IMG/VR virus record: IMGVR_UViG_3300018017_000001
Length of the DNA: 57,029 nucleotides
Direction: 5' to 3' (one strand)
Source: a virus
Shown here: piece after piece, positions 1-57,029 of the stretch
How the letters are laid out: every line of letters begins with the position of its first letter
How positions within the stretch are numbered: position 1 is the first letter of the stretch
The notes under the pieces: model-generated
Told to the model about the DNA's origin: nothing
Database searches by the model: none
What the model saw: only the letters and a program-made list of their open reading frames with translations
Translations under genes and position numbers: made by a program

Positions 1-123
1 GTTCTCGCATTCGATTCTGGCCCGATACTTCACAATCACCTTTCGTTCTCCTTCACCTTTCAATTGAGTTAGCATCTGTTCACTCCTTCTCCGGCGCTGG
101 GGACGCCCGCCAATTCCCCTGGA
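1..123. repeat. Direct terminal repeat, left copy (identical to 56907..57029)
   Basis: Read directly: the 123 nt gttctcgcattcgattctgg...caattcccctgga occur at both ends. 1..75 duplicates the 5' end of the minus-strand gene 56484..56981. Confidence 0.95.
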
Positions 124-310
124 ACGGTCCCGATCCTGTCCATTGTTCCGACCGTGCCTTGAGGAAGCACAAAATACTGAATGCGGTGTGGTAGCGTTCG
201 CAGGCCCTGTCCAGGTCGTGCCGCGTGCAGTCTTTCAAGGGATCGCACAGCAGATCACGAAGTTGGCCGGTTGCAGTAGTTAGTTCTTGCAGTGCTTCTT
301 CGATAGTCAT
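80..310 (-). CDS. Hypothetical early protein with C-terminal ASPAPEKE tail
   Basis: 76-aa ORF. Its ATG lies 2 nt after the stop of the upstream gene and is preceded by AAGGAGAAG. The last codons overlap the 15-nt junction motif and the SD of the next gene. Confidence 0.6.
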   Translation of the reverse strand: MTIEEALQELTTATGQLRDLLCDPLKDCTRHDLDRACERYHTAFSILCFLKARSEQWTGSGPFQGNWRASPAPEKE

Positions 311-312
311 GG

Positions 313-843
313 TTACTTCTCCTTTTCTTGAATTGGCGCTGGGGACGCCGAGCCTAATTCGGCATGCTTTTCCTGCTCCTTCAGCAGCGTATCGGTCATA
401 GCCTTCGCAATAGCCATCCGGCCTGAGAACACAACGCGCTTTTTGCCGGGGAAGTTACGCAAGGTAATGAGATTGAAGAGTGTTCCCTCAAAATCAGAAC
501 GGGATACATCCAAAACCTTCATGTCCTTGCGGTGCGGCGCAAGCTCGCGGGCTGCTCTGTTCGCCTGTGTGCATCTGGAACGCAGAATGTTCAATGCCGC
601 ACTTTGCGTATAGAACTTCCCCTCGGGCGATTTCCAAAGGCCACCTCCAACTGTCTGAGTTGGCATGTCTGCTGGAGCCGGGACTGCCTCTTCGCGCTCA
701 CTTCGCTCTGCATATTCTCTCGCTTTGGATTCGGCGTCGGGACCGGAGAACACGGCTTGATAGATATCTCCTGTTGCGCCGTCGATAGTTTCAACATGCC
801 AGTCATTCGGAAACTGCTGGTCGGCAAATACACTGGTCTGCAT
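313..843 (-). CDS. Hypothetical early protein (internal AVPAP, C-terminal ASPAPIQEKEK)
   Basis: ORF track gives 313..921. I prefer the ATG at 843 (MQTSVFADQ) because AAGGAGG lies 6 nt upstream. The start is uncertain. Confidence 0.5.
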   Translation of the reverse strand: MQTSVFADQQFPNDWHVETIDGATGDIYQAVFSGPDAESKAREYAERSEREEAVPAPADMPTQTVGGGLWKSPEGKFYTQSAALNILRSRCTQANRAARELAPHRKDMKVLDVSRSDFEGTLFNLITLRNFPGKKRVVFSGRMAIAKAMTDTLLKEQEKHAELGSASPAPIQEKEK

Positions 844-997
844 TGCTTTCCTCCTTAAAGAAAGTCTCCACGAGATCAACCAATTGCTTAAATTGATCCC
901 TAGTTGGCGTTCCCTCGACATGATGCTTGTCCTTTTCGATTGCGAAGATCATGTCGCACACGTAGTTCTCCGCGATACCTCTTCGTTCGCTGGTCAT
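803..997 (-). CDS. Hypothetical small early protein
   Basis: 64-aa ORF. GGAGAA SD precedes the ATG, which overlaps the upstream stop as ATGA. It overlaps the next gene by 41 nt if 843 is that gene's start. Confidence 0.4.
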   Translation of the reverse strand: MTSERRGIAENYVCDMIFAIEKDKHHVEGTPTRDQFKQLVDLVETFFKEESNADQCICRPAVSE

Positions 998-1563
998 TTA
1001 TTATTTCTCCTTCGGGGACGCCAAGCCGCGCTCCCGTGCTGGCATATTTTTCTCCGCCCGCACCCGCCCTCATCGAATTCTTTCAGCAGCCCAACTCTAA
1101 TGCCTTCGATCTCTTCGTAAAAGGTAAGCACTTTCAGTTCGGCGGTTTCCGCCCGCACTTTCCAATAAGAGATGGATTCCTGCTCGTCAAGCGTGCCTGC
1201 TGGAGCCGGGACTGCCGCCCCTTTGGACGGGCGAAATCTGTCCGCCGCGAAAGCATTGGCGTCTGAGGATGGCCGATAACAATAGTGTTCCCGAGAAGGC
1301 TTCTTGCAGCCTTCACACTCCTCAACTTGCTGCCGCTTACTGTCGATCATGGCCTGCAATGCCCGTTCGTCCATGATCTGTTTCCGCAACTTCTCGCAGT
1401 TTGGGCATTCGAGCGGAGCCGGGACTGCCGCCGGAGCGTGCGCCCAATCCTTCAGCGCTCGTTCCGCCTCGCAAGCCCAACATGGAGCCTCCGGGCATAC
1501 CTCATGCGTATGCTCGATCATAGTTAAGGCAGCACGGACAAGACGTTCTAATTCATTCGGCAT
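994..1563 (-). CDS. Hypothetical Cys-rich early protein with two internal AVPAP motifs
   Basis: 189-aa ORF with a GAGGAGG SD. Several CxxC pairs (CPEAPCWAC, CPNCE, CEGC). AVPAP separates three segments. Confidence 0.6.
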   Translation of the reverse strand: MPNELERLVRAALTMIEHTHEVCPEAPCWACEAERALKDWAHAPAAVPAPLECPNCEKLRKQIMDERALQAMIDSKRQQVEECEGCKKPSREHYCYRPSSDANAFAADRFRPSKGAAVPAPAGTLDEQESISYWKVRAETAELKVLTFYEEIEGIRVGLLKEFDEGGCGRRKICQHGSAAWRPRRRNNK

Positions 1564-1566
1564 GTC

Positions 1567-1704
1567 CTACCTCCTCGTCCACGGAACGATTGCCAGAAAC
1601 ATCGTGAGTTCAAAGAAGATCATGCAGCACGCGAAGCCGATGATCTTGAGCAATCGGATAATCTCCGCGTTAACTTCGTCTTGTCTCATTGGAGTGTTCG
1701 GCAT
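1567..1704 (-). CDS. Small membrane protein (45 aa)
   Basis: Start taken at MPNTPMRQ inside copy 1 of the 52-bp repeat (AAAGGAGCAAGTAGACATG). Hydrophobic segment IIGFACCMIFFELTMFLAIV. Confidence 0.45.
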   Translation of the reverse strand: MPNTPMRQDEVNAEIIRLLKIIGFACCMIFFELTMFLAIVPWTRR

Positions 1705-1751
1705 GTCTACTTGCTCCTTTCTTTGATCCATACTTGCTCGGTTAAAGTGAC
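1700..1751. repeat. 52-bp perfect direct repeat, copy 1
   Basis: ggcatgtctacttgctcctttctttgatccatacttgctcggttaaagtgac, identical to 1951..2002. Confidence 0.95.
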
Positions 1752-1955
1752 GGTTGTTTTCGCTCCGCAAACGCGGCAGTTCGAGATGAAGGGTTCTTCT
1801 CCCGAGAGCCAGCGAATGATAATAACTCCACGTCCGCAACGTCCACATTTCGTTGGCCGCGAGTTCGGAAGGAGTTGGACTTCATAGGCAGGATTGCCGC
1901 TAATCTGCGAAGTCGCCCGTTCAATCCTGATAACGACTCGGTGCAATCGGGGCAT
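1707..1955 (-). CDS. Small zinc-ribbon-like protein (82 aa)
   Basis: Start at MPRLHRVV inside copy 2 of the 52-bp repeat, which supplies the same SD and ATG. CGRCG...CRVCG motif. Confidence 0.5.
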   Translation of the reverse strand: MPRLHRVVIRIERATSQISGNPAYEVQLLPNSRPTKCGRCGRGVIIIRWLSGEEPFISNCRVCGAKTTVTLTEQVWIKERSK

Positions 1956-2002
1956 GTCTACTTGCTCCTTTCTTTGATCCATACTTGCTCGGTTAAAGTG
2001 AC
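1951..2002. repeat. 52-bp perfect direct repeat, copy 2
   Basis: Identical to 1700..1751. On the minus strand it supplies AAAGGAGCAAGTAGACATG to a different downstream gene. Confidence 0.95.
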
Positions 2003-2187
2003 CCACCATCGGTAGTAGCGAGCCAGTCTCCGTGCTCAATTTGGCGAAGCATCTCGATTTGTTCTGAGATCATTGCAGGGTTCACGCCACCGTGATGCTC
2101 GCTCCATCCATGGGAGGAGAAATCGTAGGACCAATCAATCGCTCCTAACGACTCGCCCTCATACTCTGTAACTTGTCGAGATTTCAC
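1993..2187 (-). CDS. Hypothetical small early protein
   Basis: 64-aa ORF with a GTG start preceded by AAAGGAG. Its stop lies inside copy 2 of the 52-bp repeat. Confidence 0.4.
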   Translation of the reverse strand: MKSRQVTEYEGESLGAIDWSYDFSSHGWSEHHGGVNPAMISEQIEMLRQIEHGDWLATTDGGSL

Positions 2188-2279
2188 GTCAATACACTCC
2201 TTTCGTGGCTCATGGCTTGCTCACTGGCTTGCTCTGACTGCTCACCTGGGGAATCGCAGTAGCCATCTAGCGCTCCTCA

Positions 2280-3053
2280 CTACTTCACTGCAACAAACTT
2301 TCCCTTCTTCAGCTCGTAAAATGTATCGGCCTTGATCTTCTTCCCGTCTACTTTGGCCGTTTTTACCGAGAGGACTTTGGGCGAGTCTTTCTCGTATTCC
2401 GCGAGGACAAGCCAGTTTCCGAGAGCCGCTTTCGCTTTTGCTTGTCTGCCAATCGCAGCCGCGATACTCTCTGCCCCCGACGTGGCAGCGTGCGAGGAGT
2501 TCCCCGACGTGGCAGCGTGCGAGGAGTACCCCGACGTGGCAGCGGGCGAGTAGTACCCCGACGTGGCAGCGGGCGAGTAGTACCCCGACGTGGCAGCGGG
2601 CGAGTAGTACCCCGACGTGGCAGCGGGCGAGGAGTACCCCGACGTGGCAGCGGGCGAGTAGTACCCCGACGTGGCAGCGGGCGAGGAGTTCCCCGACGTG
2701 GCAGCGTGCGAGGAGTACCCCGACGTGGGTTTCTCGGTCTTGGAGAGCAAGAACTTAACGCCAAGCTCAATCAGTGATTTCAGTTTGATCTCCGCGATGA
2801 TCTTCAGTTTCTTGGCGACTCGCTTCGAATCCTGCTCGGTCTGCGCCGAAACATCCTCGGCCTCTACTTCGGCATAGCGTCCCATTGCTGGCTGGTAGTA
2901 GCGCAGCACATCTATCGGATTCTCGCAAAAGTGAAATCCCGACCTACACAGATCGGCGGAAGATTCTGAATACTCTTTGCCAACCTCGTACTGAAAGACT
3001 TTGCCTTCAGGCGTGCATTGGAACTTTTCGTTGAAACCTTTGTAGCCTTTCAT
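2280..3053 (-). CDS. Repeat protein: GFHFC-type N-terminal domain, 9-aa tandem repeats (AATSGYYSP), Lys-rich C-terminus
   Basis: 257-aa ORF with the SD/start cassette GAGGAGCGCTAGATG. N-terminus MKGYKGF..CRSGFHFCENPIDVLRYY resembles the GIHF-type domain of the neighbouring gene. About 9.4 in-frame 27-bp repeats. Confidence 0.7.
   Translation of the reverse strand: MKGYKGFNEKFQCTPEGKVFQYEVGKEYSESSADLCRSGFHFCENPIDVLRYYQPAMGRYAEVEAEDVSAQTEQDSKRVAKKLKIIAEIKLKSLIELGVKFLLSKTEKPTSGYSSHAATSGNSSPAATSGYYSPAATSGYSSPAATSGYYSPAATSGYYSPAATSGYYSPAATSGYSSHAATSGNSSHAATSGAESIAAAIGRQAKAKAALGNWLVLAEYEKDSPKVLSVKTAKVDGKKIKADTFYELKKGKFVAVK
2475..2728. repeat. 27-bp tandem repeat, about 9.4 copies, in frame inside CDS 2280..3053
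   Basis: Units ccccgacgtggcagcg(t/g)gcgag(g/t)agt(t/a)(c) counted directly with period 27. Confidence 0.9.
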
Positions 3054-3068
3054 CTAGCGCTCCTCCGC

Positions 3069-3629
3069 CTAGTGTGCCGCGGCTTCTTCTCGGCTTAGGT
3101 AGAAATGAATCCCTCCGCCGCATTCCTGCCAGCGATCTTCATTCCACTTGTCGCAGCGAACGATCTTGCCTAGGCGATACTCAGTCTTTTTGTCATAAAG
3201 GCTTAGGCCGACTTCTGCTCCAATGACTTCCAGCACTTTCACATATTCGGCGCGGCACTTCCGTCCTGTGGCGCAACTTCGTCGGGCATTTTTGCCGATC
3301 ATCAACTTCACGATCACACCGTCGTGGCATTTCTTCCAGCCGACGAACTGCCCAACTTGCGGAACGATAGAAGTTCGCAGTAGCACGAGCACTGCGTCTT
3401 TTACGTCTTTGAGGTTCGCCCCGCCGAGGTTCGCCCCGCTGAGGTTCGCCCCGCCGAGGTTCGCCCCGCCGAGGTTCGCCCCGCTGAGGTTCGCCCCGCC
3501 GAGGTCCGCCCCGCTGAGGTTCGCCCCGCTGAGGTACGCCCCGCTGAGGTCCGCCCTTTTACCGCCTTCTTTGCCGCCCAGCCAAGCGGCGTGCAATTCT
3601 AGAACTTGCTTGATTTCTTCTTGTGTCAT
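3069..3629 (-). CDS. Pentapeptide-repeat protein with C-terminal GGGIHFY-type domain
   Basis: 186 aa. About 10 consecutive A(N/D)LSG/ANLGG pentapeptides. C-terminal Cys-containing domain ends [14 protein letters not shown]. Start cassette GAGGAGCGCTAGATATG. Confidence 0.85.
3411..3556. repeat. 15-bp tandem repeat, about 9.7 copies, encoding the pentapeptide repeats
   Basis: gaggt(t/c/a)cgccccgc(c/t) units counted directly. Confidence 0.9.
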
Positions 3630-3658
3630 ATCTAGCGCTCCTCCGTATCCCCTGTCAC

Positions 3659-4243
3659 TTAACTTTTTTCAGGGCTTGTCACGGTGACAATCTCGCTTTT
3701 GCTCGGCGCCTTCGACTCGTTCCTCGGGTGGATCTCCCTGCCGCCGAGCCAGTAATGAATCTGACCGGGGCATCCGGAGCGGACGGTGGCGGGCGGAGCG
3801 ACCTCGAACTGCGAGTCCAAGGGGTAGTGGTCCCCCTTAACCGCGATCTCGTCCCCCTGCCGAATCTCCACCCAGCACTCGGAGTCTAAAGTTACGAAGA
3901 GCACGGGTGTAACTATCGAGGGAGCGGGGTTAGGTACTGGATCGGCCGGAATCGTTGCTGCCACAGGCTTGACTTCAGGCTTCGGCTTCTCGAACGAAGC
4001 AGGATTGATGAACCAGAGCAGCGCGAGCGAAAGAAACGCTCCGAGCAATCCGCCGCAGAGCACGGTGAGCAGATACAACGGTCGATGCGGAGTTGGCAGC
4101 GCGAGAATCTGATCCTCCACCGTGTTCACGGACGATGCGAGGCGCTTGTCCTCGGCTTCAGTCGTGTTGGCCAGCTTGAAAACTGAGTCGCGCAACTCAT
4201 CTACTTCCTTTGCGAGTTCAAAGATGTTCCTGACTGGCTTCAT
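3659..4243 (-). CDS. Membrane-anchored protein: N-terminal coiled segment, one TM, Pro-rich linker, RodZ-C-like beta domain
   Basis: 194 aa. TM is [24 protein letters not shown]. The C-terminus ..[18 protein letters not shown].. resembles the RodZ C-terminal (DUF4115) pattern, but weakly. The palindrome plus GGAGGA lies directly upstream. Confidence 0.55.
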
Positions 4244-4253
4244 GAGTTCCTCC

Positions 4254-4267
4254 CTGCAAATTTGCAG
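4254..4267. promoter_or_regulatory. Perfect palindrome CTGCAAATTTGCAG
   Basis: Lies between stop 4268 and start 4243 of two minus-strand genes. On the minus strand it is directly followed by GGAGGAACTC and then the ATG. Confidence 0.6.
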
Positions 4268-4468
4268 CTACGCTCCAGCTTCGATTCCGAGCCGCCTATT
4301 CTGCTCATCCACGGCCTTGCGGCAAGACGCGCAGAAGCGGTCTCCGATCTCAGCTTTGTTCGAGCACTGGCCTTCGTAATTCCAGGTACTCACGAATCCG
4401 TCGCAGCGCGGAGCGTGCTTGCGCAGGACTCTTTCCACTGCTTCTCCGAGTTGGGTGTCGTTCAGCAT
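4268..4468 (-). CDS. Small Cys-containing hypothetical protein
   Basis: 66-aa ORF. AAGGAGAACACC precedes the ATG. Its stop TAG abuts the palindrome at 4254..4267. Confidence 0.5.
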   Translation of the reverse strand: MLNDTQLGEAVERVLRKHAPRCDGFVSTWNYEGQCSNKAEIGDRFCASCRKAVDEQNRRLGIEAGA

Positions 4469-4478
4469 GGTGTTCTCC

Positions 4479-4973
4479 TTAGAAATCCGCTTCGATCTCC
4501 TGCATGTTGTCGAGGAACCAGAAGTCAGCGGGCTCAGAGAACTTCATGGCCCCCTCAGCATCTATTAGAACCTGCTGAATCCTGAGTTGCCATAGTTTCC
4601 GCCCTTTGCGCTTGCAGGACTTCCAGCAATGAAGCTCGACACGGTTCTGCGCTGTCAAAAGAATGGGGAGGGCCTTTGCCGCGAGAATCTTGTCTCTATG
4701 CTCTGCCGCGTGCGCGAAGTCCGTCACCTGCACAAATAGGCATCCAACCTGATCCGAATGGCAACAGCAGAGGTCCGCGATCCCGAAGCAGTCGAATTTA
4801 TTCCTGAATCTCTCGCCGGCCGGATTCTCCTTGAACTTTGGCACGTCGAGAGAGCGCTCCACGAGAGCCACGATAAAACCTTGGCGTTCTAGGAACTTGC
4901 GCGAGCGCCGGGTTAGTAAGACAGGCTTCTTGCGCTTCGGCTTGTCGTCGGAGAAGAGAGGGGGCTGCTTCAT
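4479..4973 (-). CDS. Hypothetical protein, possible Hjc/PD-(D/E)xK-like nuclease fold with non-canonical motif
   Basis: 164 aa. FLERQGFIV..VERS...FGIADL....LFVQVT resembles a resolvase-type layout, but QVT replaces ExK. The start overlaps the upstream stop (ATGA). Confidence 0.35.
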   Translation of the reverse strand: MKQPPLFSDDKPKRKKPVLLTRRSRKFLERQGFIVALVERSLDVPKFKENPAGERFRNKFDCFGIADLCCCHSDQVGCLFVQVTDFAHAAEHRDKILAAKALPILLTAQNRVELHCWKSCKRKGRKLWQLRIQQVLIDAEGAMKFSEPADFWFLDNMQEIEADF

Positions 4974-5674
4974 TTGGCCTTCCCGTTCATCTTGATTTTG
5001 CCGTCTTTCATCTTTCGAAAGAATCGATAAATTTCTCCCCGCGACGCCATAGATGAACTGTAGTTCTCAAACGCCCCCTCTGAGTTCAATTTTTCCCACA
5101 TCTGGAGCGGAGTATAACCTTCGGCATACAATGTGATCGCTCGGTCTGTGAATGGACGAGGCCGCGGAGGCTTTGCCGGTTTCGGTTGGGCTGTTCCTGT
5201 CGCTGGGTTTTGAGTCGCAGCCAAAGCATAAGTCTCTTCTCTGCGTGATGCGTCTAAGGCAGAATCAAACTCCCGAATTTGCTCATAAGCGTTAGCACTC
5301 CAGCCCCATTTTGACAGCATCGTACGAAGGCTGATCGATACAGTCGGCACCTCAATCGGAGATGGGATAACCAAGTAGACAGGAGTATCAAAGCCTAATG
5401 CCTGTAATACCGGGCTGACGTCGGCTCGCAAAATATAGAAATCGACATGCGAACCATCCACTTTATTGTGTCGGTGGATATTGAACTGCCAAGAATGCTG
5501 GCCGTTGTGCCTGCGCGAGAATAAGGAATGCTTAACTTCCAGGCGCGTGCCATTCGGCGTATAGAGGTCAAAAGGGCTGTAATAACTAGCAATTGCCACT
5601 TTAATCCCGTGGCTGCTGAGCCAATGCCTAGCGGCTTGTTGGGCCGCGAACCACTCAGTTTGGTCGGCCTTCAT
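4970..5674 (-). CDS. PD-(D/E)xK nuclease-like protein, first gene of the leftward block
   Basis: 234 aa. SPFDLYTPNGTRLEVKHS is a D..ExK signature. Pro/Lys-rich linker and a basic C-terminal domain. No SD before the ATG, so it may be leaderless. Confidence 0.55.
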   Translation of the reverse strand: MKADQTEWFAAQQAARHWLSSHGIKVAIASYYSPFDLYTPNGTRLEVKHSLFSRRHNGQHSWQFNIHRHNKVDGSHVDFYILRADVSPVLQALGFDTPVYLVIPSPIEVPTVSISLRTMLSKWGWSANAYEQIREFDSALDASRREETYALAATQNPATGTAQPKPAKPPRPRPFTDRAITLYAEGYTPLQMWEKLNSEGAFENYSSSMASRGEIYRFFRKMKDGKIKMNGKAK

Positions 5675-5680
5675 GGGTAC

Positions 5681-5708
5681 ATATTACACGAGCGGTACAA
5701 AAAAGCAA
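5681..5708 (-). promoter_or_regulatory. Candidate leftward sigma70-like promoter (TTGCTT-N16-TAATAT), possibly giving a leaderless mRNA
   Basis: On the minus strand the -10 ends 6 nt before the ATG at 5674. A second candidate is TTGCTA (5734..5739) N17 TTTAAT (5711..5716). Confidence 0.3.
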
Positions 5709-5726
5709 GCATTAAATAAAAAGTTC

Positions 5727-5754
5727 TTGCATTTAGCAAAAATGTGTGTATTCT
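5727..5754 (+). promoter_or_regulatory. Candidate rightward sigma70-like promoter (TTGCAT-N16-TATTCT)
   Basis: Lies in the 115-bp AT-rich divergent intergenic region 5675..5789. The -35 overlaps the 13-bp palindrome TTGCATTTAGCAA (5727..5739), which resembles the 14-bp palindrome family. Confidence 0.4.
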
Positions 5755-5789
5755 GTACTTGCAAGCAAATTTAATTCCGAGGTCTTGAA

Positions 5790-6365
5790 ATGCCAATCGT
5801 TCACATTGCTTCTCGAAGAGAAGATGTTCCGCTCGATGCCGTAAACGTGCGCGATGCAAGCGAGCAGTGGAAGAATCACTCAGCATCTCCGGAGACGTTT
5901 TCCTTATGGCTCTACGATACGCACGTTGGTTTATGTGTGCGTGAGTACGAGCGAAACGGTTATGATGATTCCGATTTCTTCATGGTTGTTTACAATCCTA
6001 TAGGCGACAAGTTTGAGCACCATGAGTTCGCTAGCACGCGCGGTTGGTCCTATCCTTGCTTCGCTTCTCACGTTGACGCTATGCCTGAAATTCTAGCGAA
6101 GTATGAGGCATACCTAATCGAGCAGAAGCGGCTTGCAGAGGAACAGCGCCAGCGCATTCTCGCTGCTACTCCCGCTAAAGGGAAAGTCCTTCGTGTAGTG
6201 CGTGGTCGCAAGGTTCCCGTAGGTACTGTCGGCGTTTGTGTGTGGTTAGGCTCCTCGGCTTACGGCAAGCGAGTAGGTATTAAAGACGATCAAGGCAAAA
6301 TCCACTGGACTGCCTATGACAACGTCGAAGTTTCGGCAGTTCCTCAGACCTCGGAATCTGCCTAG
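5790..6365 (+). CDS. Hypothetical protein, first gene of the rightward block
   Basis: 191-aa ORF with protein-like composition. No family recognised. Confidence 0.6.
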   Translation: MPIVHIASRREDVPLDAVNVRDASEQWKNHSASPETFSLWLYDTHVGLCVREYERNGYDDSDFFMVVYNPIGDKFEHHEFASTRGWSYPCFASHVDAMPEILAKYEAYLIEQKRLAEEQRQRILAATPAKGKVLRVVRGRKVPVGTVGVCVWLGSSAYGKRVGIKDDQGKIHWTAYDNVEVSAVPQTSESA

Positions 6366-6423
6366 ACTGCCGACGCTGGGCCACTCTTCGGAGCGGCTTG
6401 GCGTGAGCAGCCAGGGAGGTTTT

Positions 6424-6723
6424 ATGGATTTCAGGCAAGCACGCGATCTCGACAACTACATCACCGGCCACTACGGAGCAGATCAAGACTTGGGCGATGA
6501 CCCCCTGATCGAAGATGAAGGCTACGGGATTCTAGAATCTGCGGCTGCATATTTGCAGCGCGACGATTATCCCGACTGGGACGTGCAGGAACCCGTTGGC
6601 CTAATTCGTAGCCTGCAATACGACATCGAGAACGATTACCGTTGTCAGCAATGCGGACAAGTGCTCAAGAAAAAGAATCAGAAGTGGTGTTCTCCGTTGT
6701 GCGCGAAGGCAGCGGAACTATAA
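6424..6723 (+). CDS. Acidic hypothetical protein with C-terminal CxxC..C..C
   Basis: Start moved to MDFRQARD because GGGAGG lies 4 nt upstream. 99 aa. Confidence 0.55.
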   Translation: MDFRQARDLDNYITGHYGADQDLGDDPLIEDEGYGILESAAAYLQRDDYPDWDVQEPVGLIRSLQYDIENDYRCQQCGQVLKKKNQKWCSPLCAKAAEL

Positions 6724-6733
6724 AGGAGCAGTG

Positions 6734-6952
6734 ATGCACAAATCAGACATCAAGCTCGGCAGTCACTACACCGCGAAAGTCTCAGGTCACATCGCCATCG
6801 TGCAAGTTCAATCAGAATCTCCGTACGGCGGCTGGAACGCGGTGAACATCCACACGAAGCGAGACGTGCGGATTCGCTCAGCGGCTCGGTTGCGTCACGA
6901 AGTCGCGCGGAACGCGGAAGGCAAGTGGGAAACGGCGAAGGAGCAATCATGA
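6734..6952 (+). CDS. Hypothetical small protein
   Basis: AAAGGAG lies 5 nt before ATG 6734. 72 aa. Confidence 0.55.
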   Translation: MHKSDIKLGSHYTAKVSGHIAIVQVQSESPYGGWNAVNIHTKRDVRIRSAARLRHEVARNAEGKWETAKEQS

Positions 6953-7959
6953 GCGAAGTCACTGAAGCACTAAAATCGATCACGCCTCGCAAGAGGCAAC
7001 AGATTCACACAAGTTTTATGGATGTTCTCTGGCGCTGCGAACTGCAGGCCATGTATCGCTACCTCCTCGGTATCCGACGGCCGCCGTCCGCATACCTGCA
7101 CATCGGAACCGGGGTTCACAAGTCCGTCGAGTTGGACCTCCAGAACAAGATCGTGACGGGCGAATTGCTCAAGCGTTCCGACGCCATCGAGATCGCCGGC
7201 GCGACGTTTGAGAGCAAGGCGGCTTCAGACCCCATCGAGCTTGAGCCAGACGAAAAGAAGGAGGGCAAGAGCGTCTCGCAGGTGCTCGGGGAATCGAAGG
7301 ACAAGACCGTCGCCCTTGCCGGCTTGCACTACGATAAAGCAGCGCCGATTCTGAAGCCGAAACTAGTTGAGCATCCATTCGCTATCGACATGGATGACTG
7401 GCTTCGCAAGCGGGCAAAAGAGTTGCACGAGGCAGGAGAAAAGGAAACAGATCGGGACGCGGCGAAGATTCTCCACAACGAAGCTGCCGCGATGAACTCG
7501 GCGGCCCGCAAGGGCACGGACCTTGTCGGCAAGCGGGATGTAGTTGAAGATGCCGGAGATGGAGACGAGATCATCCGCGACACGAAAACCTCCGGCAAGT
7601 CTCCGAACAAGGAAGCCGCTGAGAACTCAGACCAGTTGAGCACTTACAGCCTGGCTTCTCTCGTGTTCAACAAAAGACTGCCGAAGGCCGTAGCCCTCGA
7701 CTATCTCGTGCAGACTCCTGCGAAGCACGGCCTGAAATACGTGCCCCTAACGAGCCAGCGCACGATGGACGACATCAATGTTCTGTTGTTCCGCTTCGCG
7801 CGCTCAATTCATGCCTGGGCTGTTGCGTGCAAGACAGGTAGTTTCCTGCCGGCGAGATCAACCGACTGGTGGTGTTCCGAAAAGTTCTGCGGTTTCTGGC
7901 ACCAATGTCCGGCGGCGAAACGGCCGAAGCTCGTACAAATCGGGAAGGTTCCAGAATAG
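6949..7959 (+). CDS. PD-(D/E)xK (RecB/Cas4-like) exonuclease
   Basis: Start MSEVTEALK with GAAGGAG SD and an ATGA overlap. Motifs GKRDVVED...IIRDTKTSGK. N-terminal Cys plus C-terminal CSEKFCGFWHQC resemble Cas4-type Fe-S ligands. Lies close upstream of a RecT-like gene (two small ORFs between). Confidence 0.65.
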   Translation: MSEVTEALKSITPRKRQQIHTSFMDVLWRCELQAMYRYLLGIRRPPSAYLHIGTGVHKSVELDLQNKIVTGELLKRSDAIEIAGATFESKAASDPIELEPDEKKEGKSVSQVLGESKDKTVALAGLHYDKAAPILKPKLVEHPFAIDMDDWLRKRAKELHEAGEKETDRDAAKILHNEAAAMNSAARKGTDLVGKRDVVEDAGDGDEIIRDTKTSGKSPNKEAAENSDQLSTYSLASLVFNKRLPKAVALDYLVQTPAKHGLKYVPLTSQRTMDDINVLLFRFARSIHAWAVACKTGSFLPARSTDWWCSEKFCGFWHQCPAAKRPKLVQIGKVPE

Positions 7960-8002
7960 TAGCTTTACAGCCGTTATGCGTATCTGCAATAATGAGACTG
8001 CT

Positions 8003-8194
8003 ATGAACTTAACCAATGATGACGTACTCAGATTGTTGCGTAGGGAAAAAGGTAAGCAGACTCAGAAAGATTTCGCCGCTCGCCTCGGTATTAGCCAGCA
8101 ACACCTGTGCGACATTCTTCGCAAACGCCGATCCCCTGGTCCGACGATCTTGAAGTATTTGAAATTGGAAACAGTGTATGCGAGGCAGCGATGA
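8003..8194 (+). CDS. XRE-type helix-turn-helix DNA-binding protein
   Basis: 63 aa. KQTQKDFAARLGISQQHLCDILRKRR is a classic HTH. No clear SD; an alternative ATG is at 7976. Confidence 0.6.
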   Translation: MNLTNDDVLRLLRREKGKQTQKDFAARLGISQQHLCDILRKRRSPGPTILKYLKLETVYARQR

Positions 8195-8574
8195 AAACGT
8201 GCTTAACCTGCGGAGTAGACATGCCAGGTCGCCGTTGGAATGCTAAATATTGCTCGCGACGCTGTTGGCCTACTTCTAGGCCGAGATATGTACCTCAGCG
8301 GGGTAAGGGATTGAGTTCCAGGCTAAATAAAACTGCGACGAATCGGCTTTGGCGTAAAGCCAATCCAGAGAAGTATCGGGCGCACAATGCGGTTGCCTAT
8401 GCACTTTGGACTGGAAAATTAGACCGTTCTCAATATTGCCAGTTATGCCTCGGGACAGGGCGTATTGAATCTCATCATCCCGACTACAACCGACTGTTAG
8501 ATGTAGTGTGGCTGTGTCATTGGTGCCATTCTGCGATTGAAGGCAGATCAGTAAAATATCGCGTTACTGCTTGA
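8191..8574 (+). CDS. HNH endonuclease
   Basis: 127 aa. The ATG overlaps the upstream stop. Motifs CLTCG, CQLC...ESHHPDYNRLLDVVWLCHWCHSAIE. Confidence 0.7.
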   Translation: MKTCLTCGVDMPGRRWNAKYCSRRCWPTSRPRYVPQRGKGLSSRLNKTATNRLWRKANPEKYRAHNAVAYALWTGKLDRSQYCQLCLGTGRIESHHPDYNRLLDVVWLCHWCHSAIEGRSVKYRVTA

Positions 8575-8630
8575 ATCGCATACAAAACTCTCGTGGGAGT
8601 AAAGCCACGTAAAAAACAAAGGAGAACGAA

Positions 8631-9860
8631 ATGGAAACCAAGCAAGAGTCCACCGCTTTAACCCTTCCCTCGCCAGCCCAAACCCAAGAGAAAGCCGAGA
8701 TCGTCAGGAGCAGCGCCAAGGCCACGAGGCTCGCCGCGTTTACGCCTGGGAACCTCACGGAGGCCATCGCGCTGTCGAAGATGATGGCGAACTCGGAACT
8801 GGTCCCGAAAGACTACCGCGGCAAGCCAGCGAACATCCTCGTGGCGATTCAGTTCGGCTCCGAGATCGGGCTGGCCCCGATGCAGAGCTTGCAGTCGATC
8901 TCGGTCATCAACGGCAGGCCGTCGATCTGGGGCGATGCTGCTCTCGCTCTCGTGCAGGGCCATGCCGACTTCGAGGACATCTCGGAGACGACTGAAGGAA
9001 CCGTCGCGAAGTGTATTGTCAAGCGGCGCGGGCGTTCTCCGGTCGTTAGAACGTTCAGCGACGAAGATGCAATCAAGGCAGGACTGATCGCCAAAGGTGG
9101 CGTGTGGGTTCAGTACCGAGCCAGGATGCGCCAACTTCGCGCGAGAGGCTTTGCTTTGCGAGATTCTTTCGCCGACGTGTTGAAAGGCATCTCGATTGCC
9201 GAGGAGTCCATCGACACACCAGTGGACACTTCGCAGGCCAAGGTCCAGAGGGACTCGATGACTTCGGACTTGTCCATGCTCACGCCATCTCAGGAACAGA
9301 ATCGCGGTCATGAGGACACGGGCTTGGGACCGAAGAACGGTGCTCCGAAAAAAGACGAGCAGAACCAGGAGCGCAAGCCGGAGCCGTTCATCTGCTCCGA
9401 ATGCCGGAAGGTGATCAATCCCGGCGGGACCGGTCACGGATCGGACTGCAAGTTTGCAGTCAAGGCGGAGCAGGACAAGAAGACGGCCCAGTTCCAGAAG
9501 GCGCTCTACAAGATCAAATCCGTTGCAGCTAAGGTAGACAAGAAGAAAGCGGATTACCTAGAGATGGTGGTTGATCTTGTCACGAACGAGGGCGATAAGT
9601 CTGGCCAACTCTACTGTTGGCGCAAGCCGCTGCATGAATACCTGCTCGGCGGGACGATACCGGAAGGCGGGCGGGCGCTGGTCGGGGAAGTTTCGACCGA
9701 CAAGACGGACTCGAACAAGAAGTTCATTCGGCTAGAGCATATCGTCGAGCTAGATGGCGTGCCGTTCGTGAACGATGCTCCTGCCGCTCAGGCTCAGATG
9801 CCGACGGCGGAGGATGAGGAAGCCGAGATCGCTGACGGCTTGTTTGGACAGGAGTCGTGA
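8631..9860 (+). CDS. recT: RecT-family single-strand annealing protein with long C-terminal extension
   Basis: 409 aa with an AAGGAGAA SD. ..LVPKDYRGKPANILVAIQFGSEIGLAPMQSLQSISVINGRPSIWGDA.. matches the RecT core pattern as I recall it. About 200 extra C-terminal residues include CSECRK...C. Confidence 0.65.
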   Translation: METKQESTALTLPSPAQTQEKAEIVRSSAKATRLAAFTPGNLTEAIALSKMMANSELVPKDYRGKPANILVAIQFGSEIGLAPMQSLQSISVINGRPSIWGDAALALVQGHADFEDISETTEGTVAKCIVKRRGRSPVVRTFSDEDAIKAGLIAKGGVWVQYRARMRQLRARGFALRDSFADVLKGISIAEESIDTPVDTSQAKVQRDSMTSDLSMLTPSQEQNRGHEDTGLGPKNGAPKKDEQNQERKPEPFICSECRKVINPGGTGHGSDCKFAVKAEQDKKTAQFQKALYKIKSVAAKVDKKKADYLEMVVDLVTNEGDKSGQLYCWRKPLHEYLLGGTIPEGGRALVGEVSTDKTDSNKKFIRLEHIVELDGVPFVNDAPAAQAQMPTAEDEEAEIADGLFGQES

Positions 9861-9932
9861 TATGACATTAGAAGAAATCCAACACGGTTTCCTTGCGACT
9901 GCAGGAGCGACGATCAAGCGACAGTTAGGATT

Positions 9933-9954
9933 GCCGGATCGGTTGTGATCCGGC
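9933..9954 (+). other. Perfect 8-bp stem hairpin (GCCGGATC-GGTTGT-GATCCGGC) in the RecT-downstream gap
   Basis: Read directly. There is no T-tract, so terminator function is doubtful. A possible 28-codon ORF (9863..9949) overlaps it. Confidence 0.25.
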
Positions 9955-10040
9955 AGAGCGGGAGAACGTTTCTGTACACTCTTCATCCGGCGAGTTGGTA
10001 AATTGAGGAGCCTGTCCTCCAATCAGGCAGAAAGGTAAAT

Positions 10041-10331
10041 ATGGACGTAAAAGCAGACCAGCATTTACACGCGAGGATCACTGAAATCAACCAGCGACTT
10101 CGCAAGCTCGATACACGATTGGGACGGGTCACAACGAACATTTGCGGCGGCCCGGTTCCTGAAACTCAGGGCGAGACTCCAAAGCCGATTGACGAGCACT
10201 TGCACGACAAACTCGACAGCACGCATCGACTTTTGGCGTCGCTCGAAGATGAGATGACAAGGATGGAAAATTCGGTCGGGTCAAATCAAGCGGCTCCGAC
10301 TTCGCAAGCAGGCTATGCGGTCGGACGGTAA
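10041..10331 (+). CDS. Hypothetical coiled-coil protein
   Basis: 96-aa ORF with AAAGG upstream. Confidence 0.5.
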   Translation: MDVKADQHLHARITEINQRLRKLDTRLGRVTTNICGGPVPETQGETPKPIDEHLHDKLDSTHRLLASLEDEMTRMENSVGSNQAAPTSQAGYAVGR

Positions 10332-10396
10332 GAACATTCTACGGTCCCTGCTGCCCGCGAGTGGGGACCAACTGCATCCGGTTCATTGGTAGGGAT

Positions 10397-10759
10397 ATGA
10401 ATCATTACGCGATTATAGGTCGTTCGGTTCCTTGTCCTACCTGTAAGGCCGCAGTGGGACAAATGTGTTGCTTCTCTAGACTAGAACGCCAAAGAGAACG
10501 CGCTCCATATGGGTATGCAATCTTCCACGCAAAACGCCTACGACTAGCGTATTCATCTCTTGAGTACCAGGCCAAAGTTAGGGCAATCGTGCAGAAACGA
10601 AGCGGACAGATGAGGCCGCCGAAAAAGCAGAAGAAAGAAGTCGGTCAAGGCAACAACCAACGAAGCGGAGTGCGTGTTAAATGCGCTCAAGGGAAACATA
10701 TGGAATGTCTCGCCAGTAAATGCTCGTGTGAGTGCCACACCGTAAAGGAGCCAAAATGA
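10397..10759 (+). CDS. Zinc-finger-like basic protein
   Basis: Start at MNHYAIIG. CPTCKAAVGQMC near the N-terminus and a C-terminal Cys/His cluster (CLASKCSCECH). Confidence 0.5.
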   Translation: MNHYAIIGRSVPCPTCKAAVGQMCCFSRLERQRERAPYGYAIFHAKRLRLAYSSLEYQAKVRAIVQKRSGQMRPPKKQKKEVGQGNNQRSGVRVKCAQGKHMECLASKCSCECHTVKEPK

Positions 10760-10935
10760 CTCTAAGACTCTCAACCCGTCTAGTCGACGGCCAGATCGTG
10801 CTAGATTCGCGTTTAGAGGCGTTGAAACGGCTTACCCTAGGGAAAGCACAGCCAAGGGCTAAACAACGCTCTAGGGGCAAGGAAACGCTGGCAAACCGCA
10901 TCCTGGCGGCGGTGCTGCGCAAGAATCAGGCTTAG
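10756..10935 (+). CDS. Hypothetical small basic protein
   Basis: AAAGGAG SD. The ATG overlaps the upstream stop (ATGA). 59 aa. Confidence 0.45.
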   Translation: MTLRLSTRLVDGQIVLDSRLEALKRLTLGKAQPRAKQRSRGKETLANRILAAVLRKNQA

Positions 10936-10955
10936 AGGGCAGAAAACAGGCGTAA

Positions 10956-10969
10956 CTGAAAATTTGCAG
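10956..10969. promoter_or_regulatory. Palindrome family member CTGAAAATTTGCAG (1 mismatch)
   Basis: Intergenic. It is followed by ACGGAGGCTGAA and then ATG 10982. Confidence 0.5.
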
Positions 10970-10981
10970 ACGGAGGCTGAA

Positions 10982-11218
10982 ATGACAGAAACAATCCGCG
11001 AACTCGGAGAACGTCTCGTCAAGCAAGGCAAGTTGAAGCAGGACGACCTCGACAAGTACGTCGAGCAACCGGAACCGGAAGAAACTCCAGCACCAGCACC
11101 CTTGCTTCCTCCGCCCGAAACGCGAGAAGCTCGGCAAGTTCGGCAGATGAAAAGTCTTGCTGCGTTCGAAGCTCTGCGCTGGTGCAGGAAGTTTTACCCG
11201 TGGAGATGCTTGGCGTGA
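10982..11218 (+). CDS. Hypothetical small protein
   Basis: GGAGG lies 6 nt before ATG 10982. 78 aa. Confidence 0.55.
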   Translation: MTETIRELGERLVKQGKLKQDDLDKYVEQPEPEETPAPAPLLPPPETREARQVRQMKSLAAFEALRWCRKFYPWRCLA

Positions 11219-11379
11219 AGAAAATCAACATCTGTTTGTTTCTGATCCATGCACATGATTACCTGTGCAGTCTAGGCGGTCCGAACTGGCAGAATCAACT
11301 AGAAGCCGCACAACTGTGCTGGAAAGCAGCGATTGTAGCTCATGCCGAGGGACTGAGTTTGTTCGCATGGGATGAGTAG

Positions 11380-11393
11380 CTGCAAATTTGCAG
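11380..11393. promoter_or_regulatory. Perfect palindrome CTGCAAATTTGCAG
   Basis: Read directly. It lies 25 nt upstream of the -35 of the candidate promoter at 11419..11448. Confidence 0.6.
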
Positions 11394-11418
11394 TAACAAG
11401 ATTTTCACAACTTGGGGC

Positions 11419-11448
11419 TTTACACGGAGCTTTTCTTTTGCTTATACT
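11419..11448 (+). promoter_or_regulatory. Candidate sigma70-like promoter TTTACA-N18-TATACT
   Basis: Read directly in the atypical region 11219..11966. The predicted start is near 11455, just before a TTCCC-GTGA-GGGAA hairpin (11454..11467). Confidence 0.45.
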
Positions 11449-11966
11449 TATCTTTCCCGTGAGGGAATGTGGAGCGGGCGGTCCCGTTGGTAGGGCAACC
11501 TTCGCCGGTACCGCCAACACCGCCCATCCTAATCCTTCCCAGGTATCGGCGAATGCAAGACTCCCAAAACAATTCGGTTTGTATTGCTTGCGCCGGGAAA
11601 CCTATGTCTGCTCTCCTATCAAGTTCGGGGGCGATGAGCCAGTCGCCACGTGCCTTTCCGGAAGGTTCACTCGCAGCGCCTTCGCTCCCGATTCATGCTC
11701 TAGGACGGTTGCTTCGCGGCACAGCTTGCATCCGAGAAAAAACGGGCCGCTGTCTTACGTTAACTCCGCCAAGGTCGGAGAAGAGAAGCAAGGCTGTCGA
11801 AATCCAGGCAACGGGCGGGTGGTCGATCCCGCAAACACGCATACGCCCTGGTCTTTCACGGACAAGATTCACATACTAAGACGTACCTACTTCTCAAGAA
11901 CGATCCGAGCAGACCTGAATGAGCTTCTAAGTCCGTAAGGGAATGCGTGTTTTCCAGGAGAGAGTA

Positions 11967-12371
11967 ATGGGTGATGATCTTAGACTTACGCCTCCAGATG
12001 GAAACGGTAGCCGCTTCGCGGACTTCCGAGACTTGGTAGAACGAGCCTACCGATGGCGCTGGAAGCGGCCTTGCCCGTGGTCTGGAGCAGAAGCCAATCA
12101 ACTTTCACGCTTGCTGAAATGCAGCCCGACTTTAGATGTTCGTGAGTTCGCACGTTGGCTCAAGAACTATTTTGTTTCGGAAGACTACCCGCCCGGAGAA
12201 CGACCCTCTAGATTTCTGCCCCGTATTTATAACTACTCAGTCGATGCAGTAGATCGTTTTTCGCGTCCAGCGCATAACGGGAACGGAAAGAGACCTCCGG
12301 ACATGGTGAATGCTCTCGACATCAAGAAAAAGCAACTCGCAGAAGCGCGATCGCGCGGGGAGATTGACTGA
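11967..12371 (+). CDS. Hypothetical protein upstream of DnaB (possible helicase loader or replication initiator)
   Basis: Start at MGDDLRL with GGAGAG SD. The stop overlaps the dnaB ATG (TGATG). Function is inferred from position only. Confidence 0.5.
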   Translation: MGDDLRLTPPDGNGSRFADFRDLVERAYRWRWKRPCPWSGAEANQLSRLLKCSPTLDVREFARWLKNYFVSEDYPPGERPSRFLPRIYNYSVDAVDRFSRPAHNGNGKRPPDMVNALDIKKKQLAEARSRGEID

Positions 12372-13648
12372 TGAGTTACGAACTCTCCGCCGAGATGACA
12401 CTGGTCGGCGCCCTGTTGACCACAGATGTTTCTCTCGAAGCCGTCGATCAAGCCGCTTTGCTCGTTTCTCCTGACGAGTTTCAGGACTCCCGCGCCGCGA
12501 ACCTTTACCGCGCCATCCTTGCGCTGAGGACGAAAAACCTGTTGCCGGATGCTCCCGGATGCATCGCGGAGCTAGAAAACCTGAAGATCAAGACCGAAGA
12601 TGCCTCTCTGCTTTTCTCGCAAGCATTGGATTCCGTTCCACTTCCGGGACAAGTTCAAAGATACGCGAAGGTGATTCGGGAGAAGATCGAGGCGAAACGG
12701 ATCTCGCGGACCATTCAGGTGGCTGGCGCCCGTCTTGCTGAAGGCGAATCCATCTCTTGGCTGAAGTCCGAGTTGATGGCCGAACTCGGGCAGATTGAAG
12801 CCGAGCAGAAAACCTCGGAAGATTCTGTTGTGGCTGACGCTCACGCGAAAGTCGTCGGAGCGATTCGGGACCGAATCAACGGAGACACGTCGAGCAGTGG
12901 ATTGCGTCTCGGTCTGCCTGCGCTTGACCAACTAACCACTGGCATCAATCGCGAGGAGTTGTGGGTTGTCGGCGGAATGCCTGGGCGCGGCAAAACTGCG
13001 CTGGCCCTGCAATCGGCGATGAACCTAGCGGGAGACGGATTCCCTGTTTATTTCATCTCTCTCGAAATGAGCCGCTACGCCGTGATGCGGCGCTTGCTGA
13101 AGATGAAGTTCGGCACGGCGGCCGTCGAGTATCCCAACTCAAAGCAACTCTCCGCCCTGTTCGAGTACGAGAAGGAACTGCGTCAGCTTCCGTTTTACCT
13201 GAACGATTCATCGTCGCTGGAGATCGAGGAACTGATCTCTAGGGCTAGGATGCGCATCGCTCGTTCGGGAATCCGTCTGGTCATCGTGGACTACATCCAA
13301 CTGATCCGCTTCGAGGGGAAAGATCGCCGGGAGCGAGTGAGTGAGTGTACGGACAGACTCCGCAGGCTGGCGAAGGACACGGGAGTTCCCGTGATGGCTC
13401 TGTCCCAACTCCGGCGATCTCAGAACGTGAACGACCGTCCGACGATGATCGACCTGAAGGAGTCCGGGGACATCGAGGCTCACGCTCACGTGATCTTGCT
13501 GCTGTACATGCCGGTCGGACAAGACGGAGCGTTCACGGGGGAAGATGAGTTGATCGTAGGCAAGCAACGGGAAGGACCAACCGGGAAGGTGCCAATAGCT
13601 TTTCTCGGGACGAAGTGCCAGTTTTACGAGAGGGAGACGCACGTATGA
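12371..13648 (+). CDS. dnaB: DnaB-family replicative helicase
   Basis: 425 aa. Walker A GGMPGRGKTALAL, then FISLEMS, VIVDYIQLI, ALSQLRR and DLKESGDIEAHA. The order matches the DnaB C-terminal RecA-like domain. Confidence 0.85.
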   Translation: MSYELSAEMTLVGALLTTDVSLEAVDQAALLVSPDEFQDSRAANLYRAILALRTKNLLPDAPGCIAELENLKIKTEDASLLFSQALDSVPLPGQVQRYAKVIREKIEAKRISRTIQVAGARLAEGESISWLKSELMAELGQIEAEQKTSEDSVVADAHAKVVGAIRDRINGDTSSSGLRLGLPALDQLTTGINREELWVVGGMPGRGKTALALQSAMNLAGDGFPVYFISLEMSRYAVMRRLLKMKFGTAAVEYPNSKQLSALFEYEKELRQLPFYLNDSSSLEIEELISRARMRIARSGIRLVIVDYIQLIRFEGKDRRERVSECTDRLRRLAKDTGVPVMALSQLRRSQNVNDRPTMIDLKESGDIEAHAHVILLLYMPVGQDGAFTGEDELIVGKQREGPTGKVPIAFLGTKCQFYERETHV

Positions 13649-13845
13649 TCTATCCATCCATGGACCATTTAAGTTTAGAGCAACGGCGCATGTACTGCGA
13701 CAAGGCTATGCGGAGATGTAAAACGGAACTAGCGGCCAAAGTCTTGAGCAATGAATTTCAGCGCGTTCATGACATCTACAGAAACGGACAGTTGAGGCGG
13801 AAGGCCACGCGCGACGTGAGGATCGAATGTCTGGAGAAAGAATGA
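13645..13845 (+). CDS. Hypothetical small protein
   Basis: ATGA overlap with the dnaB stop. GGGAGA upstream. 66 aa. Confidence 0.45.
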   Translation: MIYPSMDHLSLEQRRMYCDKAMRRCKTELAAKVLSNEFQRVHDIYRNGQLRRKATRDVRIECLEKE

Positions 13846-14003
13846 CTGAACTTCAGAAGATGAAAGAGCAGATGCTCTACTCCGAGTTCATCCAGCAGAA
13901 GTCGCAAGCGAACTGCATGGACGGCTTCGATCCTCTCTGGTTGCCGGAGTTTCTGTTCCCGTTCCAGTCGGTGCTCGTCGATTGGTCCGTTCGCAACGGA
14001 TGA
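13842..14003 (+). CDS. Short ORF resembling the N-terminus of a helicase or methylase-associated protein (possible gene remnant)
   Basis: 53 aa, with an ATGA overlap to the upstream gene. ..FDPLWLPEFLFPFQSVLVDWSVRNG then stop. A different frame continues open (..ELARLRAAYGLEMSGDRFGVSVGELDWLAELHRLLYEVGND) up to gene 14120. Confidence 0.3.
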   Translation: MTELQKMKEQMLYSEFIQQKSQANCMDGFDPLWLPEFLFPFQSVLVDWSVRNG

Positions 14004-14119
14004 ACTCGCAAGGTTGCGGGCGGCATATGGGCTTGAGATGTCTGGCGATCGCTTCGGGGTCTCTGTTGGTGAACTGGATTGGCTCGCGGAACTTCACAGA
14101 CTTTTATACGAGGTAGGCA

Positions 14120-14812
14120 ATGACTAAGAAAAAGAAACCAGAAATCATCCCGCCGAAGAAAACTCAGTCCCGCAAAGAGCGTGCTCTGTACTGCACTCAA
14201 TACCTGCAAGAGGTAGAAGCCCGGTCAAATTGGGTCGCTCTCGCTCGCGTGTTGATAGAATGCGACCAAGATGAGTTGTGGCGCGAAACAAACTGCGACT
14301 GCTGGGATGAGTGGGTTCACAAGTTTGCCCCAACGTCGTACAGGAAATGCATGGGAGCGAAGCGCAGGTTCCTGAAGCTATATCACGACATTCCCATTAA
14401 GGCTCTCGTAGATGCGAAGCCGGAAACCGCCGAATATATTTCTCGCTGCGTGCCGCCGGCTGCTCTTAAAAGTCCTGTGATTCTCGAAGCGCTTCCGTTG
14501 CCACCGCGCAAAGCGATCAAACTGCTGAAGGCAGCGATGCCTGAGCAGCATCTCGAATCAATCGAAAAGACGATTCTTAATCAGGCCGAGAGCCAGCACG
14601 ACGCGTTCAACGACGCACTCGAAGCCTATCGGTTCATGAAGAACGACGAGGGCGCGTCGAAGGAGAATTTCGTCGAGTTCCTGATCTCGGAGTGGATGGA
14701 CAGCGTGGCGGAGAACAACCGCACGATCCGGGAGAACTGGGAAGCGCACAAGGAAGAACGGGAGCCAACGAGTTTTGTAACTGCAAATTTGCAGGCGGAA
14801 GCGAGGGAGTGA
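14120..14812 (+). CDS. Hypothetical protein
   Basis: 230-aa ORF. The palindrome is in frame near its 3' end (..VTANLQAEARE). Confidence 0.6.
   Translation: MTKKKKPEIIPPKKTQSRKERALYCTQYLQEVEARSNWVALARVLIECDQDELWRETNCDCWDEWVHKFAPTSYRKCMGAKRRFLKLYHDIPIKALVDAKPETAEYISRCVPPAALKSPVILEALPLPPRKAIKLLKAAMPEQHLESIEKTILNQAESQHDAFNDALEAYRFMKNDEGASKENFVEFLISEWMDSVAENNRTIRENWEAHKEEREPTSFVTANLQAEARE
14781..14794. promoter_or_regulatory. Perfect palindrome CTGCAAATTTGCAG
   Basis: It lies 17 nt upstream of ATG 14812, followed by GCGGAAGCGAGGGAG (the SD). Confidence 0.6.
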
Positions 14813-15726
14813 TGGAAACTGATCTGTTCGGGCACACTGCGGTTGATAAACTCCCCGGCGGGGCGATGTGCCAGAGGTTTATTGAGCCACCGTTCACGGC
14901 TCTCGATACAAAGTCGGGGCGCTGGCAAGAGAGAAAAAGGGATTGGATTGCATTGGGAATTGAGAGCGAAATTGGTCGCGCTGAAAATTTGCTCAGCATA
15001 AGCGATACCTGTGAGGAGTTCATGTCGGGCGCTAAGCAATCGAGCATTTTTGACCAAACTTTATGTGAACTTGTCTACTCATGGTTCATGCCCGAAAAGT
15101 CTTTGCTCGGCATCCTCGACCCCTTTGCAGGTGGCAGCGTGCGTGGCATAGTAGCCTCACGTCTTGGCTACGACTACACAGGCATAGACCTTCGCCAAGA
15201 GCAGATTGATGCAAATCTGAAACAGGCCCGCGAGATTCCCGGCAAGCGTCAGCCTCGGTGGATTTGCGGCGATTCCTGCAAAATTGATGAGATGGTGGGC
15301 GATGAGTACGATCTGCTTTTCACCTGCCCGCCCTATTGGAATCTTGAACGCTATTCTGACGACCCGCGCGATCTGAGCACGCTCGACAACTGGAATGAGT
15401 TCCTTGTCAAGTACCAACGCATTATGCTCCTTGCAGCCCGCAGGCTGAAAAGCCAACGCTTCGCCGTGGTAGTGGTGGGCAATATCCGCGATGATGAAGG
15501 TTTCATTCGGGACATGGGCGGGCCAACCGCATCAGCTCTGCTCGGGGCAGGCTTTCGGTTGTATAACGAGTTTGTGCTGCTCACGCCAATCGGATCGCTT
15601 CCGCTGCGCGTAAATGGTCAATTTGCACGAGGGCGCAAGGCAGGCTCGGCGCACCAGTATGTGATGTGCTTCTTTCGTGGCAATCCTGATTCAATTCGGT
15701 GCGATTTCACGGAGTTTCAGCCATGA
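14812..15726 (+). CDS. DNA amino-methyltransferase (N6A/N4C type)
   Basis: Start at METDLFG (TGATG overlap, GAGGGAG SD). Motif I ILDPFAGGSVRG. Motif IV LFTCPPYWNLERY. Confidence 0.7.
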   Translation: METDLFGHTAVDKLPGGAMCQRFIEPPFTALDTKSGRWQERKRDWIALGIESEIGRAENLLSISDTCEEFMSGAKQSSIFDQTLCELVYSWFMPEKSLLGILDPFAGGSVRGIVASRLGYDYTGIDLRQEQIDANLKQAREIPGKRQPRWICGDSCKIDEMVGDEYDLLFTCPPYWNLERYSDDPRDLSTLDNWNEFLVKYQRIMLLAARRLKSQRFAVVVVGNIRDDEGFIRDMGGPTASALLGAGFRLYNEFVLLTPIGSLPLRVNGQFARGRKAGSAHQYVMCFFRGNPDSIRCDFTEFQP

Positions 15727-16358
15727 GAACAATTATCTGCGCCAACTCACTGGAATGGCTGCCTGCTCATCGGAATCAGGGTGCGATCATCACAAGCCTT
15801 CCCGATGCGGCAGAACTGAAGCTGAACTTGCAAGATTACAAAGCATGGATTCAGCGGGCGGCCCGCGAATGTCTATTATCCGCCAGCGAGAATTGTCCTG
15901 TTATATTTTTGCAATCTGATCGGAAATGCAGCGGCAAGTGGCTGAGTAAGGTGGTGCTTATTTGCAATCTTGCCGAAGAGATGGGCTGGTTTCTTGTGTG
16001 GCATAAAATCGAATTGCGACGTGGAGTTGGGAAGTGCGATCTGTTTCGTCCCGCTTATCGTCACCTGCTCTGCTTCGGATCGGGAACGGTAACAAGCGGA
16101 ACATCCACACCAGACGTAATTGACGTAAGCCACGCATTCTATGAAATGGGCTGCGGCATCGCCGCTGCCGAAGTGGCTGTCAAGTTTTGCCTGCAATATA
16201 CGAACAAGATTATCGACCCATTTTGCGGCAGAGGCACAATTCCATTTGTTGCGGAGAATCAAGGTGCCGAGGTAATCGGCATTGATATTGACGAAGAATG
16301 TGCCGAAGCATCGAGCACAGCCTCGCCAATCGAACGAGAGTTTAGTTTCAATGATTGA
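15723..16358 (+). CDS. Second methyltransferase-like protein with non-canonical motif IV
   Basis: Start at MRTIICANS (ATGA overlap). N-terminal AIITSLPD stands where beta-class enzymes have (D/S)PPY. C-terminal SAM motif IIDPFCGRGTIPFVAENQGAEVIGIDID. Confidence 0.55.
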   Translation: MRTIICANSLEWLPAHRNQGAIITSLPDAAELKLNLQDYKAWIQRAARECLLSASENCPVIFLQSDRKCSGKWLSKVVLICNLAEEMGWFLVWHKIELRRGVGKCDLFRPAYRHLLCFGSGTVTSGTSTPDVIDVSHAFYEMGCGIAAAEVAVKFCLQYTNKIIDPFCGRGTIPFVAENQGAEVIGIDIDEECAEASSTASPIEREFSFND

Positions 16359-16656
16359 AGTTACCAAAGACGGGCGCACCAAGAGAACCGGCAAGGATTA
16401 CACCGAGTTCCGTCTCGCGCTTTACAAGTTGCAGTCGGCTCGGTGCTTTCAGTGCGGGCGGTGGACGTTCTTGCTGCATCCGATTGAGTGGGATGATTCC
16501 TTCCATGTGGATCATGCGGATGGCCGGGGCATTGGTGGTTCAAAGCGAGATGACACTTTCCGGGCTTGTCACGGACTATGCGGCAAGTGCCATCGAATCA
16601 AACATCACCAGCAGATGCCCGAGACTTCAAAAAAGGACTTGGAGAAGAAACCATGA
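16351..16656 (+). CDS. HNH endonuclease
   Basis: Start at MIEVTKDG. CFQCG...HVDHADGRG...CHGLCGKCHRIKH. Confidence 0.65.
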   Translation: MIEVTKDGRTKRTGKDYTEFRLALYKLQSARCFQCGRWTFLLHPIEWDDSFHVDHADGRGIGGSKRDDTFRACHGLCGKCHRIKHHQQMPETSKKDLEKKP

Positions 16657-16808
16657 GCAACGAATGGCGCAACACGCGGCAGTGCGGGATGTACGTGAGC
16701 TGGAAGGCTTGCGCGCTCTCGATGTTCTGGGCGCTCGTATGGCTTGCAGTCGGCGGCGGATTCTGGGCATTTGTGATCTGGGCTGGAACGCGGCACTGGA
16801 GGCACTGA
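16653..16808 (+). CDS. Small membrane protein
   Basis: GGAGAAGAAACC precedes the ATG (ATGA overlap). 51 aa with two hydrophobic stretches. Confidence 0.45.
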   Translation: MSNEWRNTRQCGMYVSWKACALSMFWALVWLAVGGGFWAFVIWAGTRHWRH

Positions 16809-16987
16809 TGGTATTCGTTTGCGGAATCACCTGGAACCGTCGAGGCTGCGGAGAGACGTTCGACTCGCTGGCGAAACTGCTGGCGCACATTTGGGAAAAG
16901 CACACGGGGCGAGAACGTAAGGTCCCGAATCATAACTGTGCTCTCGTTGAGAATCTTGTCGTGCAGGCGCACCAGCGCGGACTCTGA
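16808..16987 (+). CDS. Small C2H2-like zinc-finger protein
   Basis: TGATG overlap. MVFVCGITWNRRGCGETFDSLAKLLAHIWEKH (C..C...H....H). This is the last 59 codons of the longer track ORF 16355..16987. Confidence 0.4.
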   Translation: MVFVCGITWNRRGCGETFDSLAKLLAHIWEKHTGRERKVPNHNCALVENLVVQAHQRGL

Positions 16988-17032
16988 AAGGCTTGTCCCG
17001 CAAGCTGTTTCAAAATCTGCTTTACATTTCAC

Positions 17033-17073
17033 AGCAGGTTAGCTTATAAGTATCTCGAAGCGCTTAACCTGCT
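17033..17073. terminator. 9-bp inverted repeat AGCAGGTTA / TAACCTGCT with about 23-nt loop after the early-middle operon
   Basis: Read directly, 46 nt after stop 16987. There is no clear T-tract. Confidence 0.25.
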
Positions 17074-17108
17074 CGTCCTCTCTGAGGATCGAACCTCGAC
17101 GCGACAAC

Positions 17109-17486
17109 ATGCCGCGAGCCGCTCTCTTTTCTCGGAACCAATCTCCTGAAGACAAACCAGCCCACTATCTCTCCCGCAAGTTCATTCCCTTCCTGCTCGC
17201 TCTCAAGATAGACGGCGTCGCTGCTGCCGTAGCGCTCGGCCCGAACAAACTCCAACTGAACACAGACGAGCCCTGGATTCAAACGAAGCGCAGATTCTTG
17301 TTCTCGCAAGCTTGCATAGCGATTAAGGTCGTTCCGAAGCCGGAACTCTGCAGCCCGAACGAATCTCTCGATCTCGCATATCCGGAACCGCTTCGCGTGA
17401 CGGTGCACAATCCCCATCCCGGGTTCCTAGCTGCTTGCCAGAAGGCTCGGGCTGCAAATTTGCAGGCGAAGGGCATGAATGGATGA
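17109..17486 (+). CDS. Uncertain ORF (125 aa); competes with antisense ORF 17064..17417
   Basis: No SD. It ends ..ARAANLQAKGMNG with the palindrome in the same frame (ANLQA) as in genes 14120 and 28104. The two candidates have similar GC3, so I cannot decide between them. Confidence 0.3.
   Translation: MPRAALFSRNQSPEDKPAHYLSRKFIPFLLALKIDGVAAAVALGPNKLQLNTDEPWIQTKRRFLFSQACIAIKVVPKPELCSPNESLDLAYPEPLRVTVHNPHPGFLAACQKARAANLQAKGMNG
17452..17465. promoter_or_regulatory. Perfect palindrome CTGCAAATTTGCAG
   Basis: It is followed by GCGAAGGGCATGA and then ATG 17479. Confidence 0.6.
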
Positions 17487-17877
17487 GCGCAGGCATCATC
17501 ACCACCACCACCATCACCATCTCGCAAGCATCAAAATCGCATTCTGGAGGCATCACCATATGGCAGAAGGACCAATCACTCTACAAGTAGGACAGAAAAC
17601 CGTCGCCAGCGTGGACGGATACGATCAGAACGGGCAACCGTTCCTCGGGCCGATTCCGGCCCCGTCGTGGAGCCTAGACCAACCAACTCTCGATTCGATC
17701 TCGGCCGACGCAGCGGCTCCTGCCGACGAAGACGTGACTTCGCTGGCTGCCGGCGTTGCGAACCTGACGGCAACAGTTCAAGGCCCGACCGGTCCACTGA
17801 CGGACACGGAGACGATCACGAATGTGCAGCCGCAGGTATTGACCTCGGTGAAAATAAACTTCTCAACTCCTCAATGA
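17479..17877 (+). CDS. Ig-like (Big_2-type) domain protein with N-terminal His9 tract
   Basis: 132 aa: MDERRHHHHHHHHHLASIKIAFWRHHHM then AEGPITLQVGQKTVASVDGYDQNG...VTSLAAGVANLTATV (Big_2-like). An alternative start is ATG 17559 (GGAGG SD). Confidence 0.55.
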   Translation: MDERRHHHHHHHHHLASIKIAFWRHHHMAEGPITLQVGQKTVASVDGYDQNGQPFLGPIPAPSWSLDQPTLDSISADAAAPADEDVTSLAAGVANLTATVQGPTGPLTDTETITNVQPQVLTSVKINFSTPQ

Positions 17878-18386
17878 ACGCGGACGAACAACTGAGGCGG
17901 GCGACAATCGTGACGCTGTGCCTGGCGTTATGTGTGTTGCTCGTCTTGCTGTTCACTCTGGCCCAGGCAGCGAGGTGCCAGGTAATTGAGAATCCGCAAC
18001 CGCGCTGCCAGACGGTCTCGATGGATGAGCAAGGAAAGTTGATTTACCAAGACATTCCTTGCAGTCAGGTTCCAAACTGGCGCGTGTTGAAGCTGGTACA
18101 GAGCCGCGTCACGTTCTGGACCATGCGGCCGAATCGAACAAACCGGCAGACGTTTACCAGCCCGTGGTTCTACGGAACTGAGGCCATCGCCTGGGGAACT
18201 GGCATCGCGACATATGAGCGTAGAGTTACGCTGTGGTCGAAAGCTGATGCCTTCATTCCGCTGGCCGCCATGACCGGCTTGCACTATGCGAGCGACCGTT
18301 GGATTGCGAGGTTCATCGGCGTCGCTGGCGCAGCGTCGGTGATCGGTATCAACACCGCAGGAATCGTGTCGAGGCATCCGCGATGA
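17874..18386 (+). CDS. Membrane or secreted hypothetical protein
   Basis: ATGA overlap. N-terminal hydrophobic anchor IVTLCLALCVLLVLLFTLAQA. 170 aa. Confidence 0.5.
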   Translation: MNADEQLRRATIVTLCLALCVLLVLLFTLAQAARCQVIENPQPRCQTVSMDEQGKLIYQDIPCSQVPNWRVLKLVQSRVTFWTMRPNRTNRQTFTSPWFYGTEAIAWGTGIATYERRVTLWSKADAFIPLAAMTGLHYASDRWIARFIGVAGAASVIGINTAGIVSRHPR

Positions 18387-18811
18387 GAGGCAAACCGCGA
18401 GACGGAAGCAAGGGCGGACGTCCGCGCAAGGGAAAGAACAAGATTGACCCTACGGTTGTTCCTGAAGAGCGACAAGTCTTCGAACTGGCGAAGCTGAGCA
18501 TGTCAGGAGAAGAAATAGCTTCGATTCTGGGACTTACACGTGATCGTCTCTACAAAGACGCTAACTTAAATACAGCTTTAAACAAAGGCCACCAGGAATG
18601 CAACGCCAGTCTGCGCAGAAAGCAGTACCAGGTCGCCATGCGCGGCAACGTTACGATGCTCATTTGGCTCGACAAGCAACGCCTCGGCGGCAAAGATAAG
18701 AGCGAGTTCGCCGGCCCGGACGGTGGACCGATTCCTTTGACTCTCGCCGCGAAGAAAGACGCGCTCGAAAGCATTCTTGAGCGCGTAGCTTCAAAGGCTC
18801 CTGCGCAATGA
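18383..18811 (+). CDS. terS: Terminase small subunit
   Basis: 142 aa. GGRPRKG..., HTH EIASILGLTRDRLY, then RGNVTMLIWLDKQRLGGKDK. This is the usual TerS pattern as I recall it. It lies immediately upstream of the TerL ATPase ORF. Confidence 0.7.
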   Translation: MRGKPRDGSKGGRPRKGKNKIDPTVVPEERQVFELAKLSMSGEEIASILGLTRDRLYKDANLNTALNKGHQECNASLRRKQYQVAMRGNVTMLIWLDKQRLGGKDKSEFAGPDGGPIPLTLAAKKDALESILERVASKAPAQ

Positions 18812-19536
18812 GTTGCAGCGTAATCCCAGTCGATCGTATCCGCCAACTGGTTCCGTACATGAGCCAGCGGGAGATCGATGCGGTCTCGCATCTCGTCGAA
18901 GGAATCAAACTCGAAGAGGAGCAAGAGTTACTCTGGAACAAGATGAGCGAGCGCGTGGCTTCTTGGGACGCCGGGCCGCTGCTCTGGCTTACGCACTACA
19001 CGAAGACCGAGGACACGCACTGGCTGACGAAGAACACGGCGTTCTTGGCGCCCTTCCCCAAGAAAGAATACCTCCGCGTCGTGCTCGACTACTTGATCAA
19101 CTCCCGCTCGATCTTCATTCCGAAGTCGCGAGAGATGATGATGTCGTGGCTCGTCTGCTCGTACATCGCGTGGATGTGCCAGTGGTATCCCGTCTTCTGG
19201 GTGGCGCAGACGGGAAAAGAGGACAAGGTCGCGGAGCTGATCGAATACGCCCGCACGCTCTATCGGAACCAGCCTGATTGGATGAAGGCTCGGAACCCGC
19301 TTGTGGTCGACAGCGTCTTAGAGATCGCGTGGAAGAACGGCGGCCGGTTCCTAGGCATTCCGAAGGGCGCAGATCAGATCAGGGTCTATCACTGCTACGG
19401 ATACTTCCAGGACGAGAGCGGCTTCCTGCCCGAAGCGCAGACTTCCTACGATGCTGTAAGGCCCGTCGCTAAGCAGATGGTGTGCGTCTCGACGGATGAG
19501 ATGGGGTGGTTCCACAGCGAGTGCAAACTGGATTAA
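18808..19536 (+). CDS. terL: Terminase large subunit, ATPase half only
   Basis: 242 aa. Walker-A-like IFIPKSREMMMSW, Walker-B-like YGYFQDESGF, coupling-like VCVSTDE. It stops 12 codons after that motif. Confidence 0.65.
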   Translation: MSCSVIPVDRIRQLVPYMSQREIDAVSHLVEGIKLEEEQELLWNKMSERVASWDAGPLLWLTHYTKTEDTHWLTKNTAFLAPFPKKEYLRVVLDYLINSRSIFIPKSREMMMSWLVCSYIAWMCQWYPVFWVAQTGKEDKVAELIEYARTLYRNQPDWMKARNPLVVDSVLEIAWKNGGRFLGIPKGADQIRVYHCYGYFQDESGFLPEAQTSYDAVRPVAKQMVCVSTDEMGWFHSECKLD

Positions 19537-19553
19537 ATGGAGGACTGTACGAT

Positions 19554-20171
19554 ATGAAGACGCTAAAAAGATTCCTTCCGACGATCTTGGGACTGCTCGT
19601 CATCGCTTCAGTAGCGACCTATTCAGTCATGGCCCAATGGGGTACACAAGGCGCCTACTACTCGATGGGCAGCGGCGGCTGGCAACTGAACTGCCCGCCT
19701 TCGTCCTGCTCGATCACGGGTACCGTTGCTAATTTCCCTGGATTGAGCGCGAAGAGCCAGTTAACGGCCAACAGCGCAGGGTCGAGCACGGCTGGCCTGA
19801 TCAACACAGGCATCTCATTCCCCATCGCCGCGAACGAAGTAGGCACGCTGAACTGCACGATCTATTTCACGAATGACAACGGTGGAGGTCTGACGCTGGC
19901 CGTGAACGGGCCAGGTACTCCGACCGAGGTGACGATCAGCGCGGAGATCGAATCCGCTGCCACGACGGGGAACTTGTACGTCAGTCAGGGAACTTCGTGG
20001 GCAACGGCCGTAGGAGCAGCGACGAGCAGCGTGACCGGCGCCCAGTACGCGCAGTTTTCCGGGGGAATCGAGAACGGAACCACTGCCGGGACTCTGGCTG
20101 TGCAATTCTCCGACGTGAACACGACTGGCACGACAACGGTTCTGCGGGACTCTTGGTGCAGCTTCCCATGA
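19554..20171 (+). CDS. Secreted beta-rich protein homologous to fibre C-terminal tip domains
   Basis: GGAGG SD. Signal peptide MKTLKRFLPTILGLLVIASVATYSVMA. The C-terminus ..GTLAVQFSDVNTTGTTTVLRDSWCSFP aligns by eye with ..GTVVSLQVIDPTVGDLLTIYRGAYCTVGPF of gene 50314. Confidence 0.6.
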   Translation: MKTLKRFLPTILGLLVIASVATYSVMAQWGTQGAYYSMGSGGWQLNCPPSSCSITGTVANFPGLSAKSQLTANSAGSSTAGLINTGISFPIAANEVGTLNCTIYFTNDNGGGLTLAVNGPGTPTEVTISAEIESAATTGNLYVSQGTSWATAVGAATSSVTGAQYAQFSGGIENGTTAGTLAVQFSDVNTTGTTTVLRDSWCSFP

Positions 20172-20683
20172 TCGACCGCTGCTTGTTCACTCCGAACGGT
20201 GACGATCCGCCTTGCGCGGTCCCGCTGACTGATTTATGTACGGTTCCGACTCCCGAAATGGCGTATCTCCTAGCCGACCTAGTCATCGGAGGACGAGCAG
20301 GCAGCCAGCTTGATCTGTTGGAGATTGGCACGGGAAGCGGATACGAAGCCGCGATCTTAGCGGAACAGTGCCGCAGCCTGGTGTCGATCGAAGTGAACAT
20401 GCTTCCTGAGACTGCAGCCAAGTTGTCGGAGAACGTGGCACTGATTCACGCGAACGGCTATGAGTTCGACACGCAGGGAGAGTTCGACGGCGTGCTGGTG
20501 ACCTTCGGCTCTCGCTCGATCTCACCCGTGTGGGCGAAGCAGGTGAAAGACGGCGGGCGGTTGGTGGTTCCACTGGTCAACGGGGAAGTCTCGCAGATCA
20601 GAGTTTACGAGCGTCGAGGTGACGTGCTGCATCTGCTGGAGATCGTAGGTTACGCAGAGTTCACGGAAGGAGTTCTAGCATGA
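20168..20683 (+). CDS. Protein-L-isoaspartate O-methyltransferase (PCMT)-like SAM methyltransferase
   Basis: ATGA overlap. LLEIGTGSGYEAAILA, SIEVN, DGVLVTFG, GGRLVVPL match the PCMT motif order as I recall it. Confidence 0.55.
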   Translation: MIDRCLFTPNGDDPPCAVPLTDLCTVPTPEMAYLLADLVIGGRAGSQLDLLEIGTGSGYEAAILAEQCRSLVSIEVNMLPETAAKLSENVALIHANGYEFDTQGEFDGVLVTFGSRSISPVWAKQVKDGGRLVVPLVNGEVSQIRVYERRGDVLHLLEIVGYAEFTEGVLA

Positions 20684-20946
20684 GCGAGAAAGTATCAGAA
20701 ACAATAACCCGCCGTCTTCATATGGCGCCTCGCCCCCAAATCGCGGTAGTTTTACACCTAGAAGGTCGCCAGTTGACCGTCGACTGCGATATTAACGATT
20801 CAATCTTCGAGATGCTTTCGGAGGAGAATGTCGCTAAGTGCAAAAATCAAATTATGGAGGGCATCTCGGTCGCGATAGATAATGCAATCAACAGTAAAGA
20901 TCGCAAGCAAATGTGTCGCCGTGTCGCTACAGTACTTCACTCATGA
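20680..20946 (+). CDS. Hypothetical protein
   Basis: 88-aa ORF with an ATGA overlap. Confidence 0.5.
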   Translation: MSEKVSETITRRLHMAPRPQIAVVLHLEGRQLTVDCDINDSIFEMLSEENVAKCKNQIMEGISVAIDNAINSKDRKQMCRRVATVLHS

Positions 20947-21605
20947 GCTTCGCTGATCCATCGCAGCATCATCATAAGCTGGCTGGCATGAAACGGGCAT
21001 TGGCGTCGAAAGACACTCCGGCGCATCTGAAACCGCATCTCGAAAGGCAAGTCGCACGTCTGGAGGGAACGATGAGAAACGTAAAGGGAGCACGGGTTGG
21101 GCAGCGCGGCAGCACGGGAATGGGAGGCTTGCCTCCGGCGAAAGCGATCGTCCGGGCCGTCGACCAGAACGACCGCCTGAACACGGCGAATCCGTACGAC
21201 GAGGAGTCGTTCACGGACAACAGCAATAACCAGGCGATTCCTGAGCCGGGCAGGGTGAACCCGAACGCGGCTGCTCTGGCGGCAGGCTCGGCAAGCCCGA
21301 ACCAGTATGCTCCCAGCCAGCAGGCTCGCGGGATGCAGCGAACGGAACGTGGGCCGGGAATCCATCCGAACGAGACGGCAGTGCGCAAGCTGCCCAGCGC
21401 TCCGGGGCTGAACCGGACCCTTGGAGCCGTGAGGCGCCCCGACACTTCCCGCCGCGGCCCCGGCTTGCTTCCTCGCGGGCCGAACGTGGCGCGTGCGGGC
21501 CAGCGTGGCGAAGGCATCAAGGCCGGCCTAAGTCCGAGCAAGACGGACCGCTGGCAGAGGAAAGGCAGCGCAAACCCAGCGTTCTACGGTGACTGGGGGC
21601 TGTGA
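20943..21605 (+). CDS. Basic low-complexity protein ending ..ANPAFYGDWGL
   Basis: Start at MSFADPSQ (ATGA overlap). 220 aa, rich in G, P, R, N and A. Confidence 0.5.
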   Translation: MSFADPSQHHHKLAGMKRALASKDTPAHLKPHLERQVARLEGTMRNVKGARVGQRGSTGMGGLPPAKAIVRAVDQNDRLNTANPYDEESFTDNSNNQAIPEPGRVNPNAAALAAGSASPNQYAPSQQARGMQRTERGPGIHPNETAVRKLPSAPGLNRTLGAVRRPDTSRRGPGLLPRGPNVARAGQRGEGIKAGLSPSKTDRWQRKGSANPAFYGDWGL

Positions 21606-21618
21606 TGTGTCGCGGCGC

Positions 21619-21795
21619 ATGTGCTCGGAGTGCGGCAAGCGTCCTGCTCAGGTCGGTGACGGTAACTGGCGCAGGAAGATGCCGGGCAAGGTGGCGAAGC
21701 AGCACGATCTGTGCCGGCAGTGTTGGCAGAGCGGTAACGATCAACAGCAAGGAGCGGAGGTGAAACATGGCGGAACTGACAGCGGGAGGTCATAA
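21619..21795 (+). CDS. Small zinc-ribbon protein
   Basis: MCSECGK...CRQCW. The start is uncertain (GTG alternatives upstream). It converges on the HNH gene with a 6-nt overlap. Confidence 0.35.
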   Translation: MCSECGKRPAQVGDGNWRRKMPGKVAKQHDLCRQCWQSGNDQQQGAEVKHGGTDSGRS

Positions 21796-22197
21796 GCTGG
21801 CTTTAGACTTACGCCAGAGCGCTGCTCTACTTATACCGGTGAACAATCCCTTATTCCACGCTGGACGAGGGTGAGCGTGCCGATGACAAAGAACGCAAAG
21901 AGTCTGCAGATTGGAAGGATCGTTATTCTTTCGATTCTTGTCTTTGTGGTGAACGTGCAATTTAGTCGTAGCTCCGCATTGTTCGCAGGCGGATTTTTTG
22001 TGCTTTCGGCAACTCGCTTCTCCTCCGTTCCAGTTAGGGTTATCCTGACCATACCGATGCAGTCCCGGCCTACCGACGTATGCAATAGCTTTCCATTCAG
22101 ACGAACACTTCCTAGAACAAAATACATCCCGGCCTCCAGCCAGTATCGAAGGGAAGGTTTTGAATTCCCGCTTACACCATTTGCAAGTAGTAGTCAT
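21790..22197 (-). CDS. HNH endonuclease, antisense to the surrounding operon
   Basis: CEQCGATTKLHVHHKDKNRKNNDPSNLQTLCVLCHRHAH. ATG at 22197 (MTTTCKWCK). It is the only clear minus-strand gene within the rightward (plus-strand) block 5790..55568. Confidence 0.75.
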   Translation of the reverse strand: MTTTCKWCKREFKTFPSILAGGRDVFCSRKCSSEWKAIAYVGRPGLHRYGQDNPNWNGGEASCRKHKKSACEQCGATTKLHVHHKDKNRKNNDPSNLQTLCVLCHRHAHPRPAWNKGLFTGISRAALWRKSKASL

Positions 22198-22207
22198 AAC
22201 GAGCAAT

Positions 22208-22236
22208 ACTGTATCACAAATGGGGAACTATGGCAA
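22208..22236 (-). promoter_or_regulatory. Candidate promoter for the antisense HNH gene (TTGCCA-N17-TACAGT)
   Basis: Read on the minus strand. The -35 overlaps the ATG of gene 22230. Confidence 0.35.
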
Positions 22237-22448
22237 AGCTAACAACAGAAGCAAGAAACAGACTCCCGGCGAAGGATTTTGCTGGCGCAGATCGGTCTTA
22301 TCCAATTCCCAACGCTTCGCATGCTAGAAATGCTCTGGCGCGCGTGAGTCAGCACGGAACACCTGCGGAGAAGTCACGCGTTCGCTCTGCCGTCCACAAG
22401 AAGTTCCCTGGAATAGGGAAGAACAAAGCCTTCTACGGCGGGGAGTAA
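22230..22448 (+). CDS. Small conserved phage protein ending ..KNKAFYGGE
   Basis: 72 aa. ..LPAKDFAGADRSYPIPNASHARNALARVSQHG.. resembles a widespread small DUF family. I am not sure of its name. Confidence 0.55.
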   Translation: MAKLTTEARNRLPAKDFAGADRSYPIPNASHARNALARVSQHGTPAEKSRVRSAVHKKFPGIGKNKAFYGGE

Positions 22449-22451
22449 GTT

Positions 22452-22628
22452 ATGCCTTGGAACCAAGTCATGTCGAAGTGGAAATCAGGCAGCCTGAAAT
22501 CTGGAGGTTCCGGTAAGCCGGTGAAGTCTCAGAAGCAGGCTGTGGCGATCATGCTCTCAGAAAAGCGCGCCGCTGGTTCCAAGCCGGAATACAGAGCATC
22601 GAAAAACAAAGCATTCTACGGAGGATGA
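22452..22628 (+). CDS. Small protein ending ..KNKAFYGG
   Basis: 58-aa ORF below the track cutoff, translated by hand. ..GSGKPVKSQKQAVAIMLSEKRAAG.. resembles another small DUF family. GGGGAG SD. Confidence 0.5.
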   Translation: MPWNQVMSKWKSGSLKSGGSGKPVKSQKQAVAIMLSEKRAAGSKPEYRASKNKAFYGG

Positions 22629-22630
22629 AC

Positions 22631-22828
22631 ATGGCGAAGTTGTCTGAGATCAAAGCGAAAGTCGAAGCGCTGCACGAAACGGATTACCAGGGTGCAGAGT
22701 TCACGATTCAGGGCAAGCATGTGAAGTCTGTGCTGCTCGACATCGTGAGTTACCTCGAATCCATCGACGGGACAGTTTCTCGGCGCGTGCCGCTCAGCGA
22801 AGTTTCCGAAGTATTCAACGATGTCTAG
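22631..22828 (+). CDS. Hypothetical small protein
   Basis: GGAGGA lies 5 nt before ATG 22631. 65 aa. Confidence 0.5.
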   Translation: MAKLSEIKAKVEALHETDYQGAEFTIQGKHVKSVLLDIVSYLESIDGTVSRRVPLSEVSEVFNDV

Positions 22829-23873
22829 TCTTGCTTTTCCGCATCCCGGCATCCGCGTTCACACGAACGACCACGGCATCACCGTTCTTCGTCTGCACTA
22901 CTCCGCTGACGAGGAGAAGGGCGGCGGGGAGAAGATTTACGTTCCCGAGATCAAGCGCTCGCTTTCGCCCTGGGCCTATGCACAATACAAGCAGATGACG
23001 GACCCGACTCTGTACTTGAAAGAGTACGAGATCGAGGCCGAAGCCGCGCTCGGTGCGCTGATCTACCAACTGGACGAGGAGGCCACGCTTGAAGACTCCT
23101 TCCCGATTCCGAGGACTTGGACGCGCAGGATGGCGCTCGATCCGCATCCTGGCATTCCTGACGCGTTTCTTTGGGTTGCAACCGATCCATGGGGTGACCG
23201 ATGGGCTTATCGAGAACTATGGCCATCGCGTGTCTGCTTTATTTGTGACCCGGAAACCAAGCAAGTGAGAGGCAAAGCAGGGCCGTGTCCGCCCGATGAT
23301 CCGCTGATCCCGATCAAACATTACGTCGAGACGATGAAGTGGCTCGAATCTTCCAGCAACCCGGAGAATCAGGACGAGAACAAGACGCCGTTCGACGAGC
23401 ACATCTTTGCCCGCGTCATCGACTACTCGGCCCGTGCGTTCGGCAAGGGAACGACGGACGATCCTGAACAGCCAAACTTCCAGCAACGCTACGAGCAGTA
23501 TATGCAACTGGAGAAGCTGTCTTGTCCGAGCTTCGACGACGCGAAGAAGGATCACGACGTGGGCTACGAGCGAGTGAACGCGGGACTGAAACCGCGCATG
23601 GTCCGCGATACGAACGGGGAGCCGAAGAAGCGCTCGCAGATTCACATCTTCCGCGACAAATGCCCTGAGTTGATCTATCAGTTGAAGAACGTGCGCAAGA
23701 AGATTCTGACGCCGACGCAGATGATGTCGCAAGACCCGAGCGGGCAGCAGGTTGCCGTGCGTTGTCATCAGGTCGACAACCTGCGCTACGTCGAGATGGC
23801 GAATCCCATCTACATCAACCCGCATCCGCAGCGCTCGCACTTCGAGCCGCTGCAGGAAGGGTTCAGCTACTAG
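22821..23873 (+). CDS. terL: Terminase large subunit, C-terminal (lid plus nuclease) half only
   Basis: 350 aa. ITVLRLHYSADEEKG, YLKEYEIEAEAA, nuclease Asp motifs MALDPHPGIPDAFLWVATDPWGD, ARVIDYSARAF, HQVDNLRYVE. No Walker A or B seen. Confidence 0.65.
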   Translation: MSSLAFPHPGIRVHTNDHGITVLRLHYSADEEKGGGEKIYVPEIKRSLSPWAYAQYKQMTDPTLYLKEYEIEAEAALGALIYQLDEEATLEDSFPIPRTWTRRMALDPHPGIPDAFLWVATDPWGDRWAYRELWPSRVCFICDPETKQVRGKAGPCPPDDPLIPIKHYVETMKWLESSSNPENQDENKTPFDEHIFARVIDYSARAFGKGTTDDPEQPNFQQRYEQYMQLEKLSCPSFDDAKKDHDVGYERVNAGLKPRMVRDTNGEPKKRSQIHIFRDKCPELIYQLKNVRKKILTPTQMMSQDPSGQQVAVRCHQVDNLRYVEMANPIYINPHPQRSHFEPLQEGFSY

Positions 23874-23874
23874 C

Positions 23875-26103
23875 ATGGCCACGACGAATCCAGCGATCGG
23901 TCCCGTTTCGGACATCATCATGCGCCGGGACGAGTGCAAGAAGTGGATGAACCTGAACTACTGGGCCGAGTGGGTCGACACTTGGCGCGCGATCAAGTGC
24001 AGAACGCGTCCGATCTACGAGCGGGACTCGGCGGGGAAAGAAACGAACGTCGAGGACAAGTCTCGCACGAACGTCGAGAGCGGGCTGGCGAACCTGATCT
24101 ACCGCAAGAACGTGGCGCGACTTTCCGCGCAGCCTTACACGCTGCGCGTGAGCGGAGGCCAAGATCCGAGTGTTGGCGCCAGACTGAGTGCGTTGCTCTC
24201 GAAGCAGTACGAAAACTCGCAGGAGCAGCCCGAAGATCAGCGGGTCAGGATGGCCGCGGAAGCGCTCGGCATCGGCATCTCGAAAATCTACTGGGACTTC
24301 ATCTCGCGCACGATGGTGTTCAGGAAGGCGATCCTGAAAGAAGGCAAAGTCGTCTACCGCGACCGAGCCTCGATGATGCGCGCCCGGAAAGCTCCCGACG
24401 CCGAGATTCAGCAGGCCGTCGAAGAGCACAGCGCGAACATGACGGACGAGGAAGTGCAGGAGTTCATGGGCAAGAGCGGGACGGAGTTGACGGTCCCCGA
24501 AGAGATCAAGAAGTACGAAGGCCCGCGCGTGATGTGCTGCTTCCCCGGAGACGTGTTCTGGGAGCCGTTCGCCAAGACCCTGTTTCAATCTTCGTTCGCG
24601 ATTCACAGCTACCGCGAGTCCGACCTCTGGCTGAAGAAGATGCTCGGGCTAAAGTACAAAGACCCGGAGACGGGCGAAGATACGCCGGCGTTCGATCCCG
24701 AAGCGGTTGCGAATCTGATGCGTCTTGATCCTGAGCCGGTCGTCGTCAAGGGCGAGTTCCAGGAGTTGAAAGATTTGTTCCGTACCGCCGTCGGGAAGCA
24801 GGATCAGGTGATGTATCAGTTCCCGCGGAACCTACGCGTGCGGAAGCTGTACGACATCCTCGAAGAGCACAAGCAGGACGATGACGGACGGATGTGGATC
24901 ACCTGGGTGAACGAGAACTACCGCGATAAGGTGCTGGGGAAGATGCCGTACCCGGTAAACTTCTACGGGCACACGTCGTTCACCGACGAAGTTCCGCTGC
25001 CTGACCTGATCGACGCGATCGGGGATTCCACTCCCCGCCTGCTGCGCTACATGTTCTCGATGTTCAACCTGCAGATGGCGCAGAACTTCGACTACATCAC
25101 GAACCTGATCCGCGTAACGTTCCTCGCAAAGACTGGAGTCGAGTTCGACACCGACCGCCTGTTGAGCGGGTTCTTCAACGTGCTCAGAACGTCGGACTTG
25201 AACGGCTGCAAGTTCGTGGAGCGTCCGCCTCTGCCGCCCGGAGCGATGGAGCGCGGTGCGCTGCTGATGCAGTTGATCGGGATGTTCGAGCCGTCGTTGA
25301 ACCTGACGACGGAAGGAACGGAAGCGAACCCGCAGGCCGGTAAAACGGCGACAACTGCGGTTCTGGCAGCGAAGGCTGCGGACGTGCTGCTGGCGATGAA
25401 GATGGACGGTCGGAACCTGTATCTTCGTCAGCTTGGCATGAAGAAAATCTGGATGAATCAGCAGATGGCTGACCTCGACCAGCCGTGGAGCGTGGAGTCC
25501 AAGTATTTCACTTCTCCGCTGCAATCGCTGCTGAAGACTCAGGACAAAGCCCAGCAGGTTCCCTGGATCATGACGGATCAGACGGGGAAGATCAGCAGCG
25601 TGAAGCTCGATCCGAACGAGATACAGCAGGACTTCGACGTAGAGCCGGACGCGGGTTCGTACATGGCGGTGAACGACGACCTGAAGCGTCAGGCGGCCGC
25701 GCAGCTCGGTCAGATCGCGATGCAGGCGCCGGGGATTCTCGATCCTCAGAAAGTGATGATGAACTTGCTGAAGACGATTCCGAACCTCGACGGCGAGCCG
25801 GAGTCGTACTTCCTGCCACCTCCTGATCCTTCGGCTCCGCCTCAGCCGCAGAAGTACAACGTGACGGCTTCGATCTCGATCCCGCTCGACAAGATGGAGC
25901 CCGAGATTCAGCAGTACATGCTGACGAAGTACCTCGGCGCTCCCGAGATGCCTGGGCTGGAAGATCAAAGCCAGTTGAACCTCGTGGGTAGGGTTAGCGA
26001 AGCGGCTAATCATGCGGACAACCTGCTTTCGCCTTCAGCGGCATCACAGCCGCAGAACGGGAACAAGACGCCCGTAGGAATAGCGGAGAGCACGGCCGGA
26101 TGA
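23875..26103 (+). CDS. Portal protein (by position and size)
   Basis: Start at MATTNPAIG. 742 aa, immediately after TerL-C and followed by scaffold-like and capsid genes. No motif-level proof. Confidence 0.55.
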   Translation: MATTNPAIGPVSDIIMRRDECKKWMNLNYWAEWVDTWRAIKCRTRPIYERDSAGKETNVEDKSRTNVESGLANLIYRKNVARLSAQPYTLRVSGGQDPSVGARLSALLSKQYENSQEQPEDQRVRMAAEALGIGISKIYWDFISRTMVFRKAILKEGKVVYRDRASMMRARKAPDAEIQQAVEEHSANMTDEEVQEFMGKSGTELTVPEEIKKYEGPRVMCCFPGDVFWEPFAKTLFQSSFAIHSYRESDLWLKKMLGLKYKDPETGEDTPAFDPEAVANLMRLDPEPVVVKGEFQELKDLFRTAVGKQDQVMYQFPRNLRVRKLYDILEEHKQDDDGRMWITWVNENYRDKVLGKMPYPVNFYGHTSFTDEVPLPDLIDAIGDSTPRLLRYMFSMFNLQMAQNFDYITNLIRVTFLAKTGVEFDTDRLLSGFFNVLRTSDLNGCKFVERPPLPPGAMERGALLMQLIGMFEPSLNLTTEGTEANPQAGKTATTAVLAAKAADVLLAMKMDGRNLYLRQLGMKKIWMNQQMADLDQPWSVESKYFTSPLQSLLKTQDKAQQVPWIMTDQTGKISSVKLDPNEIQQDFDVEPDAGSYMAVNDDLKRQAAAQLGQIAMQAPGILDPQKVMMNLLKTIPNLDGEPESYFLPPPDPSAPPQPQKYNVTASISIPLDKMEPEIQQYMLTKYLGAPEMPGLEDQSQLNLVGRVSEAANHADNLLSPSAASQPQNGNKTPVGIAESTAG

Positions 26104-26330
26104 CGGACAACCAGAGGCTCGTGCTGTCGAACTGGCTCGCTCGGGATAACGACCTGAGGGAATCGGTCGAGGAATTCTTGAACGCGAAGGCAGCGTACTG
26201 CGAGAAGCAGACGGCCGACTACATGCGCACGGTCCCGCGCAGCCTGGAAATCGCTTCGGACTACGCCTCGAAGGCGGAAGTGTACCGCGAGTTCTGGAAA
26301 GAGTTGGAAAGATGGGCAGCAACAAATTGA
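26100..26330 (+). CDS. Hypothetical small protein
   Basis: 76 aa with an ATGA overlap. Confidence 0.5.
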   Translation: MTDNQRLVLSNWLARDNDLRESVEEFLNAKAAYCEKQTADYMRTVPRSLEIASDYASKAEVYREFWKELERWAATN

Positions 26331-26343
26331 AGGAGGCTTCTCG

Positions 26344-26664
26344 ATGATCAAAAAGGGTGAATTGGAACACATCAGGGTCGAGCCGACGGAGAACGGCGGC
26401 GCGGTCACGCACGTTCACAAAAAGATGTCGAGCGGACGGGGGAAAAACGCAGGACCGTGGCTGCAGGACGACCGCATCGAACATTATTCGCACAAGACCC
26501 ACGAGGAAGCGGGGCGCCACGTCACCGCCGTCCTGAAGGCTAACTACGGAGCCTCGAAGAACAGCGAGCAGGGGGCGAAATTGGAGTCTCCTGGCCCGAA
26601 GGCGGGTAAGAAGGAGAACGCCGAGCAGGGCGAAAGCGCTGAGTACGGCGCAGCCGAGCAGTAA
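26344..26664 (+). CDS. Hypothetical basic/His-rich protein
   Basis: 106 aa with GGAGG upstream. Confidence 0.5.
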   Translation: MIKKGELEHIRVEPTENGGAVTHVHKKMSSGRGKNAGPWLQDDRIEHYSHKTHEEAGRHVTAVLKANYGASKNSEQGAKLESPGPKAGKKENAEQGESAEYGAAEQ

Positions 26665-26709
26665 ACCAGAGTTTCTGCCGGAACCACACCGGCCGATTGA
26701 GGAGCCTTT

Positions 26710-28074
26710 ATGATCACGGAATCACAAGCCGCGCCGAGCGGAACCACACCGTCTGACGGCGCAGCGCAGAGCGGAACCACACCCTCTGTCCCGCAAGAAT
26801 TCTCATCGTTTCTCGGCGTTGAACCCGAGACCTTGCCTTCTCTCCAGCCCGAACAGAAACCGGAACCCACGGGCGCGGAAGCCGAACCACAGGCGGAAGC
26901 AGGAGCCGAGGCTGAGGTCGAAGAACAACCCGCAGAAGCGGAAGCCGGAGCACAGGCGGAAGAGCTACCTGCGTTGGAGGAAACGGACGACGACTGGCTG
27001 CTGACCACAGAACAGAAGAAGGAGTTTCCCGACGATCAGTTGGCGGAGTACGCGAGGCGCCGAGGCTACAACTGGGAGCAGATTCAAGGCGACAAGAGCC
27101 TGAAGCGGCTGCTCCAAGACAAGCTCAACAGCGACATCCTGATCGCGCAACAGCGGCAGGCCGAGGCGGACGAGGGCTTCTTCGGAACGGGAGAAGAACA
27201 GCAACTTCCGGAAGAAGAAGCCGCAGCGGAAGCCGAGCCTGCTCCACAAGTCGATCCCCGGCAGGAGTATTACGCGGGAGTCGACAGACTCGTTCAGCAG
27301 TACGACCAGAGTACGTTGAAGGAAATGGGCAACGGATTGCTGAACGCTATGGGCGTGAAAACGGACGACAAGTTCATCGGAGACTTGACGCGAAGGCTCG
27401 AAGACCCGAATCTTCCTCCGCAAACGCGGGCGGAGATTCAGCAGCACGTGGCCTTGGCGCGAAGCTCGGAGAAGATCGGTCAGACGCTGGCGCGCTATGG
27501 AACTGATCTGACGTTGACGCTGCTTCGCTCGCCCGAGATCATTCAGCAGGCGATCGAAACGGTCGCTCCCGGAATGCTCGGAGCGTTTCAGGAAGCTCAG
27601 TCGATGCGGACCTGCGCGCAAGCGTGGGCGCAAGTCCGGGGAAGGCAAGACCAGCAGGGAAGGCAGGTGTACGAGAACCTTCCAGCCTACGGGACGCCCG
27701 AGTTCAGGGCGCTGGTCTACAAGGCGGAGCGGCAGCTTGGGCTCGGGAAAGACGAACTCGGGTCGATGACTTTCCGCGACGCCTACGGGAACCCTCTCCC
27801 TGCGGATCAGAACGCTTTGCGCGGATACGCCTTGGTCGCGCGGGTGGCGAGCGGACAGAAAGTGACTCCGCGAGCGGTGACGCAGGCCGTGCAGGCAGGG
27901 CGCCGTCAGGAACAAACGCAGCAGCAGAGGCGCGCCGCGGGGCGCGCGTTGGGGGCCGGTGCAACGAGCCGCCAGTTCGAACAGCCCGCTCAGGAAGACG
28001 CGGTGGGATCGGCATTGCGACAAGCGATCCTGGACCAGAACGAGTCAGGCCGCATCTTGCCGAAGGGGATGTGA
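26710..28074 (+). CDS. Scaffolding-like protein
   Basis: 454 aa. Very acidic E/A/P/Q-rich N-terminus and helical Q/R/E-rich body. It lies directly upstream of the major capsid gene. Confidence 0.45.
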   Translation: MITESQAAPSGTTPSDGAAQSGTTPSVPQEFSSFLGVEPETLPSLQPEQKPEPTGAEAEPQAEAGAEAEVEEQPAEAEAGAQAEELPALEETDDDWLLTTEQKKEFPDDQLAEYARRRGYNWEQIQGDKSLKRLLQDKLNSDILIAQQRQAEADEGFFGTGEEQQLPEEEAAAEAEPAPQVDPRQEYYAGVDRLVQQYDQSTLKEMGNGLLNAMGVKTDDKFIGDLTRRLEDPNLPPQTRAEIQQHVALARSSEKIGQTLARYGTDLTLTLLRSPEIIQQAIETVAPGMLGAFQEAQSMRTCAQAWAQVRGRQDQQGRQVYENLPAYGTPEFRALVYKAERQLGLGKDELGSMTFRDAYGNPLPADQNALRGYALVARVASGQKVTPRAVTQAVQAGRRQEQTQQQRRAAGRALGAGATSRQFEQPAQEDAVGSALRQAILDQNESGRILPKGM

Positions 28075-28103
28075 AGGACTGAAGGCGGCGGAGGGCACAA
28101 ACC

Positions 28104-29354
28104 TTGGCTGAACAAAACATAAGAACATTCGCCGACTACGCGACCGAAGGTTCTTCGGTCCGCGACGTGAGCGTCGACATGCTCCTGCTGGAGCCTGACC
28201 GAACGCCGCTCTACGTCTTGACGAACAACATGAAGCGGAAGAAGTCCGTCTACAACCCGACGATTGAATGGCCCGAGGATCAGGATTTGCCAATGCTCGG
28301 GACCGTATCGAACGGCACGACGAACCTCTCTTCCGCCGCGACGAACATCCCGGTGCAGGACGTGACGATCTTCGGAGTGAACGACGTGGTGCAGATTCCC
28401 ACCTTCGGCTTGACGACGGTAGGGACCGGCATCGAGGAACTCGCTCTGATCACCACGGTCACGATCGGCGGTGGAACGCCTTCGACGGTTTCGTACCAGT
28501 TGGGCGCGGTCGCCGGAACGATCACCGTCACGCGCGGCTTCGCCGGCACGACTCCAGGATCCGTGGGAGCAACGCAAGCGATCCGCATCGTGGCCACGGC
28601 GGCGCAGGAAGGATCGGCCATCCAGACGCCTCGCTCTCCGTACCTCAACCTGAAGACGAGCTACGCGCAGACGTTTGAAACGCCGATCCAGATCACGCTG
28701 CAAGCGGCCTCGACCCGTCAGTACTACGACAGGAACGAGCGGGCAAGACTGCAAATGCTCGCCATGCGCCGCGCGAAGCTGGAACTGGAGGATGCCGGAA
28801 TCTTCGGCGTTGCCTCTTCGAGCGTCAGCGGCACGTCGACGAGGCTGACCTCGATGGGCATCCGCTCGATCATCTCGCCGTTCGTCACCGACATGGGCAC
28901 GACGGCGACCTATCTCTCGTTCCTGACCGCGAACGAGTTCACGTTCCGTTACGGCTCGCCGCAGAAGCTGCTGATCGCGTCTCCGCTGTTCAAGACCGCT
29001 CTTGACTACTGGGCCGCGAACAAGCAGTTGGTGAAACCGGACATCGACCTCTTCGGCGTCTCGCTGAAGAAGTTCATCACGTCGAACGGCACGTGGCTCC
29101 TGGCGAACAACTTCAACTTCGGAGATTTCGGCGCGTCGACGAACTACTCGTTCGAGGCTCTGGGCATCGATCTTCCGTCGATCGAGTTCTGCCCGCTGTC
29201 CGAGAACGGGTTCAACAACGACACGCACCTGATCACGAACTACAACACGACGAACCCGAAGATCATCTACGATCTCGTGCTGACGATCGCGGGTTGGCGT
29301 TGTAGGCACCCTGCGAGACACGCCCGTTTTACAAATTTGCAGGCGTTCTCGTAA
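28104..29354 (+). CDS. Major capsid protein (HK97 fold, DUF5309/SU10-like)
   Basis: TTG start with GGAGG 9 nt upstream. The N-terminus ..DVSVDMLLLEPDRTPLYVLTNNMKRKKSVYNPTIEWPEDQDL matches the characteristic start of this capsid family as I recall it. 416 aa. Confidence 0.75.
   Translation: MAEQNIRTFADYATEGSSVRDVSVDMLLLEPDRTPLYVLTNNMKRKKSVYNPTIEWPEDQDLPMLGTVSNGTTNLSSAATNIPVQDVTIFGVNDVVQIPTFGLTTVGTGIEELALITTVTIGGGTPSTVSYQLGAVAGTITVTRGFAGTTPGSVGATQAIRIVATAAQEGSAIQTPRSPYLNLKTSYAQTFETPIQITLQAASTRQYYDRNERARLQMLAMRRAKLELEDAGIFGVASSSVSGTSTRLTSMGIRSIISPFVTDMGTTATYLSFLTANEFTFRYGSPQKLLIASPLFKTALDYWAANKQLVKPDIDLFGVSLKKFITSNGTWLLANNFNFGDFGASTNYSFEALGIDLPSIEFCPLSENGFNNDTHLITNYNTTNPKIIYDLVLTIAGWRCRHPARHARFTNLQAFS
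29330..29342. promoter_or_regulatory. Palindrome family member TACAAATTTGCAG (half-site variant)
   Basis: Lies at the 3' end of the capsid gene, in frame as ..TNLQA. Confidence 0.45.
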
Positions 29355-29363
29355 AACCTGAGA

Positions 29364-29405
29364 CCGTGGGCGCTTTTCGGGGGGAAGGGTGCCCACGGAG
29401 TTTTC
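29364..29405 (+). terminator. Hairpin after the capsid gene (CCGTGGGC ... GCCCACGG) followed by AGTTTT
   Basis: 8-bp perfect stem with a 19-nt loop and a short T-run. It lies 10 nt after the capsid stop. Confidence 0.4.
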
Positions 29406-29416
29406 AAGGAGAGAAC

Positions 29417-29935
29417 ATGCACACGGCACCGGAAGAGTACAAAGCGAAATGTGAAGTATGCAAGGAAGCCGTCGCGTACGACGAGTCGAAGGACTGGGCG
29501 AAATGCACGCGCCTTCCAGGCCATCACCGCGTCGAGGAGAAAACCTATTACCATCTCGGCGGATCTCACCTGGCGAACCTGATCGACCGACGCGGATGGT
29601 CTCCGATGGTCATCCTGCGCGCCGGAACGGACATCGTCATCAACCGGGGGACGGGCGAGAAGGCGATCTCTCCGACGCTGAAGGTCATCTTCATGATGCA
29701 GAAGGTGACGACGAGCGATCCGGAGATTCAACTGCTTCTGGAGATGAAGGGCGACCGCGACATCGTCTGGGGGAAAGAAGGCGAGGAGCAGTGGATGAAA
29801 ACCTACTTCACGCCCGACCAGCAGGCCGCGAGGAAGCGCGCGGAACTCGAAGCGCTCGACCGCAAGATCACGGAGCAGAACGCTCTGCTGGCCGAAACGC
29901 AACAGAGGACGCAGAAGCAGGCGGCGAGGACGTAG
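29417..29935 (+). CDS. Hypothetical protein (Cys/His N-terminus, coiled-coil C-terminus)
   Basis: AAGGAGAG SD. 172 aa. Confidence 0.55.
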   Translation: MHTAPEEYKAKCEVCKEAVAYDESKDWAKCTRLPGHHRVEEKTYYHLGGSHLANLIDRRGWSPMVILRAGTDIVINRGTGEKAISPTLKVIFMMQKVTTSDPEIQLLLEMKGDRDIVWGKEGEEQWMKTYFTPDQQAARKRAELEALDRKITEQNALLAETQQRTQKQAART

Positions 29936-30346
29936 ATGATCTGCCGGGGATGCGGCGCGGAAGCTCGGCGCACGGTGACTGTGCTCGACGCCCGCGCCGA
30001 CGTGCTGAAGGAATCCTGCGAGCATTGCGACCCGCAGCACGAGCGTTTCCGCGATCCTTCCGACCGGCGTCTTTGGGACAGCTACGAGGTCGAGCCTGAC
30101 CGCTACTATCCCAAAGACTCGAACGGAGTCGCCCGGGCGAAGGACGAACTCGTGCAGGACACGCTCGACGGGCTGAACAACAACGGGAAGTCCGACGACG
30201 AGTGGATGATCGCGAAACGCAAGAACCGCAGGACCGAACCGCTCTCGCCCGAGGAGATCAGGGCGACAGAAAACTTCGTGCGCGAGCATTTGATCCCGCA
30301 GATCGAGCGGGCGAAACTGAACGAGCAGTACCAGCACCAGGAATGA
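29936..30346 (+). CDS. Hypothetical protein with CxxC...CxxC
   Basis: 136 aa. The ATG directly follows the upstream stop. Confidence 0.5.
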   Translation: MICRGCGAEARRTVTVLDARADVLKESCEHCDPQHERFRDPSDRRLWDSYEVEPDRYYPKDSNGVARAKDELVQDTLDGLNNNGKSDDEWMIAKRKNRRTEPLSPEEIRATENFVREHLIPQIERAKLNEQYQHQE

Positions 30347-32055
30347 CTCAGAAGTCCGACCATTTCGCCGACCTCGTCAGCGCTGAGTTGAAGCGCGTCA
30401 AGGACTTGAACCCTCTCGACGTGCTTCATCACCAGAAGAAACTGGAGAAGATGTTCAACACTGCCGAAGGCCAAGAGGCTTTCCGCAGGGTCACCGGCTT
30501 GCGCGATGCGACGTTCGTAAACCACGATCTTTCGCCGCAGCAGAAACTTCCCATCGTTGCTCTGCTGATGCCTTCCTACAAGCGTCCGGCTCCGCAATGC
30601 TGGGCTGCTCTGCAGCAGATGATCGCGGCCAGTCAAGGGCATTGCCAGTTGTACATGGAGCCTACGATTCAGCAGTCCATCGTTCACTGGACAAGGAACT
30701 ATGCCGTCAGCAGTCTGATCAAGACAGGGAAGCCGTGGGATTACATTCTGTTCATGGACGACGACATGGTTCCACAACCCGACACGCTGATCAAGTTGCT
30801 GGCCCACAAGAAAGACGTGGTGGCGGCCGCCTGTACTGTTCGCGTCGACCCTCCGGTACCGAATTTCCGCGTCTATGATCCGGACGAGCAGGTTTTCTTC
30901 ACTTGCATGGAATGGGACCGGGAAGGTTTGGTTGGCGGGAAAGAGTTTGGCGGCGGCACTGGCGTGATCCTGCTTTCGCGGGAAGCGATGACCCGCGTTG
31001 GCGAGTATTACATCAACTGCAAGTACGAGCAGAAGTATTACGGCTTTTCAGGTGAAGCTCTCGACAAACTCCAGACCCGCAGGCAGGGTGAAGCGCGGAA
31101 GACGAACGACTTCTGGTGGTTCGAGTTCCTGAAGCAACCACAAGGCCGAGGAGAGTTCGGAGAGGATATTTCCTTCTGCTTCAAATGCATCGAGCTGGGC
31201 ATTCCGGTGTTCGTCGACACGACGGTCACACCCGGCCACGTCGGTGACTACGCATACTCTCTCGCGGACTTCTATGACTACCGCGACGTTCTGCTGGAGC
31301 GGGACAAGCGCAGCGCGGAAGGCACTCATCAGGCAGCGATGCGGGAAGCAAAATACACGGCGAAGATCAGCATCCTGTTCCCCACGCGCAACCGTCTCGG
31401 AAACGTCGCCCGCCTGCTTGAATCCCTGAAGGCAACGTCTTTCCGCCTGCCGGAAGTCGTGCTGTACATAGACGAGGATGACAACTCCTATCAGGCGCTG
31501 TACGCCGACAGTCCGGAGAACGTGAAGTTCGTTCGCGGTCCAAGGAAGACGCTCTCTGAATGCTGGAATGATTGCGTGAAGGTGGCGTCGGGCGAGATTC
31601 TGATGGCTGGAGGAGATGACCTGATCTTCAGGACGAACGGGTGGGACGAGATCGTCGCGAAGTGCTTCGAGAACCACGCTGATAAGCTGATTCTCGTTCA
31701 TGGCAACGATGGCTATTGGAAAGAGAAGTTCGGCACGCATCCATTCCTTCACCGCCAGTGGGTGGAAGCGGTGGGCTATTTCTTCCCGCCGTATTTCTCT
31801 TCCGACTTCAACGACACATGGCTGAACGAGGTCGCGAACGAGCTTGGGCGTCGAGTCTACCTGCCGTTCCTCACGGAACACATGCACCCGCTATGGGGCA
31901 AAGCCGATTGGGACGAGACGCACAAAGAACGCCTTGCTCGGCACGACCGGGACAAAGTCGAGGAGCTGTACAAGTCTCTCGCCCCGCGCCGTGCCGAGGA
32001 CGTTCAGAAATTACGGCAGGCGATTGAGGCGAAGAGAATCGCACTGGTTGGATAA
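30343..32055 (+). CDS. Two-domain GT-A (family-2-like) glycosyltransferase
   Basis: Start at MTQKSDHF (ATGA overlap). Domain 1: VALLMPSYKR..ILFMDDDM..GEDISFCFKC. Domain 2: ISILFPTRNR..VLYIDEDDN..GGDDLIF. 570 aa. Confidence 0.65.
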   Translation: MTQKSDHFADLVSAELKRVKDLNPLDVLHHQKKLEKMFNTAEGQEAFRRVTGLRDATFVNHDLSPQQKLPIVALLMPSYKRPAPQCWAALQQMIAASQGHCQLYMEPTIQQSIVHWTRNYAVSSLIKTGKPWDYILFMDDDMVPQPDTLIKLLAHKKDVVAAACTVRVDPPVPNFRVYDPDEQVFFTCMEWDREGLVGGKEFGGGTGVILLSREAMTRVGEYYINCKYEQKYYGFSGEALDKLQTRRQGEARKTNDFWWFEFLKQPQGRGEFGEDISFCFKCIELGIPVFVDTTVTPGHVGDYAYSLADFYDYRDVLLERDKRSAEGTHQAAMREAKYTAKISILFPTRNRLGNVARLLESLKATSFRLPEVVLYIDEDDNSYQALYADSPENVKFVRGPRKTLSECWNDCVKVASGEILMAGGDDLIFRTNGWDEIVAKCFENHADKLILVHGNDGYWKEKFGTHPFLHRQWVEAVGYFFPPYFSSDFNDTWLNEVANELGRRVYLPFLTEHMHPLWGKADWDETHKERLARHDRDKVEELYKSLAPRRAEDVQKLRQAIEAKRIALVG

Positions 32056-32592
32056 ATGTCAGTCCTAGAACAACGGCTCCCTTGGAATTTCATCCCCGCC
32101 GATGGCATCGGGTATGTGAATAGCGAAGACTTCCTGACTTGGCCGGACGGTGTCGTGCTGCACTTTATCCGAACATTTGAGACGCATAGATATCAGAGTT
32201 GGCGAAACTTCAATAATCTCTGGCGCTCAACTCTGGGGCTAGACAGCACACATGGTAAGCGCGTGAAAGACTTCGGATGTGGATTCGGGATCGAAGCTCT
32301 GCAATTTGCCAAGAGCGGGAACGAAGTCCTCTTGTCCGATATTTTCCCTTCTAACGTGCAGGCGGCAGAACGAGTGCTTAGGCTCTCTGGTTACACACCT
32401 GCCCCTGATGGTCCGGTGGATGTGTTCTATTCCAATGGGGTACTTCATCACTCGCCGCAGATGCGAGAACTTCTAGAGAAAGAAGTCGCCAACTTAAATC
32501 CAGGAGGAGAAGTCAGATTGTTGCTCTATTCTGACCGGGCATGGATTCTTACGACAGCAACCAGAGTTCCGCCTATCGAGGACGATGTCTAA
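32056..32592 (+). CDS. Class I SAM-dependent methyltransferase, terminated by an in-frame TAA
   Basis: VKDFGCGFGIEALQFA, LLSDI, FYSNGVLHH, LNPGGEVRLL. The same frame continues after TAA 32590..32592 (see next feature). Confidence 0.6.
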   Translation: MSVLEQRLPWNFIPADGIGYVNSEDFLTWPDGVVLHFIRTFETHRYQSWRNFNNLWRSTLGLDSTHGKRVKDFGCGFGIEALQFAKSGNEVLLSDIFPSNVQAAERVLRLSGYTPAPDGPVDVFYSNGVLHHSPQMRELLEKEVANLNPGGEVRLLLYSDRAWILTTATRVPPIEDDV

Positions 32593-32766
32593 ACACATCC
32601 TGCCTTCAGGCAATTCGTCGCGCAGATGGATGATGTCGGAGAGTACGCGGACTGGTACAGCCGCGAGAAACTGGAATACCGAGTTAAAGATTTACTGACA
32701 GTGAAAGAGTTCAATTACATCACGCTGGACGGACGCTATGCCACGGCTATTCTGGAGCCTGTCTAG
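32593..32766 (+). other. In-frame continuation of the methyltransferase ORF after the TAA
   Basis: It translates to THPAFRQFVAQMDDVGEYADWYSREKLEYRVKDLLTVKEFNYITLDGRYATAILEPV. Its TAG overlaps the GTG start of the next gene by 1 nt (TAGTG), which is the coupling pattern typical of this genome. Confidence 0.5.
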
Positions 32767-34130
32767 TGGCTAAGGTCTGCCTGCTCGACTCCCCCAGCTG
32801 GCTGCTTTTCAACCCGCTCAGCTTCCTCCACCTCGGGGCGCTCTATTTGGCCGGTTCGTTGCGCGAAGCAGGCCACGACGTTCGCGTGCTCGACTGCCAC
32901 CAGATCACGAGCTGGAACCGAGAGAAGAAAGAACTCATCATCCACCACGAGATGCTGGAGCCGTGCGACGTTCTCGGCGTCTCCGCGACGACGGCAAACG
33001 TGCATTGGGGAAAGCAGTTGGCGAAGGCGTGGCCCGCGAAAGTGAAAGTTCTCGGCGGATCTCACGCGTCCTACATCGTCAACGGACCACATCAGCAGTT
33101 CAAGCGGGCAAGCTACTTCGACGGATTCGACTTCCTGATGGTGAACGAGTCGGAGCATTCCTTCGCGGAGTTCTGCGGCCGCTGGGACCGAGGCGACGTT
33201 TCCGGGACTCCGAACCTGTGCTGGTTCAACGCGCTCGGGATGCTTCAGCAAAACCCTTGCTCGCCGCTTCCTGACGTGAATGCTCTGCCCGGTCCTGCGT
33301 TCGATCTGTGGCCGACGCCATTCTATCGCGGAAGGTTCACGACGAAGGATTACGACGGGCAAGGCGGACAGGGGATGACGGCGCAGTTGTTCTCGGCCCG
33401 CGGGTGTCCTTACGGATGCAGGTTCTGCGCCGACGCGCGGACGAAGATCAGGGAAGAAAGTTTCGAGCAGATCGAGAAGCAGGCAAAACAACTGGCATCT
33501 CTCGGAGTTTCTTGCCTTCGCATCTACGACGACGTGTTCACGATCAAAGCGGACCGCTGCCGCAGGATCGCCGACATCCTAGCGGACTACGGCATCTGGT
33601 TCCGGGGCAACACTCGCGTGAACTTGACTGACCGCAGCTTGTTCGAATATCTCGCCAGCAAGGGATGCGTCGAGATGGGGTTCGGCGTCGAGCATGGTTC
33701 GGCCCGGATGCTGAAGGCGATGGACAAGGGCACGACGCCGGAGAAGAACACGGAAGGCGTCAAGATGTGCCAGGACGCGGGCATGATCGCGAAGGCTTAT
33801 CTCATGGCTGGATTTCCGGGTGAGACGCTGGAGTCGCTCGACGAACTGGAGGCATGGATGCTTAATGCGCGTCCGGACGCGGTTAGTTGGAACTTGTTCC
33901 AGCCGTATCCAGGATCGGACGTTTGGATTCATCCTGAGCGCTATGGAGTGACTCTGCCGCCGAACGCTTTCGAGAAGTTCTGGCAGACCGGAGACGAAGT
34001 GACGGAAGAGTCTGTCTATCTTGATCTGCCGACGATAGGAAAAGCGGATTTAGTGCGGCGCTTCGGAGAGATCGCTCGCGTGATCGACACGGAAATTCAG
34101 CACAGAGATCGTTCGATGGTGATGGCGTGA
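32766..34130 (+). CDS. B12-binding-domain radical SAM enzyme
   Basis: 454 aa with a GTG start. N-terminal Rossmann-like B12-type domain. SARGCPYGCRFCAD is the CxxxCxxC cluster motif. Confidence 0.75.
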   Translation: MAKVCLLDSPSWLLFNPLSFLHLGALYLAGSLREAGHDVRVLDCHQITSWNREKKELIIHHEMLEPCDVLGVSATTANVHWGKQLAKAWPAKVKVLGGSHASYIVNGPHQQFKRASYFDGFDFLMVNESEHSFAEFCGRWDRGDVSGTPNLCWFNALGMLQQNPCSPLPDVNALPGPAFDLWPTPFYRGRFTTKDYDGQGGQGMTAQLFSARGCPYGCRFCADARTKIREESFEQIEKQAKQLASLGVSCLRIYDDVFTIKADRCRRIADILADYGIWFRGNTRVNLTDRSLFEYLASKGCVEMGFGVEHGSARMLKAMDKGTTPEKNTEGVKMCQDAGMIAKAYLMAGFPGETLESLDELEAWMLNARPDAVSWNLFQPYPGSDVWIHPERYGVTLPPNAFEKFWQTGDEVTEESVYLDLPTIGKADLVRRFGEIARVIDTEIQHRDRSMVMA

Positions 34131-34140
34131 AGGAGGGCGA

Positions 34141-35415
34141 ATGCGCGTAGGTTTCGTGGGATGTGGAAAGTTGGGACTTATGGTCGCTCTTGCCACGGAG
34201 AGCAAAGGCCACGAAGTCAAGGGTTACGACATCGATCCGAAGATCGCGGGGTACCTCAAGAACCGTGAGATTCCGTTCGAGGAAGAACATTCGTCGGAGC
34301 TTCTGGCGAAGACGCAGATGGAGATGGTTCCGCTGAACGTGCTTTGCCGCTGGGCTGACCTTCTGTTCCTCGCCCCGCAAACTCCGCACCAGCCGAAGTT
34401 CGAGGGCGCCACGCCGCTACCCGAAGACCGCGCCGATTTCGACTACAAATACCTCGTCGATTGCGTCAAGGCCGTCGACCTGGCTCTGAACGGAACGACG
34501 GCGAAGACGTGCGCCATCATCAGCACCGTGCTTCCGGGGACGCTGGAGCGGGAAGTCCTGCCGTTGCTGAAGTCGCGGTTCCGGCTCGTCTACACGCCGC
34601 AGTTCATCGCGATGGGAACGGTGTATCACGATTTCCTCAATCCCGACCTCGTGCTCGTCGGAGTTCACGATGCTTACGCATTGGAAGTCATCACGAAGTT
34701 TTACGAGTCGATGGGCGTGACGAACAAGCTGTTCGTCACCGACCTGAAGACGGCGGAAGGCATCAAGGTTCTCTACAACACGTTCATCACGACGAAGACC
34801 GTGCTGGCGAACCTCTACGGCGAGATGGCGGAGCGGCTCGGCATGAACGTCGAGCACATCTACAAGGCATTGACTTCGGCGACGGGACGGCTGATCTCAC
34901 CGCTGTACCTGAAGGCGGGCATGGGTGACGGTGGAGGTTGTCATCCTCGCGACAATATCGCGCTCTCATGGGTCGCCCGCCAGCATAATCTTTCGTTTGA
35001 CTTCTTCACTGCTCTGATGACGGCACGGGAGAAACACTGTGAGTGGCTCGCCGATCTGATCTCGGCGGAAGTCGAAGATCAACTCGACCGCGAAGGCCGT
35101 CATCTCCCGGTCGTGATCCTCGGGCGCGCGTTCAAGCCGGAGACGAACATCGAGACCGGAAGCCCAGCTCTGCTGCTCTCGTCGATCCTGAAGCGCCGCG
35201 GCATCGCGCACGGATGCTTCGATAATTACATCCCTCGGCATCCGGGAATCTACTTCATCGGAACGCAGCACGAGCGCTACAAGCACATAAATTTCCCTCC
35301 CGGTTCCGTCGTGATCGATCCGTTTCGTTACATCGAGCCGCAGGTCGGAGTCATTCTCAGAAGCATAGGATCGGCTCGGGAAACCGTTCGGGAAGAGGCG
35401 GTGGTGAATGGCTAG
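34141..35415 (+). CDS. Nucleotide-sugar (UDP-glucose/GDP-mannose type) dehydrogenase
   Basis: 424 aa. MRVGFVGCGKLGLMVA Rossmann motif. The catalytic-Cys motif GGGCHPRDN corresponds to GGxCFPKD of the family. Confidence 0.7.
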   Translation: MRVGFVGCGKLGLMVALATESKGHEVKGYDIDPKIAGYLKNREIPFEEEHSSELLAKTQMEMVPLNVLCRWADLLFLAPQTPHQPKFEGATPLPEDRADFDYKYLVDCVKAVDLALNGTTAKTCAIISTVLPGTLEREVLPLLKSRFRLVYTPQFIAMGTVYHDFLNPDLVLVGVHDAYALEVITKFYESMGVTNKLFVTDLKTAEGIKVLYNTFITTKTVLANLYGEMAERLGMNVEHIYKALTSATGRLISPLYLKAGMGDGGGCHPRDNIALSWVARQHNLSFDFFTALMTAREKHCEWLADLISAEVEDQLDREGRHLPVVILGRAFKPETNIETGSPALLLSSILKRRGIAHGCFDNYIPRHPGIYFIGTQHERYKHINFPPGSVVIDPFRYIEPQVGVILRSIGSARETVREEAVVNG

Positions 35416-36217
35416 CGGCCAAGGTTTCGGCGGATTCTCGAAGCAGCAGATGATCCAGGTCGCGAACCTGCGCACGGAACAGCGCGCGAAGACTCTCGAT
35501 CAGGACAGCGAGTTCTACACCGCGCTGCAAGAGCTTTGCCTAGAACGGAGATGGTGGTGGCGTCGCAGGATCGGAACGTTCCAGATGACTGCCGGAACGT
35601 CGAAGTACAACTTGAGCAGCATTCAGGACCAGGCCGGGCAGGCCCTCACGGACGTGCAGCAGATCGCGAAGAACGGCTTCAAGATTTATTATCCCGGAAA
35701 CGTCGTCTCGGGAGCATCGCAGATTCCCTCGCCGTGGAACAACGTGCCGTACGCGAAGCCGGAGCCGGTCTTCGATCCCGACGTTCAGGACGAGATCCTC
35801 GCGCTGCAAAATCAATACCCTCCGGCAACGCCAGTGAGGTTCTTCCTGATTCCCGGCGAGACGATGCTGCTGATCGTCGATCCGATCCCGGACCAGAGCT
35901 ATCCCTGCTCGCTCGCTTATTGGGCCGTCCCGAACTACACTTCGGATGATTCCGACGAGACCGTGCCGCTGCTACCGAACTGGATGCAGCCTGCGCTGAT
36001 CAAGAAGCTGGAGATGCACTTCTGGGCGTTCAAGGTCAACCAGGGCGACACGTCGAAATATGAGATTGCTGAGGCGGAATACGAGAAACTGATCGAGAAG
36101 GCTTCCTTGTACACGCAGTTCGCCGACGGCTTCGTCGAGGAGTTCAAGAACAAGGACTGGAACGACTCCATCCGCAGCACAGGCGGCGGAGGGTTCGGCG
36201 GCGGAGGGTATCTGTAA
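35408..36217 (+). CDS. Virion structural protein (adaptor or tail-tubular-A-like by position)
   Basis: 269 aa with an 8-nt overlap to the upstream gene. Ends in GGGGFGGGGYL. Function is inferred from gene order only. Confidence 0.35.
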   Translation: MASGQGFGGFSKQQMIQVANLRTEQRAKTLDQDSEFYTALQELCLERRWWWRRRIGTFQMTAGTSKYNLSSIQDQAGQALTDVQQIAKNGFKIYYPGNVVSGASQIPSPWNNVPYAKPEPVFDPDVQDEILALQNQYPPATPVRFFLIPGETMLLIVDPIPDQSYPCSLAYWAVPNYTSDDSDETVPLLPNWMQPALIKKLEMHFWAFKVNQGDTSKYEIAEAEYEKLIEKASLYTQFADGFVEEFKNKDWNDSIRSTGGGGFGGGGYL

Positions 36218-39200
36218 ATGCCGTTGAAGCCTGTAGACAGTTACGTCAGCGGAGGCGTGGATTCGCGCTCGAACCCGATCAACATGCCTCCGGATTCGTA
36301 CCTGCTGCTCGAAAACTTCTGGCCGCAGCAGGACGGAAGCCTCCGGTTGCGCGACGGCTACGTTCTGTTCGCCGAAGGAGTTCCGGACGTTTCCGTATAC
36401 TCGATCCAGCCGTTCACCGGCCCCGGTCCTGCGTACGCTCCGCTCGTCATGTTCTGGCAGAACATGGTGCCCTACGTCGTTGATCCCTCGACGGGAGAAA
36501 TGACGAGCCCATCAGTTCTAGGAACTCCGATCCAGTCTTCCGCAAGGTTCTGCTATTTCTATACCGACGGACATCTGCACGCCTTCAACGGAACGGACGC
36601 GAAGTGGTACGACGGCTACGTCTGGCGGGACATCGGACTTCCCCAGCCGGACCTTGACTCCGCGGCGAACATTACAATCGTCGAGTCGGTGAACGAGTTC
36701 AGCGCGACGCAGGCTGCAGCGGTGACGTTGACGCTCGCTGGGGGAGGGTCGTTCCCGGCAGACGCGATAGGTCGGTACTTCTATGCAGCTTTCTACGACA
36801 AGAACGCGCATGAGATAGGACCGGCGACGATAGCGCTCGGGCCGAACGACGGATTCGTGCAGTTCGCGCTGAACAACGAACTCCAGATCGCCGGGTTGCC
36901 CTCGACCGCCTCGACGAATCCTTCATGGGTGAAGCTGCCCGCATTGACGCCGGACGGAGGAGACATAGCGAACTTTGTCGTCACATCTACGAAGGTGATC
37001 ACCGCAGGAACGCTCGGGTCTGCTGGAACTGTGACGCTGACGGAATCTTCCGCTTCCACCAGCGGCGGGGTGTTCTCCAGTCCTTCGTTCAACGTCGCGC
37101 TTTCCGCCGCAAATCTCAATTCTGGTCCAGCCACGGCTACGGTGAGCGGAGCGGAGCAAACAATTCCCGGGTCTGGCGCCGTCTATCAGAACACGACGGT
37201 CACGGTCACCGGGGTTGAGCGGTCGATGGAAGTTCCGATCACCGGCGGAAGTTACAAGCTGGTGTATGACGGCGGAACGCTGACGATCAAAATCACCAGC
37301 AACCAGGGTTACAACAAATCGTTCCAAACTGGCTACGCAGCGCCGTCGACAGACGCAACGATAGCCACTGCGCTCGCTTCCGTGATCAACGCGCCCGGTC
37401 TCGGCGGAGGCGGGAACGTACTGAAGGCCACGGCCTCGGGTTCGACGGTTCTGATCACCTTGGGGGCTGGAGCGGGAGAGGCCACATACACGATCTCCGT
37501 CTCCATGATTTCGACCTCTCCGTACTTCGCCGGAGTTTCTTCTTTCAATCTGTCTTTCAACAACCTGAACTTCGGCGACTTGACGGTGTACGACACCGGG
37601 ACCGTGACGGTGAAGGTGGCGGGAGTCGCCGCGGTCGCCGATTACGGAGCCGGAGACACGCCTTCGACGGTCGCAGTGAAGCTCGCGGCGGCGATCAATT
37701 CCCTGCCCAACCCCGTGGCCACCGCGTCATCCTCCGGGGCGGTCGTGACGATCAGTTCCGCGACTACAGGCGTCTACACGATCTTAACCGCAGCGGCCCA
37801 TGGATTCTCCGTCGGCGACGTCATCGGATTGTCGAACACTGGTAACGCTGCGTACGAAGGGCAGATTTTCACGATCGTGGCGGTGACGACGAACACGTTC
37901 ACGATCTTCGTTCCAAACGCTCTGAACGCGATACAGCAAGGCACAGCCCAGAAACTTCTGGCCATAGCCGACAGCGCGACGAGCGGAACGATCGCGGCTC
38001 CGAACTTCTTCACTCCTTACGAAGTGAATCTTCCGAGAGGAATCGCGGCGTCGAGCGTGGGAGGTCCGCAGCCCGGATACCAGTTCTATCTCTCGCTCTA
38101 CATGATGAACGCGGGAGGGCACGTCGGGAACCGCGTGGCGATCGGCCCGAGGATCGCGCCCGCGGTCAGAACGAACGTCAGAATCCTCGGGGCGATTCCC
38201 GTCACGGAGAACGAACAATATCTTCTCGTCGGAAGGACGGGAGATGGAGCGGAAGTCCCTTACGCTTTGATCGACGACAACGGGAACTGGATCACGGAAG
38301 TCGGGACGTTCGGGGACTGGCTGATCACGTCCGCGCAGATCGACGGGAATTCCGAGTTGCCTTACCGGAACTTTCCTCCTCCGGGGACGCTGGATTACAA
38401 CCAGCAACTCGCGAACCTGGCAGGAGGCGCCGCGCAGAATCCTCCTCTGCCTAGCACGTTCTCGATTGCTTGGGTCGAGAGCGATCACTGCTGCGGGGTG
38501 ATAGCCGGAGGGCCGACGATCTACCGCAGCGGATCAGCACTTGATATGAGAGAAGGGCAGTTCGTCGGTCTACCTGAACAGAGTTGGGATCCAGCCGACA
38601 TCGAGACTTTTCCGACGGGCGAGCCGATCACTTGCGGGCAAGGTTACCAGCAGGAATCGTGGGTCTACACGGCGGAAGACTGCGCGGTGCTCGTCGAGTT
38701 GGCCGGCGAACTGAGCTGGGAAGGTCCGTGGAACATCGGGGCGTGCGGGCAGTACGCTTGGACGCGAGGCTGGAAGAACCTTCCGTTCTGGATCAGCCAG
38801 GAGAAGCAGCTCGTCACCGTCTCGCTCGGAGGGACGACTCAGGTCGGCGGCACGTACACGGCGGATCAGGCAGGGCCAGTGGCGATTTCCGACGAGTACG
38901 AAGCCGCACTCCTCTCGCAGATCGGTGACGCTTACTTGTCGCAGGTCGAACTCGCTTACATTCGCATCCCCCAGAAGCGGGTCGAAGTGTTGCGGATCAG
39001 CTGCCTCGACGCGAACGGGAATCCGTTCACCGTCATCCACGACTTCAACCTGAGGGGCGGAGACGCTCCTTACGGGAAAGCCTATCAGGAGATTTTCCTC
39101 GGCCCGCTTTCGGCTGTTTACACGCAGCAGTTCGTCAGGGACGGGAACAACAAGGGACAAATCTTCTGCGGCGGATACGATGGAAACATTTATGAACTGT

Positions 39201-39598
39201 ATAGCGGCGGAAACGACGATGGAACGGAGTTCCTCGCGCAGAGCCTGAAGCTCGTTTACCTCGGCCCGGAACGTTACGGTGCGAACTGGCTTGAGTGGTG
39301 GGGCGACGGCACGGTTCAGTTCTACGTCGCGAAGAAACTCGACACGCCGTTCGGAACCGGACAGATGGTTCCGCTGTGCAGCGAAGAACCGATGCTCGTT
39401 CAAGGCGAGGCGGACGACAATCACTGGCAAGTTCCGATTCCCGAGCCCGAGATGGTTCACTGCTACTTGTTGACGCAGTTGGAGTCCCATTCCGCGGATG
39501 GGAACACGAACTTGAACGTTCCGCCCCACATGCCCCTCGAAACCTATGGGAGAATCTGGCTGGCGAGCCCGCTGATCGGGGATCAGAGAGAGAAATGA
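36218..39598 (+). CDS. Large virion structural protein (tail-tubular-B/nozzle-like by position and size)
   Basis: 1126 aa. Central S/T/A/G-rich beta region. No catalytic motifs recognised. Confidence 0.4.
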   Translation: MPLKPVDSYVSGGVDSRSNPINMPPDSYLLLENFWPQQDGSLRLRDGYVLFAEGVPDVSVYSIQPFTGPGPAYAPLVMFWQNMVPYVVDPSTGEMTSPSVLGTPIQSSARFCYFYTDGHLHAFNGTDAKWYDGYVWRDIGLPQPDLDSAANITIVESVNEFSATQAAAVTLTLAGGGSFPADAIGRYFYAAFYDKNAHEIGPATIALGPNDGFVQFALNNELQIAGLPSTASTNPSWVKLPALTPDGGDIANFVVTSTKVITAGTLGSAGTVTLTESSASTSGGVFSSPSFNVALSAANLNSGPATATVSGAEQTIPGSGAVYQNTTVTVTGVERSMEVPITGGSYKLVYDGGTLTIKITSNQGYNKSFQTGYAAPSTDATIATALASVINAPGLGGGGNVLKATASGSTVLITLGAGAGEATYTISVSMISTSPYFAGVSSFNLSFNNLNFGDLTVYDTGTVTVKVAGVAAVADYGAGDTPSTVAVKLAAAINSLPNPVATASSSGAVVTISSATTGVYTILTAAAHGFSVGDVIGLSNTGNAAYEGQIFTIVAVTTNTFTIFVPNALNAIQQGTAQKLLAIADSATSGTIAAPNFFTPYEVNLPRGIAASSVGGPQPGYQFYLSLYMMNAGGHVGNRVAIGPRIAPAVRTNVRILGAIPVTENEQYLLVGRTGDGAEVPYALIDDNGNWITEVGTFGDWLITSAQIDGNSELPYRNFPPPGTLDYNQQLANLAGGAAQNPPLPSTFSIAWVESDHCCGVIAGGPTIYRSGSALDMREGQFVGLPEQSWDPADIETFPTGEPITCGQGYQQESWVYTAEDCAVLVELAGELSWEGPWNIGACGQYAWTRGWKNLPFWISQEKQLVTVSLGGTTQVGGTYTADQAGPVAISDEYEAALLSQIGDAYLSQVELAYIRIPQKRVEVLRISCLDANGNPFTVIHDFNLRGGDAPYGKAYQEIFLGPLSAVYTQQFVRDGNNKGQIFCGGYDGNIYELYSGGNDDGTEFLAQSLKLVYLGPERYGANWLEWWGDGTVQFYVAKKLDTPFGTGQMVPLCSEEPMLVQGEADDNHWQVPIPEPEMVHCYLLTQLESHSADGNTNLNVPPHMPLETYGRIWLASPLIGDQREK

Positions 39599-40089
39599 AG
39601 TCGATGCTGAGGACGTTGTCGATCGGCAACCCGACGGAACACTTGATCGACAAGATCAGGGTGGCGAGCCATTTCAGGACGCGCGGAACGCCTTCGCTCC
39701 CGCAATCTCCGCGCGACGTTTTCGTGCAGAGCGCGGCCGGAGGCGTTCTCGTCACCTGGAAGCTCCCGGCGTTGCACGAGAACATCGCCGGCTGGCGCGT
39801 CTACGTCAACACGGAATCGAACCTCGCGCTGCAGATCAGGGACAAGGGAACCCGGCAGGCTTTCGTCCCCCTCGGATCGTCGACCACGGTCCCGGTCGTC
39901 AACGTGATGATTTCTTCCTTCACCACTCTTGGCCGGGAAAGCGCGAAGGTCGTCCAGCAAGGTTCCCCGGCGCCTTCTTCGGCGACGACGATCGTTCCAT
40001 CGGTTCCGCCGGGATACGACGTTGAGTCGGCGGGCGGAGCAAACCGGAATCTGATCGAGTTCAACGGGAGTTCTCAATACCTGAGATGA
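39595..40089 (+). CDS. FN3-like domain virion protein
   Basis: Start at MKSMLRTL (ATGA overlap). PRDVFVQSAAGGVLVTWKLPALHENIAGWRVYVN resembles a fibronectin-III strand pattern. Confidence 0.45.
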   Translation: MKSMLRTLSIGNPTEHLIDKIRVASHFRTRGTPSLPQSPRDVFVQSAAGGVLVTWKLPALHENIAGWRVYVNTESNLALQIRDKGTRQAFVPLGSSTTVPVVNVMISSFTTLGRESAKVVQQGSPAPSSATTIVPSVPPGYDVESAGGANRNLIEFNGSSQYLR

Positions 40090-40520
40090 TCAGAACCTTC
40101 GCGCTCGATTTCGACCGTTCGAACGGATACGCGATGCCCACGGCGAACTGCCGCGAGCTTCACAAGCTGGCCGTCGAGTTCGGGGAGAAGGAACTCGCGG
40201 TCGTTCCGAACTTCTCCGAGTACGCAAAGGTCTGGGTCGCGGCCTGCGTCGAGAACGACGTGATGAAGGAAGTCAGAGGGGCGCTCGGCTTCACGCTCAG
40301 GCCGGATTTCACTCTCGCCAGGTTCTTAGGGCGCGCGGAAGTCGCCGCTCTGTACGCGAGGGCGAACAGCTACCTCGCGGACAATGGTGCGCGCGGGCGT
40401 GAAGCCCTCGTCTACGTCAGTTCCACGGAAGGACCGGAGCAACGCTGTCCGGAATACTTAGAAACATTGAAAGCTCTCAGAGCGAAACCAGCCGACAGAT
40501 GGCTGATCGAGGTGAAATAG
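40086..40520 (+). CDS. Hypothetical protein
   Basis: 144 aa with an ATGA overlap. Confidence 0.5.
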   Translation: MIRTFALDFDRSNGYAMPTANCRELHKLAVEFGEKELAVVPNFSEYAKVWVAACVENDVMKEVRGALGFTLRPDFTLARFLGRAEVAALYARANSYLADNGARGREALVYVSSTEGPEQRCPEYLETLKALRAKPADRWLIEVK

Positions 40521-40521
40521 C

Positions 40522-40755
40522 ATGGCATTCACAACGGTGAACAACATCTACCGCGTGCATTTCCGGATCGCGCGGAAGGTCGGGAACGTGTGGAAGGAAG
40601 ATCCAGTGCAGGGCGATCACTCGGTCGTCGCTACTGACGCTCCGACTGCCGTAGGCATCGTGCAAGGATACATGGGGCACGACGGAGTGACGGTCAACGT
40701 CATGTGTCACGGCGGCGTCCGACAAATCGAATCGAACGTCATCATCGCGGTTTAA
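40522..40755 (+). CDS. Hypothetical small protein
   Basis: 77 aa. The ATG lies 2 nt after the upstream stop. Confidence 0.5.
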   Translation: MAFTTVNNIYRVHFRIARKVGNVWKEDPVQGDHSVVATDAPTAVGIVQGYMGHDGVTVNVMCHGGVRQIESNVIIAV

Positions 40756-40768
40756 CGGGGAGGCAATT

Positions 40769-41117
40769 ATGGGGGGCGGACAAATGGCATCCAGTCGGCG
40801 ATCTTCGAGTACACAGGGTTGCAGCGATGCTCTGGCTCGGCTTCACGGTTACAGATGTGCGTATAGTCTGTCACCATTGCGACAATCGGAAATGCTTCAA
40901 CCCCGACCATTTGTTTATCGGAACGCAGAAGGACAACCAAGTTGATTCAGTCAGAAAGAAACGTCACTACAACGTTCGAAAAACGCATTGCAAGCGCGGG
41001 CATGCTTACAGTCCCGAGAACACCTACATTACTAAACGGGGTGGGCGTAGTTGCCGAACATGTCACAGGGCAGAAGTATTGACTGCGTACTATCGGCGGC
41101 TAAAGTCAGGAGGGTAA
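40769..41117 (+). pseudogene. HNH endonuclease cassette, out of frame with its SD/ATG at a G6 run
   Basis: GGGGAGG-N5-ATG at 40769. The HNH frame (..DKWHPVGDLRVHRVAAM..VCHHCDNRKCFNPDHLFIGTQKDN..CKRGH..CRTCH) is the track ORF 40704..41117. Deleting one G from 40771..40776 would join the ATG to it. Confidence 0.55.
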
Positions 41118-41208
41118 GACAATAGGGGGAGGACCATCGCAGGTTCAGAAAGCCGGAGCAGCGCAGAACCTTTCCAACACTCAACAGGAAGGAGCGCTGG
41201 CGAATGCG

Positions 41209-41667
41209 ATGGCTCCGCAGTATCAGGCCAACGCAGCGTCGGCGGCGAAGTTCTACGGCAACGAAGCGAACCAAGGGTTGCCCTTCTTCGGCTCGGCCAT
41301 GGATTATCTCTCCGGGAACACTCCTCAGGCTTTCGCAAGTGCGAAGGGGAATTTCCTTCGAAGCGCAAGCTCGATGGGGGCGCTCCCGTCAGGCTTCAAA
41401 GCTGCGGGGATGAACGATATTCAAGGTCAGCAGGCGGGAACGTTCGATCAGAACATCTTCCAGACTTTGATGGCGCAGCAACAAGCGAAGCAGCAAGGCG
41501 CTGCAGGACTTGCGGGCGTGGCGCAGATTCAAAATCCTGCGGCGTTCTACGGCGGGTCAACCTCTGCGGGACAGAGCGTCATGCAACCCCTGCAGCCTGC
41601 TTACAATCCGTGGATGGGAGTTCTTGGCGGCGGGGCGCAAGGAGCGGCTTCAGCTATACCGTTCTGA
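41209..41667 (+). CDS. Q/A/G-rich virion-internal-type protein, 5' end possibly displaced by the HNH cassette
   Basis: 152 aa from ATG 41209. The frame is open from 41104 and reads IGGGPSQVQKAGAAQNLSN.. upstream of the ATG. Confidence 0.5.
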   Translation: MAPQYQANAASAAKFYGNEANQGLPFFGSAMDYLSGNTPQAFASAKGNFLRSASSMGALPSGFKAAGMNDIQGQQAGTFDQNIFQTLMAQQQAKQQGAAGLAGVAQIQNPAAFYGGSTSAGQSVMQPLQPAYNPWMGVLGGGAQGAASAIPF

Positions 41668-41677
41668 GGAGTCATCT

Positions 41678-41914
41678 ATGGGCGGAAGCCTCGGCGGAAT
41701 TTTCAGCGGACAACCGGCAGGGCCGAACGATCAACCTTCGGCCTTGCAGAAACTCGTGCAAGGGACGGCCAAAAGTGCGGGCACGTCGTTCGGCAGAGGA
41801 ATGCAGCAACAGCCTCAGCAGATGGGCGGAGGGCCAATCCAGCCGCCCACGGCAACTCCCGTTGACCCGAGTTTCTTCGCTCCGATGGTGTTTCCGCCCG
41901 GAGGGGCACGCTAG
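41678..41914 (+). CDS. Small Gly/Pro/Gln-rich protein (MGG N-terminus)
   Basis: GAGGAG SD. MGGSLGGIFSG... 78 aa. Confidence 0.5.
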   Translation: MGGSLGGIFSGQPAGPNDQPSALQKLVQGTAKSAGTSFGRGMQQQPQQMGGGPIQPPTATPVDPSFFAPMVFPPGGAR

Positions 41915-42018
41915 GATGCCATTTGCCGCGCATAGGAAGCCCTAGGAACGCTGAAAAGGCTAGGGATGAGTAAAAACTACTAGAAAAGGCCCGAAGGCTA
42001 AGGAAATGAGGTGTTGAC

Positions 42019-43593
42019 ATGGGCGGACTGACTAGACCGGGACTTTACACTCCTCCGGGGATCGACCCTCAGACGGGGCAGCCGATCGCTCCGGAACTGC
42101 AATACTACAAGTCACCCGGAGCGCGGGCGCTCGACTTCGCCAAGCAGCAGTCGGCTCAGGTGCAGCCCACCACTTCATCTGTCGAAGGCTCGATCGACGG
42201 AACTCCAGCGACCGGGTCAATACTTCCGCCTGCTCCGAACGTTCCGCAGTTCATCCATCCATCTTTCCGCCAGGCTGCGACCGATCCGACTACCGGCATG
42301 ATGGGTCAGATAAACCCGGCAGAGACGAAACTCGGGAAACTCGTTCACATCCTAGCGGGAGCGGCCCAGGGAGCGCTGGCTGGTTGGGGAACGGGGAATC
42401 CAGGAGCGGGCGCAGAGATGGCTCGGCAAGTTCCGTTTCAGCAAGCGCAACAGCGCGGGCAGATTCAGTTGCAGCAGGCCGAGATGCAGCCGATTCAGAC
42501 GCCATACGGAACTCTTCCTGCCGCGTTAGCTCCTAAACTGCTGTCGCCCTATTTGCAGTACGCAGGGAAAACCGAGTCGGCTAAAACGGCTGCCGGGGCC
42601 GGCGTCGCAAAGGCTGAGATCGGAGCGGGCGCGAAAGTTCAAGCAGAACAGATCGGGAAACGATTCATCGTCGTGCCGGGCGTAGGTGTTTACGACACCG
42701 CTCTTACGAACGAGAAACAAGCTCCTGCGTTGCTTCCGGGAACTTCGCAGTCGATCACGATCACTCCAGAGTTGGCGAAGGAATACCAGTTGCCGGATGA
42801 GTTCGTCGGCAAGCCGATGAAACTGACGGAGCTTGCGGGCATTCAACGTTCCAGCGTGTTCCAAAACGTTCCGCAGATGACGGCGCAAGGTCCGATCGTA
42901 GTCAACCGGAGAACAAGTCAAGCAACGCCTGTTGTTGGTCCCGGTGGAACGACATATTCGCCACCTGCTTTGGCTTCTCCGTATCAAGTCGCAGACTTGG
43001 CAAATCCGGGTCAGACGAAGACTGTTAGTGGAGGCCAAGCTATCACTCAGGGTGCGCCTGGTCCTCAATCGGCCTCCGTCACGGTTCCGAGAAGGGCAGC
43101 CGAGGCAGAAGTTCCAACAAAGATCGGTGACTTGAAACTTGCTTTCACCACGATGGCGCAACATGCCGAACTGCTGCGCACTGCCGCTAGGGCGCTGCAT
43201 AATGGCGATGTGCAAACACTGGCCCGGTTGCAGAACGCTTTCAGGAATGAGTTTGGAACACCCGGCCCCATCACGGCTGCAGCGATCGCCGATGCTTACA
43301 AAGGGGAAGTTAGCAACGTCATCAACAAGGGGCATATCACCGACACTGGGAACGAAAAGATCGCTCATACTCTCGACCCAACAAAACAGAATTATGCGAC
43401 CATTGACAGCGTTCTCGGCGCCTATCAAGCACTCGCACAGTCGAAAATGAACATGCTCAGCAAGCAAGAGCAGGATGCGATCAGAAAATCGCAGCCGGGG
43501 CAGGCGAACGTTCAACAACAAGGAGATTTCTTCTCTCAGTTTGGCGGACAGGCAAGACAACCTGGAACACAAGTAGCAGCGCCTCCAAAATAA
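42019..43593 (+). CDS. Internal virion or ejection-type protein (MGG N-terminus)
   Basis: 524 aa, Q/A/P/G-rich. Lies between the tail-body and fibre genes. Function is inferred from position only. Confidence 0.4.
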   Translation: MGGLTRPGLYTPPGIDPQTGQPIAPELQYYKSPGARALDFAKQQSAQVQPTTSSVEGSIDGTPATGSILPPAPNVPQFIHPSFRQAATDPTTGMMGQINPAETKLGKLVHILAGAAQGALAGWGTGNPGAGAEMARQVPFQQAQQRGQIQLQQAEMQPIQTPYGTLPAALAPKLLSPYLQYAGKTESAKTAAGAGVAKAEIGAGAKVQAEQIGKRFIVVPGVGVYDTALTNEKQAPALLPGTSQSITITPELAKEYQLPDEFVGKPMKLTELAGIQRSSVFQNVPQMTAQGPIVVNRRTSQATPVVGPGGTTYSPPALASPYQVADLANPGQTKTVSGGQAITQGAPGPQSASVTVPRRAAEAEVPTKIGDLKLAFTTMAQHAELLRTAARALHNGDVQTLARLQNAFRNEFGTPGPITAAAIADAYKGEVSNVINKGHITDTGNEKIAHTLDPTKQNYATIDSVLGAYQALAQSKMNMLSKQEQDAIRKSQPGQANVQQQGDFFSQFGGQARQPGTQVAAPPK

Positions 43594-43594
43594 A

Positions 43595-45448
43595 ATGGCG
43601 GACCCACAACAGAATCAGCCAACAACTACGGTTCCGATCTTTGATCCCAGCGGTAACCTTGGTGATATTCCGCAGGAACAGCTTGCGGCAGCGGTAAAGG
43701 CTGGAGCGAAACCCGGAGTGCACATCACCGCGCCAGATGGATCTCCGGGAGTGATTCCGGCTGATCGAACTGCAGATGCAGTAAAGCAGGGAGCAAAACT
43801 TCTACCCATCGAGGAGCAGCCCATTCAGCATCCGGGAGTGTGGGGAGGAATCTACTCCACTTTGAAAGGGTTGGGGCTTTCTCTTCCTCAACTCATCGCG
43901 CCATCTATTCTTTCGTCAACTCCTGTCGGAACAAAAGGCGGCGGCGTAACAATTCCCGGCATGGAAAGTGCGCAGCAGAACCTCAAAGGTTTGGGAGCGC
44001 AGCAACAATATGCGCAGAATATGCCGCTGCCCGGCGGCGATGTCCCGGTGCTTCCTGGAGGAGTAAGCCCTCGACAGTTGTATCGCGGAGTAGCTCCCCT
44101 CGTGCCGGGATCGGCTCAGATGGAACAGTCGGCCCGCGAAGGCGATGTCGGTGGTGTGTACGGAACCGCTGGCACGGTGGCCGCCCTGACTGCCGCTCCA
44201 CTAGGAATCAAAGAAGCATATCCAGCCGTCTCGGAAGCTGTTTCTCCAGTCGTTAAACCGGCGATGAGTCTTGCTAGGCGCGCTTATGGCATCGCAGATC
44301 CGACAGTTATGACTGCGGTGGAATCCGTGACGAGGGCATTGAAGCCACGCAATGCACTTACTACTTGGAAAGATAACGCAGCTTCTGCCCTCCCAGATGT
44401 GAAGCGTGCGGCAAATGCTCTTGGTATTGATCCTATGGAGCAGGGTAAATTTGCAAATGCGCAAGCCGGGACCCTGCAGGCGAAGAAAGATGTTTGGCAA
44501 GAACTCAAGCAGAACTATCTGGACCCCAACGCGGATATTACCGTTGATACCGGCCCCGTCGCGCGCACAATTCGCAGCGTAATTGACGACAGGACCGTAG
44601 AACAGAATCCCGCATTGGCAGAGCGCATCAACCAAGTCGCTGACACCTATGAGAATCGTCAACTTTCCGTTGCTCAGCTAGAGGATCGATTGCAAGCGAT
44701 AAATAATCAGACGAGAGCTATTCAAGCTCGCTATCCGAACGACAGGATGGCGGCGATGCAAGATCCAGAAAATGCCTACGTCTTCGCCGAGAAGCAATCT
44801 CTGAACAATCTTCTGACCAGTACTCTCGATGAAGCAGCAGGGCCAGGCGCGACAGCATTAAAGCAGCGCTATGGAGCATTAAAACAGTTCAGCGACGTGC
44901 TCGACCGAAGGAAGAACGTTTGGGAGCGGCAGAATCCAGAGAGTCTAGCCGAGCAGGGTGGCAACATCTATGGCGTAGGGCAAATGGCCCGTGGGGCTGG
45001 TAGGATTTTGTTCTCGCATGACATCGGCGGACTTGCTGATATCGGTGCCGGCTACATGGCGCGCAAAGCTGCGCAAGCTGGCAAGATGATGAACAGTTCC
45101 GAGTTCCTGTTGCAGCAGGCATTTGACAAGACGTCCCCTCGTCCAGCGATGGTTCCGCGCGTCTCTCCGCAGTACATTCCTCCCGGTCAACCGCCAGCGT
45201 TGCCTTCTGGACCGAACCAAGCGCTTCCTCCGGGAGTGTACCAGCAGCCGAGCGGGTTCGAGACTCCACAAGCGAATCAACTTCCTCCGTTCGCCATCCG
45301 TGGCCTGTTGCCTCGCGGAGTCTACGAGCAACCCGGAACTTCCATCAACCAGCCGGCACTTCCGCCTTACCGCGGGATTCCGCTGCCGGAAACTTTCAAG
45401 CGCGGGCCTGTTAGCAGATACACGCGAGCGGAAGGAGAAGTGCGATGA
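43595..45448 (+). CDS. Internal virion or ejection-type protein
   Basis: 617 aa. The ATG lies 2 nt after the upstream stop. Pro-rich C-terminus. Confidence 0.4.
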   Translation: MADPQQNQPTTTVPIFDPSGNLGDIPQEQLAAAVKAGAKPGVHITAPDGSPGVIPADRTADAVKQGAKLLPIEEQPIQHPGVWGGIYSTLKGLGLSLPQLIAPSILSSTPVGTKGGGVTIPGMESAQQNLKGLGAQQQYAQNMPLPGGDVPVLPGGVSPRQLYRGVAPLVPGSAQMEQSAREGDVGGVYGTAGTVAALTAAPLGIKEAYPAVSEAVSPVVKPAMSLARRAYGIADPTVMTAVESVTRALKPRNALTTWKDNAASALPDVKRAANALGIDPMEQGKFANAQAGTLQAKKDVWQELKQNYLDPNADITVDTGPVARTIRSVIDDRTVEQNPALAERINQVADTYENRQLSVAQLEDRLQAINNQTRAIQARYPNDRMAAMQDPENAYVFAEKQSLNNLLTSTLDEAAGPGATALKQRYGALKQFSDVLDRRKNVWERQNPESLAEQGGNIYGVGQMARGAGRILFSHDIGGLADIGAGYMARKAAQAGKMMNSSEFLLQQAFDKTSPRPAMVPRVSPQYIPPGQPPALPSGPNQALPPGVYQQPSGFETPQANQLPPFAIRGLLPRGVYEQPGTSINQPALPPYRGIPLPETFKRGPVSRYTRAEGEVR

Positions 45449-45672
45449 AACTGTTGTTGAAGTATCTCTTGTTTTCTTTGATCTTCACTCCGATTCTCGC
45501 CGCTCCGTTCAGTGGTGGAGTATCGCTTTTCTTTTACGTCTATGTGTTCATGCCGTCGTGCTATCCGATGGCGTTGCTTGTTTTCCTTCCCGGTCTGTTG
45601 CTTTGGATCATTCATCAGTTCTTGAAATGGTCGGTACTGAAGCCAACGATTGCACGGTTGAGGGCACGATAA
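45445..45672 (+). CDS. Small multi-pass membrane protein
   Basis: 75 aa, almost entirely hydrophobic (3 TM-like stretches). ATGA overlap. Confidence 0.5.
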   Translation: MKLLLKYLLFSLIFTPILAAPFSGGVSLFFYVYVFMPSCYPMALLVFLPGLLLWIIHQFLKWSVLKPTIARLRAR

Positions 45673-45902
45673 TGGGTGGAACTCTTGGCGCGAAAACATT
45701 CCCCTGGCCATCGGCGATCGGTGGCTCTCCGCTGGCGCAGCCGTTGAACCAAGCGCAGCCAGTGACGATGAACACGCAGCAGACGCAGCCAGGAAGCGTC
45801 GCTCCCGGTCAATTCCAGTCGGTTCAGCCTGCCGCACCGCCGCTTTCTCCCTTGAGCGCTCCCATCGCTCGCATGAACCCTTTCATGTACGGAGCACAAT
45901 GA
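45672..45902 (+). CDS. Small Pro/Gln-rich protein (MGG N-terminus)
   Basis: TAATG overlap. MGGTLGAKTFPWP... 76 aa. Confidence 0.45.
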   Translation: MGGTLGAKTFPWPSAIGGSPLAQPLNQAQPVTMNTQQTQPGSVAPGQFQSVQPAAPPLSPLSAPIARMNPFMYGAQ

Positions 45903-48900
45903 TGATCAAAAAACTTCTGCTGCTCTTCTGCATATTTGCAGGCCACGCTTTCGCCCAGACCGTCCCCGTTTCTGCGAACCTGACGAACGGTTCGGGGGCG
46001 ATCGTTCCGGGAGCTTATTTGCACTTCGCGCTTTGGAACTGCGGTGTCAATGTCCCGTCAGTTTCCGGAACTGGCTCCATCGTGCAATCTGCCTTCGATA
46101 TGAAGCAGCCCTCGGGCGGAGGAACGATCACCGGAGTCATACTGGCGAACGATCAGATTCTCTGCGGAGGCATAGCCTCGACGCGCTGGCTCGTCACGCC
46201 GATGTCTCCGCAAGGCCAGCCGATCACGAATGCGCAGCGCTACAACATCTGCTCCGCTTCGGCTCTTCGCCAGTCATGCTCTCAACCTACTGGAGCCGGG
46301 GGAACGTTCGATCCCTCGACGGCCCAGTCAGATACTGCCATAGCTCCTTCTCCGGGATGGTCGATGATTTTCGGCAATCCTTCTGCCTCGCAAACCATTA
46401 CGCAGCCTGCCGGAACGTCGATGAACTTCTACGGGAGTTTCTTCCTGAACGGGAATCCTCTTAGCGGAGGCGGTGGTGGTGGTTCGATGACCTGGCCTTC
46501 GTCTACGGGAGTCGTAGTCTACAGCGGACCTTTTGCTTGGGGGAGTTCTCTCTCCTACGGCACAGGTGCGAATGCGCTTCTGCAACTCAACTCCAGCGGC
46601 GCCATCCCTGCGGTCAGCGGAGCTAACATCACAGGCTTGAACGTCGCGCAAGTCACCGGTGCGGCTCCTCTTTCCAGCCCGTCTTTCACCGGCAACGGAT
46701 CGATCACTGGGTCTTTCAGTACAGGGCTAGGGTTCATCGGTAATCTCTCCGGGAACGCGTCTACGGCCTCGAACCTAGCCGGCGCCGCTTATCTTCCAGG
46801 TGGAGTGGCGGGAGTGACGCAAGCTACTGCGGACAACTCCACTTTGCTGGCGACAGACCAGTGGGTCAAAAATCAGGCATATGCTACGCTGGCCAGCCCG
46901 ACGTTCACTGTGTCAGTCGTGCTACCCTCTGCCACGACCGGAGTGACGCAAACTGCCGGCGACACTTCAACGGAAATCGCGACGGATCAGTTCGTCTCCA
47001 ACTCTTTCGCGCCGCTGGCTTCTCCCACGCTCACCGGAGTTCCAACGGCTCCCACGGCTACGGGAGGGACGAACACGACTCAAATAGCGACGACGGCCTT
47101 CGTTCAGAATTCCGTGAGCGCTGGCGGGGACATGGTCTACCCTCCGACCGGAATCCCGTCATCTTCGGGATCGGCTTGGGGGTCGAGCTACGGAGTCGGA
47201 ACGTCAGCGAACAATCTCGTCCAGTTGAACTCATCCGCTCAACTTCCTGCCGTCTCGGGCGTGAACTTGACGGGCTTGACTGCCTCTCAGGTCGGATTGT
47301 CGAACGTCACGAATAACGCGCAGACGCAAGCTGCGGTCGTGCCGAACACGGCTCCTGCCGCTGGCCAGGACTTGGTTGGTAATGCCGGTGGTACTGCTTA
47401 CGCTCCCGTGACGATGAGCGGAGACTGCACGCGCGCGTCTACAGGGGCGATCACCTGCACGAAGAGTAACACCGTCCCGTTCGGAACCGGAGCCTTCGCG
47501 ACCATAGCGAACTATGCCCCGTTGACCAGTCCTACGTTCGTTACGAGCGTGACTTTACCCGGCACGCTCCCCGGTACGATTACTGTTACTAACGCAACAG
47601 GCTCTCAAGCTTCGGAGACTTCTCGGATCTATCTAGATCAAATGCCAGCAACTGATGTTACGTTGGATCAGATGTTCAACGACGCGAACGCCCGCGCCAT
47701 CACGGGACCATATGATACGATTGACGCCAGTGCGATCAACGCCAACAAGTGTCCGTCTAACTACTCCAGTCTACCTAACATCTGCAACATTGCCAGTCAG
47801 GCTTATCACGGGCAGCTCCCTCCTCCAACGATTCCAACTGGAGGATTAGGCTCCGGCTCGACTTACACATATACAGCGAACAATGGGCCGTATGCTGCAG
47901 GCACTACGGGAGGTGTTTATCTTGTCTCCTACACTGCAAGCGGCCCTTATATAATTGGAACAGGCGCGTCACAAGAAACCAGTGCTTCAAGTGAAGCTAT
48001 TGTACAGATTCCGGCTGGAACCGCCTGTGGGACTGGCTGTTCTATCAACATTACTGGTCCTCCGTATCCTGGTTATGCGAATTCCTACAATCCATACCTT
48101 CCTCCAGTAGCTAAGGAGATTGCTGTCACTAGCTTTACAGTATCTGGGCAGGTGATCACATTCACTGCTTCGGGTGGATTGAATGGACTTACTAGCAGCA
48201 ATTACGTGGCACTAGGGGGTTTTGCCGCCTCGCCGAATGGAGCGCTGAATACCCTCGGAATGGAGATGCTGGCCTTCAGCGTGTCAGGAAATACATTCAA
48301 GATCGTCGTCCCGTCCAGCGTCAATACAGGCACGCTGTCATCAGGCACTGGTTATGCGATCCAGAGCTGGCAGGAGAAGGAGTGTGTACCAGCTGAGCGC
48401 ACGACCATCGTCAGCGGCGTTCCCAGCCCAGTAAGCATCACTGCGGATTGCGGGGGTAGTGCGCTCCCTCTAGGTAACAATACTTCTAGCGTCCATGTCA
48501 TCCCGCCCAAGACGGGATTGTGGGTTGTAACAGACACCAACGGAGTTAGGGATTGCGGTATTAAGTCTTTTGATCAGTCATCTTGGTTTGGCCCCAGTTC
48601 GGGTCTTGGTCAGGGCTTCAAAATTACGACAATGGGTAGTACACTGGTTGAGGCTCCGTGGTGCATTGATCCTAATACGAAACAAGGAAACGCATACTTT
48701 AATATTGTAGGAATGTCCGCTTCAATTGGTTCCTCTACTACTATTGCGACGGCTGCTTGCATACCGCGCAATGCTTCCGATACAGGTAAGTTTACAAATG
48801 CTTCCTGCTTGGGCAGCGCAGGAGGTTCAAGCGCGACATATCCTCCAATTGCTGCTGTGTGGTATTACTCCACTACCGGAGCAGGCTCGGGCTTTGAGTT

Positions 48901-50275
48901 TAACGGATCGTTCGATGCATTGAATGGGCCGTCTGCGTTGTTTGGAGGATTGGGGCCAAATTCGACGGTCAATTTCGACATTAACAACATCACAGTTCCC
49001 GTTGCGGGGCCAGAGTTCTCCAGCGTTAATTTTATAAGCGGCTTGGGCAGCGTATCGGTCACTGGTGCTAACTACGGCGAGCCGGGTGATTTCACTGGTA
49101 CGGGTACGGTTGATACACAAAATGCTTCGTCCGGGGCTTGCGCTGGAAACTGCGTTCTCGCCCACGGGGGCACGGGAACTAACTTCAACATCTTTTGGGG
49201 AAGCACTACGTACACGTTGAATGCCTACGGCTTTTCCACGACTTATACTGTTGAGAAACCCACAATCCTTATCGGTCCTAGTTCTGGCGGTGCTCCCACT
49301 CCCTACACAGTGGCTTCAGTTCAGTCTGCAACCTTGCTCACATTGACGACGCCTCCCGGTACGCAGTCCGGTCAGAGTTGGTGGATGGGCTGCGTTGATC
49401 CCCTTCAGTTTGCGACAGGCATAGGGCCGTTGCCTTATGCTAATGCTGGTGGCTGGTTAGGCGGCGGCATAGATATCAGTAACCTTTCAATAGCTGGATG
49501 TAGCAAAGGGCCATCGGGATATACGGTTGCTCCTTCCGCCTATGGACGCTATATGTATAGCGTGCCCAACACTGGATCGGGTTTTGAAATCGGGTCGTTA
49601 CAGGTACATAACATTCCTACTGGCTGGACTAATGTCTGGAGTGATCCTAACACCAACGGTGGTGAGACGCTGGTCAACCCAAACCCAACCAAACCAATGC
49701 CGGGATTCACCCATGACCCCGTGAACCCTTTAACGATTTTCACTAGCGTGACCATCGGCGGCACACTCAGCGTCACGGGAAAGACTAACACCGCCGCGAG
49801 CACGACATCGAGCGCAGGGCTGAATTGTGCCCCTGGCTCCGCGCCGAGCAGCCCAGTCAACGGAGATATCTGGTGCACCAGCGCCGGAATCTACGTGCGG
49901 GTAAACGGTACAACGGTCGGCCCCCTAGTGGCGAATGCCAGTTCGGTTATCAATGCCAGCGAGTTGCAGGCCGTGGGAACGCCGGCAACCATCAGCGGAA
50001 CCGGGGCATGTGCTACGCAGAGCACTCAGACTGGCGGGGCCTGGGCTGGATCGTTCAAATGTACGGGAAGCACCGGGACTGGATCTGTGACCATCACGCC
50101 GGGATTCACGGCAAACAACAGCTTGGTGTGCGGGGCCACAGATGTAAGCGGGAGTTACACCACGTCGTTCGCCTTTGTTCAAACGAACACAAGTTCCACA
50201 AGTTGCCAGTTGTCTTCGGCAACCACCAGCATAACTTCTGGCGACACCATACTATTTTGGGCCACTGCGTTTTGA
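45899..50275 (+). CDS. Tail fibre protein with N-terminal signal-peptide-like segment
   Basis: 1458 aa. Repeated fibre motifs LSSPSFTGN, LASPTFT, LASPTLTGVPTAPTATGGTNTTQIATTAFVQNS, LTSPTFV. The N-terminus MMIKKLLLLFCIFAGHAFA looks like a Sec signal. Confidence 0.75.
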   Translation: MMIKKLLLLFCIFAGHAFAQTVPVSANLTNGSGAIVPGAYLHFALWNCGVNVPSVSGTGSIVQSAFDMKQPSGGGTITGVILANDQILCGGIASTRWLVTPMSPQGQPITNAQRYNICSASALRQSCSQPTGAGGTFDPSTAQSDTAIAPSPGWSMIFGNPSASQTITQPAGTSMNFYGSFFLNGNPLSGGGGGGSMTWPSSTGVVVYSGPFAWGSSLSYGTGANALLQLNSSGAIPAVSGANITGLNVAQVTGAAPLSSPSFTGNGSITGSFSTGLGFIGNLSGNASTASNLAGAAYLPGGVAGVTQATADNSTLLATDQWVKNQAYATLASPTFTVSVVLPSATTGVTQTAGDTSTEIATDQFVSNSFAPLASPTLTGVPTAPTATGGTNTTQIATTAFVQNSVSAGGDMVYPPTGIPSSSGSAWGSSYGVGTSANNLVQLNSSAQLPAVSGVNLTGLTASQVGLSNVTNNAQTQAAVVPNTAPAAGQDLVGNAGGTAYAPVTMSGDCTRASTGAITCTKSNTVPFGTGAFATIANYAPLTSPTFVTSVTLPGTLPGTITVTNATGSQASETSRIYLDQMPATDVTLDQMFNDANARAITGPYDTIDASAINANKCPSNYSSLPNICNIASQAYHGQLPPPTIPTGGLGSGSTYTYTANNGPYAAGTTGGVYLVSYTASGPYIIGTGASQETSASSEAIVQIPAGTACGTGCSINITGPPYPGYANSYNPYLPPVAKEIAVTSFTVSGQVITFTASGGLNGLTSSNYVALGGFAASPNGALNTLGMEMLAFSVSGNTFKIVVPSSVNTGTLSSGTGYAIQSWQEKECVPAERTTIVSGVPSPVSITADCGGSALPLGNNTSSVHVIPPKTGLWVVTDTNGVRDCGIKSFDQSSWFGPSSGLGQGFKITTMGSTLVEAPWCIDPNTKQGNAYFNIVGMSASIGSSTTIATAACIPRNASDTGKFTNASCLGSAGGSSATYPPIAAVWYYSTTGAGSGFEFNGSFDALNGPSALFGGLGPNSTVNFDINNITVPVAGPEFSSVNFISGLGSVSVTGANYGEPGDFTGTGTVDTQNASSGACAGNCVLAHGGTGTNFNIFWGSTTYTLNAYGFSTTYTVEKPTILIGPSSGGAPTPYTVASVQSATLLTLTTPPGTQSGQSWWMGCVDPLQFATGIGPLPYANAGGWLGGGIDISNLSIAGCSKGPSGYTVAPSAYGRYMYSVPNTGSGFEIGSLQVHNIPTGWTNVWSDPNTNGGETLVNPNPTKPMPGFTHDPVNPLTIFTSVTIGGTLSVTGKTNTAASTTSSAGLNCAPGSAPSSPVNGDIWCTSAGIYVRVNGTTVGPLVANASSVINASELQAVGTPATISGTGACATQSTQTGGAWAGSFKCTGSTGTGSVTITPGFTANNSLVCGATDVSGSYTTSFAFVQTNTSSTSCQLSSATTSITSGDTILFWATAF

Positions 50276-50313
50276 AAGCTCCGTGATTGGCTTCTAGGAA
50301 ACGGGAGAAAAGT

Positions 50314-52878
50314 ATGAAACGAACACTTTTGATTCTGTTGGTTGCTCTAGCTATGCAGGCGCTTGCTTCTGCTCAATCCGTGTCATGTCCAGGGACGGCG
50401 CAGTGCCTTTATGGAGTCACACCGACGGGCACTTGGCACTTCATGAAACTGGACTCGAACGGGAACATCGAGTTGGCTGCTTCCGCTTCGCTTTCGCTTA
50501 CTACGCCGACCGCTACGTGCCCAACTCCGGGAGCTTGCCCATATGCCGTCGGTGCCGACAGTTTGTTCCACTATTTCCAGGTTGACGCGAACGGAAACTT
50601 GCAGACGACGGGAGGAACTGCCGGTTCCGTCGCGCTGTCGAACGTGACTGCTCCGGGCGCTGCAGCCACTTTCGTTGACGCTAACTGGCCTGTCAGTTTT
50701 ACAGCTGCGACCACGACTGGATCTCAAGCCGCGTTCTCCACTGTCGAAGCTACGGCTGCGACCGGATCGGGTGATGTGGAAGATCAGATCACGACTCTGA
50801 CGACCTCGACGGCGATCCCGCTTCAGATCACTCAAGGAGCGGCCGGCCCGTCAGGTGCAAACGCGCCTGCGGTGTTCAACATTTCATCAGCCGGAACGGG
50901 AGGCGCTGCGGCAGCGACTGGCGGCGGTTTTGTGGGTGCTCCAATTACGTTGAACACAGGGGCGGGTTCTGCTGCTGGCGCAACGTCAGGCACAGGCGGA
51001 GCTGGAGGTGGTCTCAGCCTCACAATGGGGGCTGGCGGTGCAGGTTCTTCAACTACGGGTAACGGTGGGGTAGGGGGAACCTTCGCGGTTACTGAAGGCG
51101 CGGGTGGGGCTGCAGGTGGGGCGACGGCCAACGGTGGAGGAACGGGCGGCGGAGTGTCATGGACTCTTGGAGCAGGCGGAGTTGCTGCTGCAACCGGCAC
51201 AGCTGGAAACGGCGGTGCATGGGCCTTCACCACTGGAGCTGGAGGTAACAGTGGTTCGGGAGCGAGCACTGCTGGCAACGGTGGAGGTGTAACGTTCACG
51301 CTTGGTGCGCCCGGAACCGTAAGCGCGACTGGAACAGGCGGAACCGTCGGCGTGTTCTCTGTGACTGGCAACGCTCCTTCATCGACCGCTAATCCAACGG
51401 GAGAATCGGCAGGAACCAATTTCAGCGTGGCTGGAATCGCCGGGGGTGCAAGTTCGGCTGCCACAGGCACGGGAGGTGTTGGCTCGAACGTGACGATTGC
51501 TGCTGGAACAGGTGGTGCAGGTACAGGAGCTACGGCAGGCACGGGTGGTGCTGGCGGTAACATCACCCTCACAACTGGTGCTGGCGGAGCAAACAGTGGT
51601 TCCGGTACTGTTGGATTCCCCGGCTATTACCTCTTCAATGGCTCTCCGATCACGGCGGGAACTAGTACCACCAACTTACCATTGGTGCAAATTTGGCCGT
51701 CGGGAGCGGTTGCTCCTACGACGTGGGCTGCCAACGGCACGATGCTCGGCATCAACATGCCATCTGGTTTTGCCGGAGACGCTATCGAGCTACATGCTAA
51801 CGGCGGCGGCGCCATATTTAAGCTGGGCGCAGGCGGAGGATTAACCGTTCAAGGCAGCATCGGCGGTATTGCCGCCTCAACGTTCAGCATTCAATCGGGA
51901 CTTGACGGCAACGCCACTGCCGCCGCCGCCACGCTTACCGTTCGCGGCCAAGGGGTAAGTGGTGGATCGACGGGCAGCATCGCCGGTGCTGCGGTTACAA
52001 TAAACGGCGGCGACAACGCAAGCAGCGGAGCGACGGAGACAGGTGGAGCGCTCACGCTTCGCGGCGGTGACACGACGAACGCGAGCGCAGCCGTTCAGAC
52101 CACGGGGTCGGTCACTATCCGTGGAGGCAACAACTCCTCGACAGGCGCGAGCACGCTCGGCACAGTCACCATCACGGGCGGAACTCAGTCCGGCGCGGCC
52201 ACTAACGGAGCCGGGGGAGCTGTCACGATCCAATCAGGTCTAGGCACCGGTAATGCAACTGGATCAAACCTGATTTTCAAGACGGCGAACATACAAGGTA
52301 GCGGTTCAACTGCTCAGACGGAGACTACTGCTCTCACGATCGACCAAACGCAAATCTCCAGTTTTGGAGGATTGGTACAAGACACGGCGGCCCGCGTGTT
52401 TATGACCGCTGATTGGACTTGTGGAACTGGTGGAACTGTTTCCTCTTGCGTAGCAGCTACGATAGTCGGATCGACTGGCACTCCGCTCACGATCACCCTG
52501 CCCAACAGTGCGCAGTCATGGCACTGGCATTGTCACGTCGTCGTCACCGACACGACAGCCGCACCGGCAAACAACTGGGCCATGATAACAGCCACGAACG
52601 GGGCGACCAACGTCACGGCATCTTACAGCGGTTATACGGCCGCCGCCGTCCCGGCTGGTGGTGCTACCACAGACACTGCCAGCACGACAGCTTCAATCAC
52701 CATCGGTGGAACTTGGACCCAGGGCGCAACCGCAACCAAGATGCCTTATGACATAGACGCCTGGATTGAAGGGGCTTCAGCGTCCGGCACGGTAGTAAGT
52801 CTGCAGGTCATCGACCCTACGGTTGGCGACTTGCTCACGATCTATCGCGGAGCATATTGCACCGTCGGGCCATTCTAG
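50314..52878 (+). CDS. Gly-rich beta-helix-like fibre or spike protein with signal-peptide-like N-terminus
   Basis: Start at MKRTLLILLVALAMQALASA (GGGAGA SD). Long run of G-x-GG-x-(hydrophobic alternation)-GAGG repeats. The C-terminal Cys-containing tip domain is shared with gene 19554. Confidence 0.6.
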   Translation: MKRTLLILLVALAMQALASAQSVSCPGTAQCLYGVTPTGTWHFMKLDSNGNIELAASASLSLTTPTATCPTPGACPYAVGADSLFHYFQVDANGNLQTTGGTAGSVALSNVTAPGAAATFVDANWPVSFTAATTTGSQAAFSTVEATAATGSGDVEDQITTLTTSTAIPLQITQGAAGPSGANAPAVFNISSAGTGGAAAATGGGFVGAPITLNTGAGSAAGATSGTGGAGGGLSLTMGAGGAGSSTTGNGGVGGTFAVTEGAGGAAGGATANGGGTGGGVSWTLGAGGVAAATGTAGNGGAWAFTTGAGGNSGSGASTAGNGGGVTFTLGAPGTVSATGTGGTVGVFSVTGNAPSSTANPTGESAGTNFSVAGIAGGASSAATGTGGVGSNVTIAAGTGGAGTGATAGTGGAGGNITLTTGAGGANSGSGTVGFPGYYLFNGSPITAGTSTTNLPLVQIWPSGAVAPTTWAANGTMLGINMPSGFAGDAIELHANGGGAIFKLGAGGGLTVQGSIGGIAASTFSIQSGLDGNATAAAATLTVRGQGVSGGSTGSIAGAAVTINGGDNASSGATETGGALTLRGGDTTNASAAVQTTGSVTIRGGNNSSTGASTLGTVTITGGTQSGAATNGAGGAVTIQSGLGTGNATGSNLIFKTANIQGSGSTAQTETTALTIDQTQISSFGGLVQDTAARVFMTADWTCGTGGTVSSCVAATIVGSTGTPLTITLPNSAQSWHWHCHVVVTDTTAAPANNWAMITATNGATNVTASYSGYTAAAVPAGGATTDTASTTASITIGGTWTQGATATKMPYDIDAWIEGASASGTVVSLQVIDPTVGDLLTIYRGAYCTVGPF

Positions 52879-52926
52879 TTTGAGCCAGCAGGACATCACG
52901 CTGTTGTAAGAAAAGGAGAGATCACA

Positions 52927-53103
52927 ATGAACAACTTCACGAAGTGGCTTCCAATCCTTGTGACCTTGTGCGCCACGGTGGGCGCGGCGGTATTCACGCC
53001 AGCGTTCATCTCTGCGCATCCGGTTGTGTTTGCAGTTCTCAATGGGATCGCTATGTGTTTGCACGCAGCGCTACCATCGGTGTTTACGAGCAACACTAAG
53101 TAG
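52927..53103 (+). CDS. Holin-like small membrane protein (2 TM)
   Basis: 58-aa ORF translated by hand: MNNFTKWLPILVTLCATVGAAVFTPAFISAHPVVFAVLNGIAMCLHAALPSVFTSNTK. GGAGAG SD. Confidence 0.45.
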   Translation: MNNFTKWLPILVTLCATVGAAVFTPAFISAHPVVFAVLNGIAMCLHAALPSVFTSNTK

Positions 53104-53112
53104 AGGTTCGCT

Positions 53113-53388
53113 ATGAATTGGATCATCTCAGCGTGGAACGAATTCACCGACTCGCTCAACACGCGAGGCGGGACGATCGCTTTGCTGTTCGTGTCTTGCG
53201 TCGGCTTGTTCTTCGGTGTGATCCACGTCATGCACCACGGGGACAATGGGCAAGGAGCATCTGTGATCGTCTCCACTTTTTCAGGCTTTACGGGCGCTTT
53301 GCTCGTGGCACTGACGGGCAAGGACCGCCAGCAAAACGGCAACGGGAAAACTGATGCTCCGCCAACCCCTGTAAATCCCAAACCGTGA
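53113..53388 (+). CDS. Holin-like membrane protein (2 TM)
   Basis: 91 aa with two hydrophobic helices and a charged/Pro-rich tail. Confidence 0.45.
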   Translation: MNWIISAWNEFTDSLNTRGGTIALLFVSCVGLFFGVIHVMHHGDNGQGASVIVSTFSGFTGALLVALTGKDRQQNGNGKTDAPPTPVNPKP

Positions 53389-53430
53389 GGAGAGACCTTC
53401 GATGAATTTCACGTTTACGGAGGGACTCCG

Positions 53431-53676
53431 GTGAGCGAAGCCATATGGATAGCAGTATTAAGCGGATCCGGAGTTGCTCTGCTGGCGATGGCTACGTTTA
53501 TTGTAAACAGTGTCACTGGAGATATCGGTAAGCTTTCCGAGCGTACTTATAGGATCGAGCGGCAACACAAGCGAATCTTGACTGCCTTGATGGAATTGAA
53601 CGACGCAACCCATCCCGACACTCAGAACGTCACGCGCATCTTGAAACCACTCATCGAGAACGGAGACGACCGATGA
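53431..53676 (+). CDS. N-terminally anchored small protein (i-spanin-like or antiholin-like)
   Basis: GTG start with GGAGGG 6 nt upstream. One TM followed by a helical charged region. Confidence 0.35.
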   Translation: MSEAIWIAVLSGSGVALLAMATFIVNSVTGDIGKLSERTYRIERQHKRILTALMELNDATHPDTQNVTRILKPLIENGDDR

Positions 53677-54134
53677 ACTGGCTTGTGCAGCGCGGCAAGG
53701 GAGACGGCACGGCGGTGCTCGGGGAACTGTTCCTAAATGGATTGCTCGCTCGGCGCGAGTGCTTCACGCTTGAACCTGATCCGCCGATTCTCGCAGGCAC
53801 TTACGATTTGATCATCGACCAATCAGCTAGATTCGGGCGTTTGATGCCGCACGTTGTTGGAGTTCCTCCGTGTCCGCCAGATCGCGGGATACGTATTCAC
53901 TGGGGAAATTGGCGCAAAGACACGCTCGATTGCACGCTGGTAGGCGAGACCGAGAGCGCAGACTTTGTTGGGCACTCAGTCGATGAGTTCAATCTTTTGT
54001 TCGTGAAACTGCAAAAAGCACTAGAGCAGGGTCCGGTTACGATCACATACAAGGATTACGACCCAAACTTGCCGAGCGCTCCCTCTGGTGCTGGTGGTGG
54101 TAGTACACTAATTTCAAGTGGAGGAACACAATGA
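53673..54134 (+). CDS. DUF5675-like protein (IHWGN...DC motif), possible cell-wall enzyme
   Basis: 153 aa. ..CFTLEPDPPILAGTYDL...GIRIHWGNWRKDTLDCTLVGE resembles the DUF5675 pattern as I recall it. Function is unknown. Confidence 0.4.
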   Translation: MNWLVQRGKGDGTAVLGELFLNGLLARRECFTLEPDPPILAGTYDLIIDQSARFGRLMPHVVGVPPCPPDRGIRIHWGNWRKDTLDCTLVGETESADFVGHSVDEFNLLFVKLQKALEQGPVTITYKDYDPNLPSAPSGAGGGSTLISSGGTQ

Positions 54135-54658
54135 AGCAAATCAGCATTCTGGTTCTTGCTGTAGCTTTGGTTCTCGCTTGCCCGCTCTTCGCGCAGGCTC
54201 CCCCGAACGCCTTCGATCCCACCTCGTTCAGTTTCAATCTCTCCCCGATCAGCCTGCCCGGTTTGGGAACCACGTTGGCCGGAGCCGAGACGGACGCGCT
54301 CTTCAGTCTCAGCACGAACAACAACTTGGGAATGACGACTCTCGTCGGTAATTCTACGTTTCTTGGAGGGCGCTACGAGCGCGTGATTCCCCAGGTCGCC
54401 AACTATCTCCAGAACCACACAGCGTTGACGGGAGGAAACTACGAGTTCGGGATCACTTCCAGCGTCGGCGTGGTAAAGGTTCCAGCCAGGGACTATTGGG
54501 GAGGACGGGCCGGGTTCTTCCTGAAGTATGCTCCCGCAGGCAGCCAGAGCTTCAACATCGCGTTCGAGGCTCAGGCAAATTACTTGCCTGAGTACGGTGG
54601 AACAACTAGCCCGCACTGGGTGGCGAGCATCGCCGTGGGGCCGAACTTCAGGTTCTAG
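54131..54658 (+). CDS. Small outer-membrane beta-barrel-like or lipoprotein-like protein
   Basis: Signal peptide MKQISILVLAVALVLACPLFAQA (a possible weak lipobox, LAC). Alternating beta pattern. C-terminal ..IAVGPNFRF ends in Phe, as OMPs do. Confidence 0.5.
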   Translation: MKQISILVLAVALVLACPLFAQAPPNAFDPTSFSFNLSPISLPGLGTTLAGAETDALFSLSTNNNLGMTTLVGNSTFLGGRYERVIPQVANYLQNHTALTGGNYEFGITSSVGVVKVPARDYWGGRAGFFLKYAPAGSQSFNIAFEAQANYLPEYGGTTSPHWVASIAVGPNFRF

Positions 54659-54779
54659 ACAACTCTTTAGAACACTCCGTCCCGCGTCCAGGGTCGTCTA
54701 TAGGCTCTGATCCGGCTCCGGGTATAGGTAACCGCTAGGGGCCGGAGAACCTCCCTTAAAACCCGAAATAGGAGGAACA

Positions 54780-55568
54780 ATGCCAAACTTCAAACTGGGC
54801 CGCAACCCGGTCAAGTTCCACCCTAAGACGCTCCGCCTAAGCAAGTACCTCAATCCCGCGCCTCTGCCGGATCCGGTGGAGAAGGTCTATCGGGAATACA
54901 AAACCCCGGCCGCCGCGATGCAGATGTTCGGCAACGACCAATGGGGCGACTGTACCTGTGCTGGCATAGCCAACAAGTTGGTCAGCGACAGCTGCCATAC
55001 TGGAACGGTGATCATTCCGACAGAGGCTGAGGTGCTGGCCCTGTACTCAGCCGTCACCGGCTTCGATCCGAACGCTGGTCCTCCGGGAAGCAATCCGACC
55101 GATAACGGCGCGGCCATGACCGACGTCCTCGCCTACATGCAGAGCACGGGCATCACGATCGGCGGCGTTGTCTACAAGATTCTCGGCTGGGCGGAGATCG
55201 ACATCACGAACCTGGCTCATCGGCGCATTGGGTGTCAGCTGTTCAACGGGACTTACACGGGCGTGAACCTGCCGTCCGCTGCGCAGAGCCAGTTCATCGA
55301 GGGCCAGCAGTGCGATTGGGAAGTGGTTCCGAACGACACGATCGTCGGCGGCCACTGCATCTTCCGGCCGGGATATGGATCGGAGGGTGATGCTTACGTC
55401 ACTTGGGCCAACTGGTGGGTAAAGGCATCAGCGGCCTGGAGCGCAGCGTATATCGAAGAGGAGTACGTGATCATCACGCCAGAGTGGTTCTCTGCGGCTA
55501 CGCAGAAGACGCCTGGCGGATTGGATCTGGCAACGCTCGAGGCCGACCTAGCCGCGATTTCTAGCTAG
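54780..55568 (+). CDS. Papain-like (C1-like) cysteine peptidase, candidate endolysin or processing enzyme
   Basis: 262 aa with AGGAGGAACA SD. NDQWGDCTCAG (Cys nucleophile context) and VGGHC (His context). Confidence 0.45.
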   Translation: MPNFKLGRNPVKFHPKTLRLSKYLNPAPLPDPVEKVYREYKTPAAAMQMFGNDQWGDCTCAGIANKLVSDSCHTGTVIIPTEAEVLALYSAVTGFDPNAGPPGSNPTDNGAAMTDVLAYMQSTGITIGGVVYKILGWAEIDITNLAHRRIGCQLFNGTYTGVNLPSAAQSQFIEGQQCDWEVVPNDTIVGGHCIFRPGYGSEGDAYVTWANWWVKASAAWSAAYIEEEYVIITPEWFSAATQKTPGGLDLATLEADLAAISS

Positions 55569-56184
55569 GCTTCTCCGTGGCGGGCGCGGCTGGGGAAGCA
55601 AGAGCCTTCTCTGCAAATAGCACGTCAGGATGGTCAGGACTGTGCTCTCCACGAAAATAGGGTAGCAATCGTTCAAGCGCCTGCTTGAGTGATTCGACCT
55701 GAGCCTTCAATTCGTCCAGAGTTGATGAACACTCGTCGCACCCGTATTCCTGTGCTAGTATTGACCAGCGATTAGCCCTTTCGTTGGCGGCGTCCCGCTC
55801 GGCCTTGAGACGGGCATTTTCGCTCAGCAATTTGCCGAATGTCTCTGGAGGCATCGCAACTTCGTCTCTCGCTGTCATCTCTACCTTCGGCTTGCCCGCG
55901 TCGTGCCAAGGATGCAGCGGTTCCAAATCAGACCAGCCATTTCCCTCTGCTATGATTTTGAACCGCTGTTTGATTTCTACATCATGTTCGGGTGGCCACC
56001 ACGCTTTAATATATGCGCCATACGGAGCCGGACCACCTTTGCCAATCGTGCCTTCACAACTGGAAAAGGTTCGCACGCCTGAAAGAGAATTAAGCCAACG
56101 CAGAGGAGCGGCGATTTTCTCATCAGCGTCAATCCAAACTTGAACGGGAACTGTTGTATGCGGGCATCGGTCGGTGCTAGTCAT
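55561..56184 (-). CDS. Last gene of the leftward block; hypothetical, coiled-coil C-terminus ending ..ASPAAPATEKPS
   Basis: Start at MTSTDRCPH (GAAGGGAAAG SD). Track ORF 55561..56250. It converges on gene 54780 with an 8-nt overlap. Confidence 0.5.
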   Translation of the reverse strand: MTSTDRCPHTTVPVQVWIDADEKIAAPLRWLNSLSGVRTFSSCEGTIGKGGPAPYGAYIKAWWPPEHDVEIKQRFKIIAEGNGWSDLEPLHPWHDAGKPKVEMTARDEVAMPPETFGKLLSENARLKAERDAANERANRWSILAQEYGCDECSSTLDELKAQVESLKQALERLLPYFRGEHSPDHPDVLFAEKALASPAAPATEKPS

Positions 56185-56216
56185 CGCTTTCCCTTCGGCG
56201 CTCTCAACTGACGATA

Positions 56217-56480
56217 CTATCCGGCAGTATGGGGTTGATGTCTCGCCCACTCTTTGTCTTGCTCAATTAGTGACGCTCCATCACCACATTTCCGCCCGTA
56301 CCATCGTTCACGGGCTTTGACCGCCGTGTTCCAAGCAGACAAACAATCCCGTAAATATCCGGCGAGCACGAAATCGGGTGTGTCCGAACCGTTTTCCTGC
56401 GAGTAGCGGTTTATGAGCGATTCTAGTTCCTTAGCAAACTCGCCCCGACGATTCTGCGCTTCATCTTTTTCATTTGTCAT
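56217..56480 (-). CDS. Hypothetical early protein
   Basis: 87 aa. The ATG is preceded by GGAGGGAAAG, which follows the junction motif. Confidence 0.55.
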   Translation of the reverse strand: MTNEKDEAQNRRGEFAKELESLINRYSQENGSDTPDFVLAGYLRDCLSAWNTAVKARERWYGRKCGDGASLIEQDKEWARHQPHTAG

Positions 56481-56483
56481 AGG

Positions 56484-56981
56484 CTACTTTCCCTCCGGCG
56501 CTGGGGACGCCCAACTAGATAATTGCTTAGCAAGATCACTGGCTTGTTCCTGCGTAACGTAAACCGTTCCCGAATCCCCGCAGTCCATGCGGATTCCGAT
56601 TACATGAGGCTCCTCGCCGTCTTCCATGAGCCAAATGTGGTCCGTGCATTTTCCTTGCAAATGCAACTGGCCGGTGATATCGAGTTCTCGCCACTCCAAA
56701 AACATATGGTGGTTGCCTTCGCCTAATGTATGTTTCCCCGGTGCGGGACAGTGGCCTTCCGGCACCTGCGGTTTGCATTCGCCACAAGTGAACACATCGG
56801 TGTCGGACGACCAAGAGCAATCATCTCGACCATAGGCATGAGACTTCGGATTGTTCCTGTAGTTCGTGAGCAGAAACGTATAGCGATAAACGGCAGGCTC
56901 GCCACAGTTCTCGCATTCGATTCTGGCCCGATACTTCACAATCACCTTTCGTTCTCCTTCACCTTTCAATTGAGTTAGCAT
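56484..56981 (-). CDS. Cys-rich hypothetical early protein ending ..WASPAPEGK
   Basis: 165 aa with several CxxC pairs. Its start lies inside the terminal repeat (equivalent to position 75). Confidence 0.6.
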   Translation of the reverse strand: MLTQLKGEGERKVIVKYRARIECENCGEPAVYRYTFLLTNYRNNPKSHAYGRDDCSWSSDTDVFTCGECKPQVPEGHCPAPGKHTLGEGNHHMFLEWRELDITGQLHLQGKCTDHIWLMEDGEEPHVIGIRMDCGDSGTVYVTQEQASDLAKQLSSWASPAPEGK

Positions 56982-57029
56982 CTGTTCACTCCTTCTCCGG
57001 CGCTGGGGACGCCCGCCAATTCCCCTGGA
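56907..57029. repeat. Direct terminal repeat, right copy
   Basis: Identical to 1..123. This implies a circular or terminally redundant genome of 56,906 unique bp. Confidence 0.95.

Follow-up and report, generated by a model that had tools for sequence, protein, structure and literature searches.

Repeated translated linker sequences at gene ends and module seams of a phage early operon

Two sister motifs at the distal end of a leftward early operon

The window, by which we mean the whole 57,029-nt stretch of peat-bog phage DNA analysed here (IMG/VR record IMGVR_UViG_3300018017_000001), is a circular assembly whose ends overlap by 123 bp. Two sister 15-nt sequences, V1 (GGCGTCCCCAGCGCC on the minus strand) and V2 (GGCAGTCCCGGCTCC), are each present in three exact copies, all of them within the last ~2.4 kb of its leftward early operon (plus-strand forms GGCGCTGGGGACGCC and GGAGCCGGGACTGCC, respectively; Table 1). 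All copies are on the minus strand in one orientation, and the six full copies are translated in one common codon phase as A-[S/V]-P-A-P. No copy of either variant with one or two mismatches was found elsewhere in the whole window, and none stands before the other ~70 genes.

An initial annotation of this DNA had given the exact coordinates correctly and had listed V1 at four places; given the 123-bp circular overlap, the copies at its two ends (93..107 and 56999..57013) are one. The pattern used in its title, GGnGCnGGGACnGCC, fits V2 only, V1 being off at two positions in that register. A truncated copy is present as described, with its extent corrected from 1013..1022 to 1014..1022 (GGCGTCCCC), and the looser variant placed near 55585 is also there, spanning 55571..55603. 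A second partial copy, AGCGCCGAAGGGAAAG at 56187..56202, had been overlooked. The three protein tails read from V1 (..ASPAPEKE, ..ASPAPIQEKEK and ..WASPAPEGK) were confirmed, as were three internal AVPAP copies. These do not all separate Cys-rich segments, however: two are in the Cys-rich 189-aa protein, and the 176-aa protein that holds the third is not rich in Cys.

Table 1. Proteins and motif copies in the distal part of the leftward early operon (window coordinates)
Feature	Position	Strand	Description
pA, 189 aa	994..1563	-	orphan; three segments with two V2 linkers between them; probable fusion
pC, 176 aa	313..843	-	probable fusion; a ~60-aa family also found alone (aa 1-57) joined to another family (aa ~67-170)
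pD, 76 aa	80..310	-	cassette with V1 on both sides; missing from the L133/L134 lineage
pE, 165 aa	56484..56981	-	two-domain mosaic with V1 on both sides; missing from the L133/L134 lineage
pG, 207 aa	55561..56184	-	final gene of the leftward operon
V1	93..107 (= 56999..57013)	-	end of pD (..WRASPAPEKE, stop); runs into SD GGAGAAGGAG of pE
V1	335..349	-	end of pC (..GSASPAPIQEKEK, stop); pD start codon 24 nt downstream; kept in L133 with the same left arm
V1 (56497..56511) + GGAGGGAAAGTAG, 28-nt linker	56484..56511	-	pE-pF junction (..WASPAPEGK, stop)
V1 5' half, GGCGTCCCC	1014..1022	-	pA-pB junction; other frame (..AAWRPRRRNNK, stop), followed by SD GAAGGAG
V1 3' half + SD, AGCGCCGAAGGGAAAG	56187..56202	-	pF-pG spacer, non-coding
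Loose V1 relative	55571..55603	-	end of pG (..LASPAAPATEKPS, stop); vestigial SD-like GGAGAAG, no gene downstream
V2 (AVPAP)	674..688	-	seam of pC N-module and C-module, followed by AGCAGACATGCC with in-frame Met60
V2 (AVPAP)	1202..1216	-	inside pA, between segments 2 and 3; 24 of 26 nt in common with the copy at 674
V2 (AVPAP)	1415..1429	-	inside pA, between segments 1 and 2

The two variants occupy different positions in the operon. V1 is found at the 3' ends of genes, directly upstream of the Shine-Dalgarno sequence (SD) of the next gene, and at these gene ends it runs straight into the SD, as had been noted initially. In whole or in part it stands ahead of five consecutive start codons (997, 310, 75, 56480 and 56184), with half-copies at two of the junctions, pA-pB and pF-pG; the distance from the end of V1 to the ATG is 16-24 nt, except at the pF-pG junction, where the 3' half-copy ends 12 nt away. 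V2 copies, in contrast, have no SD, two of them lack a downstream start codon, and none is next to any gene start.

When 17 start regions were compared, 7 pairs were found to share exact strings of at least 12 nt, against 0.28 expected. These strings belong to three families of junction repeats, of which V1 is one; another is a perfect direct repeat of 52 bp with an 82-aa gene between its copies. Judged from these shared strings, junction repeats are a general property of this operon. In a distant phage (L119) there is a parallel case, in which two consecutive genes end ..AAPVGGSEK and ..AAPNQTEGGSEK, each directly before its stop codon, with 19 nt in common. Recombination functions are present too, as the genome of the window's phage codes for a RecT-like protein and a PD-(D/E)XK nuclease. 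A small HTH_3 protein is encoded nearby.

A 5-bp stem can be drawn for V1, but its folds were inconsistent and no better than those of shuffled sequences (z from -0.35 to +1.4), and V2 gave none; an RNA hairpin or sequestration of the SD was rejected on these grounds. The motif regions had no Rfam match, and no promoter or terminator pattern was found at the motif sites.

Origin of the copies and the V2 seams

Chance was ruled out as the origin of the repeats by dinucleotide-preserving shuffles, which gave an expectation of 0.28 for V1 at up to two mismatches and 0.01 for the degenerate pattern, that is ~0.01-0.3, against the three exact copies observed per variant. A gene segment duplicated recently was likewise ruled out as the source. 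The proteins that carry the motif have no similarity to each other outside it, and the identity between copies ends 0-11 nt from the core, so that the simple duplication of one gene segment raised in the initial annotation as a deflating explanation did not hold.

Within each variant the codons are identical. Under selection on the peptide only, the probability that two further copies would share four codons is ~1e-5 per variant, and this codon identity implies that the copies arose at the DNA level; the copies within this genome are shown to be DNA-level copies rather than convergent peptides. The conserved block is, moreover, out of register with the codons, its first base being the last base of the codon before, a G in 6/6 copies. 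V1 and V2, on the other hand, differ from one another at all four synonymous sites and keep A-x-P-A-P. On this comparison, the resemblance of the two variants is at the peptide level only, whereas identity inside a variant is at the DNA level. Two arguments made in the initial annotation each hold in part, the one for peptide selection between the variants and the one, drawn from the frame-shifted copy, for a nucleic-acid signal within them. Furthermore, the frame-shifted 5' half and the non-coding 3' half with its SD indicate descent of a nucleotide module, not of a required peptide, and suggest that the half-copies form a decay series of that module.

The internal V2 copies could be set against protein families in the case of pC. 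Its homologues (HMMER, n = 54) form two groups, one for the N-module (aa 1 to ~57) and one for the C-module (aa ~67-170), and those of the N-module are mostly stand-alone proteins of 58-90 aa. AVPAP occupies aa 53-57, exactly where the two families part. In three N-module homologues with other C-terminal extensions, Pro/Ala-rich linkers are found at the same point, and a remote N-module homologue has AVPAP in wholly different codons. By comparison of homologues, it is thus demonstrated that the AVPAP of pC sits at a real seam between two independent protein families. For pA, a search of a 5.8-billion protein set returned pA itself and no other homologue, and its two V2 copies lie at candidate seams; an AlphaFold2 model of pA with no alignment as input had a pLDDT of 40. 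Both pA and pC are probably fusions. Flexible Pro/Ala-rich linkers between domains, and C-terminal extensions of the same kind, are a general feature of protein architecture. The AVPAP of pC is like them in lying between two independently occurring modules, at a point where homologues with other extensions are also Pro/Ala-rich, but a generic linker does not recur, codon for codon, across several unrelated genes in the same genome.

V1 in a related phage lineage

Relatives with different genes beside the motif came from one phage lineage, represented by the short contigs L133 and L134, which is ~95% identical to the window in pC. Two blocks of L133 match the window. Positions 211-423 are 94.8% identical to window 547-335, the codon changes being 7 synonymous and 3 non-synonymous, and positions 409-436 correspond to window 56511-56484 at 100%, the latter being the 28-nt unit of V1, SD and stop codon. 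The two blocks overlap on exactly 15 nt, which are V1. The junction in L133 is therefore a hybrid, with a left arm from the end of pC, then V1, then a right arm from the pE-pF junction; a 729-nt stretch with pD and pE is missing, and the gene downstream differs. As a result, the 28-nt unit found between pE and pF in the window has the pC C-module on one side and a 33-aa ORF on the other in L133/L134, and the L133 copy of V1 is translated in the common codon phase. The 33-nt tail of pG also recurs in L133, at 97% identity, but both the 33-aa ORF that carries it and the flanks are unrelated. L134 has the same arrangement in a second sample.

In this lineage, then, a mosaic breakpoint coincides with V1 at the sequence level, on the basis of one relative lineage and two junctions. 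This result, together with the AVPAP at a seam of two families, supports the suggestion of the initial annotation that the motif marks sites of module-boundary recombination. The perfect conservation of 15-28 nt in the relative is not significantly above that of the flanks (P ~0.2-0.5 at ~5% divergence), and so lends no support to selection on the sequence itself. The left edge of the L133 homology, at window 547, lies inside pC and away from any motif.

Searches further afield gave unrelated contexts. The V1 15-mer has 105 matches in IMG/VR, each of them single and in unrelated contexts, V1 followed by GGAG has 17 genome matches, all unrelated, and the V2 20-mer has no match in IMG/VR; on this evidence the idea of a motif common among viruses or hosts was rejected. 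Ten long contigs of the window's phage are 100% identical across the region, with no deletion or rearrangement between copies seen among them, and variants in the protein clusters are single-residue singletons, AVPVP among them. No useful relatives were found among GenBank phages by DNA or protein, the PD-(D/E)XK and peptidase genes used as anchors in IMG/VR and reference genomes led to distant loci or none, and the motif is absent from IMG/VR homologues of the pE C-terminal domain.

Candidate explanations and what they mean for phage modules

The reading that we favour, with a probability of about 0.6, is that V1 and V2 are translated linker modules that bound the small gene cassettes in the distal part of this operon, and that mark, and probably mediate, the shuffling and fusion of these cassettes. 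Each cassette would end in ~15-28 nt made up of V1, the SD of the next gene and a stop codon, and the V1 stretch would be translated into A-S-P-A-P, a harmless tail rich in Ala and Pro, with E, K and G residues after it that the SD encodes. Its sister sequence V2 would serve as the linker between modules where two cassettes have been joined in frame. Since every copy is in one codon phase, a crossover between any two of them leaves an intact ORF and a working ribosome-binding site downstream. To judge from the one relative lineage, the copies may act as, or at least mark, the crossover points at which cassettes are gained, lost, swapped or fused, with the phage's RecT-like annealing protein and PD-(D/E)XK exonuclease probably assisting. 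Several points weigh against this reading. A stretch of 15 nt offers little length for homologous recombination to be efficient, the left edge of the L133 homology is not at a motif, and the ten contigs show no rearrangement between copies. The same positional pattern would also be expected if V1 served to translate the gene that follows.

The original model of modular exchange is credited to Susskind and Botstein. The closest known counterparts of V1 are the conserved linker or boundary sequences at module junctions of mosaic phage genomes, which belong to that model as applied to lambdoid phages and are summarised as an idea in PMC3974807. V1 resembles these in being a short sequence common to the junctions of non-homologous genes (three gene ends and two partial copies), in recurring between different genes in the L133/L134 relative, and in carrying the mosaic breakpoint. 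It differs from them in lying inside coding sequence in a fixed phase, in encoding an Ala/Pro tail and in bringing with it the next SD and stop codon, and also in having a sister variant that forms an in-frame fusion linker and several tandem copies along one operon.

The position of V1 might also be explained if it were part of the region where translation of the next gene is initiated, serving there as a standby site, an enhancer or a site bound by a phage or host factor, and were itself translated only through tight gene packing. This is possible but unlikely. The five consecutive starts, the single orientation directly 5' of the SD, the non-coding copy that retains only its SD-adjacent half and the full conservation of the 28-nt unit before another gene in L133 all speak for it, as does a likeness to the start-associated sequences (SAS) of Cluster K mycobacteriophages. 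The SAS is a 13-mer, GGGATAGGAGCCC, which contains the SD core, lies 3-7 bp from the start codon and occurs 11-19 times per genome (PMC3203893). The analogy, which had been drawn initially, is sound for position near starts, single orientation and unrelated downstream genes, both being short asymmetric repeats confined to non-structural genes, and breaks down over the defining features: V1 and V2 have another sequence without AGGAG, the SD comes after V1, the distance to the start varies over 12-24 nt, and there are 3 full copies of V1 within ~2.4 kb. Moreover, an element of translation initiation leaves unexplained the three V2 copies, which are internal to ORFs, the copy at the end of pG with no gene downstream in the window's phage, the ~70 other genes that lack a copy and the want of any consistent RNA structure or Rfam match. 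If A-[S/V]-P-A-P were instead a short linear motif under protein-level selection, such as a degron or a site for partner binding or processing, one would expect the shared codon phase of the six full copies and the L133 copy and the peptide kept across four synonymous differences. A/P-rich tails (FAVAPEGE, FAAPVGGSEK, LGNPAPVLE) are often found in remote homologues of both the pC C-module and the pE C-terminal domain, and the remote N-module homologue encodes AVPAP with different codons. We nevertheless consider such a function improbable, given the identical codons per variant, the frame-shifted and non-coding copies, and the closest relative of pE, which at 88% identity ends in a different tail, KSMLEVKTGGN. 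In addition, the other tail residues (EKE, EGK and QEKEK) are set by the SD, and A/P-rich linkers are generic flexible spacers that need no specific function. The idea of a shared C-terminal tag, also raised initially, is neither supported nor refuted by the differing tail of pE's relative and the frame-shifted and non-coding copies.

DNA sites for a phage regulator, placed at gene ends to block or modulate transcription through the operon, are very improbable. Cluster A stoperators, of which L5 provides the analogy, are more than 20 asymmetric repressor sites spread genome-wide in short intergenic spaces and including promoters, with a known repressor (PMC9283540). The likeness lies in asymmetric gene-end sites of ~13-15 bp whose orientation tracks transcription, in a partial dyad in V1 (GGCG-N7-CGCC) and in the HTH_3 protein encoded nearby. 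In contrast to stoperators, the 3 + 3 sites here are confined to the end of one operon with none at a promoter-like site, V2 lacks dyad symmetry, half-copies persist, and a DNA-binding site would have no need of a constant reading frame. A bolder possibility, to which we would give little credence, is that the operon end is an active and somewhat integron-like cassette array, with V1 and V2 as dedicated crossover sites that are read as inert Ala/Pro linkers in one fixed phase. There, either the RecT-like protein together with the exonuclease or some site-specific enzyme as yet unrecognised could add, delete, permute or fuse small accessory genes while leaving ORFs and ribosome-binding sites unbroken, V1 giving separate cistrons and V2 giving fusion proteins, and the cargo might include anti-defence genes. 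The sites have no integron attC features, in that no consistent hairpin was found (z near 0) and V2 has no dyad, and no integrase was found among the proteins scanned, a subset of the genome.

It is an old question whether phages exchange modules at short conserved linkers or at random points followed by selection, and clear natural linkers are few. The translated linker modules proposed here would provide a compact example, since a single genome has several copies of the linker, its translation keeps to one phase, and the breakpoint of a relative falls on it. The locus also shows a route from small early genes to multi-module proteins, and the probable fusions in pA and pC affect gene calling. 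The locus bears as well on the turnover of accessory gene sets, possibly including anti-defence genes. Were exchange in fact promoted at these sites, phage gene cassettes could be engineered with them as natural "safe" junctions.

The motif copies and how they arose

The window is a circularly closed phage assembly of ~56,906 bp (56.6% G+C), since 1..123 and 56907..57029 form an exact 123-bp terminal direct overlap, as a result of which features near both ends are counted twice. Among its products are a portal-like protein, a DnaB-like helicase, a RecT-like annealing protein and a PD-(D/E)XK nuclease, and >20 contigs from metagenomes of peat and bog encode proteins that match those of the window exactly. 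The 3′ end of the leftward operon converges with the last rightward gene, and every motif copy lies within the operon's final ~3 kb, which encodes small proteins in the order pA, pB, pC, pD, pE, pF, pG. Ahead of the operon's first gene (ATG at 5674) stand TTGCTT, 16 nt and TAATAT (window ~5675..5720, minus strand), the last ending 6 nt from the ATG; no Shine-Dalgarno sequence (SD) is present, and these elements may form a promoter whose transcript has little or no leader.

Both 15-nt variants described in the initial annotation, V1 and V2, were recovered as exact matches, and the match at 56999..57013, listed there as a duplicate of 93..107, is the assembly overlap and no separate copy. The motif repetition is real and non-random: in shuffled sequence, V1 (≤2 mismatches) would be expected 0.28 times and the degenerate pattern 0.01 times. 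The whole window holds no V1 or V2 copy with one or two mismatches, and all full copies (6/6) are read as A-S-P-A-P or A-V-P-A-P.

Features of the motif copies, carrier genes and other repeated junctions (window coordinates unless stated)
Feature	Position	Strand	Description
Leftward operon	~5674, through position 1 and the assembly join, to 55561	minus
V1	93..107, 335..349, 56497..56511	minus (coding)	GGCGTCCCCAGCGCC, exact
V2	674..688, 1202..1216, 1415..1429	minus	GGCAGTCCCGGCTCC, exact
Partial copy	1014..1022	minus	GGCGTCCCC; pA end, different reading frame
Partial copy	56187..56202	minus	AGCGCCGAAGGGAAAG; non-coding pF-pG spacer; V1 3′ half and SD
Looser 33-nt V1 relative	55571..55603	minus	pG end
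pA	994..1563	minus	189 aa; two internal V2 copies
pB		minus	64 aa
pC	313..843	minus	176 aa; one internal V2, V1 at end
pD	80..310	minus	76 aa; V1 at end
pE	56484..56981	minus	165 aa; V1 at end
pF		minus	87 aa
pG	55561..56184	minus	207 aa; looser motif relative at end
Junction family GGAGGAGCGCTAGAT(G)	2265..2278, 3052..3065, 3630..3643	minus	three consecutive junctions, pentapeptide/DUF5758 and DUF7666 genes
52-bp perfect direct repeat	1700..1751, 1951..2002		period 251 nt; flanks 82-aa gene
Gene ends in L119 (L119 coordinates)	10430..10459, 10880..10911		shared string GGAGGGAGCGAGAAATGAG

The copies of each variant arose by copying at the DNA level. Codons are identical among copies of the same variant, both for V1 and for V2 (given the genome's codon usage, the probability of the same four codons in two further peptide copies is ~1e-5 per variant), and the conserved block is out of register with the codons, starting at the third base of the preceding codon (G in 6/6) and stopping at the second base of the final Pro codon. 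Since the carrier proteins, when compared, have nothing in common beyond the motif, these features identify the copies as DNA-level copies of a short module; the frame-shifted and non-coding half-copies point the same way. Identity ends a few bases outside the core, with exceptions (V2, up to 24/26 nt; V1, up to 20 nt including GGAG). V1 and V2, by contrast, differ at all synonymous sites and in the S/V codon, so that they resemble each other only at the peptide level. Where the initial annotation set selection on the peptide against a nucleic-acid signal, both levels are thus involved, with peptide likeness limited to the comparison between variants and DNA identity found within them. Remnants of a duplicated gene were ruled out by the unrelated carriers, as was the recent duplication of one gene segment that the initial annotation had considered; independent peptide convergence among copies was rejected on the grounds of the identical codons within variants.

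Repeated sequences at gene junctions

V1 or part of V1 lies directly 5′ of the SD at five consecutive starts (window 997, 310, 75, 56480 and 56184), at a distance from the ATG of 16-24 nt for full copies and 12 nt for the 3′ half-copy. V1 is not alone in recurring at junctions of this operon. When 17 start-region windows were compared, exact strings of at least 12 nt were common to 7 pairs (0.28 expected for windows drawn at random from this operon), and the shared strings fall into three families that include V1. The GGAGGAGCGCTAGAT(G) family consists of an SD plus overlapping stop and start, and its third copy precedes merely a 17-codon mini-ORF. The family of the 52-bp repeat includes the related string ..GTAGGACATGCC and spans three junctions altogether; the repeat itself is made up of the 3′ end of a gene, the SD AAAGGAG and ATGCC. 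One 52-mer is coding (ending ..VTLTEQVWIKERSK before the stop) and the other lies mostly past the stop of an upstream 64-aa gene, so this event, too, took place at the DNA level, and the repeat looks like a recent junction duplication or cassette insertion. In L119, a distant phage locus carrying a homologue of the pE C-terminal domain, two consecutive genes likewise end ..AAPVGGSEK and ..AAPNQTEGGSEK, each followed by a stop, with 19 nt in common; two earlier junctions there share TAGGAGGGAAAGTGTA.

The DUF7666 gene also contains ~ten 27-bp tandem repeats (SPAATSGYY), and its neighbour 15-bp pentapeptide repeats (window 2280..3053, 3069..3629). The product lengths of these repeat genes differ among otherwise identical contigs from different samples (L003-L006): 257/248/221/194 aa for the first and 196/186/176 aa for the second.

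The seam within pC and a rearranged relative

A full HMMER search of 1.84 billion representative proteins returned 54 pC matches in two non-overlapping groups. About 45 cover query residues 1 to ~57 only, mostly as stand-alone proteins of 58-90 aa, while a handful cover residues ~67-170 only. AVPAP takes up residues 53-57 and is followed by AGCAGACATGCC with an in-frame Met60; the 9-mer AGACATGCC after AVPAP is also found around the start codons of two genes lying upstream. Two independent modules, here termed the N- and C-modules, are therefore fused in pC, and V2 marks their joint. Pro/Ala-rich linkers stand at the same point in three N-module homologues with other C-terminal extensions (P0078, P0086 and P0089), and that of P0086 reads AVPAP in entirely different codons (GCGGTTCCCGCGCCC), making a flexible A/P linker a recurrent peptide-level solution. 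For pA, no homologues were found, and its single-sequence AlphaFold2 model, at a pLDDT of 40, was too poor for use.

A pC variant on an ENA contig (P0038) has AVPVP at the V2 copy, a single population variant that may reflect either a rare SNP or faulty assembly. Apparently bacterial JGI contigs (L135-L137) carry a stand-alone N-module homologue (P0063; 66 aa, with 77% identity across the part that aligns) between a Wadjet-like set (DUF2398, SbcC-like, DUF3323/DUF2399) and SMC/AAA- and HATPase-type genes, a defence-island-like context, and thereby a hint that the small N-module may serve in defence or anti-defence.

The C-module match P0060 (117 aa), which shares 92% identity with pC residues 96-170, has ..ELGSASPAPEGK before its stop. 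It is encoded on L133 (ENA, 1135 nt), a contig of the same related phage lineage as the independent L134 (JGI, 1932 nt), which carries similar DUF5675-like and outer-membrane-like late genes. L133 211-423 is 94.8% identical to window 547-335 (11 nt differences), and with 7 synonymous against 3 non-synonymous codon changes the homologue is a functional gene under purifying selection. This match stops on V1's final base. L133 409-436, in turn, is 100% identical to window 56511-56484, comprising V1 and GGAGGGAAAGTAG, as at the pE-pF junction. V1's 15 nt are exactly the overlap of these two blocks (alignment A4), so that the L133 junction joins a pC-end left arm to a pE-end right arm. L133 is without the 729-nt stretch encoding pD and pE, and pD, pE, pF and pG are absent from the L134 lineage. 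A different gene lies downstream, a 33-aa ORF ending ..LASPAAPATEKTKDGAK, whose final 33 nt match the pG tail at 97% identity, with unrelated flanks on both sides (alignment A5). V1-family tails have thus been kept between lineages while flanking gene bodies were exchanged. Conservation in relatives and gene shuffling at the motif, which the initial annotation had proposed to look for, are both seen here: L133 retains V1 (28/28 nt with GGAGGGAAAGTAG) and this lineage, the one diverged lineage found, is rearranged exactly at V1. Furthermore, the closest pE relative (P0002, 88% identical) has other neighbour genes, another tail and no motif, which shows that the tail belongs to the junction and not to the protein.

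The long contigs of this phage are all identical over the motif region, and the perfect conservation of the linker at ~5% divergence is statistically indistinguishable from that of its flanks. IMG/VR and reference genomes yielded only single chance matches, making the motif a lineage-specific instance and not a widespread signal.

pE itself is a two-domain mosaic of an N-terminal zinc-ribbon module and a C-terminal module (LHLQGKCTDHIWLMEDG..IRMDCGDSGTVY), each of which many uncultivated phages carry by itself or in fusion with other sequences (L001, L002, L118, L119, L121, L125-L132); among the carriers are large phage contigs in which tRNA-like sequences recur close by. The window has five copies of a 14-bp palindrome, CTGCAAATTTGCAG (~4254, 11380, 14781, 17452, 29332), which also occurs in L133 (717..736) and L134 (~444..457), just past the end of the related phage's early operon, where the region matches window 17449..17468 at 20/20 nt. 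The palindrome is a candidate for regulator binding or for a terminator-like role.

Proposed junction modules and other readings

V1 and V2 mark the ends of cassettes and a fusion seam, and we consider it probable (roughly 0.6) that they serve as translated junction modules where cassettes meet. V1, with its SD and stop codon, would separate cistrons, while V2 would join modules in frame. As every full copy has the same reading phase, a crossover between any two would leave an intact ORF and a working downstream ribosome-binding site. The L133 breakpoint on V1 and the pC seam at V2 favour the module-boundary recombination site suggested in the initial annotation; the motif is probably itself the substrate promoting the exchange, to which the phage RecT-like protein and exonuclease probably contribute.

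The initial annotation also likened the motif to start-associated sequences of some mycobacteriophages, as known from Cluster K. Such a role in translation would give the same positional pattern, with V1 near gene starts, and would explain its conservation in L133, but it seems unlikely, because V1 is distinct from the SD and varies in its spacing to the start, V2 has no SD, no RNA structure is supported, and the defining features of those sequences are lacking in both variants. A specific peptide tag, which the constant reading phase and the A/P-rich tails of remote homologues would suit, is more doubtful still given the identical codons within variants, the frame-shifted and the non-coding copy, and the different tail of P0002. 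Stoperator-like DNA sites, which V1 and V2 resemble in orientation only, are highly improbable.

As junction modules, V1 and V2 fit best, as a new form, within the established idea that conserved boundary or linker sequences lie where phage modules meet. What sets them apart is their fixed-phase translation and their two forms, one that would separate cistrons and one that would fuse modules.

Follow-up and report, generated by a model that had tools for sequence, protein, structure and literature searches.

The repressor of phage phiC31 reportedly has conserved 17-bp inverted repeats (CIR) both at the repressor gene itself, where they serve autoregulation, and at many early intergenic positions.

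In Cluster A mycobacteriophages, the stoperators of the L5 gp71-type immunity repressor are 13-bp asymmetric sites, recognized by a two-domain monomer and kept in a single orientation with respect to transcription (PMC9283540, PMC6550527). RK2 carries the KorA and KorB operators OA (TGTTTAGCTAAACA) and OB (TTTAGCGGCTAAA), palindromes of 13-14 bp that occur at several loci and make up a global regulon; KorB belongs to the ParB family, has a CTP-binding domain at its N-terminus and acts as a sliding clamp (PMC11790492, PMC4889941). Meanwhile, the start-associated sequences (SAS) and extended SAS (ESAS) of Cluster K mycobacteriophages are repeats of ~13-17 bp in the non-structural half of the genome, a few bases before the starts of unrelated genes. 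The SAS are asymmetric, contain a Shine-Dalgarno (SD) core (AGGAG), lie 3-7 bp from the start and still have no known function, while the ESAS inverted repeats have been proposed as protein-binding DNA sites (PMC3203893). A further short site, the luxXc box of LuxR-family regulators, reads CTGGCAAATTTGCCAG (PMC10013830).

Here, we describe a 14-bp palindrome, CTGCAAATTTGCAG, dispersed over a complete phage genome of ~56.9 kb that makes up the window, the whole stretch of 57,029 nucleotides analyzed. The phage is uncultured and derives from soil or peat. Scanning the window returned four exact copies, four with one mismatch and one with two (Table 1), that is, nine sites at ≤2 mismatches compared with 0.18 expected from 100 dinucleotide shuffles and 0.25 from a second-order Markov control, which bears out the original observation that the palindrome recurs above chance. 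Counts fall to background at three mismatches (3 vs 2.4) and at four (21 vs 20.5), and 785 kb of unrelated metagenome loci contain three sites at 2 mismatches and none at ≤1. Since ten other samples of the phage, at ≥99.97% identity, carry these sites too, the sites are not an assembly artefact. The earlier site list comprised the four exact copies and the one-mismatch copy at 10956; the variant it placed at 29330 is the two-mismatch site of Table 1, and it missed the copies at 6545, 9446 and 45928, all of them intragenic. A supposedly related palindrome at 5727, TTGCATTTAGCAA, turned out not to be palindromic, having only a TTGC/GCAA pair, as its reverse complement is TTGCTAAATGCAA, and nothing links it specifically to the motif. 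The 4.2-17.5 kb stretch, with its early, recombination, replication and methylase genes, contains seven of the nine sites. The outer-arm mismatches all fall in the left half of the palindrome, which hints at some directionality beyond what a simple symmetric operator explains.

Table 1. Palindrome sites in the window and the gene of the candidate binder.
Feature	Position	Strand	Context
Exact site	4254..4267		Fills the gap from the stop of minus-strand gene 4268-4468 to the SD/ATG (4243) of gene 3659-4243
One-mismatch site (CTGCAtATTTGCAG)	6545..6558		Mid-gene in 6424-6723; reads AAYLQ
One-mismatch site (CTGCAAgTTTGCAG)	9446..9459		C-terminal zinc-ribbon-like part of RecT-like gene 8631-9860; reads DCKFAVKAEQD
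One-mismatch site (CTGaAAATTTGCAG)	10956..10969		Between genes 10756-10935 and 10982-11218 (46-nt gap); ATG 12 nt downstream
Exact site	11380..11393		Abuts the stop codon of gene 11200-11379
Exact site	14781..14794		Last 10 codons of gene 14120-14812 (TANLQAEARE-stop)
Exact site	17452..17465		Last codons of gene 17109-17486 (AANLQAKGMNG-stop); ATG 17479 lies 13 nt on
Two-mismatch site (ttACAAATTTGCAG)	29329..29342		Last codons of capsid-like gene 28104-29354
One-mismatch site (CTGCAtATTTGCAG)	45928..45941		Signal-peptide-like N-terminus (MMIKKLLLLFCIFAG) of gene 45899-50275
Candidate palindrome binder, 230 aa	14120..14812	+	All-helical, with a helix-turn-helix (HTH)-like segment

Most sites fall at junctions between genes of the early region. 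In line with the earlier claim of nearby SD sequences, four copies, the minus-strand one at 4254 and those at 10956, 14781 and 17452, lie 0-10 nt from an SD and 10-17 nt from a start codon. At 4254 the junction reads tag-CTGCAAATTTGCAG-ggaggaactcATG, with gene calls obtained via L214 (offset +4119), and the 14781 site precedes by 17 nt the ATG (14812) of a gene for a methyltransferase with a ParB-N domain. The same order of stop, motif, SD and start recurs at L106:7565, L207:12645, L205:3610, L206:12395 and L059:5345, and the start-proximal copies, four in the window and five in relatives, end 8-17 nt before the start, beside the SD. Five of the nine window sites have no adjacent start codon. 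Two of these had been singled out before, and correctly: downstream of the 11380 site, which is followed by ~570 bp without a coding signature, lies a sigma-70-like pair (TTTACA-18-TATACT, 11419-11448), and the 29329 site stands upstream of a strong terminator-like hairpin (29364-29398; 15-bp stem, z = -4.05).

This layout invites a reading in which the motif works in mRNA, as a short hairpin 5' of the ribosome-binding sites of early genes that serves as translational operator, processing site or stabilizer. Besides the proximity to the SD, the reading draws on the intragenic variants at 6545, 9446 and 45928, which leave the 5-bp stem intact and differ solely at positions 6-7, in the would-be loop, and on GTGCAAATTTGCAC in L208, a compensatory double change. 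However, the hairpin is weak (-4.6 kcal/mol, no U tract), the sites at 10956, itself a junction, and 29329 cannot fold at all (0.0 kcal/mol), and segments that include a site are no more stably folded than their shuffled versions (z from +1.1 to -1.4). The AAUU that would form the loop shows both symmetry and strong conservation, neither of them a requirement for an RNA loop, and no start codon follows the mid-gene sites, the 11380 site at an operon end or the sites located 34-49 nt inside the gene family discussed below. We therefore consider an RNA element quite unlikely, and an intrinsic terminator or structured RNA was rejected for the same short stem, low stability, missing U tract and two unfoldable sites, together with the absence of any Rfam match to the motif.

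The sequence in the reading frame points instead to the DNA. A constant coding frame had been proposed, and it holds for 14781, 17452 and 29329, which all read (A/T)NLQA near the stop, but not for 9446 (DCKFAV) or 45928 (FCIFAG). The latter site may be partly coincidental with coding, and the position of the former is kept in relatives L205:2477 and L206:18 (CTGCAAATaTGCAG, DCKYAAKAEQD). The most informative copies are found in homologues of gene 14120-14812, whose product we refer to as gp14120. In eight of eight relatives checked, the family's gene itself carries the core GCAAATTTGC within its 5' end, 34-49 nt into the coding sequence; this phage has no 5' site and carries its copy at the 3' end of the gene. 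In all eight, A-N-L is encoded as GCA-AAT-TTG, while conserved F, A, I and D residues close by each use 2-3 synonymous codons, indicating that the constraint acts on DNA rather than on protein. Residue changes (Q/H/R and T/S/G/A) track the outer palindrome bases (CTG..CAG, GTG..CAC, GTG..GCG), and the A-N-L peptide falls in a predicted disordered tail (pLDDT <50).

The motif is independent of the phage backbone and tracks a single protein family, the homologues of gp14120. Four relatives identified by their DnaB (L119, 69% identity; L120, 57%; L202, 49%; L203, 50%) lack a gp14120 homologue and, over ~84 kb, any site at ≤2 mismatches, while the palindrome is present in every contig that encodes the family and in several copies in most: four in L204/L207 plus L106, five in L205, six in L206, five in L226 plus L062, two in 5.8 kb of L210, and at least one each in L208, L209, L211, L212 and L213, with L208 holding a single good copy in 15.6 kb. 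The gp14120 family is the only one found exclusively in motif-bearing genomes, on a basis of ~6 family-positive and four family-negative lineages, mostly pieces of ±10 kb, and with some ascertainment bias, the family having been found partly via motif-bearing contigs, with L009 and L024 seeding the alignment. Two other families that accompany the motif, the HNH-like one (16351-16656) and a 164-aa one (4479-4973), are present in the motif-free L120 as well.

Co-occurrence also speaks against the binder originally put forward, the XRE-type HTH protein (8003-8194), acting on the sites as operators or promoter elements. Its gene has a good sigma-70-like promoter (7964-7993), and L059 combines an XRE homologue (46% identity) with one exact site. 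Nonetheless, homologues of this protein do not track the motif: the motif-free L202 has one (E = 2e-5), the retrieved parts of L204/L207, L206, L208 and L226, all rich in the motif, yielded none, and the likewise motif-rich L205 gave only a weak match (E = 0.0015). No palindrome lies at the XRE promoter or in the main divergent early promoter region (~5680-5790), and the sites sit too near start codons for promoter elements, making this version highly improbable. An XRE/Cro-CI type immunity operator was likewise discarded, with no sites at the divergent early promoters or the regulator gene and no co-inheritance of the XRE protein. Of the proposal that the motif is an element of a phage-specific regulon, what stands is a two-fold symmetric site at the DNA level, strongly enriched, found mainly in the early region and constrained in its nucleotides; what lacks support is its role as a promoter element, with copies 8-17 nt from start codons within operons and a promoter-like pair near 11380 only.

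The palindrome is probably the docking site of one uncharacterized phage DNA-binding protein, and gp14120, which is a member of a large uncharacterized phage family, is the candidate. Its HTH-like segment runs W65...APTSYRKCM, with S73 and R75 invariant in a 14-sequence alignment (A3). Searches of Pfam, PHROG and PDB gave no sequence match to gp14120, and no sequence profile ties the family to ParB or any known HTH family. Two independent AlphaFold models from the family (pLDDT 83 and 79) both retrieve, as their only low-rmsd matches, the ParB/Spo0J/Noc DNA-binding domains bound to palindromic parS, at values that are not significant (rmsd 3.7-5.4 Å over 100-125 columns, probability 0.4-0.7, TM 0.35-0.51, Foldseek E ~1-5), and the predicted fold only weakly resembles the ParB DNA-binding domain. 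The window protein is the most divergent of the family in the putative recognition helix (SYRKCMGAK vs SARTIFYHV), and its motif is identical to that of L204.

Our preferred reading, to which we give a probability of roughly 45%, is that the palindromes are dispersed operators, double-stranded DNA recognition sites of the HTH protein gp14120, at which a transcription roadblock may arise. We infer that gp14120 physically binds the palindrome, through the core TGCAAATTTGCA, as a dimer matching its symmetry, and that the effect is repressive: the bound protein would most likely block or slow transcription through the early and replication operons, by roadblock or occlusion, and would probably regulate its own gene too. 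Given the tight packing of the genome, an invariant 14-mer would be tolerated mainly in three places, namely the gap between stop and SD, dispensable last codons, and one benign reading frame (A-N-L-Q).

The same binder might serve another purpose, with the palindromes acting as parS-like centromere or loading sites for plasmid-prophage segregation, DNA compaction or methyltransferase recruitment. Plasmid-prophage N15 has four dispersed centromere sites, and the sites here are likewise palindromic, several and dispersed. The weakly ParB-like fold fits this idea, as do the translational coupling (TGATG overlap, 14810-14814) of gene 14120-14812 to the ParB-N-domain/N6_N4 methyltransferase gene and the small serine recombinases (resolvase) that L207, L208 and L211 carry close to the family gene. 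Yet gp14120 does not have the N-terminal CTPase domain of ParB, the methyltransferase neighbor is specific to this phage, no ParA-type ATPase, integrase or plasmid replication gene was recognized in the scanned subset of genes, and a search of 185,579 species genomes turned up neither prophage nor plasmid relatives; we regard such a role as improbable.

It is also conceivable, if unlikely, that the palindromes are targets for DNA cutting or recombination, either by an HNH-like nuclease, perhaps guided by gp14120, or as junction cassettes that promote module exchange. An HNH-like gene lies directly 3' of the gp14120 homologue in L205, L207, L208, L209 and L211-L213, and the window copy is 55-60% identical to the relatives' protein; but the HNH matches fall short of the Pfam threshold (E = 0.046 and 0.01), the family's presence in L120 separates it from the motif, and a phage that cuts its own genome at nine places would require an unexplained protection step. 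For a cassette, the motif followed by acggaggctgaaATG is common to the 10956 junction and L059:5345 despite unrelated downstream ORFs, and six junctions have a G plus stop triplet directly beside the motif, with the triplet out of frame in two cases. Furthermore, the C-terminal ANLQ tails look added on, that of 17109-17486 being an add-on since its L059 homologue ends in ...KARLECR-stop without the motif. In a related and rather improbable scheme, gp14120 would be a targeting subunit instead of a regulator, docking on the palindromes and recruiting a neighboring enzyme to place nicks or modifications at fixed genome positions. The enzyme would be the HNH-like nuclease in most relatives, and the ParB-N-domain methyltransferase, a second methylase and HNH in this phage, and portable junction cassettes driving module exchange would be a by-product. 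Site-specific genome nicks that long went unexplained occur in T5 and some Pseudomonas phages, to which such a scheme would be comparable.

Taken as dispersed operators of gp14120, the palindromes can be set beside the known systems. Like stoperators, they are one short site in many copies, largely in short intra-operon gaps and not only at promoters, served by one phage-encoded DNA-binding protein, and the proposed block to elongation would be analogous. Unlike the asymmetric stoperators, the motif is perfectly palindromic over 14 bp, implying a dimer and leaving orientation undefined, its nine copies are fewer, and the gp14120 family is unrelated to the stoperator repressor and unnamed. In the scanned genes of the phage we recognized neither a repressor nor an integrase nor any other lysogeny module.

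With the RK2 operators, the motif shares a palindromic site at several loci of one mobile genome, and the modeled gp14120 fold is weakly like the DNA-binding domain of KorB's family, without sequence similarity or a CTP-binding domain. The ParB-N-like domain of the window sits instead on the neighboring methyltransferase gene, no KorA-like partner or ParA ATPase was recognized in the genes covered by Pfam and PHROG scans, and the RK2 sites relate to promoters, whereas the phage sites adjoin ribosome-binding sites. The concentration in the non-structural part of the genome recalls SAS/ESAS; unlike SAS, the motif is palindromic, lacks an SD core and lies 5' of the SD, and it is also found within genes and after an operon end. 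The lux box, an 18-20-bp dyad bound by LuxR/GerE HTH proteins, shares the outer CTG...CAG and the inner CAAATTTG but is 2 bp longer (CTG-N10-CAG vs CTG-N8-CAG here). The window yielded no LuxR/GerE-type protein, its nearest match being a sub-threshold Sigma70_r4_2 in 18383-18811, and this resemblance is probably coincidental. The closest match in layout is the CIR of phiC31, whose host group (Streptomyces), sequence and repressor family are different. The palindrome and gp14120 would represent genome-wide control of a known type, exerted by a new protein at a new site.

A mismatch-tolerant search of the window found nine copies of the palindrome CTGCAAATTTGCAG at up to two mismatches, against 0.18 expected from dinucleotide shuffles and 0.25 from a second-order Markov model, in keeping with the original prediction, which had put the chance expectation far below one. 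At three and four mismatches the numbers are those of background, which gives the set a sharp boundary, and no site with at most one mismatch occurred in 785 kb of unrelated metagenome DNA; the shuffles and this control together rule out chance or composition as the source of the copies. An assembly artefact is likewise ruled out, the sites being identical in ten other samples. Every mismatch in the window lies in the left half or at the centre, and TTTGCAG, the right half, never varies. Lone half-sites reach roughly the number that any 7-mer would have in 57 kb by chance (3-4 per strand, approximately), so that the unit is the whole palindrome. The coordinates and most junction details given by the original prediction proved correct; its list missed the three gene-internal sites, and the "related palindrome" that it placed at 5727 is not palindromic.

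The two ends of the window overlap by 123 bp at 100% identity (1-123 and 56907-57029), so the window is a complete genome of some 56.9 kb, either terminally redundant or closed into a circle. At least ten further metagenome samples yielded this genome at 99.97% identity or more; megablast against 50,697 phage records returned no match. Genes up to position 5886 run leftward and the remainder mostly rightward. The exonuclease, XRE, HNH-type endonuclease, RecT-like, DnaB and two methyltransferase genes of the table count as early. The leftward early region contains an exact 52-nt direct repeat (1700-1751 and 1951-2002, 251 bp apart) that includes a Shine-Dalgarno-like stretch; ten tandem 27-bp units (2421-2782) lie inside a DUF7666 gene (2280-3053, minus strand), and ten 15-bp units (3380-3586) inside a pentapeptide-repeat/DUF5758 gene (3069-3629, minus strand). 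Sugar-metabolism genes (30451-35415) are found in the structural region. Scans for tRNAs and Rfam families over the whole window returned nothing. The distant named matches of DnaB belong to Acidobacteria genomes assembled from metagenomes, which tentatively suggests Acidobacteria as the host group.

Palindrome sites (first coordinate) and selected genes of the window
Feature	Coordinates	Detail
Exact site	4254	fills gap between stop codon and Shine-Dalgarno
One-mismatch site	6545	gene-internal
One-mismatch site	9446	gene-internal
One-mismatch site	10956	fills gap between stop codon and Shine-Dalgarno
Exact site	11380	adjoins stop codon; then about 570 bp, sigma-70-like pair 11419-11448
Exact site	14781	last codons of gene, read (A/T)NLQA
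Exact site	17452	last codons of gene, read (A/T)NLQA
Two-mismatch site	29329	last codons of gene, read (A/T)NLQA
One-mismatch site	45928	gene-internal
PD-(D/E)XK exonuclease	6949-7959	
XRE helix-turn-helix protein	8003-8194	
HNH-type endonuclease	8191-8574	PHROG 'endonuclease'
RecT-like protein	8631-9860	
DnaB	12371-13648	
gp14120	14120-14812	230 aa
Methyltransferase, N6/N4	14812-15726	with ParB-N-like domain
Second methyltransferase	15723-16358	
Small HNH-like protein	16351-16656	CxxC..HVDH..CxxCHxxKH, Pfam E = 0.046
Glycosyltransferase-like protein	30451-32055	
UDP-glucose dehydrogenase	34141-35415	PHROG E = 9e-71

Seven of the nine sites fall between 4.2 and 17.5 kb, and those at 14781 and 17452 end 17 and 13 nt, respectively, 5' of the next start codon. 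Proximity to ribosome-binding sites is most simply explained by a packed genome that accommodates a fixed 14-mer there, and reading the motif itself as a sigma-54 or sigma-70 promoter was rejected by inspection because the spacing is unfit. Coding sites show a frame bias because the other two frames put a Cys codon (TGC) into the protein; the two sites in a Cys-giving frame, 9446 and 45928, supply cysteines that look functional, one in the RecT-like protein, within its zinc-ribbon segment (CxxC...C), the other in a signal-peptide-like N-terminus. The C-terminal ANLQ tails are by-products of the motif: a protein-level cause such as a protease site was rejected, since the codons are invariant amid varying neighbours, the segment is disordered, and the homologue of gene 17109-17486 in the IMG/VR contig L059 ends ...KARLECR* with neither motif nor tail. 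Directly after site 17452, a 132-aa protein (17479-17877) starts with MDERRHHHHHHHHHLASIKIAFWRHHH, a natural run of nine histidines.

Between site 11380 and the replication genes (11967-12371, DnaB) lie about 570 bp (11394-11966) with codon-position GC of 0.52/0.54/0.54 vs about 0.58/0.42/0.65 in real genes; no frame carries a codon-position GC signature, though the automatic pipeline calls a 188-aa ORF. The sigma-70-like pair is the best of its region, no structured RNA was detected in the gap (folding z = 0.31, no Rfam match), and the segment may be a replication origin or leader. Further downstream, 3' of a capsid-like gene, a strong terminator-like hairpin (29364-29398; 15-bp stem, then AGUUUUC, z = -4.05) is missing from the output of a simple terminator scan.

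The nearest relatives by DnaB (L119, 69%; L120, 57%; L202, 49%; L203, 50%; together about 84 kb) are free of the palindrome at up to two mismatches, and no other palindrome recurs in them. Conservation of the motif along with the phage backbone is therefore ruled out. A DnaB-profile scan of metagenome contigs brought up distant DnaB genes for the most part, none from a close relative, and its use was limited to that of a negative control. When IMG/VR was scanned for the exact pattern, distant relatives of the window appeared (contigs L009, L024/L106, L059 and L062). All window ORFs were scored as present or absent in relatives with and without the motif, and a single family stood out, the homologues of gene 14120-14812. 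Further lineages were gathered by searching for this family, not for the motif, and the palindrome is present in every one of them: four copies in L204/L207 (same contig as L106), five one-mismatch variants in L205, six copies in L206, five with the core TGCAAATTTGCA in L226 (same contig as L062), two in L210, and at least one each in L208, L209, L211, L212 and L213. When all fetched loci were searched with a profile, no other locus proved to encode the family. The HNH-like, 164-aa (4479-4973) and XRE families, the last being that of the candidate binder in the original prediction, accompany the motif in some lineages, and each also occurs in a motif-free relative, L120 or L202.

Among unrelated IMG/VR contigs, the exact 14-mer centres a longer perfect palindrome (at least three extra pairs) in 26 of 105 cases vs 1.6 expected (L010, L022, L051, L056, L083, L087, L088, L110, L111 and others), with variable arms such as GGCTTGA..TCAAGCC, AACCTT..AAGGTT and AATT..AATT. 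The window sites have no such extension, and the fetched parts of these loci contain no gp14120 family member. The excess may be generic or reflect other regulators using the same core; we dismissed it as evidence on the window element, as a generic property of biological palindromes. In low-GC phages unrelated to the window (loci L007, L027, L099, L117 and L118; GC about 0.38-0.40), two copies 33 bp apart lie inside a coding repeat, which shows that repeated peptide motifs can give rise to the 14-mer too.

In each of the eight relatives examined, the gp14120 family gene has the palindrome 34-49 nt into its own coding sequence, where it encodes x-A-N-L-x within a predicted disordered tail. The central codons are GCA-AAT-TTG in 8/8 lineages; for the conserved F, A, I and D close by, the codons are TTC/TTT, GCC/GCG/GCT, ATC/ATT/ATA and GAC/GAT, and the flanking residues track the outer palindrome bases (TANLQ, CTG..CAG; SANLH, GTG..CAC; GANLR, GTG..GCG). 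Judged by this codon pattern, the constraint acts on the DNA. The window gene lacks the 5' site and has one at its 3' end instead. Recognition as RNA was also considered: the folding energy of the exact site is -4.6 kcal/mol, no fold forms from the variants at 10956 and 29329, segments that include the flanks show no gain in stability over shuffles, and the palindrome has no Rfam match. Symmetric double changes are compatible with both models; that the centre is conserved and self-complementary, and that sites lie far from any start codon, speaks for recognition as DNA.

Among the 1.84 billion representative proteins searched, 475 clusters at 50% identity (E ≤ 0.001) belong to the gp14120 family; members typically have about 200-230 aa, and only the closest of them (15 of the top 150) show the N-terminal ANL[QRHP] signature. 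No sequence-profile link to Pfam, PHROGs or solved structures (PDB) was found, even with a 120-sequence profile, nor were prophage relatives in species genomes. AlphaFold models of gp14120 (pLDDT 83) and P0121 (pLDDT 79) are all-helical; about 120 residues make up a well-predicted core, and the C-terminal helices are long. The only low-rmsd Foldseek matches of both are ParB/Spo0J/Noc DNA-binding domains, several on palindromic parS DNA, with weak scores (E about 1-5, probability 0.4-0.7, TM to target 0.35-0.51); one viral match is annotated ParB-like. S73 and R75 are invariant in the 14-sequence alignment A3, and the segment W..AAPKSARTIFYHVG is likely the turn and recognition helix.

The best-supported reading of these sequence comparisons is that the palindromes would be dispersed operators for the gp14120 family protein; we put the probability that gp14120 is the binder at about 0.5, and propose a specific roadblock mechanism with less confidence than that. 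By analogy with known dispersed operators, the bound protein would likely control transcription within early operons and also autoregulate its own gene.

The sites may, less probably, have a role in DNA processing or recombination. Such a role is suggested by the HNH-like gene, which directly follows the gp14120 homologue in relatives, and by the ParB-N-like methyltransferase coupled to gp14120 in the window, whose start overlaps the gp14120 stop (TGATG). The whole cluster (14120-16656: gp14120, the methyltransferase fusion, the second methyltransferase and the HNH-like protein) resembles a restriction-modification or DNA-marking module. A third pointer is a junction cassette common to the window (10953-10984) and L059 (5320-5362, minus strand), in which G-stop, motif and acggaggctgaaATG are almost identical and the downstream ORFs unrelated (MTETIREL... 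vs MDWREYMM...), and which looks like a portable inter-gene linker or recombination boundary. Upstream of the module, a 58-aa ORF (13827-14003) aligns (34% over 47 aa) with the N-terminal end of a helicase/methyltransferase of 734 aa in L120; it is apparently what is left of that gene, whose place the gp14120 module took.

If the operator reading is true, a widespread, unnamed phage protein family that has no Pfam or PHROG entry would gain a function, a regulator gene with its own embedded operator would be a clean case of a DNA site dictating protein sequence, and the motif would be a practical marker of early-gene boundaries in related uncultured phages. To our knowledge, almost nothing is known of regulation in this phage group with its tentative link to Acidobacteria.

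Looking up the exact 14-mer in the literature led to nothing but the luxXc box and oligonucleotides used in crystallography. As a kind, the system is already known, our analogues being stoperators (PMC9283540), ESAS repeats (PMC3203893) and KorA/KorB operators (PMC11790492), and it opens no new category of biology. The operators proposed here would be a palindromic, dimer-type counterpart to mycobacteriophage stoperators in a phage group tentatively linked to Acidobacteria by DnaB. New here, as variants, are the site and its palindromic (dimer) mode, the protein family, and an operator that lies within the gene of its own regulator.

Follow-up and report, generated by a model that had tools for sequence, protein, structure and literature searches.

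A phage large terminase probably made from two separately encoded polypeptides

In Jug phages, a split terL has been described as interrupted by an intron or intein and restored by splicing (PMC12880540), and splicing is likewise described for interrupted genes in crAss-like phages (PMC11878797). In Aeromonas phage Aeh1, insertion of the homing endonuclease gene mobE yielded a "gene in pieces" encoding NrdA-a and NrdA-b (PMC3045599). "Fractured genes" carry split inteins and have a free-standing endonuclease between their halves (PMC2677866). For herpesviruses, exon I of UL15 appears among the references of PMC13595956. We found no case in the literature of a published split terL lacking an intron or intein.

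Layout of the terminase locus

IMGVR_UViG_3300018017_000001 is a soil phage, and many relatives with the same split terL infect Acidobacteria. Its genome is a complete circular assembly of ~56.9 kb with full head and replication modules; the whole stretch analyzed, 57,029 nt, is called the window below. The original prediction assigned a divided TerL to two ORFs, 18808-19536 (242 aa) and 22821-23873 (350 aa), here named TerL-N and TerL-C, with nine ORFs in the 3,284 nt between them (19537-22820). The ORF list agreed with all of these values, and the genes from TerS to portal are as follows.

18383..18811, plus strand: TerS-like small terminase gene (phrog_309, E 4.7e-7; start refined to ATG 18383)
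18808..19536, plus strand: TerL-N, large terminase ATPase core, 242 aa (fold, family profile, motifs)
19554..20171, plus strand: signal-peptide protein, 205 aa, first cassette gene (ORF with GGAGG ribosome-binding site)
20168..20683, plus strand: PCMT-like methyltransferase, 171 aa (Pfam PCMT, E 1.1e-13)
20680..20946, plus strand: 88-aa protein (ORF only; no Pfam or PHROG match)
20943..21605, plus strand: universal gap protein, 220 aa (low-complexity, G+C-rich; conserved N-terminal motif; ..AFYGD tail)
21619..21795, plus strand: Cys-rich zinc-ribbon-like ORF, 58 aa (ORF only)
21790..22206, minus strand: antisense HNH endonuclease, variable passenger (phrog_1271, E 6e-19; Pfam HNH, E 8e-6)
22230..22448, plus strand: DUF6582-like protein, 72 aa, tail ..KNKAFYGGE (phrog_16160, E 4e-20)
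22452..22628, plus strand: DUF6496 protein, 58 aa, tail ..KNKAFYGG (Pfam DUF6496, E 5e-11)
22625..22828, plus strand: 67-aa protein (ORF; 8-nt overlap of its stop with the TerL-C start)
22821..23873, plus strand: TerL-C, ATPase lid and RNase H-like nuclease, 350 aa (fold, invariant residues)
23875..26103, plus strand: portal protein, SU10 type (Pfam SU10_portal, E 1.3e-8; phrog_1216; start refined)

As predicted, the TerS-like gene (matched by phrog_309) overlaps TerL-N by 4 nt, its stop codon lying over the TerL-N start, and the portal gene starts 2 nt past the TerL-C stop. The genes from TerS to portal are most likely co-transcribed as a single packaging operon, because all but the HNH gene lie on one strand, the junctions are tight (five overlap by 4 to 8 nt and the others are ≤30 nt apart), and no convincing terminator was found from TerS to portal, terminator-like matches being at chance level (6 versus 6.0 expected). 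We also looked for another TerL in the complete circular genome, and its Pfam/PHROG annotation revealed none.

The PCMT-like methyltransferase and the antisense HNH endonuclease that had been read in the gap were both recovered by domain searches (Pfam PCMT and phrog_1271). Sub-threshold NCBIfam matches of the former were to isoaspartate, FxLD, and graspetide methyltransferases, and 24 of the 38 loci carry a PCMT-like gene in their gap. The signal-peptide protein had no family match in Pfam and NCBIfam searches; proteins of 204 to 207 aa, matched by size and position, occupy its place in loci L001 and L003. Every one of the 38 non-redundant loci in the window clade has the universal gap protein between the halves; this protein is absent from the one-piece locus L050, was undetected in the more distant split loci L183 to L197, and had no Pfam, PHROG, NCBIfam, or PADLOC match. 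Gap endonucleases vary, with an HNH gene on the plus strand in L003, and an Endonuclease VII in L005; the L001 gap lacks any gene encoding an endonuclease domain. The HNH gene is thus a passenger that occurs only sporadically. Three small proteins had been said to share a C-terminal motif: the motif (..AFYG..) is real and occurs genome-wide only in three gap ORFs, but not all three proteins are small, because one has 220 aa. Similarly, the promoter-like site noted upstream of the HNH gene is present but does not exceed chance (1 match versus 2.1 expected).

The two parts of the terminase and the break point

The AlphaFold model of TerL-N had a pLDDT of 95, and all 18 of its Foldseek matches in the PDB at E ≤ 0.001 were TerL structures, the best being the T4 gp17 ATPase (E 3.8e-10). 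A match to T4 gp17 was also obtained with its family profile, the motifs being in register. The Walker A motif, IFIPKSREMMMSW, is deviant: within K106-S-R108-E-M-M-M-S113 the Lys comes first and Gly-Lys is absent from the canonical P-loop positions, an arrangement that presumably resembles the lambda gpA type. K106 and R108 are invariant among 61 homologues. In Walker B (YGYFQDESGF), D202 and E203 are present in at least 90% of the same homologues and are invariant in two wider alignments, and S228 of motif C (VCVSTDE; S228-T229) is invariant among the 61. The TerL ATPase motifs proposed for this ORF are thus borne out by conservation and by the fold match to T4 gp17.

The model of TerL-C had a pLDDT of 88 and matched by Foldseek the P22 TerL nuclease (E 3.7e-7, TM 0.72) and the full-length D6E TerL (E ~1e-6, with ~280 columns corresponding to lid plus nuclease); its top matches in BFVD were full-length TerLs. 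The protein consists of two N-terminal strands (residues 11 to 25), lid helices (~31 to 89), and an RNase H-like nuclease from ~100. Among 57 homologues, D107 (LDPHP), D201 (VIDY), and D319 (VDNLRY) are invariant, and G-x-x-Y is conserved at the extreme C-terminus. The P22 and D6E matches and the three invariant residues confirm the lid and RNase H-fold nuclease predicted for this ORF.

One-piece relatives of 504 to 628 aa contain both halves in N-to-C order, 5 to 60 variable residues apart, and no part is missing at the junction. Among 80 family representatives covering the whole N-half, protein lengths were bimodal, 53 ending ≤40 aa from the N-half end and 22 being one-piece. In a close comparison, the one-piece form reads ..GPGWFADFVNDCSSAPTHIARGLTQRRT.. 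and the adjacent split form reads ..GPGWFADFVTDEL, a stop codon, and then MNSKGLKTRRT... Aligning the halves to intact TerLs, a check proposed with the original prediction, showed that both align across the junction and located the break past motif C. It falls in the short variable loop right after this motif, at about residue 301 of T4 gp17, and therefore the cut lies inside the ATPase domain (subdomain I), ahead of the last beta-hairpin and the lid, and not at the ATPase-nuclease hinge. Hence, the prediction of separate ATPase and nuclease genes was right as to two genes but not as to the boundary between them. Its mention of a lid segment had already half-recognized a cut inside the ATPase domain.

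Conservation of the split and its possible explanations

In the window clade, all 38 non-redundant loci have two same-strand ORFs and none is fused; the halves lie 1,224 to 5,594 nt apart, with a median of 2,520 nt. Synteny of the block between them extends down to ~36 to 40% identity. Of 60 IMG/VR loci traced from the C-half side, 51 were newly fetched, and an N-half precedes the C-half in every one of these 51 that extends more than ~4.2 kb upstream. The N-half has a median dN/dS of 0.29 and the C-half one of 0.28; both values are rough because dS is near saturation. Distances of the two halves were strongly correlated (Mantel r = 0.86, reached in 0 of 2000 permutations). Selection thus acts on an old split, and the halves co-evolve. 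The sister clade displays all states, with 19 adjacent splits, 14 gapped forms (gaps of 0.13 to 5.4 kb), and 4 one-piece genes; its adjacent splits have ATGA, GTGA, TGATG, or TAATG overlaps or a Shine-Dalgarno sequence past the stop. At some chromosomal loci the N-half has no C-half partner, so TerL-N may have roles outside a strict heterodimer.

Splicing, with the ORFs as exons or exteins and full-length TerL restored by a group I/II intron or a split intein, is the sole published mechanism that we found for a split terL (PMC12880540, PMC11878797), and some gaps hold homing-type endonucleases. We nevertheless regard it as very unlikely here. No RNA family matched in the window at E ≤ 10 or in nine related loci at the gathering threshold, intron models included, with the proviso that Rfam may overlook unusual or very long introns. 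Moreover, the gap spans 1.2 to 5.6 kb of varying content with several conserved same-strand protein genes, and plain overlapping stop and start codons separate the halves in sister lineages. The protein ends leave no room for split-intein halves, because TerL-N stops ~10 residues past the conserved GWF motif and TerL-C starts ~9 residues ahead of the conserved hairpin. The RNA family search and these short ends agree with the earlier reading that intein blocks and intron-like structure are lacking. The cassette might instead be removed from the DNA in lytic growth, like the skin or nifD elements, rebuilding terL; an integrase and a tRNA gene indeed directly follow the N-half in the Acidobacteriota chromosomes L055 and L056. 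Excision is very unlikely as well, since neither the window gap nor any examined IMG/VR gap has a recombinase, no repeats, direct ones included, were found flanking the cassette, all assembled phage contigs keep it, and an in-frame stop codon would need removal too.

The gene might simply be broken, an inserted cassette having inactivated the terminase of a phage that is defective or in decay. The antisense HNH gene in the gap could point this way, as could chromosomal relatives that are remnants, among them L060 with a frameshifted N-half. This too is highly improbable: the split is kept in at least 38 divergent loci with intact ORFs, conserved catalytic residues, and dN/dS of ~0.3, the genome is complete and circular with its modules full, and the TerL-N protein cluster is on record for 14 contigs from several public sources. 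The original suggestion that a mobile cassette broke the gene therefore fails as a loss of function or a recent event, the block being syntenic and including one universal gene. As for a chimeric contig joining two phages inside terL, we found no point in favor of it and give it a negligible probability; the independent IMG/VR contig L010, from another sample, has the identical arrangement with a distance that we measured as 3,287 nt, which argues against chimeric assembly, and the split with its cassette recurs in dozens of assemblies (ENA, JGI, Logan, NCBI). Finally, there might be no stable TerL unit, TerL-N being a stand-alone packaging ATPase like phi29 gp16 and TerL-C a separately recruited maturation nuclease. 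Packaging ATPases that lack an active nuclease are known, such as phi29 gp16 (PMC7672431), and orphan N-half genes without a C-half also occur. This arrangement appears improbable, as TerL-C carries the lid and the strands after motif C, which are parts of the ATPase domain in one-piece relatives, and the halves co-evolve tightly. Phage contigs that were followed far enough always pair the C-half with an N-half, and the N-half likewise with a C-half, chromosomal and undetermined loci excepted.

Since no intron or intein rejoins the halves, the motor most likely consists of two proteins. The one-piece relatives, the conserved and co-evolving split, and the absence of a splicing element and of another TerL all support the predicted assembly from two polypeptides, and we are fairly confident that the phage makes its large terminase in this way, most likely as a heterodimeric TerL encoded by a "gene in pieces". 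Judging from these comparisons, TerL-N and TerL-C probably assemble physically into an active enzyme. TerL-N would supply the nucleotide-binding core, with the deviant Walker A, the Walker B with its catalytic Glu, and the coupling motif C, and TerL-C would supply the two beta-strands after motif C, the lid closing over the nucleotide, the RNase H-like nuclease for concatemer cutting, and the C-terminal tail, which in other terminases docks on the portal. The cut in the gene lies right behind motif C, in a short surface loop that tolerates indels; the two proteins would probably re-associate via the native core/lid interface, and the heterodimer would oligomerize on the portal like an ordinary TerL. 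Such a cut is mechanically surprising, because it separates the lid from the ATPase core and lid movement is thought to transmit force. The one-piece gene probably became two adjacent, translationally coupled genes, whose junction was then colonized by accessory genes and turned into a landing pad for them; in the window clade this junction always holds at least 1.2 kb, with one universal gene among its contents.

Comparison with known systems

Like the one-piece TerLs of T4 (gp17), D6E, P22, and HK97, the window TerL has an ASCE ATPase fold with Walker A/B, motif C, and lid, an RNase H-like nuclease with an acidic triad, and a location between TerS and portal. It differs from them in its deviant Walker A and in being encoded by two genes, cut near gp17 residue 301, with 3.3 kb of other genes between. 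The herpesvirus pUL15 is also a TerL homologue encoded in two blocks, and the unrelated UL16 and UL17 lie between the two exons of UL15; there, nuclear mRNA splicing yields one polypeptide, whereas here a mechanism of that kind is neither available nor detectable.

The interrupted terL genes of Jug, Bastillevirinae, and crAss-like phages share with the window at least two ORF fragments, between which endonuclease genes may lie (PMC12880540). Their inserts are ribozymes or inteins, and RNA or protein splicing joins the fragments again, whereas the insert here is a syntenic multigene cassette with no detectable ribozyme or intein, and sister lineages have plain adjacent genes. "Fractured genes" are likewise phage enzyme genes in two parts with an endonuclease gene between (PMC2677866), but their break must carry an N-intein and a C-intein half, for which the window's TerL ends leave no room.

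In Aeh1, too, an essential enzyme gene is in two parts (PMC3045599), and the window gap has an HNH-type gene. The two NrdA polypeptides come together again with no RNA or protein splicing and no rearrangement of the DNA (PMC3045599), which is what we propose for the window TerL. The Aeh1 insert is a single endonuclease gene and the new terminal tails are essential for assembly (PMC3045599); in contrast, the TerL halves have no sizeable new tails, the endonuclease is sporadic, as many as nine genes, including a universal one, occupy the gap, and the split state extends across a large, old clade.

Two terminase genes at the packaging locus

The large terminase subunit (TerL) of the window had been predicted to be divided between two ORFs, and the ORF coordinates agree. 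TerL-N, the N-terminal half, overlaps the upstream small terminase (TerS) gene by 4 nt, and the 3,284-nt gap that separates it from TerL-C, the C-terminal half, holds nine ORFs, of which one, an HNH endonuclease, is antisense and the other eight are on the plus strand. The portal gene begins 2 nt past the TerL-C stop. The pair thus occupies a packaging-module position beside TerS and portal, with the two domains on two ORFs separated by stop and start codons rather than on a single polypeptide.

Features of the window discussed here
16282-16656 (+): HNH-type ORF, the second in the window, ~1.7 kb upstream of the TerS gene
17479-17877 (+): ORF just upstream of the packaging genes, starting with a run of nine histidines (MDERRHHHHHHHHHL..)
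18383-18811: TerS gene
18808-19536: TerL-N, 242 aa
20168-20683: PCMT-like methyltransferase
20943-21605: universal gap protein, with C-terminal tail
22230-22448: ORF with C-terminal tail
22452-22628: ORF with C-terminal tail
22821-23873: TerL-C, 350 aa
30202-35415: glycosyltransferase, B12/radical-SAM and UDP-glucose dehydrogenase genes, downstream of the capsid gene

The first 123 nt of the window (1-123) recur at its end (56907-57029), which makes the contig a complete circular assembly of ~56.9 kb. No second terminase was found among the other large ORFs scanned, and the layout was identical in an independent contig, L010. Read by eye, the upstream HNH-type ORF appears to carry the motifs HVDH..CH..CH..KHH; HNH proteins adjoining terminase genes help cos cleavage in some phages.

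Each half was identified from a family alignment and an AlphaFold2 model. Among 61 N-half homologues, Lys106, Arg108, and Ser228 were invariant, while Asp202 and Glu203 were kept in at least 90% of the sequences and were invariant in two wider alignments. When the TerL-N model (pLDDT 95) was compared with the PDB, all 18 matches with an E value of ≤0.001 were large-terminase structures, headed by T4 gp17 (E 3.8e-10, rmsd of 2.4 Å over 189 columns) and followed by T7, P74-26, HK97, Sf6, PhiV-1, and D6E. Profile-to-PDB alignment placed the family Walker A motif (K-S-R-E-M-M-x-S) on gp17 residues 160 to 167 (S161-T167), Walker B on D255-E256, and motif C on T285-T287. The Walker A motif of TerL-N is of a deviant type in which the lysine stands first, presumably resembling that of lambda gpA. 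TerL-N carries the N-terminal ASCE-fold ATPase of a TerL, with Walker A and B, a catalytic Glu, and motif C; matches to TerL structures only and motifs in register with gp17 confirm the TerL ATPase claimed for this ORF.

In the alignment of 57 C-half homologues, Asp107, Asp201, and Asp319 were invariant. The TerL-C model (pLDDT 88) matched the nuclease domain of the P22 terminase (E 3.7e-7, TM 0.72) and the full-length D6E TerL over ~280 columns, which exceeds a nuclease domain by itself. Among predicted viral structures, too, it was matched best by full-length TerLs, with 300 to 350 aligned columns. The D6E and P22 matches and the invariant Asp triad bear out the earlier assignment of a lid and a nuclease to TerL-C, the latter being the RNase H/RuvC-like nuclease, with its conserved acidic residues, that is expected in the C-terminal part of a TerL. 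The protein terminates with a conserved G-x-x-Y.

Position and conservation of the break

An exhaustive HMMER search with the N-half profile returned 2,601 relatives, the best 150 of which include about 25 one-piece proteins (504 to 628 aa) that hold both halves. In every case, the N-half profile was followed by the C-half profile in one chain, for example at residues 7 to 198 and 228 to 535 (E 4e-59 for the latter) of P0357. In a joint alignment, the window TerL-N ends directly after a conserved "..SSA.PGWF.." helix, TerL-C starts just before "G..v.R...G..V.RLHY.ADP", and the one-piece proteins have at the break a variable loop of 5 to 60 residues and nothing else. In the joint profile, the break corresponds to about residue 301 of T4 gp17, and the C-part aligns with residues 193 to 416 of D6E TerL. 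The break therefore lies inside the ATPase domain, subdomain I of gp17 running up to residue 313 and its lid spanning residues 314 to 360. As aligned, the cut separates the nucleotide-binding core from the final hairpin and the lid, not the ATPase from the nuclease at the hinge. Thus, the original prediction of an ATPase gene and a nuclease gene was correct in distributing one TerL over two genes but needs refining as to the cut, which falls within the ATPase, as its mention of a lid segment in the second ORF partly anticipated. In another relative, P0380 (490 aa), an interruption of ~260 residues separates the Walker B region of the ATPase from motif C (positions 47 to 191 of the N-half profile at residues 37 to 184, and positions 193 to 229 at residues 447 to 486) and could be an intein.

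Close homologues of the two halves are mostly of 220 to 265 aa (N-half) and 305 to 365 aa (C-half). In the window clade, composed of 38 non-redundant loci to about 36 to 40% identity, the halves were separate same-strand ORFs in 38/38 loci, with a gap of 1,224 to 5,594 nt (median, 2,520), and none of these loci had fused or adjacent halves. We also searched from the C-half side and, of 60 IMG/VR loci, analyzed the 51 that were newly fetched; an N-half lay upstream of the C-half in each of those having more than about 4.2 kb of upstream DNA. Across loci, the pairwise identities of the N-half and the C-half were correlated (r = 0.86), a value reached by 0 of 2,000 Mantel permutations. For the N-half and the C-half, median dN/dS came to 0.29 and 0.28, respectively; dS was close to saturation. 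The two-gene state has been conserved and is subject to selection.

All split terL genes that we found in the literature arise via group I introns or inteins (PMC12880540; PMC11878797). For the window, a search of positions 18000 to 24500 against Rfam at E ≤ 10 detected no intron, the only two matches being non-intron and at chance level; no family reached its gathering score in nine related loci, and no group I or II ribozyme core was detected at the ORF ends. Compared with the one-piece relatives, TerL-N is longer by about 10 residues and TerL-C by about 9 at the break, which leaves no room for split-intein halves; no Hint-domain blocks were detected there. With the negative Rfam result and ORF ends this short, the earlier statement that intein blocks and intron-like structure are lacking stands. 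Neither direct repeats flanking the cassette that fills the gap nor a recombinase encoded in it was found in the window. The halves are most likely neither spliced nor rearranged.

The loci L055 and L056, where the N-half is followed by an integrase and then a tRNA gene, raised the idea of a prophage attachment site within the gap, which would leave the halves at opposite ends of the prophage. This idea was not supported: we found no att repeats, no integrase-like ORF in the gaps of the nine largest-gap IMG/VR loci as judged by ORF termini, and no host DNA directly before a C-half in any C-half locus.

Arrangements, gap contents, and orphan pairs

As the family-wide alignment (A4) was too diverse for the design of metagenome search patterns, we used a sub-clade alignment (A5) and obtained from soil metagenomes a sister clade of 80 loci, kept of 430 confirmed candidates.

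Arrangement of TerL in the sister clade
One-piece TerL: 4 loci
Adjacent genes: 19 loci
Gap of 125-5,450 nt: 14 loci
Remaining contig without C-half: 16 loci
Contig end too near to classify: 27 loci

The one-piece form reads "..GPGWFADFVNDCSSAPTHIARGLTQRRT..", and the adjacent split form reads "..GPGWFADFVTDEL*" and then "MNSKGLKTRRT..". Adjacent junctions vary, with ATGA, GTGA, TGATG, or TAATG overlaps or short spacers before ATG, and one type has a GGAGG ribosome-binding site directly after the stop. The locus L064, considered as a satellite without C-half, was ruled out as such, its C-half beginning at the N-half stop codon. Among 80 family representatives covering the N-half, 53 stop no more than 40 residues from the N-half end, and another 22 belong to the one-piece type. 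The one-piece relatives have an ordinary gene order (TerS, TerL, small gene, portal), and one of them, L050, carries an SU10-type capsid gene downstream, as does the window. A neighbor-joining tree of the representatives resolved too weakly for counting transitions, and the direct survey of loci is better evidence for repeated state changes than the tree. The state changes occurred more than once, and the likely path leads from a one-piece gene to adjacent coupled genes and then to a junction filled with accessory genes. This series documents an essential gene becoming a "gene in pieces" and the break turning into an accessory-gene insertion hotspot.

In the locus L113, a 226-aa ORF (1580-2260, starting MAIDCDGTIYCLAEYYQPG..) lies about 0.3 kb downstream of the N-half. 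It looks like it carries the nuclease strand motif of a different type of terminase, without the lid part, and may be a replaced or truncated C-half.

The universal gap protein family was present in 38/38 window-clade loci and absent from the one-piece relative L050; its members are low-complexity and G+C-rich, and the protein had no match in any library searched. A PCMT-like methyltransferase was found in 24 of the 38 gaps, and the smallest cassettes consist of this enzyme and the universal protein, at times with one small ORF. Sub-threshold NCBIfam matches of the window PCMT-like protein were to isoaspartate, FxLD, and ATP-grasp (graspetide) maturation methyltransferases. Several unrelated small gap proteins share with the universal protein a C-terminal tail, a basic stretch followed by (A/S)(F/L)(Y/F)G(E/D/G), which may serve for docking, for targeting, or as a site of modification. 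Within the window genome, it is confined to three ORFs, and tailed proteins also occur in the gaps of L001, L005, L012, L015, L017, L032, L034, and others. Possibly, the PCMT-like enzyme, whose gene adjoins those for proteins ending ..FYGE or ..FYGD, modifies these tails.

Larger gaps contain epimerase-, glycosyltransferase-, methyltransferase-, and histidine-phosphatase-like genes. Sugar-modifying genes (epimerase, glycosyltransferase, methyltransferase) were seen in the gaps of L012, L021, and L023 and right after the N-half of L061 (2692-5547); similar genes sit downstream of the capsid gene in the window, whereas they occupy the terminase gap in relatives. Homing-type endonucleases are sporadic: an HNH gene is present in the gaps of the window and L003 and an Endonuclease VII in that of L005, no endonuclease domain was found in the L001 gap, no obvious endonuclease is among the ORFs listed for minimal-cassette loci, and in adjacent-split lineages no gene lies between the halves.

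In a collection of species-representative genomes, all 10 matches were Acidobacteriota (Terriglobia) MAGs, four of them on contigs of 0.67 to 0.93 Mb; a fifth relative, L001, lies on a 2.35-Mb ENA contig. Both halves are present in two of these five long-contig loci, L001 and L051, which look like integrated prophages and mark their Terriglobia lineages as candidate hosts. In an Acidobacteriaceae MAG (L060, 7725-8749, 785-kb contig), the N-half is spread over two overlapping frames, as if a frameshift had turned it into a pseudogene while the prophage decayed. Several Acidobacteriota chromosomes contain an N-half that is intact in all its motifs and stops at the usual point, preceded by a small gene at the TerS position, and no C-half was found within 2 to 8 kb of these orphan pairs.

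Orphan TerL-N pairs
L123, 6454-7612: between fatty-acid oxidation genes and a GMC oxidoreductase
L095, 6312-7657: adjoins haem-synthesis genes
L058, 7325-8606
L055, 7490-11677: beside integrase and tRNA gene
L056, 1925-4335: beside integrase and tRNA gene; adjoins tRNA-Thr(cgt)
L053, 3270-8633: beside integrase and tRNA gene
L100, 3262-4944: beside tRNA gene alone, tRNA-Thr(cgt)

The tRNA of the integrase/tRNA-flanked pairs is Pro or Arg. Orphan pairs may be remnants, satellites, or interference modules. As minimal satellites, they could borrow a helper's TerL-C, with its portal-docking half, for their own packaging; as domesticated packaging-interference modules, they could instead poison the motor of an incoming phage. 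In a related reading, the universal gap protein and the other AFYG-tailed proteins, whose genes occur only between TerL halves and often near the PCMT-like methyltransferase, could be extra parts or clients of a two-piece motor. That the split made the terminase modular and that this modularity has been exploited in such ways seems to us improbable.

A proposed two-chain motor and its detection

The original prediction favored one TerL encoded as two genes, with a motor of two polypeptides, and this reading is upheld by the one-piece relatives, the conserved split, and the lack of splicing elements. A heterodimeric TerL is the best-supported interpretation. TerL-N would bind and hydrolyze ATP, while the strands after motif C, the lid, the nuclease, and the end that docks on the portal would come from TerL-C; once re-associated via their native interface, both chains would act on the portal as an ordinary TerL. 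The two-gene state and the lack of splicing elements were observed. From the co-evolution of the halves we infer that the chains reassemble; the dimer would presumably drive DNA translocation with ATP and cleave concatemers.

Neither half matched Pfam or NCBIfam, and PHROGs gave TerL matches for the N-half only, weak ones at E about 4e-3. PADLOC had no match for either half, the universal gap protein, or the orphan pairs, and NCBIfam had none for the universal gap protein, the signal-peptide protein, TerS, or the one-piece relative P0357. Among GenBank phages, the N-half query retrieved one distant one-piece TerL (MW202803, 24% identity) and the C-half query no match. The split TerL is widespread, yet it is unrecognized by Pfam, NCBIfam, and PADLOC and only weakly matched by PHROGs. 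As the halves are nearly invisible to Pfam, NCBIfam, and PHROGs, TerL-based detection, completeness estimates, and phylogenies are likely misled, and an abundant group of soil phages infecting Acidobacteriota has likely been missed or misplaced by TerL-based virus surveys.

TerL is a hallmark enzyme of tailed phages and herpesviruses, and to our knowledge every structural or mechanistic model treats it as a single two-domain protein. A widespread TerL that is naturally cut between the ATPase core and the lid offers a ready test of how force is transmitted: should the heterodimer package DNA, core and lid would need no covalent connection. The split TerL is of clear interest to packaging-motor research and viromics. 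Its closest documented parallel is the "gene in pieces" of the Aeh1 ribonucleotide reductase (PMC3045599), in which, by contrast, the insert is a single endonuclease and new tails are essential.
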